A stretch of DNA of 64,000 bases from Heterodontus francisci (Eukaryota), in the NCBI RefSeq assembly GCF_036365525.1, contig NW_027140807.1, forward strand, positions 62,001-126,000, given 5' to 3'. A program made the position numbers and the translations under genes. The notes below the pieces were generated by a model, which saw nothing but the letters and a program-made list of their open reading frames with translations, had not been told where the DNA came from and did not search any database. This document shows, piece after piece, positions 1 to 64,000 of the stretch. Position 1 is the first letter of the stretch, and every line of letters starts with the position of its first letter.

Positions 1-689
1 CTGAGATGAAAGTGGCTAAACAGGTTTCAGCAGCTTATGAACTCGCTGTCAGGAGGCAGGTGTCCCAGAGATGAAGGTATCTGGAGAGGGGTCTCACCTT
101 TGAACAGTGTGAAACAGCGCTCAGATGTTTAATGGTTCTGAGCTGAGTTAGTTCCTGTGAATTGGGCAGTTGTTCGCCTCTGTGTAGTGAAGGTTAGAAA
201 GAGATTAACCATCTGTTACCAGGGATGAGGGACTTCAGTTACTGTGGAGAGACTGGAGAAGCTGGGGGTTTCTCTCCTTAGAGCAGGGAAGGTTAATGGT
301 AGATGTGATACAGATATTGAAGATCATAGAGGATTTTGATACGTAATTGATGACAAACCACATCTTCTACTGGTCAATGTATAGAAAATCTATGAAAAGA
401 CGGTCATTTATTACATTACTGCAACATGTTTAATAAGTTCATACAAACTGTAATCACCTAAAGATAGAGTTTGATACATACAGAGACAGAGAGCTAGATA
501 ATCAGGTAGAGAGATAGATAGATAGAGAGTCAGTCAGGTTGACAGACAGCTATAGAGAGAGGTAGAGATATAGAGAGATCGAGGGAAAGTCATGTAGGTA
601 GAAAAATAACGAGCGAGATAGAGAGACAGTCACTGCCCTGTAAAAGACAGGGATGTTAATTGGCATTCTCTCATTTTACACCAGCTTGG

Positions 690-1045
690 TAGCGAGAGTG
701 AAAGAGAGGGTTGGAGAGAGAGGGAGAGAGAGTGATGGAGAGAGAGGCAGAGATGGATGGGGAGAGAGGGAGAGAGAGGAATGGAGATAGGAAGAGAAAG
801 GGATGGAGAGGAGCAAAGAGAGGGATGGAGAGTGTAGGAGAGAGAGGGATGGAGAGGGATGGAGAGAGAGGGATGGAGAGAGGGTGAGAGAAGGGTGGAG
901 AGGGAGAGGGAGAGAGAGGGATGGAGACAGGAAGAGAGAGGATGGAGAGTGGGAGCGAGAGGGATAGAGAGAGAGGGAGAGAGAGGGATGGAGAAAGAGA
1001 GGCATGGAGAGAGGGAGAGAGAGGGTTGGAGAGAGAGAGCGATGG
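690..1045. repeat. GA-rich simple repeat
   Basis: (GAGAGAGGGATG)-like units. Confidence 0.85.
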
Positions 1046-1087
1046 GAAGTTATCGATCAGTCATGATCTCAGTGAAATAAAGGATTA

Positions 1088-1190
1088 CTGACCCGAAAGA
1101 AGGGTCACTGACCCGAAACGTTAACTCTGCTTCTCTTTCCACAGATGCTGCCAGACCCGCTGAGTGGTTCCAGGATTTCTTGTCTTTATT
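1088..1190 (+). mobile_element. Penelope-like element terminal fragment
   Basis: gaagggtcactgacccgaaacgttaac...cacagatgctgccagacccgctgagt resembles PLE termini and the stem II-GAAA part of a hammerhead ribozyme. Confidence 0.55.
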
Positions 1191-2195
1191 TCATGATCTC
1201 AGTGAAGGTCGGAATGTTTTCGAGGTGATGAATGAACTCCTTGTGTTCCCAGGTCACTGTTGAAGTGTCTTCCAGACTCTGATGTTTATCATGGTCCAAC
1301 AGCGCACTCTACTGTCCCTTTGGAGAAAGAAAACACAGTGACATAAAACCACACCTTCAATATCCATTCATCAATCCATCCATCTCTCTCCATCTTTCTC
1401 CCTCTCTCTATCTCTCTCTCTACCTCTCTTTATCTCTCTCTCTCTGTCTCTGTCTCTATCTCTCCCTCTCTCTATCCGTGTCTCTCTTTCTCCCTCTCTC
1501 TCTATCTATCTCTCTATCTATCAATCTCTCTATGTCTCTCTCTATCTATCTATCTATCCATCTCTATTTATTTCTCTCTCTCGCTATCCGTCTCTCTTTC
1601 TCTCTCTTTATCTCTCTCTCTCTATCGATCTCTCAATGCCTCTCTATCTATCTATGTNNNNNNNNNNNNNNNNNNNNNNNNNNNNNNNNNNNNNNNNNNN
1701 NNNNNNNNNNNNNNNNNNNNNNNNNNNNNNNNNNNNNNNNNNNNNNNNNNNNNNNNNNNNNNNNNNNNNNNNNNNNNNNNNNNNNNNNNNNNNNNNNNNN
1801 NNNNNNNNNNNNNNNNNNNNNNNNNNNNNNNNNNNNNNNNNNNNNNNNNNNNNNNNNNNNNNNNNNTCTCTGTCTCTCTCGCTGTTGTTTCTGAACTTCA
1901 CTTCACATATTAAAATCTTTAAGAAGCTCTCTGAGACCGCTGAAGGTTTACCCTTCAGTCTTCTCTTTTCTGGAGCAAAGATAACCCGATATTCAAACTA
2001 TCATGTTCGCTTTAAACTCTGTGTTCCTGTAAAGTCGAATTCGCAATTCCCCGGTGCTTCGAAATCTAACCTCTCACTTTCTCTTTAAATCTGCACTGTC
2101 TTCTTGTGAAGAACATGTTCCCAATGATGAAATCACCCAACAGGACGCAGCACCGCCTGGTTTTATCTGAAACAGGTGTTTCCTGCTGCCTTTGG

Positions 2196-2234
2196 GCTTT
2201 TTGTTGAACTGCTCCATCTCTCTGAGTCACTGTG
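2196..2234 (-). other. 23-spacer RSS of V1
   Basis: CACAGTG-23 bp-ACAAAAAGC. Confidence 0.93.
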
Positions 2235-2711
2235 ATGACTCCAGGCACAGACATACACTGCCGAGTGATTCTCCCGCAGGCTGGAGGACTCGAGGTGGAA
2301 CTCGGAGTTACTCGGTCTCTCGGCGGTGAAACCCTCCACCGTCCCCTCTGAGTTCACGCTTTGTACACTTCGGGAGTAAAACATCAGCTGCGGCTTCTTC
2401 CCCGGGTATTGTCTGTACCAAAACATGTCAGGGTTACTTGTGCCCTGCACGGTGCATTTCAGCTTCACCTGCTCACCAGAAAATTTGGAGACAGCGGCGG
2501 GAGTCTGGTGGATAGTCTGTGAGTTCACATCTAGGAAAGAGACAGGGAGAGGAGGAGATCAATAAATAGCGACATTCAGTCCAGTGGGGAGAAAGAGGAG
2601 AGAGAGAGAAAATCAAAGAAAAATAAAATGAAAGAAATGTTAAGGAGAATTATTGTTTCAATAAAATGCCTTACGGTGAAACAGGGTGATCAGAGTCAGT
2701 AACAGATACAT
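2235..2711 (-). CDS. TRBV: TCR beta V segment V1 (TRBV30-like CAWS family), apparently functional; leader 2711-2675, V exon 2530-2235
   Basis: Leader MYLLLTLITLFH followed by GTAAG. AG acceptor, phase 1. V exon VNSQTIHQTP..LKCTVQGTSNPDMFWYRQ..AVYVCAWSH has both Cys and the Trp, and is followed by a 23-RSS. Confidence 0.9.
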
Positions 2712-2779
2712 TTTTTACTTTAAGCTGACCTCTGAATCAGCAAAGGGGAGAGAGAGATGGAGTGATGAGTGTTGTCAAT

Positions 2780-2856
2780 AGCCAACCCACTCTTTACAAA
2801 TCATTGGGACGAACAGGAAGAGCATTAGGAAGTGATGCACAGATGGTGACGCCCAG
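2780..2856 (-). promoter_or_regulatory. Conserved V promoter block (copies upstream of V2-V5)
   Basis: ccactctttacaaatcattggga..gaagagcattaggaagtgat recurs ~70-140 bp upstream of the ATG of V1-V5. It includes a GGAAGTG (ETS-like) core and a TGACG half-CRE in V1 and V4. Confidence 0.5.
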
Positions 2857-3399
2857 GTAAACATGTCAGAGTGGAGTAGGTTGTCAATGTCTCTCTCTCT
2901 ATCTCAATCCGCCTTCCTCTCTCTTTCTTACTCTTTGTTCCTCACTCTCTCTCTCTCTGCATGTATCGAGCTTTATGTCTCCCACTCTTTCAATCTCTTT
3001 CTCTCTATATCTGTGTGTGTGTGTGTATTTTTCTCTCTCTGTCTCCCTCTGTCCCGTTCATTTACGTTGAGTTTTTCCTCTCTATGACTCCCTGATTCAC
3101 CCTCTCTGCCTCTGTGTTTCATGGGCTGATGTATTGAGAAATAGAGGGCACTTATTGAAGGTAATTGGCAAAAGATCCAAAGGTGAACTGAGAAAACGTT
3201 TTGATGCAGTGAGTGGTGAGGATCTGGAATGCACTACGTGAGAGTGCGGGGGACGCAGATTCAATCGTGGCTTTCAAAAGGAAATTTGATAATTATCTGA
3301 AGGGAAAATGTGCAGTGTTACGTCGAAAGGGCAGGAGGAGTGCGACTAGCTGCAGAGACCAAATACAGCGACAGGGTGACAGCATTGTGGAACACCCTG

Positions 3400-3910
3400 C
3401 ATTCGGGCTGCAAGTGTGACCCTGAGGTCCCGGTTAGTGGACACTTTTAATTCTCATTCCCACTCCCACCCTGACCTCTCTGTCCTCGAAATCCTTCTCT
3501 GCTCCAATGAAGCTCAACAGAAACTCGAAGAACAGCACCTAATCTTTCAATTGGACACTTGACAGCTTTCTGAACTCAACAGTGAGTTTAACAATTTCTG
3601 ATCATAACCACTGCTCCGGTTTATTTGGACAGAGGTTTGTTGGTAATAATTGTGTTTCTGCTATTTCCACCTCCTCTAGACCCATCTTTTGTTCTTTACT
3701 TGACCAATTAACATCCCCTTTGTCTTGCACCAGCCTCAGTTTTGTTATTAAATCTCTCCTGCATTCCTCCCATTCTCCCTCTCCCTGGCTTTGTGCTGCT
3801 TAAAAGTTGATAGACCTCTAAATCCTTCCAGTTCTGCTGAATGATCTAGGACCTGATATGTTAATTTTTCCTCCTCCACAGAGGCTGTCTGACCTGATTA
3901 GTATTTCCAT
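3400..3910 (+). mobile_element. Degenerate Penelope-like retroelement 3' fragment (paralog at 9445-9960)
   Basis: Paralog translates to DLSFLDLLVCSNEAQQKLEEQHIIFQLDTLQ..LNCEF, resembling a PLE GIY-YIG C-terminus. Confidence 0.6.
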
Positions 3911-4121
3911 CCTTATTTATTTGTAAACCAGAAACGCAATGAGCACCAATATAGTGACAGAGCACCCAGAACCTAAACCATCCAGCACCTGCGGTTCCTT
4001 GTGTTCAGTTCACCAGTCTGTAACCGGGATGTATTTCTATAATTATCAGGAGAGGTTCATAGAGAAGTTTCAAAGTCCCTGTTGAAACATCATCAATAAT
4101 CTGATCCTTTTCACGGTCCGA

Positions 4122-4140
4122 CAGCGCCCTCTGCTGTCCC
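4122..4140 (-). promoter_or_regulatory. CTCF-like motif 3' of the V2 RSS (paralogs at 1300, 6047, 7150, 7920, 10172, 12664)
   Basis: Minus strand GGGACAGCAGAGGGCGCTG versus CTCF core CCASYAGRKGGCRC. Confidence 0.55.
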
Positions 4141-4518
4141 TTTGGAGAAAGACAACACTGTCAGTGAATAAAACACAACAGTGTCTGTCTGCCTACCAGC
4201 TATCTATCGACCAATCTACCTACCTATCTGATCTTCACTTCACACATTAAACCCTTTCATAATCTTTCTAAGAACTCTGAATTTTCACCCTTCAGTCTTC
4301 TCCTCTCTGGAGCAAAGATGTTCAAACTATCTTTGTTCTGATATCATTCCTGGAAAGTCCATTTCACACTTCCCCTGTGCTTCTGTATCTAACCTCTCAC
4401 CTTCTGTTTAAATCCGCCCTGTCTTCTTGTGAAAAACACTTTTCCAATGCCAAAAACACCAAACAGGACGCAGCACCGCCTGGTTTTATCTGAAACAGGT
4501 GTTTCCTGCTGCCTTTGG

Positions 4519-4551
4519 CGCTTTTGTTGAACTGCTCCATCTCTCACTGTG
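4519..4551 (-). other. Defective RSS of V2 (17-bp spacer)
   Basis: CACAGTG-17 bp-ACAAAAGCG; 6 bp deleted relative to paralogs. Confidence 0.88.
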
Positions 4552-5014
4552 AAGACTCCAGGCACAGAAATACACAGCCGAGTGATTCTCCCGCAGGCTG
4601 GAGGACTCCAGTTTGAACTCGTACTTATTCAGTTTCTCTGCGGTAAAACCGTCCACCGTCCCCTCTGGATCCACATAGTTAGCAGTACTGGAGTAAAACA
4701 TCAACAGCGGCTCCTCCCCGGGTATTGTCTGTACCAGTACATGGAGATGCTACCAGTACATGGAGATGCTACTTCACAGTGCACATCAGTCCCACTCCTT
4801 TCGCGGGAAATCTGGAGACAGTGGCGGGAATCTGGTGGATGGTCTGTGAGTTCACGTCTGGGAGAGAGATGGAGAGAGGAGGTGATCAGTAAACAGGGAA
4901 TTTCTGGGAATGAAAGGAAGACAGGGAGAGGAGAGGAAAGTTATTAACGATAATCTTTGTATTTCACACTCACTTACAATGAAACAGGATTATCAGACAC
5001 AGTAACTGATACAT
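4552..5014 (-). pseudogene. TRBV: TRBV pseudogene V2 (CAWS family); leader 5014-4978, V exon 4857-4552
   Basis: Leader MYQLLCLIILFH. TAG after CTVK, associated with a 19-bp tandem duplication (taccagtacatggagatgc x2 at ~4732-4769). 1-bp deletion in FR2. RSS spacer is only 17 bp. Confidence 0.88.
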
Positions 5015-6343
5015 CTTTCACTACAACATGTTCTCTTAATGGACACAGGAGTGAAAGCCGGAGCCGAGAGTCTTGTGAGGGTCCAAATAGACTCTTTACA
5101 AATCATGGGGAGGAACATGAAGAGCATTAGGAAGTGATACAATGTTGGAGACGCCCATTCACCCAGTTCAACAAATCAGAATTNNNNNNNNNNNNNNNNN
5201 NNNNNNNNNNNNNNNNNNNNNNNNNNNNNNNNNNNNNNNNNNNNNNNNNNNNNNNNNNNNNNNNNNNNNNNNNNNNNNNNNNNNNNNNNNNNNNNNNNNN
5301 NNNNNNNNNNNNNNNNNNNNNNNNNNNNNNNNNNNNNNNNNNNNNNNNNNNNNNNNNNNNNNNNNNNNNNNNNNNNNNNNNNNNNNNNNNNNNNNNNNNN
5401 NNNNNNNNNNNNNNNNNNNNNNNNNNNNNNNNNNNNNNNNNNNNNNNNNNNNNNNNNNNNNNNNNNNNNNNNNNNNNNNNNNNNNNNNNNNNNNNNNNNN
5501 NNNNNNNNNNNNNNNNNNNNNNNNNNNNNNNNNNNNNNNNNNNNNNNNNNNNNNNNNNNNNNNNNNNNNNNNCTCTTGCTCTCTCTCTTTCTGTCTCGCT
5601 CTCTCCTCATGTGTCTGGGGTTATGTCTCCCACTCTCTCCTTCTCTCTGACTCTCCCTCTCTCTCACTCTTACTGTCTCATTAGTTCTTTCTCTGTCTCT
5701 CTCTAGCTCTGCCTCCCTATCTGTCTCAGGCTCTTTATCTCAGTCTCTCTTTCTCTCCTTCTCTCTCAGTCCCTTTCTCTCTCACTCTCATTATGTCTCT
5801 CTTGCTGCCTCGCTGTCTTTGTCTCTATCTCTGTCTCCCTCTCTGTCTCAGTCTCTTCAATTCTATCTGTCGTTTTTCCTCTCTCTCACTAGATCTCTCT
5901 GTCACACACACACACACTCTTACTCTCTCTAACAAAATGGTGTCCTTGTCCTGTTCATGTGTATCAAGCTGGATCTGCATGATCTCCTGCTCTTTCAGTG
6001 TTCTCACTAAATCCTTCTCAAAGCCATTGTCAGTTCCATGGGCCTGGATCCACCTCTGCTGTCCCTGTGGAGAAGGTAAACACTGTGTCAGTGCATAAAA
6101 ACCCAGATTATTGTCATTGATTCCTGATAATTACATTCTGAGATCTCGTGACACCTTTATTAATCGCAGTACCTGTAAATCTAGTGTGTCACTACAATCA
6201 TCGCTCAACACTTTTTATTGTAATACTTTCACTCTGCATAAGGGAACAGGAGGTCGAGGCACCGAACGGTTTTACCCTCCACAGGTGTTTCCTGCTGCCT
6301 TTGGGGTTATTGTTGAACTGCTCCACCTTTCTGAGTTACTGTG

Positions 6344-6804
6344 AAGACTCAAGGCACAGAAATACACGGCCGAGTGATTCTCCTACAGGCTGGAGGACTC
6401 CAGTTTGAACTCGGAGTCAGTCGGTCTCTCGGCGGTGAAACCATCCAGTGTCCCCTCTGAGTTCACCCTTTGTACAGTTAGGGAGTAAAACATCAGCTGC
6501 GGCTCCTTCCCCGGGTATTGTCTGTACCAGTACATGTAAGGGTTACTGGTGCCATCCACGGTGCATTTCAGCTTCACCTGCTTCTCAGAAAATTTGGAGA
6601 CAACGGCGGGAGTTGGTGGACAGTCTGTGAGTTCACAGCTGGGAAAGAGACAGGGAGAGGAGGAGATCAGTAAACAGGGAATTTCAGTAAAGTGGGAGAG
6701 AGAAAGAAGTAAAAACAAAACCTAAAGAAATGTTAAGTAGAATTATTGTTTCAATAAAATCCCTTACGGTGAAACAGGGTGATCAGAGCCAGTAACAGAT
6801 ATAT
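6344..6804 (-). pseudogene. TRBV: TRBV pseudogene V3 (CAWS family); leader 6804-6768, V exon 6638-6344
   Basis: Start codon ATG changed to ATA. 1-bp deletion in FR1. In-frame TAG in FR3 (6383-6385). Ends CALSL. RSS CACAGTA-23-ACAATAACC at 6305-6343. Confidence 0.88.
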
Positions 6805-8238
6805 CTTTTACTTTAAGCTGCCCTCTGAATCACCAAAGGGGAGAGAGGAGGAGTGATGAATGTTGTCAATAACCAACCCACTCTTTCGAAATCATTGGGA
6901 GGAACAGGGAGAGCATTAGTAAGTGATGCAGAGATGGTGACGTTCATTTCCCACATCAACAAATGAGAATCGAGTTGTAAATGTCCCAATTTCTCTCTCA
7001 GTCTCTCTCTCTTTCTTTCTCTCTCTCTCTAAGGAGGTGATTGTCCTTCTCCTGGTCATGTATATCAACCTGGAGGACTGTATGATCTCCCACTGTTTGA
7101 TTTATCCTATGAACTCCTTCTCAAAGCCATTGTACATCACATGGTCCGCGAGCGTCCTCAGCTGTCCCCATAGTGAAAATATACACAGTGTCAGTCTATA
7201 ACAGCCCCAGTCCTTTTATTGTTATTCTTTCCTGACAGTTACTTTCCTGAGATCACGGGATATTCTTATTCAATGAGCTGGAAGATGAATGGACACGGAT
7301 ACATAGCAGTGCATGTGTGTGCGTGTGTTTTTCACTCGCTCTGTCTTTAGATCACTGTCCCGCTCTGTTTTACTGCTCTCTGTCTTTCTGTCCCTGTCTC
7401 TTTCTTTGTGTGTTTGAGTGCATGTGTGTATGTGTGTGTCTGTTTCCCAATCTGTTTCAGTCTCTTCCTCTGTGTTTTTTTTGTTTTCTCTCTGGTTCTT
7501 TCTTGGCCCCCCTCTCGGTCCTCCTCCCTCTCCTCTCTCTCCTCCTCTCAGTCTCCGTCTCTCTGTCTCACTCTCTTTGTCTCACTCTCTCTCTCTCAAT
7601 CTTTCTCTCTCAGTCTCTCTGTCTCTGTCAGTTTTCCTCTCAATCTCGTTCTCACCCTCTCTCACACGCTCAGTCTCTCTCTCTCTCTCAGTCCCTTTGT
7701 CTCTGTCAGTTTTCCTCTCAATCTTGTTCTCACCCTCTCTCACACACTCTGTCTCCCTCTCTGTGTCTCTCACATTGTGTGTGTGTGTGCGTATCCCTCT
7801 TTAAGGTGATGAATGTCCTTCTCCTGTCACTGTGTATGAAGCTCGAGGGCTGCATGACCTCTGCCTCTTTCTGTTTTCCGATTCAATGTTTTCTCGTCCA
7901 TTGTGTATTAATGGTCCTGGAGCGCCCTCTGTTAACCCTATAGAGGAAGAAAACGCAGTGTCAGTGCAGAAGAACTCAAGTCGTTTTATTGTTAATCTTT
8001 CCTGATAGTTACAACCTCAGATCTGGTGTTATCCTTGTTAATCATTCAGAGAGAGATCGAAACTTTTACCGCACAGATGAGGTCCGTTCATTGTCTCTTC
8101 GTCAGTGCCCGTCCATCTATTATCACACTTTTATTCTCACTTGTCTTCTTATCGTCACAAAAACAATCGCCCTGCACAAAAAACAAGTGGCAGCACCGAG
8201 CACCTTTATCCTCCACAGGTGTTTCCTGCTGCCTTTGG

Positions 8239-8277
8239 GGTTTTTGTTGAACTGCTCCATCTCTCTGAGTCACTGTG
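8239..8277 (-). other. 23-spacer RSS of V4
   Basis: Perfect consensus CACAGTG-23-ACAAAAACC. Confidence 0.95.
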
Positions 8278-8751
8278 AAGACTCCAGGCACAGAAGTACA
8301 CGGCCGAGTGATTCTCCCGCAGGTTGGAGGACTCCAGGTTGAACTCGGAGTTACTTGGTCTCTCGGCGGTAAAACCATCCACCTCTTCTGGAGATACGAG
8401 ATTGGCACCCGTGGAGTAAAACATAAACTGCGGCTCCTTCCCCGGGTATTGTCTGTACCAGTACATGTAAGGGTCACTGGTACCTTCCACGGTGCATTTC
8501 AGCTTCACCTGCTCCCCAGGAAATTTGGAGACAGCGGCGGGAGTCTGGTGGATAGTCTGTGAGTTCACATCTGGGAAAGAGACAGGGAGAGGAGGAGATC
8601 AGTAAACAGTAACATTCAGTCCAGTGGGGAGAAAGAGGAGAGAGAGAGAAAATCAAAGAAAAATAAAACGAAAGAAATGTTAAGTAGAATTATTGTTTCA
8701 ATAAAATTCCTTACGGTGAAACAGGGTGATCAGAGTCAGTAACAGATACAT
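8278..8751 (-). CDS. TRBV: TCR beta V segment V4 (CAWS family), apparently functional; leader 8751-8715, V exon 8570-8278
   Basis: Leader MYLLLTLITLFH. V exon SQTIHQTP..CTVEGTSDPYMYWYRQ..AVYFCAWSL. Consensus RSS. Confidence 0.92.
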
Positions 8752-10171
8752 CTTTTACTTTAAGCTGACTTCTGAATCTGCAAAGGGGAGAGAGCAGGAG
8801 TGATGAGTGTTGTTAATAACCAACCCACTCTTTACAAATCATTGGGAGGAACAGGAAGAGCATTAGGAAGTGATGCACAGATGGTGACGCCCAGGTAAAC
8901 AAGTCAGAGTGGAGTTGGTTGCCAATGTCTCTCTCTCTATCTATCTCAATCCGCCTTCCTCTCTCTTTCTTGCTCTTTGTTCCTCACTCTCTCTCTCTCT
9001 CTGCATGTATCGAGCTTTATGTCTCCCACTCTTTCAATCTCTTTCTCAGTGTATCTGTGTGTGTGTGTGTGTGTATTTTTCTCTCTCTGTCTCCCTCTGT
9101 CCCGTTCATTTATGTTGAGTTTTTCCTCTCTATGTCTCCCTGATTCACCCTCTCTGTCTCTGTGTTTCATGAGCGGATGTATTGAGAACCAAAGGGCACT
9201 TATTGAAGGTAATTGGGAAAAGATCCAAAGGTGAACTGAGAAAATGTTTTGACGCAGTGAGTGGTGAGGATCTGGAATGCACTACCTGAGAGTGCAGGGG
9301 AGGCAGATTCAATCGTGGCTTTCAAAAGGAAATTTGGATAATTATCTGAAGGGAAAATGCGCAGTGTTACGTAGAAAGGGCAGGGGAGTGGGACTAGCTG
9401 CAGAGACCAAATACAGCAACAGGGTGACAGCATTGTGGAACATCCTGCATTCAGGCTGCAAGTGTGACCCTGAGATTCCGGTTAGTGGACACTTTTAATT
9501 CTCATTCCCACTCCCACCATGACCTCTCTTTCCTCGACCTCCTAGTCTGCTCCAATGAAGCTCAACAGAAACTCGAAGAACAGCACATCATCTTTCAATT
9601 GGACACTTTACAGCTTTCTGAACTCAACTGCGAGTTTAACCATTTCTGATCATAACCAATGCTCCGGTTTATTTGGACAGAGTCTTGTTGGTAATGATTG
9701 TGTTTCTGCCAGTTCTGCCTCTTCTAGACCCATCTTTTGTTCTTTACTTGACCCATTAACTTCCCCTTTGTCTTGCACCAGCCTCAGTTTTGTTATTCAA
9801 TCTCTTTTGCATTTCTCCCATTGCCCGTCTCTCTGACTTTGTGCTGCTTAAAAGTTAATAGATCTCTAAATCCTTCCAGTTCAGTTGAAAGATCTACGAC
9901 CTGATATGCTAATGTTTTTCTCCCTCGACAGAGGCTGTTTGATCTGATTAACATTTCCATCCTTATTTATTTATAACCCAGAAATGCAACGAGCACCAAT
10001 ATAGTGACAGAGCACCCAGAACCGAAACCATCCAGCATCTGCGGTACCTTGTGTTCAGTTCACCAGTCTGTAATAGGAATGTAGTTATTTAATTATCAGG
10101 AGCGGTTCATAGACAAGTTTCAAAGTCCCTATTGAAACATCATCAATAATCTGATACTTATCACGGTCCTA

Positions 10172-10190
10172 CACCGCCCTCTGCTGTCCC
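10172..10190 (-). promoter_or_regulatory. CTCF-like motif 3' of the V5 RSS
   Basis: Minus strand GGGACAGCAGAGGGCGGTG. Confidence 0.5.
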
Positions 10191-11336
10191 TGTGGAGAAA
10201 GACAACACTGTCAGTGAATAAACCACAACAGTGTCTGTATATCTATTTACCTATCTATCNNNNNNNNNNNNNNNNNNNNNNNNNNNNNNNNNNNNNNNNN
10301 NNNNNNNNNNNNNNNNNNNNNNNNNNNNNNNNNNNNNNNNNNNNNNNNNNNNNNNNNNNNNNNNNNNNNNNNNNNNNNNNNNNNNNNNNNNNNNNNNNNN
10401 NNNNNNNNNNNNNNNNNNNNNNNNNNNNNNNNNNNNNNNNNNNNNNNNNNNNNNNNNNNNNNNNNNNNNNNNNNNNNNNNNNNNNNNNNNNNNNNNNNNN
10501 NNNNNNNNNNNNNNNNNNNNNNNNNNNNNNNNNNNNNNNNNNNNNNNNNNNNNNNNNNNNNNNNNNNNNNNNNNNNNNNNNNNNNNNNNNNNNNNNNNNN
10601 NNNNNNNNNNNNNNNNNNNNNNNNNNNNNNNNNNNNNNNNNNNNNNNNNNNNNNNNNNNNNNNNNNNNNNNNNNNNNNNGATCTAGCTACCTATCTATCT
10701 NNNNNNNNNNNNNNNNNNNNNNNNNNNNNNNNNNNNNNNNNNNNNNNNNNNNNNNNNNNNNNNNNNNNNNNNNNNNNNNNNNNNNNNNNNNNNNNNNNNN
10801 NNNNNNNNNNNNNNNNNNNNNNNNNNNNNNNNNNNNNNNNNNNNNNNNNNNNNNNNNNNNNNNNNNNNNNNNNNNNNNNNNNNNNNNNNNNNNNNNNNNN
10901 NNNNNNNNNNNNNNNNNNNNNNNNNNNNNNNNNNNNNNNNNNNNNNNNNNNNNNNNNNNNNNNNNNNNNNNNNNNNNNNNNNNNNNNNNNNNNNNNNNNN
11001 NNNNNNNNNNNNNNNNNNNNNNNNNNNNNNNNNNNNNNNNNNNNNATCTGCACTTCACACATTAAACCCTTTCAGAATCTCTCTAAGAACACTAAAGGTT
11101 TATCCTTCAGTCTTCTCTTTTCTGGTTCAGACTTCTTTGATCGCGATAACTTCTCAGTATCGGTATCATTCCTCGAAATTCTATCTCGCAATTTTCCACT
11201 GTCTCTAAATCTAATCTCTTTCTCTTTAAATCCGCCCTGTCTTCTTGTGAAAAACATGTTCCCAATGACAAAAACATCCAGCAGGATGCAGCACCGTCTG
11301 GGTTTATCTGAAACAGGTGTTTCCTGTTGCCTTTGG

Positions 11337-11375
11337 GGTTTTTGTTGAACTGCTCCATCTCTCTGAGTCACTGTG
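11337..11375 (-). other. 23-spacer RSS of V5
   Basis: CACAGTG-23-ACAAAAACC. Confidence 0.95.
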
Positions 11376-11828
11376 AAGACTCCAGGCACAGAAATACACG
11401 GCCGAGTGATTCTCCCGCAGGCTGGAGGACTCCAGGTTGAACTGGGAGTCAGTTGGTCTCTCGGCGGTGAAACCGCCCACCATCCCCTCTGGATCCACAT
11501 AGTTAGCAGTAGTGGAGTAAAACATCAACAGCGGCTCCTTCCCCGGGTATTGTCTGTACCAGTACATTCTAGCAGTACTGGTGCCCTCCACTGTGCACCT
11601 CAGTTCCACTGCCTCTCCACGCAATCTGGAGACAGCGGCGGGAGTCTGGTGGATAGTCTGTGAGTTCACATCTGGGAGAGAGATGGAGAGAAGAGCAGAT
11701 CAGTAAACAGGAAACTTCTGGGAATGAAAGGGAGACAGAGAGAAGAGAGGAAAGTTATTAACGATAGTTTTTGCATTTCACACTCACTTACAATGAAACA
11801 GGATTATCAGACCCAGTAACTGATACAT
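11376..11828 (-). CDS. TRBV: TCR beta V segment V5 (CAWS family), apparently functional; leader 11828-11792, V exon 11671-11376
   Basis: Leader MYQLLGLIILFH. V exon SQTIHQTP..CTVEGTSTARMYWYRQ..AVYFCAWSL. Consensus RSS. Confidence 0.92.
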
Positions 11829-12936
11829 CTTTCACTATAACCTGTTCTCTTAATAGACACAGGAGTGAGATCAGGAGCTTAGAGTCTTGTAACTGTCCAA
11901 ATCCACTCTTTTCAAATCATTGGGAGGAACATGAAGAGCATTAGGATGTGATACAATGTTGGAGACGCCCATTCACCCAGTTCAACAAATCAGAATTGAA
12001 TTGGCTGCCATTCTGCTTCTCTCTCTCTCTCTCTATCTATCTCTATCTCAGTTTACCTTCCGCTCTCTTGCACTCTCTCTCTGTCTCTCTCTCTCTCTCC
12101 CCGCATGTGTCTAGGTTTATGTCTCCCACTCTCTTCCTTTCTCAGACTCTCTCTCCCATTCTATCTCAGTCTATCTTCGCTCACTTTTTCTCTCTGACTC
12201 TCTGTCTCCTCATGTATCTAAGGTTATGTCTCCCATTCCCTCCTTCTCTCTGACTCTCCCTCTCTCTTACTCTTGTTATCTCTTCAGTTTATTTCCCTGT
12301 TTCTGTCTCTCTCTTGATCTATCTTCCTATCTGTCGCAGGCTCTTTAGCTCAGTCTCTCTTTCTCTCCGTCTCTCTCTCAGTGTCTCTCTCTCTCTCTCA
12401 TTATGTGTCTCTTGCTGTCTCACTGTCTTTGCCTCTATCTCTGTCTCCCTCTCTGTCTCAGTCTCTTTAACTCTACCTGTCGTTTTTCCTCTCTCTCACT
12501 GGATCTCGCTCTCTCTTTCACACACATACACTCTCTTTCTCTCTCTAAAGGAGTGGGTGTCCTTGTCCTGTTGATGTATATCAAGCTGGATCTGCATGAT
12601 CTCCTGCTCTATTAGTTTTCTCACTAAATCCTTCTCAAAGCCATTGTCCGGTCTATGGTCCTGGATCCCCCTCTGCTGTCCCTGTGGAGAAGGTAAAAAC
12701 AGGGTCATAAAAACCCAGATTATTGTCATTGATTCCTGATAGTTACATTCTGAAATCTCGTGACATCCTTATTAATCGTTCATTGCACCCTCGGCAGTAC
12801 CTGTAAATCTAGTGTGTCACTACAATCATAACTCAACTCTTTTTATTGCAAGAAACACTGTCACTCTGCATAAGGGAACGGTAGGTCAAGGTACCGAGCA
12901 ATTTTATCTGTAACAGATGTTTCCTGCTGCCTTTGA

Positions 12937-13061
12937 TGTTTTTGTTGAACTGCTCCATCTCTCTGAGTCACTGTGATCTCTCCAGGCACAGAAATACACG
13001 GCCGAGTGATTCTCCCGCAGGCTGGAGGTCTCCAGTTTGAAGTCGTATTTATTTAGTCTTT
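12937..13061 (-). pseudogene. TRBV: 5'-truncated TRBV remnant (FR3 only) with intact 23-RSS
   Basis: RLNKYDFKLETSSLRENHSAVYFCAWRD, then CACAGTG-23-ACAAAAACA (12937-12975). The upstream part is replaced by CR1 sequence. Confidence 0.88.
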
Positions 13062-16050
13062 GGGAGTATATAGAGAGAAACTATTACCGCTGGTTTGGGA
13101 ATCTAGGACTAAGAGGCAAAGACTAAAAATTAGAGCCAGACTTTTCAGGAGTGAAATTAGGAAACACTTTTACACACAATGGGTGGAGAGGTTTGAACTC
13201 TCTTCTGCTCACGGAAATTGATGCTGAATCAATTGTTAATTTGAAATCGGAGATGGATTGGTTTTTGTGATCCAAAATATATTAAGGGATATGGGGCAAA
13301 GGCGGGAATATGGAGTTAGATCACAGATCAGCCATGGTCTCGTTGAATGGTGGTACGGAATTGAGGGCCTGAATGGCCCCTTCCTGTTCCTGCCTTTGTC
13401 TTAGCAGTTTCTGCTGGCATTGAATTCTGTATTTTGGGTAAAGAATTCTCCTCAACTCCCTATCGGATTTCAGTTTTTCTCAGCGTTTATTCTCTGTTTT
13501 ATTCCTATCCTCTTCGTCCCCTAGTCTTTGTACAATCAGCTAATGGGAACAGTTTTTCTTTGTCTACTTTATCTAAACCTCTCTTCATTTTGTACACTTC
13601 TGTCAAATCTCCCCTCAATTTCCTTTGCTCCAAGGAGAACAACCCCAGCTTCACCAAACTAACCATGCAGCAAAAATCTCTCATCCCTGGAACCATCCCG
13701 GTAAATCTCCTCTGCACCCTTTCAAGGACCCTACATCCTTCCTAAAGTGTGGTGACCAGAACCTGGCTCAGTACTCAAGTTGGGGCCTAACCAGAACCTC
13801 ATACATGTTGAGCATAACCACCCTGCTTTTGTACTTTATACCCCTATTCATGAATCCCAAGATCCCATAAGCTTCGTGAACCTCTCTCTCAATATGTCCT
13901 GCCACCTTCAAAGATCTATGCACATTAACCCCCAGGTCCCTCTGCCCTTGAACACTCTTCAGGCCTGTGTCATTAAGTCTGTATTCCCTCTCTGTCTCCC
14001 TTCTTCCAAAATGTATCACCTGATAGCAATGTAGTTCACTGTTAACTGCCTCTGAAATGGGCGAGCAAGTCATTCAGTTAAGGGCAATTCGGCATAGGTA
14101 ATGAATGCTGACCTTGTCAGTGATGTGCGCATCCCTGAATGTGTTTCTTTATATGAAATTCCTCCTTCTCCATTTTTCTTTCACTGTTTTCTGACTTTGC
14201 TTCCCCTCTTTACTTCCTTCAGATCATCTGTTTTAGTATATCACAAGTGTTTGCTCAAACCAGTCACTATGAACGAGCAGACTTGGGGAAATCCAGTTGT
14301 CTATTTTGTGTGGAATGGTTATGATTCTAATCTGTTTCAGAGTTAGTGGAATTGACTATTAGGTAGATGGGTCAAGTCACTGCTGTGTTGCTCGCTCAGT
14401 CTTTTCAGAAGCAAGTGGGACTCAGGCTGCGGTGGAGCTCCATCCCCATCTCGTGGCTGTAATCTGTAACTACAGGCACCTGAGATTTGCACAGTGCAAT
14501 TGATAAAATAGGCATTATGAAGACATGCTTTGTAATTGCTCCGTCTTCCCATTTTTTATCCATTGCTTAGGCTGCTGACGCTGGTGACATCGAATTAGGC
14601 CGGGGTGAATCTCCACGGGACATGCGTTAGAATTTTACCAGGTCAGATGGTGGAATTTAAATTCAATTAATGAATAAATAAAATCATTTCATCAGAAAAT
14701 CTGCAATTGAAAGCTTGTCTCTGTTAAGGGGCCCTGACACCCAGCTGGCTCACTCATTTCTTTTAGGGAAGGAAATCCACCGTCCTCACCTGGTCTGGTC
14801 TACATGTGACTTGAGACCCACAGAACACAAGAAATTGGAGCAGGTGAAGACAATATATCCCATCGAGCCTGCTCCGTCATTCAATACAATCATGGCTGAT
14901 CTTGGGCTTCAATTCCACTTTCCTGCCTGCTCCCCATATCCCTTCATTTCCTGAGGGATCAAAGCTCCCAGCCTTAAATGTATTCAGTGAAGGAGCATCC
15001 ACAACACTCTGGGGTAGAGAAATCCAAAGTTTCACAACCCTTTGAGTGAAGTCATTTCTCCTCATCTCAGTCCGGAATGATTGATCCCTTATCCTGAGAT
15101 TTCTCACTGCCTCTTTTCTTGAAAAGCCGTGTAACATTTGTCAGCTTTCAATCCGATGGGACCATTCCTGAATCTTAGGAATTCTGGAAAATCATAGCCA
15201 GAGCCTCCACTCTCTCTGCAGCTATCTCTTTTAGAACTCTGGTATATAATCCATCTGTTCCAGGGGACTTGTCAGATTTTAATCCCCCAAGTTTCTCCAA
15301 AACTTTTTCTCAATTGATATGAATATCCTTAATTTCCTCACTCTTTGTAGCCCCCAGATAACTTCCTATTTCTGGGATGGAACTTGTGTCTTCAACTGTG
15401 AAGACAAGCACAAAATATTAGTTCAATTCCCCTGCTACTTCCTCATTCCTCATGATGATTTCACCTGCCTTTACCTCGAAGGAACCAACGTCAGCTTCAG
15501 CTACTCTCTTGCTTTTTATGTAAAAGCTCCGACCATCTGTGTTTATATTGCTGGTTAGCTTATTCTCATATTTTATTCCCACATCCGATGAAAGAACATA
15601 AACAATGTCTTCATCCAGCCCTATCAGTATGAGGTGCTATTTCCTGCTGCCTAATGTTTTTATCCAGCATCCATTTACATATATCTGGTTATACACATCA
15701 TTTATTTCTGTGTGCTAGTGAATTCCACATTCTCACCACTCTGTGTAAATTCATTTCTTGGAGTTATTAGTGAGTATGATGTATTCATTACCTTCCTCAC
15801 AAATACAGACATCTTCTCTACCCTATCATATTCCTTCATAATCTTGAACACCTCTATCAGGTCACCCCTCAGCCTTCTCTTGACTGGGGAAAGGAATCCC
15901 AGACTTTTCAATCTTTCCTGATAGTTATAACCTTTTGTGCTCCGGTATCATTCTTGTAAATCGTTTTTGTACTTCTGCTCGTACCTCTCTGTGTAATATG
16001 GAGACTAGCACTCGACACAGCACTGCAGATTTGGTCCAATCAAGGTCGAT
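13062..16050. mobile_element. Cluster of degenerate CR1 LINE fragments on both strands
   Basis: RT C-terminal peptides, e.g. QRDLGVNVHRSLKV, VRPQLEY, LGLFSLEQRKLRGDL, FTQRVVKLW. Confidence 0.8.
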
Positions 16051-16421
16051 GGAAACCAGAACTGTACACAGGGCTCCAAATGCGCACTAGGTAAGGTATT
16101 TGGATGTAAGAACTGTCCCCAGCACTTCAGATGTCGTCTACACAGGCATCTCGAGCTGAGAATTGTGCACAGTGCTCCAGGTGTGGTGTAACCGAGGTAC
16201 GTGTTGAAGAGCCGTTCTGTGAACCATTATTCAGGTGTGGGCACAGAGTGTGGGGAGCCAGAACATGGGCGTTCTGCCACTCGAACGGGCTCTGAACAGA
16301 TGCAGATCTGCATCCGATCAGCCAGGGCTGCTCTTCACCGAATGCTGGGTTAAATGCACCCGTTAGAAGGGAGACGTGTGAGGGTTTTTGTCAAGGCAGC
16401 CAATGACTCTGAACCGCTGTG

Positions 16422-17155
16422 TCCCATCACCAGCTGCACAGAAATACACCGCCTCGTCCGTGGCGTTCACACTCTCGATCGTCAGAGTGGATTTCTTATT
16501 GTTCAGAGTCCTGGTAATAACAAACCCGCTCTTAAAACCATCTTCATACTGAGGTTCACTGCCGAGGTAAACAGAGCCCATTGAGAGGAATCCTCTGCTG
16601 GGGGACTGACGATACCAGTACATGTAGTTGCGAACTGTTCCTTTCTGCAGACAGTTCATTTCCACGGGTCCTGGTTGTTTAACAGCCAGTGACTGAGGCC
16701 ATTGATGTATCACATCACCCCGGCAAACACCTAGAAAGAGAAATTAGAGGGAATGAACTAGTATCGATGGAGTTACAATTGAGACGATGGGCGTCGGTGT
16801 TGCACCGAATTAACGACGGAAATTCAGTCTGTGTCCTAATTTCCTGCAAGCACCTGGATCTTTACAACTGTAAAATAGAATCGTGGAATCCACAAGTTTG
16901 CAAGTGGGTGCAAACATTAAAGAGTTAACATCATATTAATAACACTTGTCTTCCCAAACTAGGGGGCAGATGAATGAGTTCACTGTCTGATATGAAATAA
17001 TCGATTACTGATTTCACAAGTCACCGCCGCTCAGTTTTATTGAGATTATTAATCATCCCTTTCAGTTAAACAAATGTAGAAGAGTGATTGGGACAGAATT
17101 TTAACCTACTCAGCGCCAGAAGGGAAATAGCAAAGACGATGAAACTGAAAGACAT
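16422..17155 (-). CDS. TRBV: TCR beta V segment V6 (second family), apparently functional; leader 17155-17110, V exon 16730-16422
   Basis: Leader MSFSFIVFAISLLAL followed by GTAGG. V exon VCRGDVIHQWP..MNCLQKGTVRNYMYWYRQ..DEAVYFCAAGDG. RSS CACAGCG-23-ACAAAAACC at 16383-16421. Confidence 0.88.
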
Positions 17156-17904
17156 GTTTGCTGTGGATCTGAGAGACTTTCTGCTGGTTACTCTGGGTTT
17201 TAAGTGAGGGAGAGAGATGAGGTGTCAGCAGAGCGGTTCGTCATAAGAGGAAGTTATCTCAAGGCAATGATCCCCGCCCCTACCTTTAAGTTGTCCCCCA
17301 TTCTTTTGTTTGCTTCCTTCCGCCCCTTTCCACTTGTTTCTTCTCTGCATTTCCCTCCTTCCACCCCACTTTCTACTCTGCTGCCAATATCTTCACTCTC
17401 TTCCCTTTGTGAGCTTGCTTTCATGCTGAATCGAGGGAAATTTTGAAGGTAGCGAGGTGTTGGAGAGGGTAGGTGAAAAAAGCAAGGAGCGGTGCAACGA
17501 TAGCTGCTTTGAGTGACTCCAGAGCTTATGGCGCACAACAGGGGATTATTAACATCCTTTTGCAAATTAAAATCAGTAGTGGAGGAAGAGAAGATACATA
17601 GTTCGATGGCAGCGGAGGCGGCTCATATAACATCACTGTAAAGTGGCAATCTAACTGCATTTAGCCTTTAAAGTGAAAAGATTGCAGAAGCAGAGGAATT
17701 GACTCATTGATCAGCGGCGCCAAAGCCTGTGGTGGCGCGAAATATAGTGGAGCCACTGCGCCGACCAGTGGCAGCATGGTGCAACTGCAACAAGCTGTGT
17801 TTGTTCCTTTCCGAGTGAAACCCATGCTGTGGGCTTCTTCAAGTCACTTCCTGAAATTCATCCTCCTTCTCAGTGTTTCATCCTCTCCTGCAGAGGATTA
17901 TTAC

Positions 17905-18295
17905 CCGCAGAATTAACGATACAAATTCAGTCTTTGTCCTAATTTCCTCCCAGTATCTGTACAGATGTAAAGCAGAATAGTGAAATCTACATGAGTAAAA
18001 GTGGGTGTAGATGTTATATGGTTAACAGTATATTCTTAACACTTTTGTTGCCAAAAAAGGGGGAACAGATTAATGAGTTCACTATCTTATATTCAATAAT
18101 TGATTGCTGATTTCACAAGTCACCGCTGCACAGTCTTGTTGAGATCATTAATCAGTTGATCAAATGTAAAACAGTGATTGTGACAGAATTTAAACATACT
18201 CAGCGACAGAAGGAAAATAGCAAACGTCGATGAAATTGAATGGCATGTTTGCGGCGGATCTAAGACACTTTCTGCTGATTGCTCTGGGTTTAAGG
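17905..18295 (-). pseudogene. Orphan duplicate of the V6 intron, leader and proximal promoter, without a V exon
   Basis: Aligns by eye to 16805-17205. Leader ATG at ~18246 with one extra base (frameshift). Confidence 0.7.
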
Positions 18296-18299
18296 GAGC

Positions 18300-19910
18300 G
18301 AAGCTGAGGGAGGAAACATTAATGGGATTAGCATCCTTGAAAGTTGATAAATCACCAGGGCCGGATGAAATGAACCCAATGCTGTGAAAAGAAGCAAGAG
18401 AAGAAATAACAGAGCATCTTTTTGCAGTCCTCATTGATTACAGATGTGGCGCCGGAGGATTGGAGAATTGTTAATGTTGTGCCTCCGTTTAAAAAGGGAG
18501 GGAAGGATAGACTGACTACTTACAGGCCAGTAAGTCTGACCTCAGTAATGAGCAAATTATGGCAATCTATTCTGGGAGACAGGATAAACTGTCACTTAGA
18601 AAGGCATGGGTTAATCAAGGATAGTCAGCATAGATATGTTAAGGGACGATCTTGTTTGATCAACTTGATCGAATTTTTTGAAGAAGTAACAAGGAAGATA
18701 GACGAGAGTAGTGCAGTTGACGTGGTCTACCTGGATTTTAGCAAGGCTTTTGAAAAGGCTGCACATGGCAGACTGGTTCAAAAAAAACAAAATCCCATGG
18801 GATCAAGGGAAATGCAGCAAGGTGGATACAAAATTGGCTTCGTGGCAGGAAACAAAGGGTAATTGTTGATGGGTGTTTTAGCGACTGGAGGGCTGTTCCC
18901 AGTGGCGTTGCACAGGGCTCAGCACTGGGTTCCCTGATTTTTGTGGTTTTTATTAACGATTTGGATGTAAATGTAGGGGGGCATAATCCAAATGTATGTA
19001 GATAACACAAGGATTAGCCGTGTGGTAGATCGCGAGGTGGATAGCTGTAGGCTGCAGGAAGATATTGATGGTCTTGTCAGATGGGCAGAACAGTGGCAAA
19101 TGGAATCCAACTTGGAGAGGTGTGAGGTGATGCATTTGGGGAGGTCGAACAAGGCAAAGGAACATACGATTAATGGGAAAATACTGAGAAGTGTAGAGGA
19201 AGTGAGGGACCTTGGAGTGAATGTCCACAGATCCCTGAAGGTAGCAGAACAGGTCGATAAGGTGGTTAAGAAGGCATATGGAATCCGTTCCTTTCTTAGC
19301 TGAGGTATAGAATACAAGAACAGGGAGGTTATGCTGGAACTGTATACATCATTGGTTAGGCCACAACTTGAGTACTGTGTGCAGTTCTGGTCACCTCATT
19401 ACAGAAAGAATGTAATTGCACTAGAGAGGGTACAGAGGGGATTTACGAGGATGTTGCCAGAACTGGAAAATGCAGCTATGCGGAAAGATTGGATAGGCTG
19501 GGGTTGTTCTCCTTGGAACAGAGAAAGCTGAGGGGAGGTCTGTTTGAAATGTGCAAAATATTGAAGGGGCCTGGATAGAGTGGAGGTGAAGGGTCTATTC
19601 ATCTTGGCAGAGAGATCAGTGACGAGGGGGAAGAGATTTAATGTGATTGGTAGAAGAATTAGAGGGGAGATAAGGAAAACCTTAGAGGGTAGTGGGGGTC
19701 AGGTACTCGCTGCCTGAAAGGGTAGTTGAGGCAGACACTCTCAACTCATTCAAAGGAGTCTGGATATGCACCTCAAGTGCGGTAATCTGCAGGGCTATGG
19801 ACCAAATGCTGGAAGGTGTGATATGAATAGGTGGATTGTTTTTCGGCCGCCACCGACACGATGGGCCAAGTGGCCTCTTGCTGTTCCTTAAACTTTCTAT
19901 GATTCTATTG
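18300..19910 (+). mobile_element. 5'-truncated degenerate CR1 LINE (RT region to 3' end)
   Basis: [40 protein letters not shown]; frameshifted; ttctatgattctat tail. Confidence 0.9.
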
Positions 19911-20530
19911 GAGTGATAGAGTGTGTGTGAAAGTGCCAAGGAATGAGTGAGAGACATAGTGCGAGACAGAGTCAGAGAGGATGATATGGTGAAAAACAGA
20001 TAGAGTAAAAGAGAGGCAGTGATAGAGATAGATGGAGAAAGGGAGAAAAATATCTCTGTCTGTTTATCTATATCGCTATCTATCTATCTCTGTAGCTATC
20101 TGTCTAACTTTCTCTCTATTTATCCATCTGCATGGCTGTGTGTCTGTCTGTCTATCTGTGTCAATTTGTCTCTCTATCTGTATGAATCCGTCTGCCTGTC
20201 TTCATATCTACCTATCTCATTTCCCGGCGGAGCAGCAGGAGAAGGTAGCGACTCTTCGGTGGGTAAGTGAAGGCACCAGGAGCTGTGTTTTGAAAGTTGT
20301 ACTTACTGTTTTCCTTGTGTTCAAGTTACTTTTGGCGCGGGAGGAACCGGAAGCTGGACGGCAGCAAGGACTCCTGGGTAGGTATTTTCTTTAAAGGTGC
20401 GGAGCAGAGTTAACCCGAGACCCTTTTTACCCTCCTCCTCTAGCCAAAAAGGACTGAACAGGTAAGCTATTTCACTGTTTTTGTTAATATCTATATTTGT
20501 ACTTAATTAAGGGGTAATTGAGTAAAAGAA

Positions 20531-21451
20531 ATGGCAGCCAGGGGAGTGCAGTGCTCCTCCTGCAGTATGTTCGAGGTGAGGGGAACCTCCGGTGACCCTG
20601 CCGACTTCACCTGCTGGAAGTGCATCCGTCTCCAGCTCCTATCAGACCGTGTTAGGGAACTGGAGCTGGAGCTGGATGAACTGAGGATCATTCGGGAAGC
20701 TGAGGGGGTGATAGATAGAAGCTACAGCGATGTCGTTACTCCACAAAACAAAGGCAGCTGGGTAACAGTTAGAGGTGGGAAGAGGTCAGTGCAGGGATCT
20801 CCTGTGGTCGTTCCCCTCAGCAACAAGTATACAGTTTTAGATACTGTTGGGGGGGACGGCCTATCGGGGGCAGGCTGCAGTGAACGGGCCTCTGGCACGG
20901 GGTCCTGCACTGTGGCTCAGAAGGGAAGGAGGGAGAATGGGAGAGCACTAGTCATCGGGGACTCGATGGTGAGGAGTACCGACAGGCGGTTCTGTGGGCG
21001 CGAGCGAGACGCACGGATGGTTTGTTGCCTACCTGGTGCCAGGGTCCGTGATGTTTGTGATCGCGTCTTCAGGATCCTTAAAGGGGAGGGGGAGCAGCCA
21101 GAGGTCGTGGTGCACATTGGCACCAACGACGTAGGAAGGAAGGGTGGCACAGATGTTAGAAGTGAGTTTAGGGAGTTAGGCTGGAAGCTGAAAGCTCGGA
21201 CGGACAGAGTTGTTATCTCTGGTTTGTTGCCGGCGCCACGTGATAGTGAGGCTAGGAATAGGGAGAGAGCACAGCTGAACACGTGGCTGCAGGAATGGTG
21301 TAGGAGAGAGGGCTTCCAGTTCTTGGATAATTGGACTGCATTCTGGGGAAGATGGGACCTGTTCAAACAGGACGGGCTGCATCTGAACCAGAGGGGCACC
21401 AATATCCTGGGAGGGAGGTTTGCTAGTACTGTTCGGGAGGGTTTAAACTAG
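20531..21451 (+). CDS. CR1 ORF1p: CxxC..CxxC zinc finger, coiled coil, SGNH esterase domain
   Basis: CSSC/CWKC; GDS, GTND and DGLH motifs; intact 306 aa. Confidence 0.9.
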
Positions 21452-24342
21452 TTTGGGAGGGGGATGGGAACCGGACTTGTAGTCCAGGGACCAGTGGGTC
21501 CACTCAGAAAGACAAAGAGTGTAGTGAGGTATTGGGGAAGGTAGCACTGTTGCAGAGGACAGATGGGCACGGAGAAGGGTTAAAGTGCGTATACTTCAAC
21601 GCAAGAAGCATCAGGAATAAGGTGAGTGAATTGAAGGCGTGGATGGGCACTTGGGACTACGATGTTGTGGCCATCACTGAAACGTGGATAGGTGAGGGGG
21701 AGGAATGGTTCTTGGAGGTACCTGGTTATAGATGTTTTCATAAGATTAGGAATGGTGGTAAAAGAGGTGGGGGGGTGGCATTGTTAGTTAGAAATAGTGT
21801 AACAACTGCTGAAAGAATTTTCGAGGAGGATCTGCCGACTGAGGCACTGTGGGTTGAGGTCAGGAACAGGAAAGGAGCAGTCACCTTGATGGGAGTTTTC
21901 TATCGGCCCCCCAATAGCAGCAGGGAGGTGGAAGAGCAGATTGGGAAACAGATTTTGGAAAGGAGCAGAAGTCACAGGGTAGTAATTATGGGGGATTTCA
22001 ACTTCCCAAATATTGATTGGCAACTCTTTAGATCGAATAGTTTGGATGGGGTAGTGTTTGTGCAGTATGTCCAGGAAGCTTTTCTGACTCAGTATGTAGA
22101 CTGCCCGACCAGAGGGGAGGCAATATTGGATTTGGTACTAGGTAATGAACCAGGGCAAGTGATAGAGCTGTTGGTGGGCGAGCACTTTGGAGATAGTGAT
22201 CACAATTCTGTAGCATTCACTGTGGTAATGGAGAGGGATAGGTATGTGCAACAGGGCAAGGTTTACAATTGGGGGAAGGGTAGATATGATGCTGTCAGGC
22301 AGGAACTGAGGAGCATAAGTTGGGAGCATATGCTGGCAGGGAAGGGCACGGTCGAAATGTGGAACTTTTTCAAGGAGCAGATAGTAGGGGCCATTGATAA
22401 GCATGTCCCTGTCAGACAGGGAAGGGATGGTCATGTGAGGGAACCGTGGTTGACAAGAGAGGTTGAGAGTCTTGTTAGGAAGAAGAAGGATGCGTATATA
22501 AGGTTGAGGAAAAAGGGCACAGGCATAGCTCTGGAGGGATACAAGATGGCCAGGAAGGATCTGAAGAAAGGGATTAGGAGAGCTAAGAGAGGGCATGAAA
22601 AATGCTTGGCGGGTAGGATAAAAGAAAACCCCAAGGCCTTTTACGCGTATGTCAGAAATATGAGGATGACTTGGGGGACCGTAGGTCCGGTCAAGGACAA
22701 TAGCGGGAGACTGTGTGTTGAGCCGGAAGAGATAAGTGAGGTTTTGAATGAGTACTTCTCTTCGGTATTTACGAATGAGAAGGGGTGTATTACTGAAGAG
22801 GACGGTGTGAAACAGACTGGTAAGCTCGAGGAAGTGCTCGTTAGGAGGGAAGATGTGTTGGGGTTTTTGAATAACTTGAAGATAGACAAGTCTCCCGGGC
22901 CTGACGGGGTATATCCAAGGATGTTATGGGAAGCAAGGGATGAAATTGCAGAGCCGCTGGCAATGATCTTTTCATCTTCTCTGTTGACGGGGGTGGTACC
23001 AGGTGATTGGAGGGTGGCAAATGTTGTGCCCCTGTTCAAGAAAGGGAATAGGAACAACCCTGGGAATTACAGGCCAGTTAGTCTTACTTCGGTGGTAGGC
23101 AAGTTGATGGAAAAGGTGCTGAGGGATAGGATTTCTGAGCATCTGGAAAGACACTGCTTGATTCGGGACAGTCAGCACGGTTTTGTGAGGGGTAGGTCTT
23201 GCCTCACAAGCCTGATTGAATTCTTTGAGCAGGTGACCAAGCAAGTGGATGAGGGTAAACCAGTGGATGTGGTGTACATGGATTTTAGTAAGGCATTTGA
23301 TAAGGTCCCCCATGGTAGACTTATGGAGAAAGTCAGGAGGCATGGGATAGTGGGGAATGTGGCCAGTTGGATTAAGAATTGGCTAACTGATAGAAGGCAG
23401 AGAGTGGTCTTAGATGGTAAATACTCAGCCTGGAGCCCAGTTACCAGTGGCGTGCCACAGGGATCAGTTCTGGGTCCTCTCCTGTTTGTGATTTTTATTA
23501 ACGACTTGGATGAGGAAGTCGAAGGGTGGGTCAGTAAATTTGCAGATGATACAAAGGTTGGTGGAGTTGTGGATACCGAGGAGGGCTATTGTCGTCTGCA
23601 AAGGGACTTGGATAGGTTGCAGTGATGGGCTGAAAAGTGGCAGATGGAGTTTAACCCTGAAAAGTGTGAGGTCGTCCATTTTGGAAGGACAAACACGAAT
23701 GCAAAATACTGGGTTAACGGTAGGGTTCTTGGGCATGTGGAGGAGCAGAGAGACCTTGGGGTCTATGTGCATAGATCGTTGAAAGTTGCAACTCAAGTGG
23801 ATAGGGCTGTGAAGAAGGCATATGGGGTGTTAGCGTTCATTAGCAGAGGGATTGAATTTAAGAGCCGTGAGGTGATGATGCAGCTGTACAGGACCTTGGT
23901 AAGGCCTCATTTGGAGTACTGTGTGCCGTTCTGGTCGCCTCATTTTAGGAAGGATGTGGAAGCCTTGGAGAGGGTGCAGAGGAGATTTACCAGGATGTTG
24001 CCTGGAATGGAGAATAAGTCTTACGAGGAAAGGCTGAACATTCTAGGCCTCTTCTCATTAGAACGGAGAAGGATGAGGGGTGACATGATAGAGGTTTATA
24101 AGATGATCAGGGGAATAGATAGGGTAGACAGTCAGAAACTTTTTCCCCGGGTGGAGCAAAGCGTTACAAGGGGTCATAAATTTAAGGTGAAGGGTGGGAG
24201 ATATAAGGGGGATGTCAGGGGAAGGTTCTTTACCCAGAGAGTGGTCGGGGCATGGAATGCCTTGCCTGGGGAAGTTGTTGAGTCAGAAACTTTAGGGACT
24301 TTCAAACGGCTTTTAGATAGGTATATGGATAAAGGAGAATGA
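21451..24342 (+). pseudogene. CR1 ORF2 (APE endonuclease + reverse transcriptase) with one premature TGA at 23623-23625
   Basis: NARS, ITETW, GDFN, SDH (APE); [14 protein letters not shown] (RT); the same frame continues past the stop. Confidence 0.92.
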
Positions 24343-24464
24343 TGGGGTATAGATTAAATTGTCCTTGACAGAGGACAAAGGATCGGCACAACATCGTGGG
24401 CCGAAGGGCCTGTTCTGTGCTGTATTTTTTCTATGTTCTATGTTCTATGTTCTATGTTCTATCT

Positions 24465-24596
24465 TTTGTCTGTCTGTCTTCATATCTACCTATCTGCATA
24501 TCTGTCTGTCTGTCTAACAATCTATTTGACTATTTGTCTACCTATCTGTCTGTCTATCTATCAATCTGTCTACACATCTGTCTTTCTATCTATCTG

Positions 24597-24652
<56 letters not shown>

Positions 24653-24700
24653 ATGTCTGCCTGTCTGCCTTCCTAGCTATCTATCTGCCTGTCTATGCTG
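24465..24700. repeat. (TCTA)n/(TCTG)n microsatellite hosting the CR1 insertion (other half at 20050-20217)
   Basis: Direct inspection. Confidence 0.85.
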
Positions 24701-24994
24701 CCTATGACATGGTGCTGTACACCAGTTGGCTTCCGTGTTTTAAGTACACTGCTCTCTGAAATGACCTAGCAAACCCTTCAGTTACCTACAAGGCAACACA
24801 CACCTTCTCCAGGGCAATGAGTGATGTTGAATAACTACTGGCCTTCTCAGAGGGACCCAGGTCCCCAGAATGAATAAAAAAAAATCAAAGCAAGGGAAGA
24901 AGTAGCAGAGGATCTGACTATCATTTTCCAGTTCTTAATTGGCTGTTAACTGTTTTGGGGCGTCTGTGAAGTCCTGGAAGACCTTTTATAATTT

Positions 24995-25515
24995 TTTTTT
25001 CTTATTCGTTCATGGGACGTGAATTTCTTTCGCAAGACCAGCAATTGTTGGCCCTTGAGAAGGTGGTGATGAGCTGACCTCTTGAAACACTGCAGTCCAT
25101 GTGGGGTAGGTGCACCCACAGTGCTGTTGGAAGGGAGTTCCATGATTTTGACCCAGTGACAGTGAAGAAACGGCGATATAGTTCCAAGTCAGGATGGTGT
25201 GTTGCTTGGAGGGGAACTTGCAAGTGGTGGTGTTCCCATGAGTCTACTGCCCTTGTCCTTCTGGTGGTAGAGTTGGTGGGTTTGGAAGGTGCTGTCTAAG
25301 GACACTCGATGCTTTGCTGCAGTGCATCTTGGAGACGGTACACACTGCTGCCACTGTGGTAAAGGGAGTGAGTGTTGAAGGTGGTAGATGGGGTACTGAA
25401 CAACCGGGCTGCTATGTCCTGGATCGTGTTGAGCTTCCTGAGTGTTGTTGGAGCTGCATCATCCAGGCAAGTGGAGAGTATTCCATCACACTCCTGACTT
25501 GTGCCTTGTAGATGA
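24995..25515 (-). mobile_element. LINE 3' fragment (related fragment on + strand at 29975-30150)
   Basis: FTVTGSKSWNSLP..FKRSAHHHLL-type LINE C-terminus. Confidence 0.6.
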
Positions 25516-25559
25516 TTGATACTCTATCTATCACTTCACAATGGTGATGTTAACAATCT

Positions 25560-25700
25560 GTCTTATTTAGATCATTAATTAACCTTTTAATTAATCAAGT
25601 ATAGGACAGAGACTGTGACTCAGTTTTAACATACTCAGTGCCAGAAATTAAACGGTGTAGACGAGGACTTTGAAATTTTGCAGGGGATCTGAGACACATC
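25560..25700 (-). pseudogene. Degenerate third copy of the V6-type leader/intron junction
   Basis: ttttaacatactcagtgccagaa...ggatctgagaca resembles 17098-17175. Confidence 0.45.
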
Positions 25701-25917
25701 TCTCTCTTTCCTTCTCTCTCTCTTCCTCTGACCTTTTGCTAGTCCCTGTCATTCAGCCCTTGATGAAGGTTCAGGAATCCAGGAATCACCAGCTTGGAAA
25801 ACGGCCGGTGAGGCAAGGAGAGACATTAACCATTGTCACTGCTCCTGCATGTCTGTCAGTTGTGTTGTTCACCCTGTTGGTTTTTGCACTGGCACTAAGG
25901 CAGTCTGCAGCGCTGTG

Positions 25918-26733
25918 CTCCCTGGCTGCACAGTAATACACCGCCGCATCCGCAGCCTTAACCTTGAGGACACTCAGGCTGCATCGTCTCTCCTCGGGCC
26001 TCAAAATCTTCACCTCCTCCTCAAATCTTCCTTCGTAAATGGGTGAGCTTCCAGTGTAAGAATAGCCCATTAGGGTAAGCCCCTGCCCGGCATACTGCCG
26101 ATACCACAGCATAATGCTCTTTCTACTGTCATTCCGGGAACAGTTTAATTCTGCTGGTTCACTTCCATTCACCACCACCAGAGTTGGCCACTGGTGTATC
26201 ACCTCTGCTCGAGTTTTGCCTTGAGAAATAAGGAGAATAGTTAAAAATGTTTAGAACATATTGTGACATATGATAACCAACGAGAACTATCCAAACAGAT
26301 AAGTAGATAATACTGGATAACTATATAGGCAGACAATATATAGTTAAATGATATATTTGTAGATATATAGATAATAAACAGATAGATATAGAGATTGAAA
26401 AATAATGTAGCAAGTGATATGAGACAGACAAATTAACCCAGAATTAGGGCAAACTTATCGGTTAAAGATAGCTGTAGTAGCGTCACGAATATATAAGTTA
26501 CTTTCATTCAGTCAATAATTTCATTAAGTAAATATTATTTACAGTGAAAGTAAAGTATGTAGTTTAAGAAATGACAGAAAATCGACTGCAATGATGTTGT
26601 ATCAATCTAGTTTGATAGAAGTTAGTAGTGAATGAAAACACAGCATGTATTTTAGCAGAGGTATCTTTATGAAGGATGAATACCTACATGGAAGAAGAGA
26701 GCAGACGATTAGGAAGAGTTTGACTAACTGCAT
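25918..26733 (-). CDS. TRBV: TCR beta V segment V7 (third family), apparently functional; leader 26733-26688, V exon 26219-25918
   Basis: Leader MQLVKLFLIVCSLLP. V exon KTRAEVIHQWP..LNCSRNDSRKSIMLWYRQ..DAAVYYCAARE. RSS CACAGCG-23-GCAAAAACC at 25879-25917. Confidence 0.88.
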
Positions 26734-27914
26734 CCTGCAGACTGGGGGCTGAAACTGTTCATGAACCAATATCAGGCGGCTGAAGATAAAGCAGAGAGCG
26801 GAAATGACAGCACTGGAAGCAGGGTTTCCTTCTGACCCCTCACTTCTGGTATGACAGAATAATAACACCCCCTGGTCGAAAGGAGCTTGAATAAGGAACT
26901 GCTTCCCGTCTGTATCTGGCTCCCGTTGCTTGTGTCTGATTGGTATTGCATTGGGGAGCTCTTTTCCCTGTGCTAAACGACAATTCAAGGGTTATGTTTT
27001 ACATTGGGGTGAAATCTTAGATACTTTGAAAAGCGACAGTGTCATGAAGAAGTGGGTTAACTGTTTTGAACAGATGCTCAAACCGCCGCCAGGAGGCAGG
27101 TGTTCCAGTGAGAGACCTCTCTGGGGAGGTGTCTCACTTTTGCATTGTATGAATCATCGTGGACATGTACAATAGGGAGCTATGTGTAACTCTTGTCACA
27201 TACCACAGACAGCTCATTCAACAGGACCATGAACCCATTTACCCCACCTCGGAATCTGTTCTTTACAGGTAGAGGCTGCCTGAACGAGAAGGATCTGAGC
27301 ACATTGCTGCAGCATTTTTAATAATTCATAATGTATTGATGTACTCTGAGTCGAAGGAGAGCAAGAAGGTGAAACTATCAGTAAAATACAAATCATGATG
27401 CATCAATAATTAAACTGGTATGGTGTAAATAATGGTGTTAGATAGATGATAAACGTCAGATGTATGGTGGATGCATATTTAGAGAGGTGAGAGACGGAGA
27501 GATAAATCGATGACAAATATATATATAATCAAGGTAAATAGATAGATAAATAGTGCAAATAACCNNNNNNNNNNNNNNNNNNNNNNNNNNNNNNNNNNNN
27601 NNNNNNNNNNNNNNNNNNNNNNNNNNNNNNNNNNNNNNNNNNNNNNNNNNNNNNNNNNNNNNNNNNNNNNNNNNNNNNNNNNNNNNNNNNNNNNNNNNNN
27701 NNNNNNNNNNNNNNNNNNNNNNNNNNNNNNNNNNNNNNNNNNNNNNNNNNNNNNNNNNNNNNNNNNNNNNNNNNNNNNNNNNNNNNACAGAAACCTGCAG
27801 ATAGTCAGAGAGACAGAAAGACACTGAGATAGACAGACGGGTTCATCTCCCACAAGTGCTTTCCTCCCCCTTTAGAGTTTTTGCTGAAATCTGGCACCTT
27901 TCTGAGTCACTGTG

Positions 27915-28834
27915 CAGACTCCAGGCACAGTAATACACGGCTGATTGATTCACCCACAGGCTGGTGGACTCCAGGGAAAAATGGGTGTTGCTGGGTCTCC
28001 TGGCGGTGAAACCGCCAACCTCTCTGGAGGGAATGACTGTTCCGGCAGAGGTGGAATAGAAAAGGTTCTCGGGCTCACGGTCCGGATGCCACGGGTACCA
28101 GTGGATATCGGAGCCAGCATCTGCCTTTGTGTAAATACACTGGATACTGACTGGAGAGCCTGGGGAATAGGATATGGAAGCGGGAATCTGTTGCATCAAC
28201 ACGGCCCCCACATCTGTAAAACAGAGAGAGAGAGAGAGAGAGATAAACCCAGGGACAATGTTTAAATTGACATCGGCCACGAAGAGGGGAGAGGCACGAT
28301 GGGCTGAATGACCTACTGTGTGTTCTAAATGTCCCGTGTTCCTATGTAAGAAGGGAGAGGTGGGAGACGGGGAGCTGCAAAGAGAGAGAGAGACATAGAG
28401 TGAAAAAGAGTGAGAGAAAAGGAGAGAAGCAGAGAGAGAGAGAGAGAGAGGGAAGCACAGACAGAGGGAGAAAAACAGCAACATTCTAGACATCGGCAAC
28501 AGACATGAAGGAGCTAAGAGGACAGGGAGAGAGAGTAAGAGAGACAGAGAGACAGGGAGACTGGGAGGGACAGACATAGAGGAACATTTATTGTTAGACA
28601 GAGAGAAAGAGAGATAGAGAAAGGGATACAAAAAGAGAAAGAGAGCAGCTAAATTAACAATCACAGTGACGGTGCCTTGTAAGGGGGTAAACCCCCAATG
28701 GGGTCACACAGGGAAAGAGCAGTGAAGATGACTGACATCTCCCAGTCGAGGTCCACCTTACCCCTTAACACCAGCAACACAACGCAGAGGTGAGACACAG
28801 TCATCTCTGGAGGGAGACAGATCCATGTGTTCAT
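27915..28834 (-). CDS. TRBV: TCR beta V segment V8 (divergent CAWS member), open reading frame; leader 28834 (or 28804)-28762, V exon 28213-27915
   Basis: Leader (MNTWICLPPE)MTVSHLCVVLLVLR followed by GTAAG. V exon DVGAVLMQQIP..IQCIYTKADAGSDIHWYPW..AVYYCAWSL. RSS CACAGTG-23-GCAAAAACT at 27876-27914. Confidence 0.85.
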
Positions 28835-30159
28835 TGTGTGAAATCACTGAGCTGGTTTATTGCAGAAAATCTCAATGTTCTGAGTGACATTTACTGTCTC
28901 CTCCTCCCCACTGTTTCATGTTCCCATTGGGGGGAGGGAGGGGGTGCAAATTCCTGATGGTTCATTGGCTCCCACATGTTGACATGTTGACAGGTCATTT
29001 CATGGGCTGAGCTAAGGAGGCCTCAGGCGAATCCGGGGTGCTCTGGTCACTATTAAAGACCAAACATGATGAAGTCCAACTGCGTTTATTTTTTTGTGTG
29101 TCTGTGAAATAGTTGAGAAGTGAAACATTTCAGAAGCAGCCAAGTTGACCTCTGGAGCTGCTGTGGGTAAAGCTCACTCTGTCTGAGCATGTTCTGGGCA
29201 GCGGCTACAGTGGAGTAACACTGGCACCTAGTGGCTCCAGGTGCAACTGCAAGCACTGATTCTGCAGGCGTTTCATTGTCAGATACTGAACCTGTTTCAG
29301 TCATTAGTTATATTCTCCTACTCGACTCGTGTTGGCGCTTGTGGCACAGAACTAGATGGAAGTTAATGCAAAGATCCGCGCCATTCGGCCCGAAAGTTCT
29401 CTGCTTCACTCAAGCCTCAACCAGTCAAATACATTTTGACGTGCAGTCACTGTTGTCATGTCGGGAAGGAGGCAGACAAGCTGCAAGATCAAGTGCAGGG
29501 TTATTCAGAAAGAACAGGGAGTGGGAGCAATTGGACAGGGAAGATGAAAATAAGGGATCATAAATGTAAGGTAGTCCTTAATAAATCCAATTGGGAATTC
29601 AGGAGGAGGTTCTTTAACCCAGGGAGCGGTGAGAATGTGGAATTACAGACCAAATGGAATGGGTTGAGGTCGAATAGAGACGATGCAGTTAAGGGGGGAG
29701 CTGAATAAATACATGAGTGAGAAAGGAATAGAAGAATCTGTTGATAGGGTAAGACGAAGAAAGATGGGAGGAAGTCGCTCTTTCGAGCTGCCAGGCCAGG
29801 ATCGATGGGCTGAACGGCCTGGATTTGACCTGCATGATTCTATGACCCAATGCGACCCGTCAACCTGCTGCCTTGTTTCGGGGCCAAGACAGTTTTATTT
29901 CACCCCCTTCTGCTAAACGGGAGTTATAGCGTTAAGTTCTTCACCGCACTGAAGTCCAGTCATTGTGAAAATTCTTCACTGTCACTGGGTCAAAATCCTG
30001 AAACTCTCTTCCTAACAGCACTGTGGGTCAACCTACCCCACATGACTGCAGCGGTTCAAGAAGGCAGCTCAGCACCACCTTCTCAATTAGACGATTAGGG
30101 ATGGACAATAAATGCTGGCCACAACCAAAATCTCATGAATGAATTAAAAAAGAGAAAAT

Positions 30160-30500
30160 AACCTCAGCAGGGGGGAAAAAACTCCAAAAAATACAACAAC
30201 ATGCAAAAACCAAATTGAACAACAACTGAAGCAGGGAAGGAAACAAGTACAACAAAAACGTCAGCAGGGAAAACACCAACAAACACAACAACGACCTCAA
30301 AAGGAAAACAACGCCAACAAATTCAACAACAGATCAGCAGGAGATTCAAACACCAACAAATTCAACAACAGATCAGCAGAAGATTCAAACACTAACAAAT
30401 TCAACAACCTCAGTCGGAGAAAAGCACCAGCAAATACAACAACAAATACAACAACAACTTCAGCAGCAGATCTATACCAACAAATGCAACAGCAACTACT
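30160..30500 (+). repeat. CAA-rich ~35-bp minisatellite
   Basis: aaacaccaacaaattcaacaac..cagcagga units. Confidence 0.8.
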
Positions 30501-30659
30501 GGCAGCCAATGGTAGAGAGAGGGGCGTGGGTACCTCATCAGGGAGGAAGGTGTTGGACAAACCTGAATCACTTGCTTGAGTCTTCATGTGGCTTCTCACA
30601 AGACTCAAATCTCTTCTTTCCACTGATTTCCCAATTGCAGGATAAGCTTCCAGTGGAAG

Positions 30660-31152
30660 ATGTATCTGTTACTGAGTCTCATGGTCTTATTTCAAAGTAA
30701 GGGATCTTTCTCACCTCCACCCCACACCCCCATTGTTTGTGTTAACAGCTCTCTTTCTTATTTTCTTTCTCTCTATCTTTCTCTCCTTCCTTCATTCTTC
30801 ACATCCCAGATTGTCCCTGTTCACTGACCTTCTTCTCTCCCGGTCTCTTCCTTCAGGCGCGATCTCAGCGAGGGTCCGCCAGACTCCCACCGCCGTCTCC
30901 AGATTTCCTGGGGAGGGAGTGGGACTGGAGTGCCGTGTGGAGGGCGAGAGTAGCGGTTACATGTTCTGGTACAGACAGGACCTGGGGAAGGAGCTGCGGC
31001 TGATGTTTTACTCCGCAGTTACACCAAGTGTGAACTCAGAGGGGACGGTGGAGGGTTTGACTGCCAAACGACCGACTGGTTCCCAGTTCAACCTGGAGTC
31101 CTCCAGCCTGCAGGAGAATCGCTCGGCGCTGTATTTCTGTGCCTGGAGTCTG
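30660..31152 (+). CDS. TRBV: Inverted TCR beta V segment V9 (CAWS family), apparently functional; leader 30660-30696, V exon 30857-31152
   Basis: Leader MYLLLSLMVLFQ followed by GTAAG. V exon AISARVRQTP..LECRVEGESSGYMFWYRQ..ALYFCAWSL. Opposite strand to all other V segments. Confidence 0.9.
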
Positions 31153-31191
31153 CACAGTGACTCAGAGAGATGGAGCAGTTCAACAAAAACA
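31153..31191 (+). other. 23-spacer RSS of V9
   Basis: CACAGTG-23-ACAAAAACA; spacer identical to those of V1, V4 and V5. Confidence 0.93.
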
Positions 31192-31289
31192 CCAACAGAA
31201 ACACCTGTTTCAGATAAAAGCCTGCAGCTCTGTATCCTGTTGGGTTTATCTACTGCAGTGTGAACATGTCTTCGACATGAAGAAGACAC

Positions 31290-32165
31290 AGAAAGATGTT
31301 CAAGGATGATATCAGAACTGAGAGGTTATAATGATCAGGAAAAGACTGAACAGACTGGGGCTCTTTTCCCTAGAAAAGAGAAGGCTGAGGAGTGACCTGA
31401 TAGAGCTCTTTAAGATTATGAAACGGGTTTTGATCACATTATTGTGGAGAAGATTTTTTCCATTTGCAGGTGAGACCAGAAAAAGGGGGAGGGGTCATCA
31501 ATATAAGACAGTCACCAATAAATCCAATTTGGAATTCGGGAGAAACATCTTCACCCAGAGAGTGGGGAGAATGTGGAACTCATTACCACAGGCTGAGGGG
31601 AATAGGCAAGATGTATTTAAGCTTGGGGGGATGGGGAAGCTGCATAGGACATGAGGGAGAGAGGAACAGAAGGAGATGCGGCTGGGGGCGAGATGAAGAG
31701 GGCGTGGAACGATGTTCGTGTGGACCAAAAAGGCCTACATGGACGTGTCTGGCCGAATGGTCTGTTTCTGTGCTGTAAATTCCCTGCAGCTGGAGCGAGG
31801 AGCAGGAACACCAACACTGTGGGACTAGTCAGTGGAGCTGGGGAACTGACTCCTGGGTGAGGAGCAGCTTTTCTTTGTGATCCTCATCTAAACCTGTCAC
31901 AATCTTGCACACCTCTATCAGGTCTCCACTCAATCTCATTTTCTCCAGGTTTTCCAACCTAACCTTGTAACTAAAATCCCCCATCCCTGGAACCATTCTG
32001 GTAAATCTCCTCTGCACCCTCTCAAGGAAACTCACCTCCTTCCTAAAGTGTGGTGACCAGAACTGGATGCAATTGTCCAGTTGTGACCTAACTAGAGCTT
32101 TATAAAGATTCAGCATAACTTCCCATATTTTGTAGGCTCTGCCGCTATTTATGAAGCCCAAGATC
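31290..32165. mobile_element. Two CR1 3' fragments (+ 31290-31780, - 31860-32165)
   Basis: LGLFSLEKRRLRSDL; LDNCIQFWSPHFRK. Confidence 0.8.
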
Positions 32166-32304
32166 TCACAGTTTTGCTAATCTCATATGTTTTGCTATTC
32201 CCATATTCTTTGCGACTGTTTCGAAGTACAGCCACTGCTGTAATGCAGGAAGTGTGGCAGCCAGTTTCTACAAGGCAAGATCCCACGAACAGACAACGTG
32301 CAGA

Positions 32305-32990
32305 GCCTGCTGAGGTTGTTGTTGAATTTGCTGTTTTTTTCTCCAGCTGAAGTTGTTGTTGACTTTGTTGGTGTTTTTCCTGTTGAAGTTGTTGTTGCAT
32401 TTGTTGCTTTTTTTCCTGTTGAGGTTGTTGTTGAATTTTTTGGTGTTTTTCCTGTTGAGGTTGTTATTGAAATTGTTGGTGTTTTTCTCCTGCTGAAGTT
32501 GTTGTTGAATTTGTTGATGTTTTTCCTGTTGAAGTTGTTGTTGAATTTGATGGTGTTTTCCCTGTTGAGGTTGTTGTTTTGAATTTGTTGTTGTTTTCTC
32601 CTGCTGAAGTTGTTGTTGAATTTGTTGGTGTTTTTCTTGTTGTTGAATTTGTTGGTGCTTTTCCTCTTGAGGTTGTTGTTGAATTTGTTGGTGTTTTTCT
32701 CCTGCTAAAGTTGTTGTTGACTTTGTTGGTGTTTTTCTCCTGTTGAAGTTGTTGTTGATTTTATTCGTACTTTATTTTTCTCCTGTTAAAGTTATTGCTG
32801 AGCTTGTTCGTGGGTTATTTTTCTGGTGCAGTTGTTTTTGTATTTTTTCCTGTTTGTCTCCTGCTAAATTTGATGTTGAATCTATTGGTGTTTTTTCTCG
32901 ATGTTGTTGTTTTTCTCCTGAAGTTATTGTTGAATTTGTTGGTGTTTTTCCTGTTGAGGTTGTTGCTGAATGTTTTGGTGTTTTTCCGTG
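32305..32990 (-). repeat. Same minisatellite in reverse orientation
   Basis: gttgttgttgaatttgttggtgtttttcctg units. Confidence 0.85.
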
Positions 32991-34189
32991 TTTAACGTGT
33001 TTTTAACGTGTTTGACTCCCTGACCACCCGGTGTGATTGTAAATCTGATTGTAAACTGTGTCTTTAAAGTTTTATTGCAGTCTCTGTCTGCTCAACACAT
33101 CTATGAACGCTGAACATGACCGTCTCAAGAAGGTTTTGATTTTGCTGGAATGACTTTCCCATCTGATCATGGAAATCCAGTGTTTTTGTTCTGGGAGGGA
33201 ACACTCACTCTTAAATAATTGCTGAGGGATGGGGTCAGAAGGGATGTGACTGTGCATGGTGGGTCTGCCCAGCATTCCCCAAACCTCGTGCTGCTCCATT
33301 CTTTTCTGGTCAGTGCTTCCACCCTGGATAATCCAGCTCACTCAAATCCTGACAGAGGAAAATGAGAAATCCTGGCAGCAGGAATGGGCCATTCGGCCCA
33401 TTCAAGCTTGTTCCGCCATTCAGGGAGATCATGGATCATCTACAACTTATTTCCATTTGCCCATCTGGGTTCCATATCATTTAATACCCTCACCTAACAT
33501 CAATCTAGCAAGCTCTGCTTTGTAATGTCTGATTAACCCCCCTCACACCCCCATCTGTAGAGCTTTTGAGGGATAGAATTCCAGATTTCCACTACCAGCT
33601 GTGTGAACCAGCGTTTCCTGACATCACTCCTGAACAGCCCCACCCCACCTTGCCCTGGACTCCCCCAGCAGAGGAAATTGTTTCTGTCCATTAACACCAT
33701 CGAATCCTTTAATCATCCTAAATATTTCAATGAGATCACCCTTTAATCTCCTACACTTAAGAGAATATGACATTAGGCCATGCAAACTGTGAAGCTAATT
33801 TAACCCTTTTAGACCTGGTGTCATTACCTCCAAGGCTGAGACATCCTTCCTGAGTTTTGATGCACAGAACTGAACATGGTTTCTCCAGAAGGGGTCTAAT
33901 CCGAGCTGCATACAACAGTAACACAACATCCAGCGCTTTCTATTCCAGCCCCCTTGAGGGAAAAGGGACAATACTCTTTGTTGTAATAGTTACTTAATGT
34001 TTTAATTATTTGACCTGGAAACGAACCTGCAGAAAGGTTATTTCAATGAGCAGGAGGTCGCTCTGTGGAACAGGGTCCCAGGGAGACGCTGGAAGCAGAT
34101 ATTACCTGCACATTAGAGAGATTTCACTCAGGGATACACTTATAGTGTAAGCTGAGTCATGAGGGGTGGTGAGTGTAACATGTTCAGGA

Positions 34190-34660
34190 GGAACAGGGGA
34201 ATTCAACAACTACTTCAGGAGGGGGAAAAAGAACAACAAATACAACAACTTCAGGAGCAGAAAGACACCAACAAATTCAACAACTTCTTCAGGAGAAATA
34301 AAAACAAACATCACAACAACTTCAACAGGAAAATTACACCAACAAATTCAACAACAACTTCAGGAAGCAATCACCAACAAATCCTGCAACTTTAGGGGAA
34401 GGGGGGAGTAAAGAAAACAACTAATATTCTCACAACGTCAGCAGGGGAAACACCAACAACTTCACCAACAACTTTAGGGAAGTACATCAAGCAATGCAGC
34501 AGCAACTTCAGTTGGGCAAAGACACCAACAGGTTCAACAACAACTTCAGTGAAAAAAAAACAATAAATACAGCAACAACTTCAGCAGGGGAAAAACACTA
34601 ACAAATTGAACAACATCAGAAGGGGGTAAAACACTGACAAATGGGGAAATTGCACAACTT
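34190..34660 (+). repeat. Third block of the CAA-rich minisatellite
   Basis: caccaacaaattcaacaacaacttcagg units. Confidence 0.8.
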
Positions 34661-34699
34661 GTTGAGGTTGATGGGAATTCGTTCACAAAAGCTCCGAGT

Positions 34700-36570
34700 A
34701 TCTGATCAGACCTGGATGATGTAATCGTTGCAAACAAAGCCCATTTGAGCCTCAATGTGGAAAGGGGAGAGGGAGATTCATAAAAGGGGCTCAAAGATCT
34801 TCTACCAGCACGTAAATAGTAAGTGAGTAGTAAGAGGTAAAGAGGGGTCAAGTAAGGACGGAGAGAGTAATATGTGCTTTGAGGCACAGGGCAAAGCTAA
34901 TATACTTAATGAGAACTTTGTATCAGTGTTCACGAAGGAACTGGAGGCTGAAAATTATCTGCAGAAGCAGAGAGAGTAGAGGCAATGGATAGGATAACAA
35001 TTGAGAGCTGGTACTAAAAGGGCTGGCTATGCTTTGGGTGGATAAGTCACCTGGTTCAGATAACTTGCATCACAGGTTGTGAAAGGAAGTGGGGGGTAGA
35101 GATAGAAGAAGGGCTTGCCGTAATCTTCAAATCTTCCCTGGTTATGGGGGAGGTGCCAGAGGATGACAAAGTGGCAAAACCACATTCAAGAAAGGGTGTA
35201 AGGACAGTCCGAGCAACTACAGGCCACTTAGTTTAACATCACTGATGGGTAAGGTTCTAGAAACAATAATCAGAGAAAAATCAATAGACGGTTAGAGAGG
35301 TTCGAGTTTAATTAAGGATAGCCAGCATGGATTTTCAAAAGGCAGGACATTATTGACTAATCTAATTGAATTCTTTGATGAAGCGACAGAGAAGGTCGAT
35401 GGAGTGAATGTGGTGGATGTTGTATATGTGGATTTTAAGAAAGCGCTTGACAAGGTACCACATAAAAGGCTGGTTAACACAACTGAGGCTCATGGATGAG
35501 AGGGTCAGTGTTCAATTGGGTGAAAAAGTGCTGTCAGGACAGGAAACAGCGAATCGTAGTAAATGGTTGCTTTTTAGACTGAGGGATGGTAGTCAGTGTT
35601 GTTCCCCCATGGGTCAGTGCTGGGACCACTGCTTTTTCTGCTATATATAAATGACTTGGATCTTGAAATACAGAGCAGAATCTCAAACTTTGCTCTCAAC
35701 ACCAAACTTGGAGGTGCGGCAAACAGTGTGGATGATATGAACTGCCTGGATCAGGGCATAGATAGGCTAGCAGAATGGACAGAGAGGTGGTCAATGGAAT
35801 TTCATACTGACAAGTGTGAGGTGATGCATTTTAGCAGAAGGAATAGGGAGATGCAATATATACTTAATGGCACAGTTGTAAAGATTGTGCAGGGACAGAG
35901 GGACCTGGGGGTGTATGTGCACACATCTTTGAAGGTGGCAGGACATCGTGAGAGAGTGGTTAGGAAAGCAGGTGGGATCTTGGGCTTCATAAATAAAGAC
36001 ATAGGGCACAAAAGCAGTGAAGCCATTGTGAACCTTATAAAGCTCTGGTTCGTCCCCAAATGGAGAGTTGTGTCCAGTTCTGGTCACCACACTTCAGGAA
36101 AGATATGAGGGTCCTTGAGAGGGTGCAGAGAAGGTTTACCAGAATGGTTCCAGTGATGGGGGACTTTAGTTGCAAGGTTAGGTTGGAAAAACTGGGTTTG
36201 TTCTCCTTAGAACAAAGGTGGTTTGACAGAAATGTACAAGATTATGACAGACTTAGATAACTCAGACAAGAAAAAACGGTTCCCATTAACTAATGGTACA
36301 ATAGGGAGGTTGTAGGTTTGGGTTAGAGATGCAGGGGAATATGAGGAAGAACTTTTTTGGCACTGCGGGTGTTAATGACCTGGGACTCGCTGCCCACAGG
36401 GTGGTGAAAGCGAAGATGATCAATGACTTCAAGAGGAAGTTGGATTTCCACTTGAGAGAAATAGACTTGCAGGGCTACAGGGATCGAGCTTGAGGAGTGG
36501 ACTTACTTCACAGCACCGTGGACAGCCAGCATGAACTCGATGGTCCGAATGGCCTTCTTCAGTGCCGTAA
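34700..36570 (+). mobile_element. Degenerate 5'-truncated CR1 LINE
   Basis: [38 protein letters not shown]. Confidence 0.85.
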
Positions 36571-37449
36571 ATGGCTCGATGCCTCCTTCAAAAGAAGCAA
36601 CCCTTGACTCCTCTGGCCTTACAAAATACTGTCCCATCTCCAACATCCCTTTCCTCTCCGAAATCCTGGAACAAGCTGTGCCCATCTTTCCCAGAATTCC
36701 ATGTTTGAATCCATCAGCCCCTTGCTATGGCTCTGATATTAATCCCAGCCATATCAGTAATGGGTCAGTATTTGACAATAGCCTGTCAATAACTCCCTCA
36801 GATATACAGACTAATGCTTCGAGAAATACACCTTTGCCAATGTTTGACTTGAAATTTAAATACAGAGCCCATCGCAGTCCCATCACTGTCCCAATGTTAG
36901 GGTGTGACCAGCAGTCAGTGTCTGGTCCATTGATAGCTGGGCAGAGGCTTCACAATGTCACTTTTCCTGGTTACACAGCGACTCTCACAGCTCTCTCCCT
37001 CTCTCTCTCTCTCTCTCTGTCTGTCTTCACTCTTGTTTGCCTATGTACCTGAATATGTACCGGTGCCTTTTCAGGAGATCCTATCTGTGCCTCTGATCTA
37101 AACAGTCCATTGTCCTCCGTCTGTGAGACTCATCTGACTGGCACGACATCAGTACTGGGTCCTATTGGGGCAATGTGCTCTGTATCCTCTCAGATTAATG
37201 GACACTGAGTATCCGACAGAAAATATTCACAGGATAAATACCTCCCATATCAGTAATGTGTCAGTATTGAGCAATAGGCTGTGTATATTAGAACATAAAT
37301 GGAAACTGAGTGTCCCAGACAGATCATTCTCATGATAAATTGCTTCAATATGTCAGCAACCGTCCAGGACCCCAAACTCTCCTTCCAGGTGAAACAGCGA
37401 TTCACTTGGACTTTCAATATCAAATAGAAAGAGGGAGTTATTGACAGGC

Positions 37450-37790
37450 TATTTTATATCGTCCCTCACGACCACCTGCCAAAGTGCGTCACAGCCAATG
37501 AAATGCTTGTTTTGCTGCAGTGTAGTCACTGTTGTAATGTAAGAATCATGGCAGCTGATTTGTGCACAGCAAGCTCCCACAAACAGCAATGTGAGAATGA
37601 CCAGGTAATCTGTTTTAATGACTTTGATGGAGGGATAATTATTGGCCAGGACACCAGGGAGAACTCCCCTGTGTTTCTTCAAAATAGTCCAATGGGATCG
37701 TTTATATCCACGGGAGTAAGAGGATGGAGTCTCTGTTTAATGTGACATCTGAAAGAGGGCATCCTGACAGTGCAGCACTCTCTCAGTACA
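37450..37790 (-). mobile_element. Deu-domain SINE-like element (related fragments at 54600-54700, 57280-57370, 58165-58340)
   Basis: Minus strand cattgctgtttgtgggagcttgctgtgcacaaat..acattacaacagtgactacac..cattggctgtga, recalled as DeuSINE/SacSINE-like. Confidence 0.55.
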
Positions 37791-37956
37791 GACCCTCTGA
37801 CAGTGCAACACTCACTCAGTACAGACCCTCTGACAGTGCAGCACTCACTCAGTACAGACCCTCTGACAGTGCAGCGCTCCCTCAGTACTGACGCTCCGAC
37901 AATGTAACATTCCCTCAGTACTGACCTTCCAACAGTGCAGCACTCCCTCAGTACTG
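37765..37956. repeat. ~33-bp tandem repeat, about 6 copies
   Basis: tgacagtgcagcactc(a/c)ctcagtacagaccctc. Confidence 0.85.
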
Positions 37957-40900
37957 AAAATAACTTTCCTTTCAGTGCAGCAGCTTTTTCGGGAGCAGAG
38001 TGTGAGCGAGTGAGCAGCTGGGAAAGTCAGTTTGAAAGTAAATTTAAAATCCTTTTGTTTTTCGGCGGAGGCCGGGGGCTGCTGGGTAAGTAAAACACTA
38101 TATATTTGGGCGGTTTAAAATAACTTTCCATTCAGTGCAGCAGCTTTTTCGGGTGCAGAGTGTGAGCGAGTGAGCAGCTGGGAAAGTCAGTTTGAAAGTA
38201 AATTTAAAATCCTTTTGTTTTTCGGCGGAGGCCGGGGGCTGCTGGGTAAGTAAAACACTATATATTTGGGCGGTTTAAAATAACTTTCCTTTCAGTGCAG
38301 CAGCTTTTTCGGGTGCAGAGTGTGAGCGAGTGAGCAGCTGGGAAAGTCAGTTTGAAAGTAAATTTAATTTCCTTTTGTTTTTCGGCGGAGGCCAGGGGGC
38401 TGCTGGGTAAGTAAAACACTATATATTTGGGCGGTTTCTGAACCCGAGATACCACACTTGTAGTGTCTCCCACCCGCCCTCCTCCTCTAACCAAAAAAAA
38501 AGGACTCGGTGGGGTGTTTATAAGGTAAGGCTTTTTCGATTTCTCTGGTTTTATTGTGATTGGTAAAAACTTTTCGTTCCTTTTTCATTTAACTAAGTTT
38601 AAACTTTAGATTAAAAATGGCAGGAGATCTCAGACCCGTATCATGCACCTCTTGCTCAATGTGGGAGCTCAGGGACATGGCTGATGACCCTGACTCCTTC
38701 ACGTGCAGGAAGTGTGTCCAGCTGCAGCTCTTGTTAGACCGCATGACGGCTCTCGAGCTGCGGATGGACTCACTTTGGAGCATGCGCGATGCTGAGGAGG
38801 TCGTGGATAGCACGTTTAGTGAATTGGTCACACCGCAGATTAGGATTGCTGAGGGAGAAAGGGAATGGGTGACCAAAAGGCAGAGAAAGAGCAGGAAGGC
38901 AGCTCAGGAGTCCCCTGCGGTCATCTCCCTCCAAAACAAGTATACCGTTTTGGATACTGTTGAGGGAGATGGCTCACCAGGGGAAGGCAGTAGTAGCCAG
39001 GTCCATGGCACCGTGGCTGGCTCTGCTATTCAGAAGGGCGGGAAAAAGAGTGGAAGGGCTATAGTCGTAGGGGATTCGATTGTAAGGGGAGTAGATAGGC
39101 GGTTCTGTGGTCGAAAACGAGGCTCCCGAATGGTATGTTGCCTCCCAGGTGCACGGGTCAGGGACGTCTCAGATCGGCTGCAGAACATTCTAAAGGGGGA
39201 GGGTGAACAGCCAGTTGTCATTGTGCACATAGGCACTAATGATATAGGTAAAAAACGGGATGAGGTCCTATAAGCAGAGTTTAGGGAGTTAGGAGCCAAG
39301 TTAAAAAGTAGGACCTCAGAGGTAGTAATCTCAGGATTACTACCAGTGCCACGTGATCGTCAGAGTAAAAATGAAAGAATAGTCAGGATGAATGCGTGGC
39401 TTGAGAGATGGTGCAGGAAGGAGGGGTTCAGATTTTTGGGACATTGGGACCAGTTCTGGGGGAGGTGGGACTATTACAAATTGGACGGTCTACACCTGGG
39501 CCGGACTGGAACCAATGTCCTTGGAGGTGCTTTTGCTAACGCTGTTGGGGAGGGTTTAAACTAATGTGGCAGGGGGATGGGAACCAATTGAGGTCAGTTG
39601 ACAGTAAGGAGGTAGTAACAAAAGCCTGTAAGGAACTAGATAATGAAGTCAGTGTGACTAAGGGGAAGAGCAGGCAGGGAGCAGATGATGAATATAAAGG
39701 GACTGGTGGTCTGAGGTGCATTTGTTTTAATGCAAGAAGTGTAGTAGGTAAGGCAGATGAACTTAGGGCTTGGATTAGTACCTGGGAGTATGATGTTATT
39801 GCTATTACTGAGACTTGGTTGAGGGAAGGGCATGATTGGCAACTAAATATCCCAGGATATCGATGCTTCAGGCGGGATAGAGAGGGAGGTAAAAGGGGTG
39901 GAGGAGTTGCATTACTGGTCAAAGAGGATATCACAGCTGTGCTGAAGGAGGGCACTATGGAGGACTCGAGCAGTGAGGCAATATGGACAGAACTCAGAAA
40001 TAGGAAGGGTGCGGTAACAATGTTGGGGCTGTACTACAGGCCTCCCAACAGCGAGCGTGAGATAGAGGTACAAATATGTAAACAGATTATGGAAAGATGT
40101 AGGAGCAACAGGGTGGTGGTGATAGGAGATTTTAATTTTCCCAACATTGACTGGGATTCGCTTAGTGTTAGAGGTCCAGATGGAGCAGAATTTGTAAGGA
40201 GCATCCAGGAGGGTTTTCTAGAGCAGTATGTAAATAGTCCAACTCGGGAAGGGGCCATACTGGACCTGGTGTTGGGGAATGAGCCCGGCCAGGTTGTTGA
40301 AGTTTCAGTAGGGGACTACTTTGGGAATAGTGATCACAATTCCGTAAGCTTTAAAATACTCATGGACAAAGACGAGAGTGGTCCTAAAGGAAGAGTGCTA
40401 AATTGGGGGAAGGCCAACTATACCAAAATTCGGCAGGAGCTGGGAAATGTAGATTGGGAGCAGCTGTTTGAAGGTAAATCCACATGTGATATGTGGGAGG
40501 CTTTTAAAGAGAGGTTGATTAGCGTGCAGGAGAGACATGTTCCTGTGAAAATGAGGGATAGAAATGGCAAGATTAGGGAACCATGGATGACAGGTGAAAT
40601 TGTGAGACTAGCTAAGAGGAAAAAGGAAGCATACATAAGGTCTCGGCGGCTGATGAAAGACGAAGCTTTGAAAGAATATCGGGAATGTAGGACCAATCTG
40701 AAACGAGGAATTAAGAGGGCTAAAAGGGGTCATGAAATATCTTTAGCAAACAGGGTTAAGGAAAATCCCAAAGCCTTTTATTCATATATAAGGAGAAAGA
40801 GGGTAACTAGAGAAAGGATTGGCCCACTAAAGGACAAAGGAGGAATGTTATGCTTGGACTCAGAGAAAATGGGTGAGATTCTAAACGAGTACTTTGCATC

Positions 40901-41472
40901 GGTATTCACCGAGGAGAGGGACATGACGGATGTTGAGGTTAGGAACAGATGTTTGATTACTCTAGGTCAAGTCGGCATAAGGAGGGAGGAAGTGTTGGGT
41001 ATTCTAAAGGGCATTAAGGTGGACAAGTCCCCAGGTCCGGATGGGATCTATCCCAGGTTACTGAGGGAAGCGAGAGAGGAAATAGCTGGGGCCTTAACAG
41101 ATATCTTTGCAGCATCCTTAAACACGGGTGAGGTCCCGGAGGACTGGAGAATTGCTAATATTGTCCCCTTGTTTAAGAAGGGTAGCAGGGATAATCCAGG
41201 TAATTATAGACCGGTGAGCCTGACGTCAGTGGTAGGGAAGATGCTGGAGAAGATACTGAGGGATAGGATCTATTCCCATTTGGAAGAAAATGGGCTCATC
41301 AGTGATAGGCAACATGGTTTTGTGCAGGGAAGGTCATGTCTTACCAACTTAATAGAATTCTTTGAGGAAGTGACAAAGTTGATTGATGAGGGAAGGGCTG
41401 TCGATGTCATATACATGGACTTCAGTAAGGCGTTTGATAAGGTTCCCCATGGCAGGCTGATGGAGAAAGTGA
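37957..41472 (+). mobile_element. 3'-truncated CR1 LINE with three 160-bp 5' monomers
   Basis: Monomers start at 37957, 38117 and 38277. ORF1 38617-39564 has a premature TAA at 39271-39273. ORF2 starts at 39564 and breaks after [10 protein letters not shown]. Confidence 0.92.
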
Positions 41473-42549
41473 TAGCTGATGGAGAAAGTGATGGAGAAAG
41501 TGAAAGAGAAAGGAATAGCTTGATGGATGTTTAAAATAGAGGCTATTGCCTCTGGATCTCTCCTGATGTTTCCATCTCCATACCTATCTCCTATATGTTT
41601 GTGCACACAGCAGTGAAGGATTACATCAAATTCATATATCTTACATTCTCCCTTTCAATCCACCCCAACAATCTCTCTCTCTCTCTCCAACCCTGTCCCT
41701 CTCTACTGCCCGCTCTCTGTCTGCATATCTAACCCTCTCTCCCTCTGTCTCACTCCTAGTGTCAGAGAGAGCAGGAGGAAGAGACGGAGAGAGGAAGACA
41801 GAGAGAGAATTTAGAAGGAACTGTACTCTCTTCCTAAGCTGAACCTGCACTCGGAGTGTTTGAGGGGCTACATTAATCGGCCGTGTACAGTCCTTCATCT
41901 GGCTGTGAAGAAGCAGAGCATGTTCAGGACTCAACGGGTCAGAGGGAACGATTCACTCCTGTCTGCTACGGGAAAGAGAGACTGACCTTAACATCAATGC
42001 CGCGTTTGACCGAGTGTGACAGCGAGGAGACCGAGTAAAACTGAAGTCAGTAGGAATCTGCTGGTTGGAATTATACTGAGCACAAAGGAAGATGGTTGTG
42101 GTTGTTGGAGGTCAATCATCTCAGTTCCAGGACATCACTGCAGAATAATAGAGACAAGGTAGATGAAAACTTTCTGTCTGCCATAAAAAGTGAAATGGTC
42201 AAACAATGTTGTTATTGGAGAGGTCTGGCCTCTATCTGATTCCATTCAGACAGACAGACAGATATCAATATAAATGAAGACATATATTTGCCTGGGTTAG
42301 AGATGGAAGACTGAACATTCCCTTCGGTCTTGTTACTACCTATCAGCAGCTGTGTACAATTTCTAATTGCACTGGTTTGATGTGGGTAATATTTATGTTT
42401 GTAAGGATGGGGTGAATCTTATAACAATCTCCCCGAGATGAAGTGGGATTGAGGGATTGGAGTAAAGGTCAGTAACAGTGCAATGCACTTTACACGACTG
42501 AGTAACAAACATTGTTGTGTTAAAGTTTAATAAATCACACTTGTGTTGC

Positions 42550-43480
42550 AAAGAACAAATAAAGAACAAAGAACAAAGAACAGTACAGCACAGGAACAGG
42601 CCATTCGGCCCTCCAAGCCTGCGCCGAACATGGATGCCTGCCGAAACTAACATCTTCTGCACTTCCGGGGCCCATATCCCTCTATTCCCTTCCTATTCAG
42701 ATATTTGTCAAGATTTCTCTTAAATGTCACTATCGTATCTGCTTCCACCACCTCCCCTGGCAGCAAGTTCCAGGCACTCACCACCCTCTGTGCAAAAAAT
42801 TTGCCTCGCACATCCCCTCTAAACTTTGCCCCTCGCACCTTAAACCTATGTCCCCTAGTAACTGACTCTTCCACCCTGGGAAAAAACTTCTGACTACCAC
42901 TCTGTCCATGCCGCTCATAACTTTGTAAACCTCTATCATGTCGCCCCTCCACCTCCATCGTTCCAGTGAAAATAATCCGAGTTTTTCCAACCTGTCCTCT
43001 AGCTAATGCCCTCCAGACCAGGCAACATCCTGGTAAACCTTCTCTGTACCTTCTCCAAAGCCTCCACGTCGTTCTGGTAGTGTGGCGACCAGAATTTCAT
43101 TCAGTATTCTCAGTGTGGCCTAACTAAGGTTCTATACAGCTGCAACATGACTTGCCAATTTTTATACTCTATGCCCTGACTGATGAAGGCAAGCATGCCG
43201 TCTGCCTTCTTGACTACCTTATCCACCGGCGTTGCCACTTTCAGTGACCTGTGGACCTGTACGCCCAGATCTCTCTGCCTGTCAATACTCCAAAGGGTTC
43301 TGCCATTTACTGTATACCTCCCACCTGCATTAGACCTTCCAAAATACATTACCTCACATTTGTCCGGATTAAACTCCATCTGCTATTTCTCCACCCATGT
43401 CTGCAACCGATCTATGTCCTGCTGTATCCTTTGACAATCCTCATTATTATCCGCAACTCCACCAACCTTTGTGTCGTCCG
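42550..43480 (-). mobile_element. 5'-truncated CR1 with (TTCTTTG)n tail
   Basis: [28 protein letters not shown]; tail at 42550-42582. Confidence 0.9.
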
Positions 43481-43889
43481 CAATTGCTGATATATATTTT
43501 TTAATGATATGGATTGTTTTTCTCACAGGATTTTCGATTGTAATTTCCTTTATTTTGGCTGATGTATAGAATATAAGGGCAGGGAGGTTATGCTGGAACT
43601 GCATAAAACACTAGTTAGACCACAGCTAGAGAACTGTGTACAGTTCGGGTCAGCACATTACAGGAAGGATGTGATCACACTAGCGAGGGTACAGAGTAGA
43701 TTTACAAGGGATGTTGTCAGGAATGGAGAATTTTAGCTATGAGGAAAGATTGGACAGGCTGGTGTTGTTTTCTTTGAAACAGAGGAGGCTGAGGGGAGAT
43801 TTAATGGAGGTGTGTAAAATGATGATGGGCCCAGATTGAGTGGATCGGAAGGACCGATGGAGAATAACCCAAGCTCTCCAATACATCCA

Positions 43890-46800
43890 TATACCTGAAG
43901 GAACTGAAATAAAGACAGAGAGAACGAGGGACAGAGAGAGATAGAGGGGGAGAGATATAGAGAGTCTCAGCGACAGAGAGATAGGGCAAGGAGTGATAGG
44001 GGGTAAAGAGAGAGAGAGAAGGTGAGAGAGAAGGAGAGAGAGGGACAGACAAAGAGAAGGAGAGAGGGAGTGACAGAGAGGGAATGATAGCTGGAGGGAC
44101 AGAGAGAGACACAGAGAGAGAGGCAGAGACAGAGATAGCAGGAGAGAGACGGAAAGACAGAAAGGGAATGACAGATGGAGGGCCATACAGAGAGACAGAG
44201 AGAGTGGCAGAGACAAAGATAGAAGGAGAGCGAGCGAGTATCAGGAAGGGAAAGACAAATTGAGGGACAGAGAGAGAGACAGAGAGAGAAGGAGAGAGAT
44301 GGAGTGACAGGGAGGGAAGGATAGATGGAGGGATAGAGAGACGGAGAGACAGAGAGGGAAAGACAGATGGAGGGACAGAGAGAGAGACAGAGAGAGTGGC
44401 AGAGACAGAAATAGAAGGAAAGAGAGGGATTGCCAGGAAGGAAAGGACAGATGGAGAGACAGAGTGAGAGACAGAGAGAGAAGGAGAGAGATGGAGTGAC
44501 AGGGAGGGAAGGACAGATGGAGGGATAGAGAGAGAGACAGAGAGCGAGACAGAGACAGAGTTAGAAGGAGACAGAGGGAGTGACGGGGTGGTGGAGGGAG
44601 ACAGATGAAGAGACAGAGAGAGAGAGAAGGAGAGAGATGGAGAGACAGGGAGGCAAAGACAGATGGAGAGACAGAGAATGAGAGGCAGAGATGGAAGGAG
44701 AGAGATGGCGTGACAGGCAGGGAAAGACAGATGGAGAGACAGAGAGGAAGACAGAGAGAGAAGGAGAGAGAGGGAGTGTCAGGGAGAGAAAGACAGATGG
44801 AGGGACAGAATGTGAGGGAGAGAGATAGAAGGAGAGGGTGGGAGTGACACAGAGGGTAATACAGATGGAGGGACAGAGAGAGAGACAGATATAGAGATAA
44901 AAGGAGTGAGAGTGAGTGACAGGGGGTGGGGAAGACAGATGGAGAGACAGAGAGAGAGAGACGGAGAGAAGGAGAGAGATGGAGTGACTGGCAGGGAAAG
45001 ATAGATGGAGCGACAGATAGAAAGACAGAGAGAGAAGGAGAGAGAGGGAGTGTCAGGGAGGGAAGGACATATGGAGGGATAGAGTGAGAGACAGAGAGAC
45101 AAGGAGAGAGAGGGAGTGTCAAAGAGGGAAGGGCAGATGGAGAGACAGAGAGATAGAGACAGTGATGGAAGGAGAGAGAGGGAGGGACAGAGAGGGAAAG
45201 ACAGATGGAGGGTAAGAGAGAGAGTGAGAGAAATAGAAGGAGAGAGATGGAGTGACAATGAGGGAAGGACAGATGGAGGGACAGAGGGAGAGAGACAGAG
45301 ATAGAAGGAGAGAGATGGAGTGACGGAGGGGGGGGAGAAGACAGATGGAGGGACAGAGAGAGACAGAGACAGAGACAGAAGGAGAGATATGGAGAGACAG
45401 AGAGGGAAAGAGAGATGGAGAGACAGAGAGTGAGAGGCCGTGATGGAAGGTGAGAGATGGAGTGACAGGCAGGGAAAGACAGATGGAGAGACAGAGAGAA
45501 AGACAGAGAGAGAAGGACAGAGAGGGTGTGACAGGGAGGGAAGGACAGATGGAGGGATAGAGAGAGAGAGACAGAGACAGAGTTAGAAGGAGAAAGAGGG
45601 AGTGACGGGGTGGGGAGGGGGGAGACAGATGGTGAGACAGTGAGAGAGAGAGAAGGAGAGAGATGGAGAGACAGAGAGGGAAATACAGATGGAGAGACAG
45701 AGAGAAAGACAGAGAGAGAAGTACAGAGAGGGAGTGTCAGGGAGAGAAAGACAGATGGAGGGCCAGTGTGTGAGGGAGAGAGATAGAAGGAGAGGGTGGG
45801 AGTGACAGAGAGGGTAATACAGATGGAGGGACAGAGAGAGAGACAGAGATAGAGATAAAAGGAGAGAGAGTGAGTGACAGGGGGTGGGAAAGACAGATGG
45901 AGAGACAGAGAGAGAGAGACGGAGAGAAGGAGAGAGATGGAGTGAGGGGGAGGGAAGGACAGATGGAGGGACAGAGAGTGAGAGGCAGAGATGGAAGGAG
46001 AGAGAGGGAGTGTCAGGGAGAGAAAGACAGATGTAGGGACAGAGTGAGAGAGACGGAGAGAAGGAGAGAGATGGAGTGAGAGGGAGGGAAGGACAGATGG
46101 AGGGGCAGAGAGAGAGATACAGAGATAGAAGGAGAGAGAGGGTGGGACTGAGAGGGAAGACAGATGGAGGGCAGAGAGAGAGAGAGATAGATAGATAGAA
46201 GGAGAGAGATGGAGTGACAGGGAAGGAAGGACAGATGGAGGGACAGAGAGAGAGAGAGAGAGACAGCGATAGAAGGAGAGAGATGGAGTGACAGTGTGGG
46301 AAGGACGATGGAGGGATAGAGTGAGAGACAGAGAGGCAAGGAAAGAGAGGGAGTTTCAGGGAGGGAATGGCAGATGGAGGGATAGAGAGAGAGACAGAGA
46401 TAGAAGGAGAGAGAGGGAGGGACAGAGAGGGAAAGACAGATGGAGGGAAAGAGAGAGAGATAGAAGGAGAGAGATGGAGTGACAATGAGGGAAGGACAGA
46501 TGGAGGGACAGAGGGAGAGAGACAGAGATAGAAGGAAAGATATGCAGAGATAGAGAGGGAAAGAGAGTTGGAGAGACAGAGAGTGAGAGGCCGTGATGGA
46601 AGGTGAGAGAGGGAGTGACAGGCAGGGAAAGACAGATGGAGAGCCAGAGAGAGAGACAGAGCGAGAAGGAGAGAGAGGGTGTGACAGGGAGGGAAGGATA
46701 GATGGAGGGATTGAGAGAGAGAGACAGAGATAGAAGCAGAGAGTGGGTGTGACAGGGAGGGAAAGAGAAGTGGAGGGACAGAGAGATAGACAGGGATAGA

Positions 46801-49800
46801 GATAGAAGGAGAGAGAGGGTGTGACGCGGAGGGGAAGACAGATGGAGGGATAGAGTGAGAGGCAGAGAGAGAAGGAGAGAGATGGAGTGACAGGGAGGGA
46901 AGGACAGATGGAGGGATAGAGAGAGAGACAGAGAGCGAGGCAGAGACAGAGTTAGAAAGAGAAAGAGGGGGTGACGGGGTGGGGGGGGAGACAGATGAAG
47001 AGACAGAGAGAGAGAGAAGGAGAGAGATGGAGAGACAGAGAGGGAAAGACAGATGGAGAGACAGAGAGTGAGAGGCAGAGATGGAAGGAGAGAGAGGGAG
47101 TGTCAGGGAGAGAAAGACAGATGGAGGGACAGAGTGTGAGGGAGAGAGATAGAAGAAGAGGGTGGGAGTGACAGAGAGGGTAATATAGATGGAGGGACAG
47201 AGAGAGAGACAGAGATAGAGATAAAAGGAGTGAGAGTGAGTGACAGGGGGTGGGGAAGACAGATGGAGAGACAGAGAGAGAGAGACGGAGAGAAGGAGAG
47301 AGATGGAGTGACTGGGAGGGAAGGACAGATGGAGCGACAGATAGAAAGACAGAGAGAGAAGGAGAGAGAGGGAGTGTCAAAGAGGGAAGGGCAGATGGAG
47401 AGACAGAGAGATAGAGACAGTGATAGAAGGAGAGAGAGGGAGGGACAGAGAGGGAAAGACAGATGGAGGGTAAGAGAGGGAGTGAGAGAGATAGAAGGAG
47501 AGAGATGTAGTGACAATGAGGGAAGGACAGATGGAGGGACAGAGGGAGAGAGACAGAGATAGAAGCAGAGAGATGGCGTGACGGAGGGGGGGAGAAGACA
47601 GATGGAGGGACAGAGAGAGAGAGACAGAGATAGAAGGAGAGATATGGAGAGACAGAGAGTGAGAGGCAGTGATGGAGGGTGAGAGATGGAGTTACAGGCA
47701 GGGAAAGACAGATGGAGAGACAGAGAGAAAGACAGAGAGAGAAGGACAGAGAGGGTGTGACAGGGAGGGAAGGGCAGATGGAGGGATTGAGAGAGAGAGA
47801 CAGAGATAGAAGCAGACAGTGGGAGTGACAGGGCGGGAAAGAGAAGTGGAGGGACAGAGAGAGAGACAGAGATAGAGATAGAAGGAGAGAGAGGGTGTGA
47901 CGGGGAGGGGAAGACAGATGGAGAGACAGAGAGAGAGAGACAGAGAGAGAAGGAGAGAGGGGGAGTGACAGGGAGGGAAGGACAGATGGTGGGATAGAGA
48001 GACGGAGAGACAGAGAGGGAAAGACAGATGGAGGGACAGAGAGAGAGAGACAGAGAGAGTGGCAGAGACAGAGATAGAAGGAAAGAGAGGGATTGCCAGG
48101 AAGGAAAGGACAGATGGAGGGACAGAGTGAGAGACAGAGAGAGAAGGAGAGAGATGGAGTGACTGGGAGGGAAGGACAGATGGAGGGACAGAGAGTGAGA
48201 GGCAGAGATGAAATGAGAGAGAGGGAGTGACAGGCAGGGAAAGATAGATGGAGCGACAGATAGAAAGACAGAGAGAGAAGGAGAGAGAGGGAGTCACAGA
48301 GAGGGAAAGACTGTTGGAGGGACAGAGAGTGAGAGGCAGAGATGGAAGGAGAGAGAGGGAGTGTCAGGGAGAGAAAGACAGATGTAGGGACAGAGTGAGA
48401 GAGACGGAGAGAAGGAGAGAGATGGAGTGACAGGGAGGGAAGGACAGATGGAGGGGCAGAGAGAGAGAGATACAGAGATAGAAGGAGAGAGAGGGAGGGA
48501 CTGAAAGGGAAAGACAGATGGAGGGACAGAGAGAGAGAGAGAGATAGATAGAAGGAGAGAGATGGAGTGACAGGGAGGGAAGGACAGATGGAGGGACAGA
48601 GAGAGAGAGAGACAGCGATAGAAGGAGAGAGATGGAGTAACAGGGAGGGAAGGACAGATGGAGGGATGGAGTGAGAGACAGAGATAGATGAGAGAGAGGG
48701 TGTGTCTGGGTGGGAAAGACAGATGGAGGGACAGAGTGAGAGACAGAGAGAGAAGGAGAGAGGTGGTGTGTCAGGAAGGGAAAGGCAGATGGAGCGACAG
48801 AGTGGGAGACAGAGCGAGAAGGAGAGAGATGGAGTGACAGGGAGGGAAGGACTGATGGAGGGATAGAGAGAGAGAGAGAGAGATAGAAGGAGAGAGAGGT
48901 AGTGTCAGGGAGGGAAAGGCAGGTGGAGAGACAGAGAGAGAGAAAGACACATGGAAGGAGAGAGAGGGAGTCACAGAGAGGGGAAGACTGTTGGAGGGAT
49001 AGAGAGAGACAGAGATAGAAGGAGAGAGAGGGAGTGTCAGGGAGGGAAAGACAGATGGAGGGACAGAGAGAGAGGCAGAGAGAGAAGGAGAGAGATGGAG
49101 TGACAGGGAGGGAAGGACAGATGGAGGGACAGAGAGAGAGGCAGAGAGAGAAGGAGAGAGATCGGGTGATGGTGGGGGCGGGAGCGGCGAGACTGATGGA
49201 GTGACAGAGAGAGAAGGAGAGAGTGGGAGAGACAGAGTGAAAGACAGATGGAGAGAAAGAGAGAGAGAGGCAGAGATGCAAGCAGTGAGGGAGTCACAGG
49301 TAGGGAAAGACAGATGGACAGACAGAGAGAGAGACAAAGATAGAAGGAGAGAGAGGGAGTGTCAGGGAGGGAAAGACAGATGCAGGGACAGAGAGAGAGA
49401 GACAGAGAAAAAAGGGAGAGAGAGGGAGTGTCAGGGAGGGAAAGACAGATGGCGGGACAGAGAGAGAGGGAGAGATAGAAGGAGAGAGAGGGAGAGACAG
49501 AGAGGGAAAGACAGATGGAGGGATAGAGAGAGACAGAGATAGAAGGAGAGAGAGGGAGTGTCAGGGAGGGAAAGACAGATGGAGGGACAGAGAGAGAGAC
49601 AGAGAGAGAAGAAGAGAGAGGGAGTGTCAGGGAGGGAAAGACAGATGCAGGGACAGAGAGAGAGAGACAGAGAAAAAAGGGAGAGAGAGGGAGTGTCAGG
49701 GAGGGAAAGACAGATGGCGGGACAGAGAGAGAGGGAGAGATAGAAGGAGAGAGAGGGAGAGACAGAGAGGGAAAGACAGATGGAGGGATAGAGAGAGACA

Positions 49801-52800
49801 GAGATAGAAGGAGAGAGAGAGGGAGTGTCAGGGAGGGAAAGACAGATGGAGGGACAGAGAGAGAGACAGAGAGAGAAGGAGAGAGATGGAGTGACAGGGA
49901 GGGAAGGACAGATGGAGGGATAGAGAGAGAGACAGAGAGCGAGGCAGAGACAGAGTTAGAAGGAGAAAGAGGGAGTGACGATGTGGGGGGGGGGGGGAGA
50001 CAGATGAAGAGACAGAGAGAGAGAGAAGGAGAGAGATGGAGAGACAGAGATGGAAAGACAGATGGAGAGACCGAGAGTGAGAGGCAGAGATGGAATGAGA
50101 GAGGGGGTGAGACAGAGAGGGAAATACAGATGGAGGGACAGAGAGAGAGCGATAGATAGAAGGAGAGAGGGGGTGAGACAGAGAGGGAAATACAGATGGA
50201 GGGACAGAGAGAGAGCGATAGATAGAAGGAGAGAGTGGGAGAGACAGAGAGGGAAAGACAGATGGAGGGACAGAGAGAGACAGAGATAGAAGGAGAGAGA
50301 CGGAGTGACAGGGAGGGAAGGACAGATGGAGGGACAGAGAGAGAGAGACAGAGAGAGAAGGAGTGAGGGAGATTGACAGGAATGGAAGGGCAGATGGAGG
50401 GATAGAAAGAGAGAGAGACAGAGATAGAAGGAGAGAGAGGGAGTGACAGAGAGGTAAAGATAGATGGAGGGACTGAGGGATACAGAGAGAGAGGAAGAGA
50501 CAGAGATAGAAGGAGAGAGAGGGACATAGAGGGAGGGATCAAGAAAGAAGGAAATATGGTTGAAACCATTGCTGTATTGGGAGCGAGGGAGGAAGGGAGA
50601 GATGAAAAGAAAGAGAGACGGGGAAACAGAAAGGGAGAAATGGTGTCATAGAGACACAGACAGAGTTATGGACAGAGGCAGTGAAAGAGAGGGAGAGAGG
50701 GAGAGACAGAGAGAGAGAAAGAGGGAGAGACAGAGATAGAAGGAGAGAGAGGGAGTGACGGGGAGGGAAAGACAGATGGAGGGGCAGAGAGAGAAGGAGA
50801 GAGATGGAGTGACAGGGAGCGAAAGACAGATGGAGGGACAGAGAGAAACAGAGAGGAAGAGGTAGAAATAGAAAGGGAGACAGAGATATGGAGAGGAAGA
50901 TAAAGAGACAGTGAGAGAGTGAGATAGAGAGAGAGAAAGGCAGAGATGGTGTGAGAGAGACACAAATAGAGTCATGGACAGAAGCACAGAGAGAGAGAGA
51001 GTAACAGAGAGAGAGAGAGAGAGTCAGAGAGAGAGAGAGACAGACAGAAAGAGAGAGATAGAGACACAGAAAGAAACAGACAGAAAGGGAGCGTCAGTGA
51101 GAGAGATGAGATAGAATGAGAGAGAGGGAGTGACAGGCAGGGAAAGACAAATGGAGCGACATAAAGAAAGACAGAGAGGGAAGGAGAGAGAGGGAGTATC
51201 AGGGAGAGAAAGACAGATGGAGGGAAAGAGAGAGAGACAGAGATATAGATAGAAGGAGAGAGAGTGAGTGACGGGGATGGGAAGACAGATGGTGAGACAG
51301 AGAGAGAGACAGAGAGAGAAGGAGAGAGAGGGAGAGATGGAGAGGGAAAGATAGATGGAGGGACAGAGAGAGAGAGACACAGAGATAGAAGGAGAGAGAT
51401 GGAGTGACAGGGAGAGAAGGACAGATGGAGGGATAGAGTGCGAGATAGAGAGACAAGGAGAGAGATGGAGTGACAGGGTGGGAAAGGCAGATGGAGGGAT
51501 AGAGTGAGAGACAGAGATAGAAGGAGAGAAATGGAGTGTCAGGGAGGGAAGGACAGATGGCGGGACAGAGAGAGAGGGAGAGATAGAAGGAGAGAGGGGG
51601 TGAGACAGAGAGGGAAAGACAGATGGAGGGACAGAGAGAGAGCGATAGATAGAAGGAGAGAGTGGGAGAGACAGAGAGTGAAAGACAGATGGAGGGACAG
51701 AGAGAGGCAGAGATAGAAAGAGAGAGAGGGAGTGTCAGGGAGGGAAAGACAGATGGAGGGACAGAGAGAGACAGAGATAGAAGGAGAGAGAGGGAGTGTC
51801 AGGGAGGGAAAGACAGATGGAGGGACAGAGAGAGAGACAGAGATAGAAGGAGAGAGACGGAGTGACAGGGAGGGAAGGACAGATGGAGGGACAGAGAGAG
51901 AGAGTCAGAGAGAGAAGGAGTGAGGGGGATTGACAGGAATGGAAGGGCAGATGGAGGGATAGAAAGAGAGTGAGGCAGAGATAGAAGGAGAGATGGGAGT
52001 GACAGAGAGGTAAAGACAGATGGAGGGACTGAGGGATACAGAGAGAGAGGCAGAGGCAGAGATAGAAGGAGAGAGAGGGACAGAGAGGGAGGGGTAAAGA
52101 AAGAAGGAAATATGGTTGAAACCATTGCTCTATTGGGAGCGAGGGAGGAAGGGAGAGATGAAAAGAAAGAGAGACGGGGAAACAGAAAGGGAGAAATGGT
52201 GTCATAGAGACACAGACAGAGTTATGGACAGAGGCAGTGAAAGAGAGGGAGAGAGGGAGAGACAGAGAGAGAGGGAGAGACAGAAACAGAAGGAAAGGGA
52301 GTGACAGGGAGGGAAAGACAGATGGAGGGACAGAGAGAGAAGGAGAGAGATGGAGTGACAGGGAGGGAAAGACAGATGGAGGGACAGAGAGAGAGAGACT
52401 GAGAGGAAGCGGTAGAAATAGAGAGGGAGACAGAGATACTGAGAGGAAGATACAGAGACAGTGAGAGAGAGAGATACAGAGAGAGAATGGCAGAGATGGT
52501 GCGAGAGAGACACAAATAGAGTCATGGACAGAAGCAAAGAGCGAAAGAGTAACAGAGAATGAAAGAGAGAGAGAGAGAGAGAGAGTCAGAGAGAGAGAGA
52601 AAGTCAGAAAGAGAGAGATAGAGACACAGAAAGAAACAGAGAGAAAGGGAGCGTCAGTGAGAGAGAGAGACAGAGACAGTGATAGCGAAAGACAACGACA
52701 GAGAGAGATGGGGAGAAAGAGTTGTAGGGGAAGAGAGAGAGATAGAGGGGGAAGAGAGATATAGAGGGGGCAGAGAGAGATAGAGGGGGAAGAGAGTGAT

Positions 52801-53600
52801 GGGGGAGAGAGAGAGGGGGGAGAGAGAGAGGGGGAGAGAGAGAGGGGAGAGAGAGAGGGGGAGGGGATGAAAGAGAGGGGAGAGGGAGAGAGAGGGGGTG
52901 AGAGGGAGTGAGAGGGGGTGAGAGAGGGGTGAGAAGGGGTGAGAGGGGGAGAGGGCGAGAGAGGGGGAGAGGGCGAGAGAGGGGGAGAGGGCGGGAGAGG
53001 GGGCGAGGGAGAGAAAGGGGAGAGAGAGAGAAAGGGGAGAGAGAGAGAAAGGGGAGAGAGAGGGGGGAGTGGGAGAGAGAGGGGGAGGGAGAGAGGGGGA
53101 GGGAGAAAGAGGGGAGAGGGAGAGAGAGTGGGGAGAAAGAGCTAGAGGGGGAGAGGGAGATAGTGGGGTAGATAGAGGGGGGAGAGGGAGAGAAAGGGGG
53201 AGAGGGAGAAATGGGGAGGGAGAGAGAAAGGGGAGAGAGAGGGGGAGTTGGAGAGAGAGGGGGAGGGAGAGAGAGGGGGAGGGAGAAAGAGGGGGAGAGG
53301 GTGAGAGAGTGGGGAGAAAGAGTTAGAGGGGGAGAGGGAGATAGAGGGGTAGATAGAGGGGGAGAGGCAGAGAGAGCGGGAGAGGGAGATAGAGGGGGAG
53401 AGTGAGATGGATGGGCCGAGGGAGATCGAGGGGGGAGAGGGAGATCGAGGGGGGAGAGGGAGATTGAGGGGAGAGAGGGAGATCAAGGGGGAGAGGGAGA
53501 TCAAGAGGGAGAGGGAGATAGAGGGGAGAGGGAGATAGAGGGGGGCGAGGGAGATAGAGGGGGAGAGGGAGATAGAGGGGGAGAGAGAGATGGGGAAGGG
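43890..53600. repeat. ~9.7 kb purine-rich (GA) compound satellite
   Basis: Recurrent gacagatggagggacagagagagagacagagatagaaggagagagagggagtgtcagggagggaaa; internal duplication ~50330-51110 vs ~51880-52680. Confidence 0.92.
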
Positions 53601-55268
53601 GTGGTGAACCTGTGGAATTCTCTGCCGCAGAAGGCAGTGGAGGCCAAGTCATGAAAGATATTCAAGGAGGGAAGAGATATATTTCTTAGTGTCAAAGGGA
53701 TCAAGGGCTATGGGGAGAAAGTAGGAACAGGGTACTGAATTAGCCCATTGGTCATGATCTTTATTGAATGGCAGAGCAGACCCGAGGGGCCGAATGGCCT
53801 GCTCCTGCTCCTATTTTCTATGTTTCTATGAGAAGGGCAGACTGAGAGAGGGAGAGATCGAGAGAGAAGGAGAAACGGAGAGAGAAGGAGAGATAGAGAT
53901 GCAGAGAGGTGACCCTGAGATTCTCTCTCTCACACACACAAACATGTAGACACACACAGACACACACAGAGACTGACAGACACACACACACACACAAATT
54001 TTACAATCCACACTGATGACACTAACAATGGCCAACAGAACCTCTGTAACAATCCCCTGTGTCTGCCCAGTCCTGTGAGAGACACAGAGAGAGATAGGGA
54101 GTGACGGTAAGTGACAGTGGAAGAAGGAGGACAAAACAGCTTGTAGGAGAAACCTTACATTTATTTGTGTTCAACAGATTTTATTAAAAGTTGAAGGGAC
54201 TGGACACTGAAAAAGGTTTCAGCGCACAAAAAAACCCTGAGGGTCCCATTTGCACTTGTTCCATCCAGCCCTGTCTGTGAGGTTTGCTGATGTTTTGGGC
54301 AATGCTTCGTGAACTTAGAGAAAAAAGATGCACGATGCCCATTTTAATTCATTTTACTGTAGTTCTGAAGTTAGCTTTCTCTCTGTCTCCACATTCTTTC
54401 CCTGTGTCTCTATCTCCCGCCATGCTTTCTCTTCTCTGACTCTGTTTCACACTCGCCTTCTCCATTTAAAGCTTTAACAAATAAAAAAACATGCCACACA
54501 CAGCAATGCGATTTGTCGTGATTTGAAATAGTGAGACGGAATCAGCAGCTTGTTCCCAGTTTCAGGAGGGATTCGCTCTTTCTGGGGACTGAAATCTGGC
54601 TATTATCACATTGCTGCTTGTGGGATCGTGCTGTGCATCTAGTGGCCTGCAGCATTTCTTCCATGACAACAGTTTCAAATTCAGCTTCCTGAGGGTCTGA
54701 GTGTGGATTTATCTGTGTTTTTAGAAGAATTTTACAATAATTGCAAGAGCTGAACGTGAAGCTGTATAAAGACTTGTCATTAGTTTAACGATGGAGTTTA
54801 GCATTTTCTGAGGACTGTGATGGGATATTTGGCTATGATCACATTGTGGGATCCTGCTGTGCATACATTCCCTGAATCAATTCCTGCATCCAACACTGAG
54901 GCAGAAACAGATGGAGAGAAAAAGAGAGAGAGTGAGAAACAGCTGGAGGTGGCAGGTTAAACAGAGAGAGAGAGAGAGACAGGCAGAGTGTGGGTGAGGG
55001 AGGGAAGGCAGAGAAAGATGGAGAAAGACAGAGAGAGGGCGAGAGAGAGAGAGAGAGAAATCCACACTCAAAAGCTTGGTACACTGAATATTGAAGTGTC
55101 AACATTGCTGGGATCTTGCTGTGCACTAAAAACAGATTATCTGCATATTTGCATGATCTGAAGGCCTGGAATTAAAGTCCTGAGCTTGAAGCCGGTACAA
55201 TTCCGGAGTAATGATGGTGTTTTGGGCAGTGCCCTGAATTTGAGGGTGAAATGAAATTGTGGGATCTT

Positions 55269-57282
55269 GGTGAAATTGTGAGACTAGCTAAGAGGAAAAA
55301 GGAAGCACACATAAGGTCTAGGCGGCTGAAGAAAGACGAAGCTTTGAAAGAATATCGGGATTGTAGGCGCAATCTGAAACGAGGAATTAAGAGGGCTGAA
55401 AGGGGTCATGAAATAGCTTTAGCAAACAGGGTTAAGGAAAATCCCAAAGCCTTTTATTCATATATAAGGAGCAAGAGGGTAACTAGAGAAAGGATTGGCC
55501 CACTCAAGGACAAAGGAGGAAAGTTATGCGTGGAGTCAGAGAAAATGGGTGAGATTCTAAACGAGTACTTTGCATCGGTATTCACCGAGGAGAGGGACAT
55601 GAGGGATGTTGAGGTTAGGGACAAATGTTTGATTACTCTAGGTCAAGTCGGCATAAGGAGGTAGGAAGTGTTGGGTATTCTGAAAGGCATTAAGGTGGAC
55701 AAGTCCCCAGGTCCGGATGGGATCTATCCCAGGTTACTGTGGGAAGCCAGAGAGGAAATAGTTGGGGCCTTAACAGATATCTTTGCAGCATCCTTAAACA
55801 CGGGTGAGGTCCCGGAGGACTGGAGAATTGCTAATGTTGTCCCCTTGCTTCAGAAGGGTAGCAGGGATAATCCAGGTAATTATAGACCGGTGAAGCTGAC
55901 GTCAGTGGTAGGGAAGCTGCTGGAGAAGATACTGAGGGATAGGATCTATTCCCATCTGGAAGAAAATGGGCTTATCAGTGATAGGCAACATGGTTTTGTG
56001 CAGGGAAGGTCATGTCTTACCAACTTAATAGAATTCTTTGAGGAAGTGGCAAAGTTGATTGATGAGGGAAGGGCTGTAGATGTCATATACATGGACTTCA
56101 GTAAGGCGTTTGATAAAGTTCCCCATGGTAGGCTGATGGAGAAAGTGAAGGCGCATGGGGTCCAAGGTGTGCTAGCTAGATGGATAAAGAACTGGCTGGG
56201 CAACAGGAGACAGAGAGTCGCAGTGGAAGGGAGTTTCTCAAAATGGAGACGTGTGACCAGTGGTGTTCCACAGGGATCCGTGCTGGGACCACTGTTGTTT
56301 GTGATATACATAAATGATTTGGAGGAAAGTATAGGTGGTCTGATTAGCAAGTTTGCAGACGACACTAAGATTGGTGGAGTAGCAGATACTGAAGGGGACT
56401 GTCAGAGAATACAGCAGAATATAGATAGACTGGAGAGTTGGGCAGAGAAATGGCAGATGGAGTTCAATCAGGGCAAATGCGAGGTGATGCATTTTGGAAG
56501 ATCCAATTCAAGAGTGAACTATACAGTAAATGGAAATGTCCTGGGGAAAATTGATGTACAGAGAGATTTGGGTGTTCAGGTCCATTGTTCCCTGAAGGTG
56601 GCAACGCAGGTCAATAGAGTGGTCAAGAAGGCATACGGCATGCTTTCCTTCATCGGACGGGGTATTGAGTACAAGAGTTGGCAGGTCATGTTACAGTTGT
56701 ATAGGACTTTGGTTCGGCCACATTTGGAATACTGCGTGCAGTTCTGGTCGCCACATTACCAAAAGGATGTGGATGCTTTGGAGAGGGTGCAGAGGAGGTT
56801 CACCAGGATGTTGCCTGGTATGGAGGGCGCTAGCTATGAAGAGAGGTTGAGTAGATTAGGATTATTTTCATTAGAAAGACGGAGGTTGAGGGGGGACCTG
56901 ATTGAGGTGTACAAAATCATGAGAGGTATAGACAGAGTGGATAGCAAGAAGCTTTTTCCCAGAGTGGGGGATTCAATTACAAGGGGACATGAGTTCAAAG
57001 TGAAAGGGGAAAAGTTTAGGGGGGATATGCGTGGAAAGTTAATTATGCAGAGGGTGGTGGGTGCATGGAACGCATTACCAGCGGAGGTGGTAGACGCAGG
57101 CACGATAGCGTCTTTTAAGATGTATCTAGACAGATACATGAATGGGCAGGAAGTAAAGAGATACAGACCCTTAGAAAATAGGCGACAGGTTTAGATAGAG
57201 GATTTGTATCGGCGTAGGCTTGGAGGGCCGAAGGGCCTGTTCCTGTGCTGTAATTTTCTTTGTTCTTTGTTCTTTGTTCTTG
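55269..57282 (+). mobile_element. 5'-truncated young CR1, same subfamily as the 37957 element
   Basis: Near-identical to 40593-41472. RT ORF runs to 57194 with one TAG at 55662-55664. (TTCTTTG)n tail. Inserted into a gggatcttg|ctgtg SINE-like relic. Confidence 0.93.
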
Positions 57283-60200
57283 CTGTGACCAAATGGCATG
57301 CAGTGTTTCCAACATTGCAACAGTGACGACCACTTTAACAATCAATTCACTGAGTGTCAAATGTTCCCGATTCATTTCAGTTCATTTTACTGAAGTTCTG
57401 AGTTTCGATTTGTCTCTCTGTCTCACTCCAGCTTTCTTTCCCTCTGTCTCTCTAATTAAACCTTTAATAGTTAAAAACACACACAGCAGGGTGATTTGTT
57501 GTTGGTTTAAATGGTGAGACAGAAGTATTTCATAACTATTTTCAGTCAACACTACATATGAGATAGAGGGACAAAAACAGATATGGACAGAGAAAGAGAA
57601 GGAGAGACAGGGGACGAATGGGATAGGAACAGAAAGAGATACAGAGACAGTGGAGATAGAGATAATGAGACAGACACACACACACACACACACACACACA
57701 GAGGTGGAGGTTGCTGTCACAATCCTTTTATCCTTTGGTTTATTAACTGTGATTTGTTTGTATTTGGGTGTTGCTGAGAGAGTGTCTGTGTAACCGAGGG
57801 CAATTCCTGGGCTCTTGCTGTGCTATTTTGTTTAACAATGCATTTTAATCAATTTTCTCTCTCTCCGTCTTGCCATAGGAATTTTCATTCTGAAAACTGC
57901 ATGGTGAAGATGAAAAGAGGGAAAGTTTGGGACGAGGAATCCTTGGACAGGAGCTTCCTCCTGAGGGGACGGACTGAGGCCTTGTCCACAGGCTGCACCC
58001 AAAGGGCCCACGTGAGTTGTGTCTGTTTATTAGGCCGTTGTTTAATTTCATGTCTGGGGTCCTGGGCTAACCAGTTCCTGTCGGATTGGGGCCCTGCTGT
58101 TTTAAATAGGTTGAAAGCCTGGGGTTAAAGGAGCAGCCTTGGTGCAAAACCTTGGTTGAAGTGGCACCATTGCTGGGATCTTGCTGTGCACAGCTTGCCG
58201 GCTGTTATCACACTGCTGCTTGTGGGATCTTGCTGTGTACCAATGGCCTGCAGCATTTCCAACATTGCAACAGTGACGAGCACTTTAAAAATTAATTCAT
58301 TGAGTGTCAAATACTTCTGTGAATCAGCAATGAAATGGCTGAAATGTGAAGGTTTGGAAAGGCTTGTTCTCATTCCCGAATAATGCTGGTGTCTTAGGCT
58401 GTGGGCTGAATTTGACAGTGAAATGAATCACCTGGCAGAGTTTCAGGGATGGGAATGTGGATTTCTCTCTCTATCCTTCTATGGGAGAGAGGATGGGGGT
58501 CACCAGTGTTTGTGTGTTATTACAATGAGGCAGAAACAGATGTAGAGAGACACACAGAGAAATAGAGAGAGAGAGAGATTGAGGGAGGGAGAGAGAGACA
58601 GCAGGAAATGACAGGGTAAACACATCCACACTTCCCAGTCTCTGGCTCTGTGTCGGGGATGTGTTAGTAAGATGGGGAGTCACTGGGAGATTGTTTTCTG
58701 TCAGTGAGTGAGAGAAAGAGCCCTGGGCTCTCGCTGTGTTTTATTTCTGTTCAAAAATGCTTTGCTTTATTTGAATCTAATTTATTTCTTATTCCCAAGG
58801 AGAATCTTTTCGGAAGCTGCAGCTGTGATGATGCAAAGGTAGAATCTTTAGGCCACGTGGAATTCTCAGACAAGAGCTTTAACCAGGGAGGGAAAAAAAT
58901 AATAAATATATATTTGTCATTGTCAAGTTCATTTCTAAATACAAAAAAGAAGACTGTGTGTGATTTCGGGGCTGATAGAAAAACAAAGTGCTGGAAATGC
59001 TCAGTATTTCCAGCACGGTTTTTATTTCAAATTGCCAGCATCTGCAGTATTTTGATTTTGTGTTTTCGGGGGTCTGTGGCTTTTCTCCCAATAGGGAGGG
59101 GGCTGGAGGGCGCTCCCGAAGGGAATAGTTTGGGAAGCGCTGCTCCAGAACAGTCAATGTAATCCCGTAGATTTCCCTCTCTCCATCTCTTGCTGCAACT
59201 TGTTCCCTGCACCTTCCTCCTTGTTCCTAGTTCTTTTTCTTCACATCTTTAAATCTCTATCTCTATCTCTCAACATCCTTTCTTTCTCTGCCCCTCGCTA
59301 GAGTCTCACAGGTTTCCATTGTCACTCTCTTTCTGCGATTCTCTGCATCTTTATCTGTCTCTCTCTCTCTTCTCCCACTCACTTCCAAATCCCTGAATCT
59401 TTCCATCTCTGCTCCTCCTTTCCTGCAAGATTATCTCTGCATTTCCCCCATCCCGGGACACCCCTCTCTTATCTGGAAACGCGTCTTACTTTGTATCTCT
59501 GCCCCTCCACTTCTTTCTGTCTCTGCATCTCTCTTTGTCTGCGATCTTTCTCAATATCTACATCTCTGTGTATGTCTCCATTTCTCTCTCTCTCTGCCCT
59601 TCTCGGTATTTCTGTCCCTCTGTTCTCAGTTTCTCTCACTGGTTTCGGACTCCAGCTCCATTTCCATTTATTTCTCTCTCTTTCTGTTCTGTCCTAATCC
59701 TGGGATCTGTTTTCTGTGTCACTCTCCCTCTGTCTGGGGGTGGATTTGAACTCGCTGCCTTGGTGTTGTACAGGGTGATTGTGAAGTGGGATCCTGCTTT
59801 CCATCTCTGCCCAGTTTTGCTCCCATTGATGTAAAAACAGGGGGGAGGAGCTGAACGGACAGCCGATTCACAACCACCCTCCTCCCCTCCATCCTGGTTT
59901 GCACCATTAGCACCAAGTCCGAGTCCAGCCCAGTGTTTCTTTGACTCTCTGTGTATCTGCTCCCTGACTGTCTCTGCCTGTCTCCTTGTGGCTCAATGGG
60001 GGAAGGGACAGATCAGCCATGATCTAACATGGGTGGGTCAGGCTCAAAAGGCTGAATGGCCTCCTCCCGTCCCTGTGCCAGTCAGTGTGTGAGTGTTTGT
60101 GTGTGTCTCCCTCTGTTTGATTCCCTGAAGCCGATGGGGAGAACAGGTGAAACACCTTTCTGCAGAGAGGGATGTGTCTGGAGCTGGGATCTTCCTGTGC

Positions 60201-60569
60201 ATTAAAGGCTCAGAATGCCAGTTAGCCTCTGAAGGTCCTTGCTCTATGCCCGGCCCAGTGTTTGGCCTGACATGAGTTAAAGGTGCCGGTGCTCTGGGAG
60301 CCTGTTGATGGAATTCCACTGGCTTATCCAGATCAGGAATTAAAGTGAACGAAGGGTTGTCGGGAGACGGAGCCAAACCGAGGTAAGTGATGGAGGTGGG
60401 AATAACACGGGGGGGGGGGGGGTGCGGGGAGGGGGCTGTTCACGGGGGAGATGATACAGTGTGGGATTAAATAAAGGGGTTGCTTTTACACGACAGGGAG
60501 GGTATTCAGAAAGGGGAAGTGTTTACAGTGGAGGGTAGGGGGCAGAATTAGATTACGGTCAGTTAATGG

Positions 60570-61230
60570 AGGGTATTTGGATGGGAGTCTGCTCCTGGGG
60601 GTATTTAGATGGGGGTCTGTTCACAGAAGGGGGCAGTATTTAGATGGGGGTCTGTTGCGGACGGGTATAGAGATGGGAGTTTGTTCCCGGGAGGTATTTA
60701 GATGGGTGTTTGTTCCGGGGGCTATTCAGATGGGAAATTTTTCCCGGGGTGTATTCAGATAGGGGTTTGTTCCTGGTGGGGGTATTTAGATGGGAGTTTG
60801 TTCCTGGGGGGGTATTTAGATGGGGGTCTGGTCCTGAGGGGGGGTTTATTCAGATGGAAGCAAGTTACTGGGGGGTATTTAGATGGGAGTATGTTCACGG
60901 GTGGGAGGTATTTAAATGGGAGCTTGTTCTCGGGGTGTATTTAGATGGGAGTCTGTTCCTGGGGGGTACTTAGATGGGAGTCTGTTCCCGGGGGGTATTT
61001 CGATGGGAGTCTGTCTGGGGATGGGGGGTGGTATTTTGATGGGGGTCTGTTCGCGGGGGGATATTTAGATGGGAGTCTGTTGCCGGGGGTATTTCGATGG
61101 GTTGTCTTGTAACAGAGGGAAAGGGAAAATTAGATGGGTTCTGTTGATAATCAGGGTATTAGATGGGGGTCAGTTAGCAGGAGATATCAGATCGGGGTCT
61201 GCAGACGAGGATTATTTAGATTGGGGGGGG
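60570..61230. repeat. G-rich ~27-bp minisatellite
   Basis: gggggtatttagatgggagtctgttc units. Confidence 0.85.
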
Positions 61231-61354
61231 TCTGTGCAAGGGGGAGATGTTTTCTGGGGGGGAAGTATTGCAGGGAAATAGATTTGCTTGGTGCACAAAA
61301 ATTGCAGGGGGTGGATAAATTGAGGGGTGGATAAATTGATGGGGTGGATAGGGT

Positions 61355-62700
61355 CAGAAAAAGACAGAAAAAGTCAGAAAGAGAGAGAGAAATGATAGAA
61401 AGAGAAATAGAGAAGACAGAAAGATACAAAGAAAGAGAGAGAAAAAGAAGGAGAGAAAAGATAGAAAGAGACAGAGAAAAGATAGAAGTAGACAAGAAAG
61501 AGAGAGACAAGGTGAGAGTAAAAGAAAGAGAGAAAAGATAGAAAGAGAAAGAGAGAAGATAGAAATAGAAAGAGAGAAGATAGAAAAGAAAGAAAGACAC
61601 AGAAACAGAAAAGAGAGAGAAACTCAGAGAAATAGAGAAAAGACAGAGAGACAGAAATAGAGAAAAGACAGAAAAAGGTCAGAAATAGAGAATTGAAGGA
61701 AAGTCAGAATAAGAAAAAGGACAGAAAGAGAGAGAAAAAGAGGAGGGGAAAAAGTGGAGGGAAAGAACAAAGACTCAAAGAAATTGCAGGCACCAAAGAG
61801 ACAGACAGAAAGCCAATGAGAAAGACACAGAGAATCACAGAGAGATTGAAAGAGATGACAGAGAAAGCCATTGAGACAGAAAGACGCACAATCACTCAGA
61901 GAGAGAGAGAAACACAAAGTGAGGGAGAGAGAGAGAGATGGAGGAACACAGAGAGGGAGAAATACAGAGAGCAGAGATTGAGGAACAGAGAGAGAGAGAG
62001 TAACAGAGTCAGAAATACAAAGTGAGGGAGAGATTGAGAAATAGAGAGAATGAGAGAGAGATTTAGTGCGAGAGAGAGAGTGATTGAGTGCGAGAGAGAG
62101 AGAGACATTGAGTGCGAGAGAGAGAGAGAGGGAGAGATTGAGTGCGAGAGAGAGAGAGACTTCAGTGCGAGAGAGAGAGAGATTCCAGTGCGAGAGAGAG
62201 AGATTTCAGTGCGAGAGAGAGATTTCAGTGCGAGAGACAGAGATTTCAGTGTGAGAGAGAGAGATTTCAGTGAGAGAGAGAATTCAGTGAGAGACAGAAT
62301 TCAGTGAGAGAGAGATTCAGTGAGATTCAGTGAGAGAGATTCAGTGAGAGAGATATTGAGTGAGAGAGAGATTGAGTGAGAGAGAGATTGAGAGAGCGAG
62401 AGATTGAGTGAGAGAGATTGAGTGAGAGAGAGATTGAGTGAGAGAGAGATTGAGTGAGACAGAGATTCAGTGAGAGGGAGATTCAGTGAGATAGAGATTC
62501 AGTGAGAGAGAGATTCAGTGAGAGAGAGATTGAGTGACAGAGAGAATTCAGTGAGAGAGAGAATGCAGTGAGAGAGAGAAATCAGTGAGAGGGAGATTGA
62601 CTGAGGGAGACTGAGTGAGAGAGAGAATTCAGTGAGAGGGAGATTCAGTGATAGGGAGATTCAGTGAGAGAGACTGAGTGAAAGAAACTGAGTCAGAAGG
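61355..62700. repeat. GA-rich simple repeats including (GAGATTCAGTGAGA)n
   Basis: Direct inspection. Confidence 0.85.
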
Positions 62701-64000
62701 AGGGAGAAAGGGAGAGAGAGACAATAAAGATGTGATACACACCATCCCACACCGTCTGCGTTCCATCGTTGGACTCTAACACCATCTCTCCATCAACTCA
62801 TCCATGGGGAAAAGATCCTGGAGAGGGGCATTGGGGTGGGATTTGGAGATAAGCGTCAGGACTGGGACAGAGAGAGCAGGGGAATCAGACTGGACATTCA
62901 CACACACACATACACTGTAATCAGCTTGCAATTCACCTGGGCACAGAGACACAGAGACTGAAACACAGAAACTCACCTTCAGAAACCAGCCGCATGGAAA
63001 GAAAGAATGGAGGCTGATGTTGTCCTAATATATCCCAGAACCTGTCACTCAAAACAGCCAGTCCACCCAAAATACAGCTTATCCAACCAGCTACAAGCTT
63101 CCTCCATCTGGACACTCCCTCCCAGGTATGAGACAGTCCAAGGTGAGTTTCTGTGCAAACAGGGAATGGTAGAGAGAGGGATATTCCAGCCATATCCCAA
63201 ATGGACCATTCCAGACAGAAACCTGTCTGTCTCTCTCTCCCTCCCCCAAAAACCTCATGAACAGAGCAGAAAAGCTGCTGTCATTTAAAACCTGGAGGGG
63301 CCGGTTTGGATAATGGCCATTTAACACTGATTGTATTAAATGTCTTTCACTATTCACATCCAGTTAACAGAAAGTTCAGAAAATGACTCACTGCAATTAC
63401 CTTGAAATTGTGACAAAGTGTTATTGCTGGAGAGGCCGGTTTGACTGCAGTATAAACAGGCAGTTTTTATTCGGTTTTTCAATTTCACTGTATGACAAAG
63501 AGTGAAACTGGAGCCAGGTTAATGCGGCAGCCAAGAGAACTTTTATAACCAGTGACATTTCACACAACAATTCGTACCCAAATTTACTGTTATATTTGTC
63601 AATGATTCTTTGTAGTTTATTTGCTGCTGCTGTATTTATGCATTAGCCTGTAATCAATCGAAAAAACCTCCTGAACATTCGCCAGTTTAATGTTACAAGG
63701 GTTTACAAAGCTGGGAAATGGACATTTATCTTAAATGATATTTAAGATCTTCCACTTTTCACTTCCAGTTTATATAAAGTTCAGTGATAAAGACCTCCAC
63801 ATTCTGACAAAGAGTTTTTACTGCTGCAATAAAGTGTCACTTGTTTCCATTTGCTTCCTGACTGTTTCTTTCCTCTGTTCTCCTGGGGGATTCAGAGGGA
63901 TTTTTGTTCATTGTTTGTCCAAATTCCTCTGCAGCTGCTGTCCTGGAGAAATTAATTATATTGTATTCAAAATCTTTCCCTCAGTTTGGAGATATGAGGA

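Follow-up and report, generated by a model that had tools for sequence, protein, structure and literature searches.

In humans, TRBV30 is a single V segment that lies inverted behind TRBC. How far back does this arrangement reach, and where does a shark locus with a whole family of similar segments belong? The locus in question is a stretch of 64,000 nucleotides from Heterodontus francisci (contig NW_027140807.1, positions 62,001 to 126,000 of the forward strand; here called the window). The original prediction had claimed a probable TCR beta locus with a multi-copy, TRBV30-like V family, lying either as an expanded inverted 3' cluster or in an ancestral upstream position, and had proposed a phylogeny, flanking genes and TCR reads as checks. 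Our analysis indicates that the window very probably lies in the upstream V array of one among some 21 to 23 amplified TRB units, and that its CAW Vs belong to the TRBV30 clade, which has expanded to hundreds in this shark.

An RSS scan returned exactly 10 V ends between positions 2196 and 31191, nine on the minus strand and one (V10) on the plus strand, with an RSS spacer of 23 bases in nine of them and of 17 bases in V2. Eight of the ten segments terminate in CAW(S/R) or CALS, and the CAW end of framework 3 is present in seven of these eight clade segments (V3 reads CALS). Five of the eight are intact, with a leader exon and GT donor, an AG acceptor, an uninterrupted reading frame that has the tryptophan and both cysteines, and a 23-RSS: V1 (2196..2711, minus strand; leader 2675-2711, V exon 2235-2530, 23-RSS 2196-2234), V4 (8239..8751, minus strand; leader 8715-8751, V exon 8278-8570, perfect 23-RSS 8239-8277), V5 (11337..11828, minus strand; leader 11792-11828, V exon 11376-11671, perfect 23-RSS), V9 (27876..28804, minus strand; leader 28762-28804, exon 27915-28213, 23-RSS) and V10, which is inverted relative to its neighbours (30660..31191, plus strand; leader 30660-30696, exon 30857-31152, 23-RSS 31153-31191). 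The remaining three are a CAW pseudogene with frameshifts, an in-frame stop and the shortened RSS spacer (V2, 4519..4857, minus strand), a CALS pseudogene with a 1-base deletion, a TAG stop and a 23-RSS (V3, 6305..6638, minus strand), and a CAWR 3' fragment of about 80 bases with a 23-RSS, in which unrelated DNA takes the place of the 5' part (V6, 12937..13055, minus strand). The predicted tally of ten V segments, eight of the CAW kind and five of these intact, was thus reproduced by RSS scan and exon checks. V7 (CAAG; 16383..17155, minus strand; leader 17110-17155, exon 16422-16730, 23-RSS) and V8 (CAAR; 25879..26733, minus strand; leader 26688-26733, exon 25918-26219, 23-RSS) are intact members of other TRBV families outside the TRBV30 clade. 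All seven intact Vs have the make-up of a TRBV (V-set exon, leader exon, two cysteines, tryptophan and 3' 23-RSS). Since all seven also matched Pfam V-set (E 9e-17 to 9e-9), and the genome holds 417 exact CAW-plus-RSS ends against 0 in a reversed control, the V calls in the window are not due to chance. V9 has 68-74% nucleotide identity to V1-V5 and V10, lacks SQTIHQ and WYRQ, and forms its own subclade (100/100) inside the clade. We therefore assign it to a separate subgroup within the TRBV30 clade; the description of the eight CAW Vs as one family is right at the clan level and fails by the usual 75% rule.

Kinship with TRBV30 was addressed with trees of about 90 columns, whose bootstraps had not settled. 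In one clade with the human V P0031 fell 75 of 465 V domains (support 0.976, and 0.936 without the CAW columns), the support going down to 0.748 once 19 near-copies were added. IQ-TREE united the CAW Vs and human TRBV30 at 98/94 (97/96 without the three CAW motif columns), with a bony-vertebrate subclade at 100/95 (98/93 without the CAW columns). Donkey, wall lizard, bichir and reedfish contribute proteins named TRBV30 to the clade, and V4 is identical to human P0031 at 43 of 93 residues. The top-scoring ordinary single-V chains in the PDB were MEL5 beta, which is TRBV30 (PMC5887915). The phylogeny bears out the predicted kinship and supports a grouping of the CAW Vs with human TRBV30, apart from the other TRBV, TRAV and Ig V in a pool that was without most human and mouse TRBV families and in which mouse Trbv31 itself was not identified.

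Closer analysis of the window's contig revealed a D1-J-D2-J block (C761:1.2-13.5 kb) 51 kb downstream of V1 and on the same strand. The D segments have the GGGACAGGGG core, quoted as conserved in a passage of PMC11754216, and 12/23 RSS; the J segments have FGxG. V1-V9 are in line with the D-J strand, and only Vs stand between them and TRBD-TRBJ. The C region of the window's own unit is absent, the contig ending inside the J cluster; sister units on the same contig have TRBC, and a sister-unit C exon shows 40% identity to salamander TRBC, with the TRB transmembrane exon present. Judged by its sequence, the locus is TCR beta, as had been predicted from the V segments. Because V1-V9 face D1-J-D2-J on the same strand, the window is assigned to an upstream V array and not to an inverted 3' cluster, so that of the two predicted positions the upstream one applies here and the inverted one elsewhere in the genome. 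No window gene sits inverted 3' of TRBC: V1-V9 lie upstream on the D-J strand, and V10 is inverted yet upstream. The CAW Vs of the window are co-orthologs of TRBV30 and not its positional counterpart. Of the proposed flanking genes, Eph receptors and trypsins gave no link: the seven TRB contigs, which are unplaced pieces, carry no Eph receptor genes (Ephrin_lbd search, 17 matches in the genome) and no trypsin genes (Trypsin search, 150 of 359 candidates scored). In samples totalling 200 kb from the edges of arrays and from the neighbourhood of the window, there were LINE pieces, V ends and J segments and no other gene.

Could the CAW motif be convergent and the shark Vs not be orthologs of TRBV30? 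The motif alone is not diagnostic, as the rattlesnake CAWS domain P0045 sits among alpha-like Vs; furthermore, a CAW profile had served to collect the sequences of the pool, and by pairwise identity to the human V, V9 (31/93) is no nearer than V8 (32/93). However, the clade persists at 97/96 minus the motif columns, has motif-less members (gar, sturgeon, teleosts) and splits bony vertebrates from sharks and rays, like the species tree, which makes convergence improbable. Even harder to believe is that the window itself is an inverted 3' cluster or that its locus is not beta but alpha/delta, gamma or Ig light chain. Such a reading could draw on the missing C of the window's unit and on V10, which is 3' and inverted relative to the C at C761:533 kb, though 440 kb off. 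But V1-V9 aim into a same-strand TRBD-TRBJ with only Vs between, a linkage that refutes this reading, barring a misjoin of the contig between 14 and 64 kb, and D core, J set and sister-unit C are all of the beta type.

Read as an upstream array of TRBV30-clade genes in a TCR beta locus, the window is one piece of a much larger system. The predicted multi-copy state was correct and its scale underestimated (417 ends compared to 8), with the whole V-D-J-C unit being amplified. The genome, which protein identity also marks as that of a horn shark, contains 21 open TRBC exons, mutually 98-100% identical, and 23 D-J blocks with 40 D segments, and C, D and all placed Vs are confined to seven contigs (8.5 Mb in total). 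One contig carries six C, two of them within a gap-free 200 kb that was read whole. A unit starts with a V array, followed by D1 with about 5-6 J, D2 with about 10-14 J, and C; 26-38 kb further on, an inverted TRBV30-clade V heads a second array. Units hold many V and 15-20 J, instead of a one-V/two-D/one-J minicluster organization. In three stretches read whole, with a scan that misses Vs with degenerate RSS, clade Vs made up 38 of 59 and other families 21 (about a third), and the expanded clade likely supplies much of the beta repertoire. The C regions differ by a median of 2.2%, and the 2.6-kb stretch from the 5' side of V9 through V10 has 11 full-length occurrences in the genome (including that of the window) at 96-100%. 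The likely origin of the units is recent segmental duplication, together with inversion, of an ancestral unit in which an inverted 3' V was already in place.

That inverted V recurs from unit to unit. Behind 17 of 17 TRBC that lie far enough from a contig end to be checked (four of the 21 C are within 21 kb of an end), an intact inverted TRBV30-clade V is found at 26-38 kb. Its flank occurs 24 times in the genome, and 19 of 19 fetched inverted Vs are intact with a perfect RSS. The shark inverted V behind TRBC is in the position of mammalian TRBV30. Since every checkable unit has it, both the V lineage and its odd place probably go back to the beginnings of the jawed vertebrates. Its conservation speaks for the inverted position being old rather than for the upstream one being ancestral.

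Two questions bear on this model, the number of units and the age of the inversion. The number may be inflated by haplotypes, as the 21 C regions represent only 14 types at 0.4% divergence. A stronger version, in which both haplotypes or false duplications bring the haploid number nearer to 10 than to 21, is rather unlikely. In its favour, none of the seven TRB contigs, all small pieces, is part of a large scaffold, there are five groups within which C regions are 0-10 bases apart over 3.4 kb, and C1317:1-43k and C779:704-747k are 99.9% identical. A simple contig overlap is out as an explanation of this identical C pair, given 41 mismatches and divergence after 43 kb. Against inflation, the six C on one contig are all at least 10 bases apart, two of the near-identical groups have three members, the C1317/C779 pair diverges past 43 kb, and sister C regions differ in D numbers and neighbours. 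Furthermore, in one DNA run, three haplotype contigs a few bases apart had depths of 13.4, 24.7 and 27.1, with 4, 7 and 10 copies in the assembly. These depths, from Logan contigs in which most variants are collapsed and depth is uncalibrated, rule out a single-copy TRBC and do not give the absolute number. As to age, the kinship may be real and the inverted position an accident of the horn shark, an upstream TRBV30-clade array having flipped behind C once before amplification, independent of amniotes. This reading, plausible if somewhat doubtful, is consistent with the many inversions across the locus, with the same V9/V10 stretch lying upstream of D in the window and 3' of C on C407, and with 61 of 205 placed CAW Vs being upstream on the same strand. 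Moreover, the bamboo shark gene model P0016 has CAW V, J and C in line, which suggests an upstream CAW V there, axolotl clade members are non-inverted in the account of PMC11754216, and the 17 cases, being copies, represent a single event and not 17. On the other hand, the one V kept directly behind C belongs to the very clade whose amniote members lie inverted behind C. Other families make up about a third of Vs in the three stretches read whole, and PMC12698447 reports newt clusters that are inverted and axolotl genes of the same orientation. That the TRBV30 lineage and its inverted place come from the jawed-vertebrate ancestor, and that the V-D-J-C-inverted-V block was amplified about 20 times in the horn shark, we propose tentatively, at slightly less than an even chance.

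Use of these genes was followed in RNA-like contigs, which contain leader splicing of CAW Vs, at least one in-frame junction of a CAW V to TRBJ and J-to-C splices. The runs (X5-X8) were taken as RNA by guess, none of those holding the C stretch being recorded as RNA, and all come from one sample, perhaps the assembled animal. The V4 leader-to-V splice (8715/8570) is present in contigs of runs X5, X6 and X7 at 85% likeness, indicating that paralogs contribute, and the J of the single visible V-D-J junction matches C407:395074, in a unit other than that of the window. CAW V splicing, in-frame joining to TRBJ and J-to-TRBC splicing are shown, in contigs of this one sample, at the level of the family and not for each window gene. 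Among database TRB chains, a CAW V is joined to TRBC in P0008 from salamander and in the bamboo shark gene model P0016. In our model, RAG would join D to J and then the 23-RSS of a V to the 12-RSS of D, as expected from the RSS and the established mechanism. For V1, V4, V5 and V9, joining to the D-J block at a distance of 51-76 kb would be deletional; for V10 and the 3' arrays it would be inversional, as for TRBV30.

Multiple TCR beta clusters in the horn shark were reportedly described before, by Rast and Litman (1994, PNAS). In that work and in Hawke et al. (1996, J Immunol), genomic blots reportedly pointed to multiple clusters with numerous V, J and C genes, the Vs being of several families, reportedly without a sequence-level map, a unit count, the unit anatomy or a link to TRBV30. 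The units of the present genome are not one-V clusters; each is a small translocon in which many V are combined with two D and 15-20 J. Like mammalian and amniote TRBV30, the shark Vs share the clade, the CAW end, the 23-RSS and use in beta chains, and each shark unit that could be tested carries a copy inverted behind TRBC. Named counterparts of TRBV30 are mouse Trbv31 and opossum TRBV28 (PMC2275272), and amniotes have a 3'-inverted TRBV clade (PMC11754216). These two papers follow the clade back to amphibians and the inversion possibly back to salmonids; neither is taken as far as cartilaginous fish. Unlike TRBV30, described there as a single gene in most mammals and five in tuatara, the shark has at least 417 3' ends in upstream and inverted arrays. 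Several D-J-C units, head-to-head pairs and inverted V clusters rearranging by inversion are shared with the duplicated TRB of salmonids (PMC10464911) and the multi-unit TRB of newt and axolotl (PMC12698447, PMC12529555). However, the portions of these reports on locus structure give 3-6 units, compared to 21 C and 23 D-J blocks in the shark, and in the amphibians D-J-C units with divergent C stand in tandem, whereas the shark has whole V-D-J-C-V blocks with C exons 98-100% identical. Shark immunoglobulin miniclusters (PMC12227049, PMC1845163) likewise place many V-D-J-C cassettes in one genome and raise the same exclusion question, but have one V, two D and one J each; for TCR loci, translocons are described or assumed in passages of these papers.

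The single backwards V, the best-conserved oddity of the TCR beta locus, is hereby extended in range from amniotes and amphibians to cartilaginous fish, and the lone gene of mammals is the largest V clade in a shark. The multiple clusters reportedly described earlier for the horn shark now have a sequence map. Two questions become testable: what restricts a T cell to a single beta chain when a haploid genome carries 10-20 units, and whether Vs joined by inversion are used as much as those joined by deletion. If the ancestral position and the roughly 20-fold block are both true, the TCR beta field of the horn shark would span several megabases, with most of its TRBV30-clade genes having to rearrange by inversion, and the 20-fold block would require exclusion over some 40 alleles.

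Among the top matches of the TRBC query on C8, there was no near-identical copy of shark TRBC; these matches are probably candidate Ig light chain C exons.

Scanning for heptamer-spacer-nonamer recombination signals (RSS) located ten V ends in the window (G000:C761:62001-126000 of the 6.0-Gb genome), with V1 to V9 ending at positions 2234, 4551, 6343, 8277, 11375, 12975, 16421, 25917 and 27914 of the minus strand and V10 at 31153 of the plus strand. Eight of the ten are of the CAW kind. Five of these are intact over their whole length, leader to RSS (V1, V4, V5, V9 and V10), and three are broken (V2, V3 and V6). The V counts and coordinates of the original prediction are correct. V7 and V8, both intact, represent other V families, and V9 forms a separate subgroup with 68 to 74% nucleotide identity to the other CAW Vs of the window. 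The stretch also holds repeats: a 9.7-kb purine-rich (AG) satellite (43917-53590; 66-base higher unit, GC skew of >0.7), three 160-base tandem copies with 98% identity (37957-38437), and an AAC-rich repeat of 36 to 39 bases on both strands around V10 (30310-34642). LINE-type open frames and fragments, with endonuclease and reverse transcriptase judged by eye, lie on the plus strand at 20522-24340, 38593-41530 and 55665-57190, one copy between V7 and V8.

The adjoining 62 kb, read whole, contain further Vs on the minus strand, then D1 (C761:13524-13538), six J segments, D2 (C761:4366-4380) and four J segments up to the contig end. Each of the two D segments is flanked by a 12-RSS towards the Vs and a 23-RSS towards the Js; the core in D2 is the core described as conserved in TRBD (PMC11754216). 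The contig ends within the J segments and hence lacks the C gene of this unit; a sister unit on the same contig has a C exon that is 40% identical to salamander TRBC, plus a TRB-type transmembrane exon. The TRBD-type D2 core, the J set and the TRBC-like exon bear out the assignment to a TCR beta locus. Because D1-J-D2-J lie beyond them, V1 to V9 are conventional upstream Vs, 51 to 76 kb from D1; V10 is inverted, yet likewise upstream. Of the two positions envisaged for this family, an inverted 3' cluster or the ancestral upstream position, the upstream option therefore stands for the window and the inverted 3' cluster does not. As an upstream V array the window is ordinary; the locus to which it belongs is unusual.

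The exact CAW-plus-heptamer pattern occurs 417 times in the genome, pseudogenes included and with places known for the first 100, compared to none for the reversed control, and the best 150 V4 matches are confined to seven contigs summing to 8.52 Mb. Six of these contigs carry 21 TRBC first exons (98 to 100% identical, all open), together with 23 blocks that hold 40 D segments. Across 456 kb read whole in three stretches, the CAW clade accounts for 38 of the 59 Vs whose RSS could be detected, and 25 of the 38 are intact. The 21 C regions, compared over 3.4 kb, differ by a median of 2.2% and fall into 20 types at 0%, 16 at 0.2% and 14 at 0.4%. The multi-unit layout is real, because six TRBC share a single contig, two stand head to head within 200 kb without a gap, the closest pair of C regions is 99.9% identical over 43 kb and divergent beyond, and one DNA run contains three haplotypes near the exon start in roughly the assembly's proportions. 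The haploid unit number is somewhere between about 10 and 23. A multicluster TCR beta of the horn shark was reportedly described by Rast and Litman in 1994, and its cDNA diversity by Hawke in 1996. By the search pattern, 6 of the 23 D-J blocks have a single D (C761:940k, C761:1356k, C779:1097k, C779:1395k, C1317:288k and C2233:227k); in three of them, C is merely ~20 to 25 kb from a D1-type D, as if the block were partly deleted. Near-identical C1-type exons also form arrays of 28 at C8:115.6-124.8 Mb and ~45 at C46:15.0-16.9 Mb, which probably represent clusters of immunoglobulin light chain or other Ig-superfamily genes.

Among 205 placed CAW Vs (all 85 pattern matches on contig C407 and 120 of the 150 best V4 matches), 134 are inverted and face C from its 3' side, 61 lie upstream of a D and point at it, and for 10 the contig offers no such target. 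Reading C407 whole showed that two C genes are both followed, as nearest V, by the same intact CAW gene in inverted orientation. The 1.5-kb flank of this gene is present at 24 places in the genome, and a copy lies 26 to 38 kb behind C in 17 of 21 cases, the remaining four C being 3 to 20 kb from a contig end. The 19 inverted first Vs examined (of 24) all belong to the TRBV30 clade, each with an open frame and perfect RSS. Since V and flank are shared behind 17 C, an inverted TRBV30-clade V stood behind C before the unit was amplified; the arrangement goes back to a single ancestral event that was then copied many times, and the 17 cases are not independent. One inverted first V with flank (C779:590589-592368, minus strand) has no C ahead on its contig; likeness to the unit stops at ~579 kb, as in a unit minus D-J-C or an assembly join. 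Each unit examined has a ~3-kb tandem repeat between C and the inverted V array (C407:359-362.5 kb, C407:503.5-506 kb and C779:579-582 kb), with a repeat unit near 37 bases as judged from self-match offsets. A lone J-like segment (C407:507720-507860, minus strand) with an FGGG motif, a GT donor and a weak nonamer is found in inverted orientation 21 kb behind the C at 486 kb, on the strand of the inverted V array just beyond, with no C on that strand for 127 kb.

The kinship of the CAW Vs with TRBV30 was examined by phylogeny. Relatives of V4 occur in bamboo sharks, rays, catshark, sturgeon, bichir, salamander and human, and a Heterodontus francisci protein (P0020) matches a neighbouring contig of the genome with 100, 100 and 98% identity over three segments, on which ground the source is taken as horn shark. 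The human TCR beta chain P0031, which has the V sequence quoted in the original prediction, is 81% identical to P0195, whose cluster includes a protein named TRBV30. The best ordinary single-V chains in the PDB were MEL5 beta, the V of which is TRBV30 (PMC5887915). From 258 proteins and 33 genomic Vs, 465 V domains were kept after removal of domains with fewer than 85 residues, with X, or duplicated exactly. V4 and P0031 fall into one clade of 75 domains with support of 0.976. Support was 0.936 when the three columns following the second cysteine were left out, and 0.748 when FastTree was run on a set enlarged by 19 near-copies. One CAWS domain, from rattlesnake, falls outside the clade. IQ-TREE on 82 domains (44 from outside the clade and 38 members chosen once the first tree was known) supported the TRBV30 clade at 98/94 and bony vertebrates as a subclade at 100/95; with the motif residues removed and one inverted V added, the values were 97/96 and 98/93. 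These trees have ~90 columns and unsettled bootstraps, and the pool was gathered with a CAW profile, with the majority of human and mouse TRBV families missing from it. Members of the clade come from sharks, rays, bichir, sturgeon, gar, teleosts, frogs, salamanders, a caecilian, turtles, a lizard and mammals, and other shark V families lie outside it. Thus, the CAW Vs group with TRBV30 as predicted; the finding is real, and the inference drawn from it holds. The CAW motif is lost in clade members of gar, sturgeon and several teleosts (anchovy, electric eel, catfish; P0123, P0128, P0158, P0193, P0222 and P0185), some of them in tandem.

An inverted 3' TRBV has been described in human, mouse and opossum (PMC2275272), and these genes make up an amniote-wide clade that includes some axolotl members and has five copies in tuatara (PMC11754216). 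Inversions in salmonids and amphibians are mentioned in the latter paper, whose trees contain three nurse shark TRBV (supplement); the text, as far as accessible, does not put these three in the clade. Multiple inverted Vs and six D-J-C units are known in a newt (PMC12698447), five D-J-C units in axolotl (PMC12529555), and three or four loci in salmonids (PMC10464911), and an inverted V after C in beta and delta is cited as an ancient feature (PMC12227049). Bichir and reedfish Vs are already named TRBV30 by automatic annotation. The accessible parts of PMC5931798, PMC1845163, PMC3964593 and PMC13433984 contained nothing on shark TRB layout, and our search, which covered few subscription journals and not the key shark papers, found no paper mapping a shark TRB locus or tying shark Vs to TRBV30; supplements may hold such data.

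Segment anatomy, RSS types, orientation, splicing and one junction were observed directly. By established V(D)J rules, RAG would join D to J and then V to DJ, with V1, V4, V5 and V9 joining by deletion and V10 and the 3' arrays by inversion. C divergence and mirrored flanks suggest that the units arose by recent segmental duplication with inversion, perhaps plus gene conversion. Because the expression runs represent a single sample, 24 loose ends are unseen and paralogs could contribute to the matches, the splicing and junction data are evidence for the CAW V family, not for single window genes. Of four runs presumed to be RNA, three have contigs in which the V4-type leader intron is skipped at exactly the predicted GT-AG sites. 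In run X6, one loose end has a CAW V running in frame into J, and its last 23 bases, read by hand, are the J at C407:395074. Ends of J segments were seen as loose ends of the C exon in runs X5 and X6, and at two C-exon sites both variants were present, each at roughly half depth.
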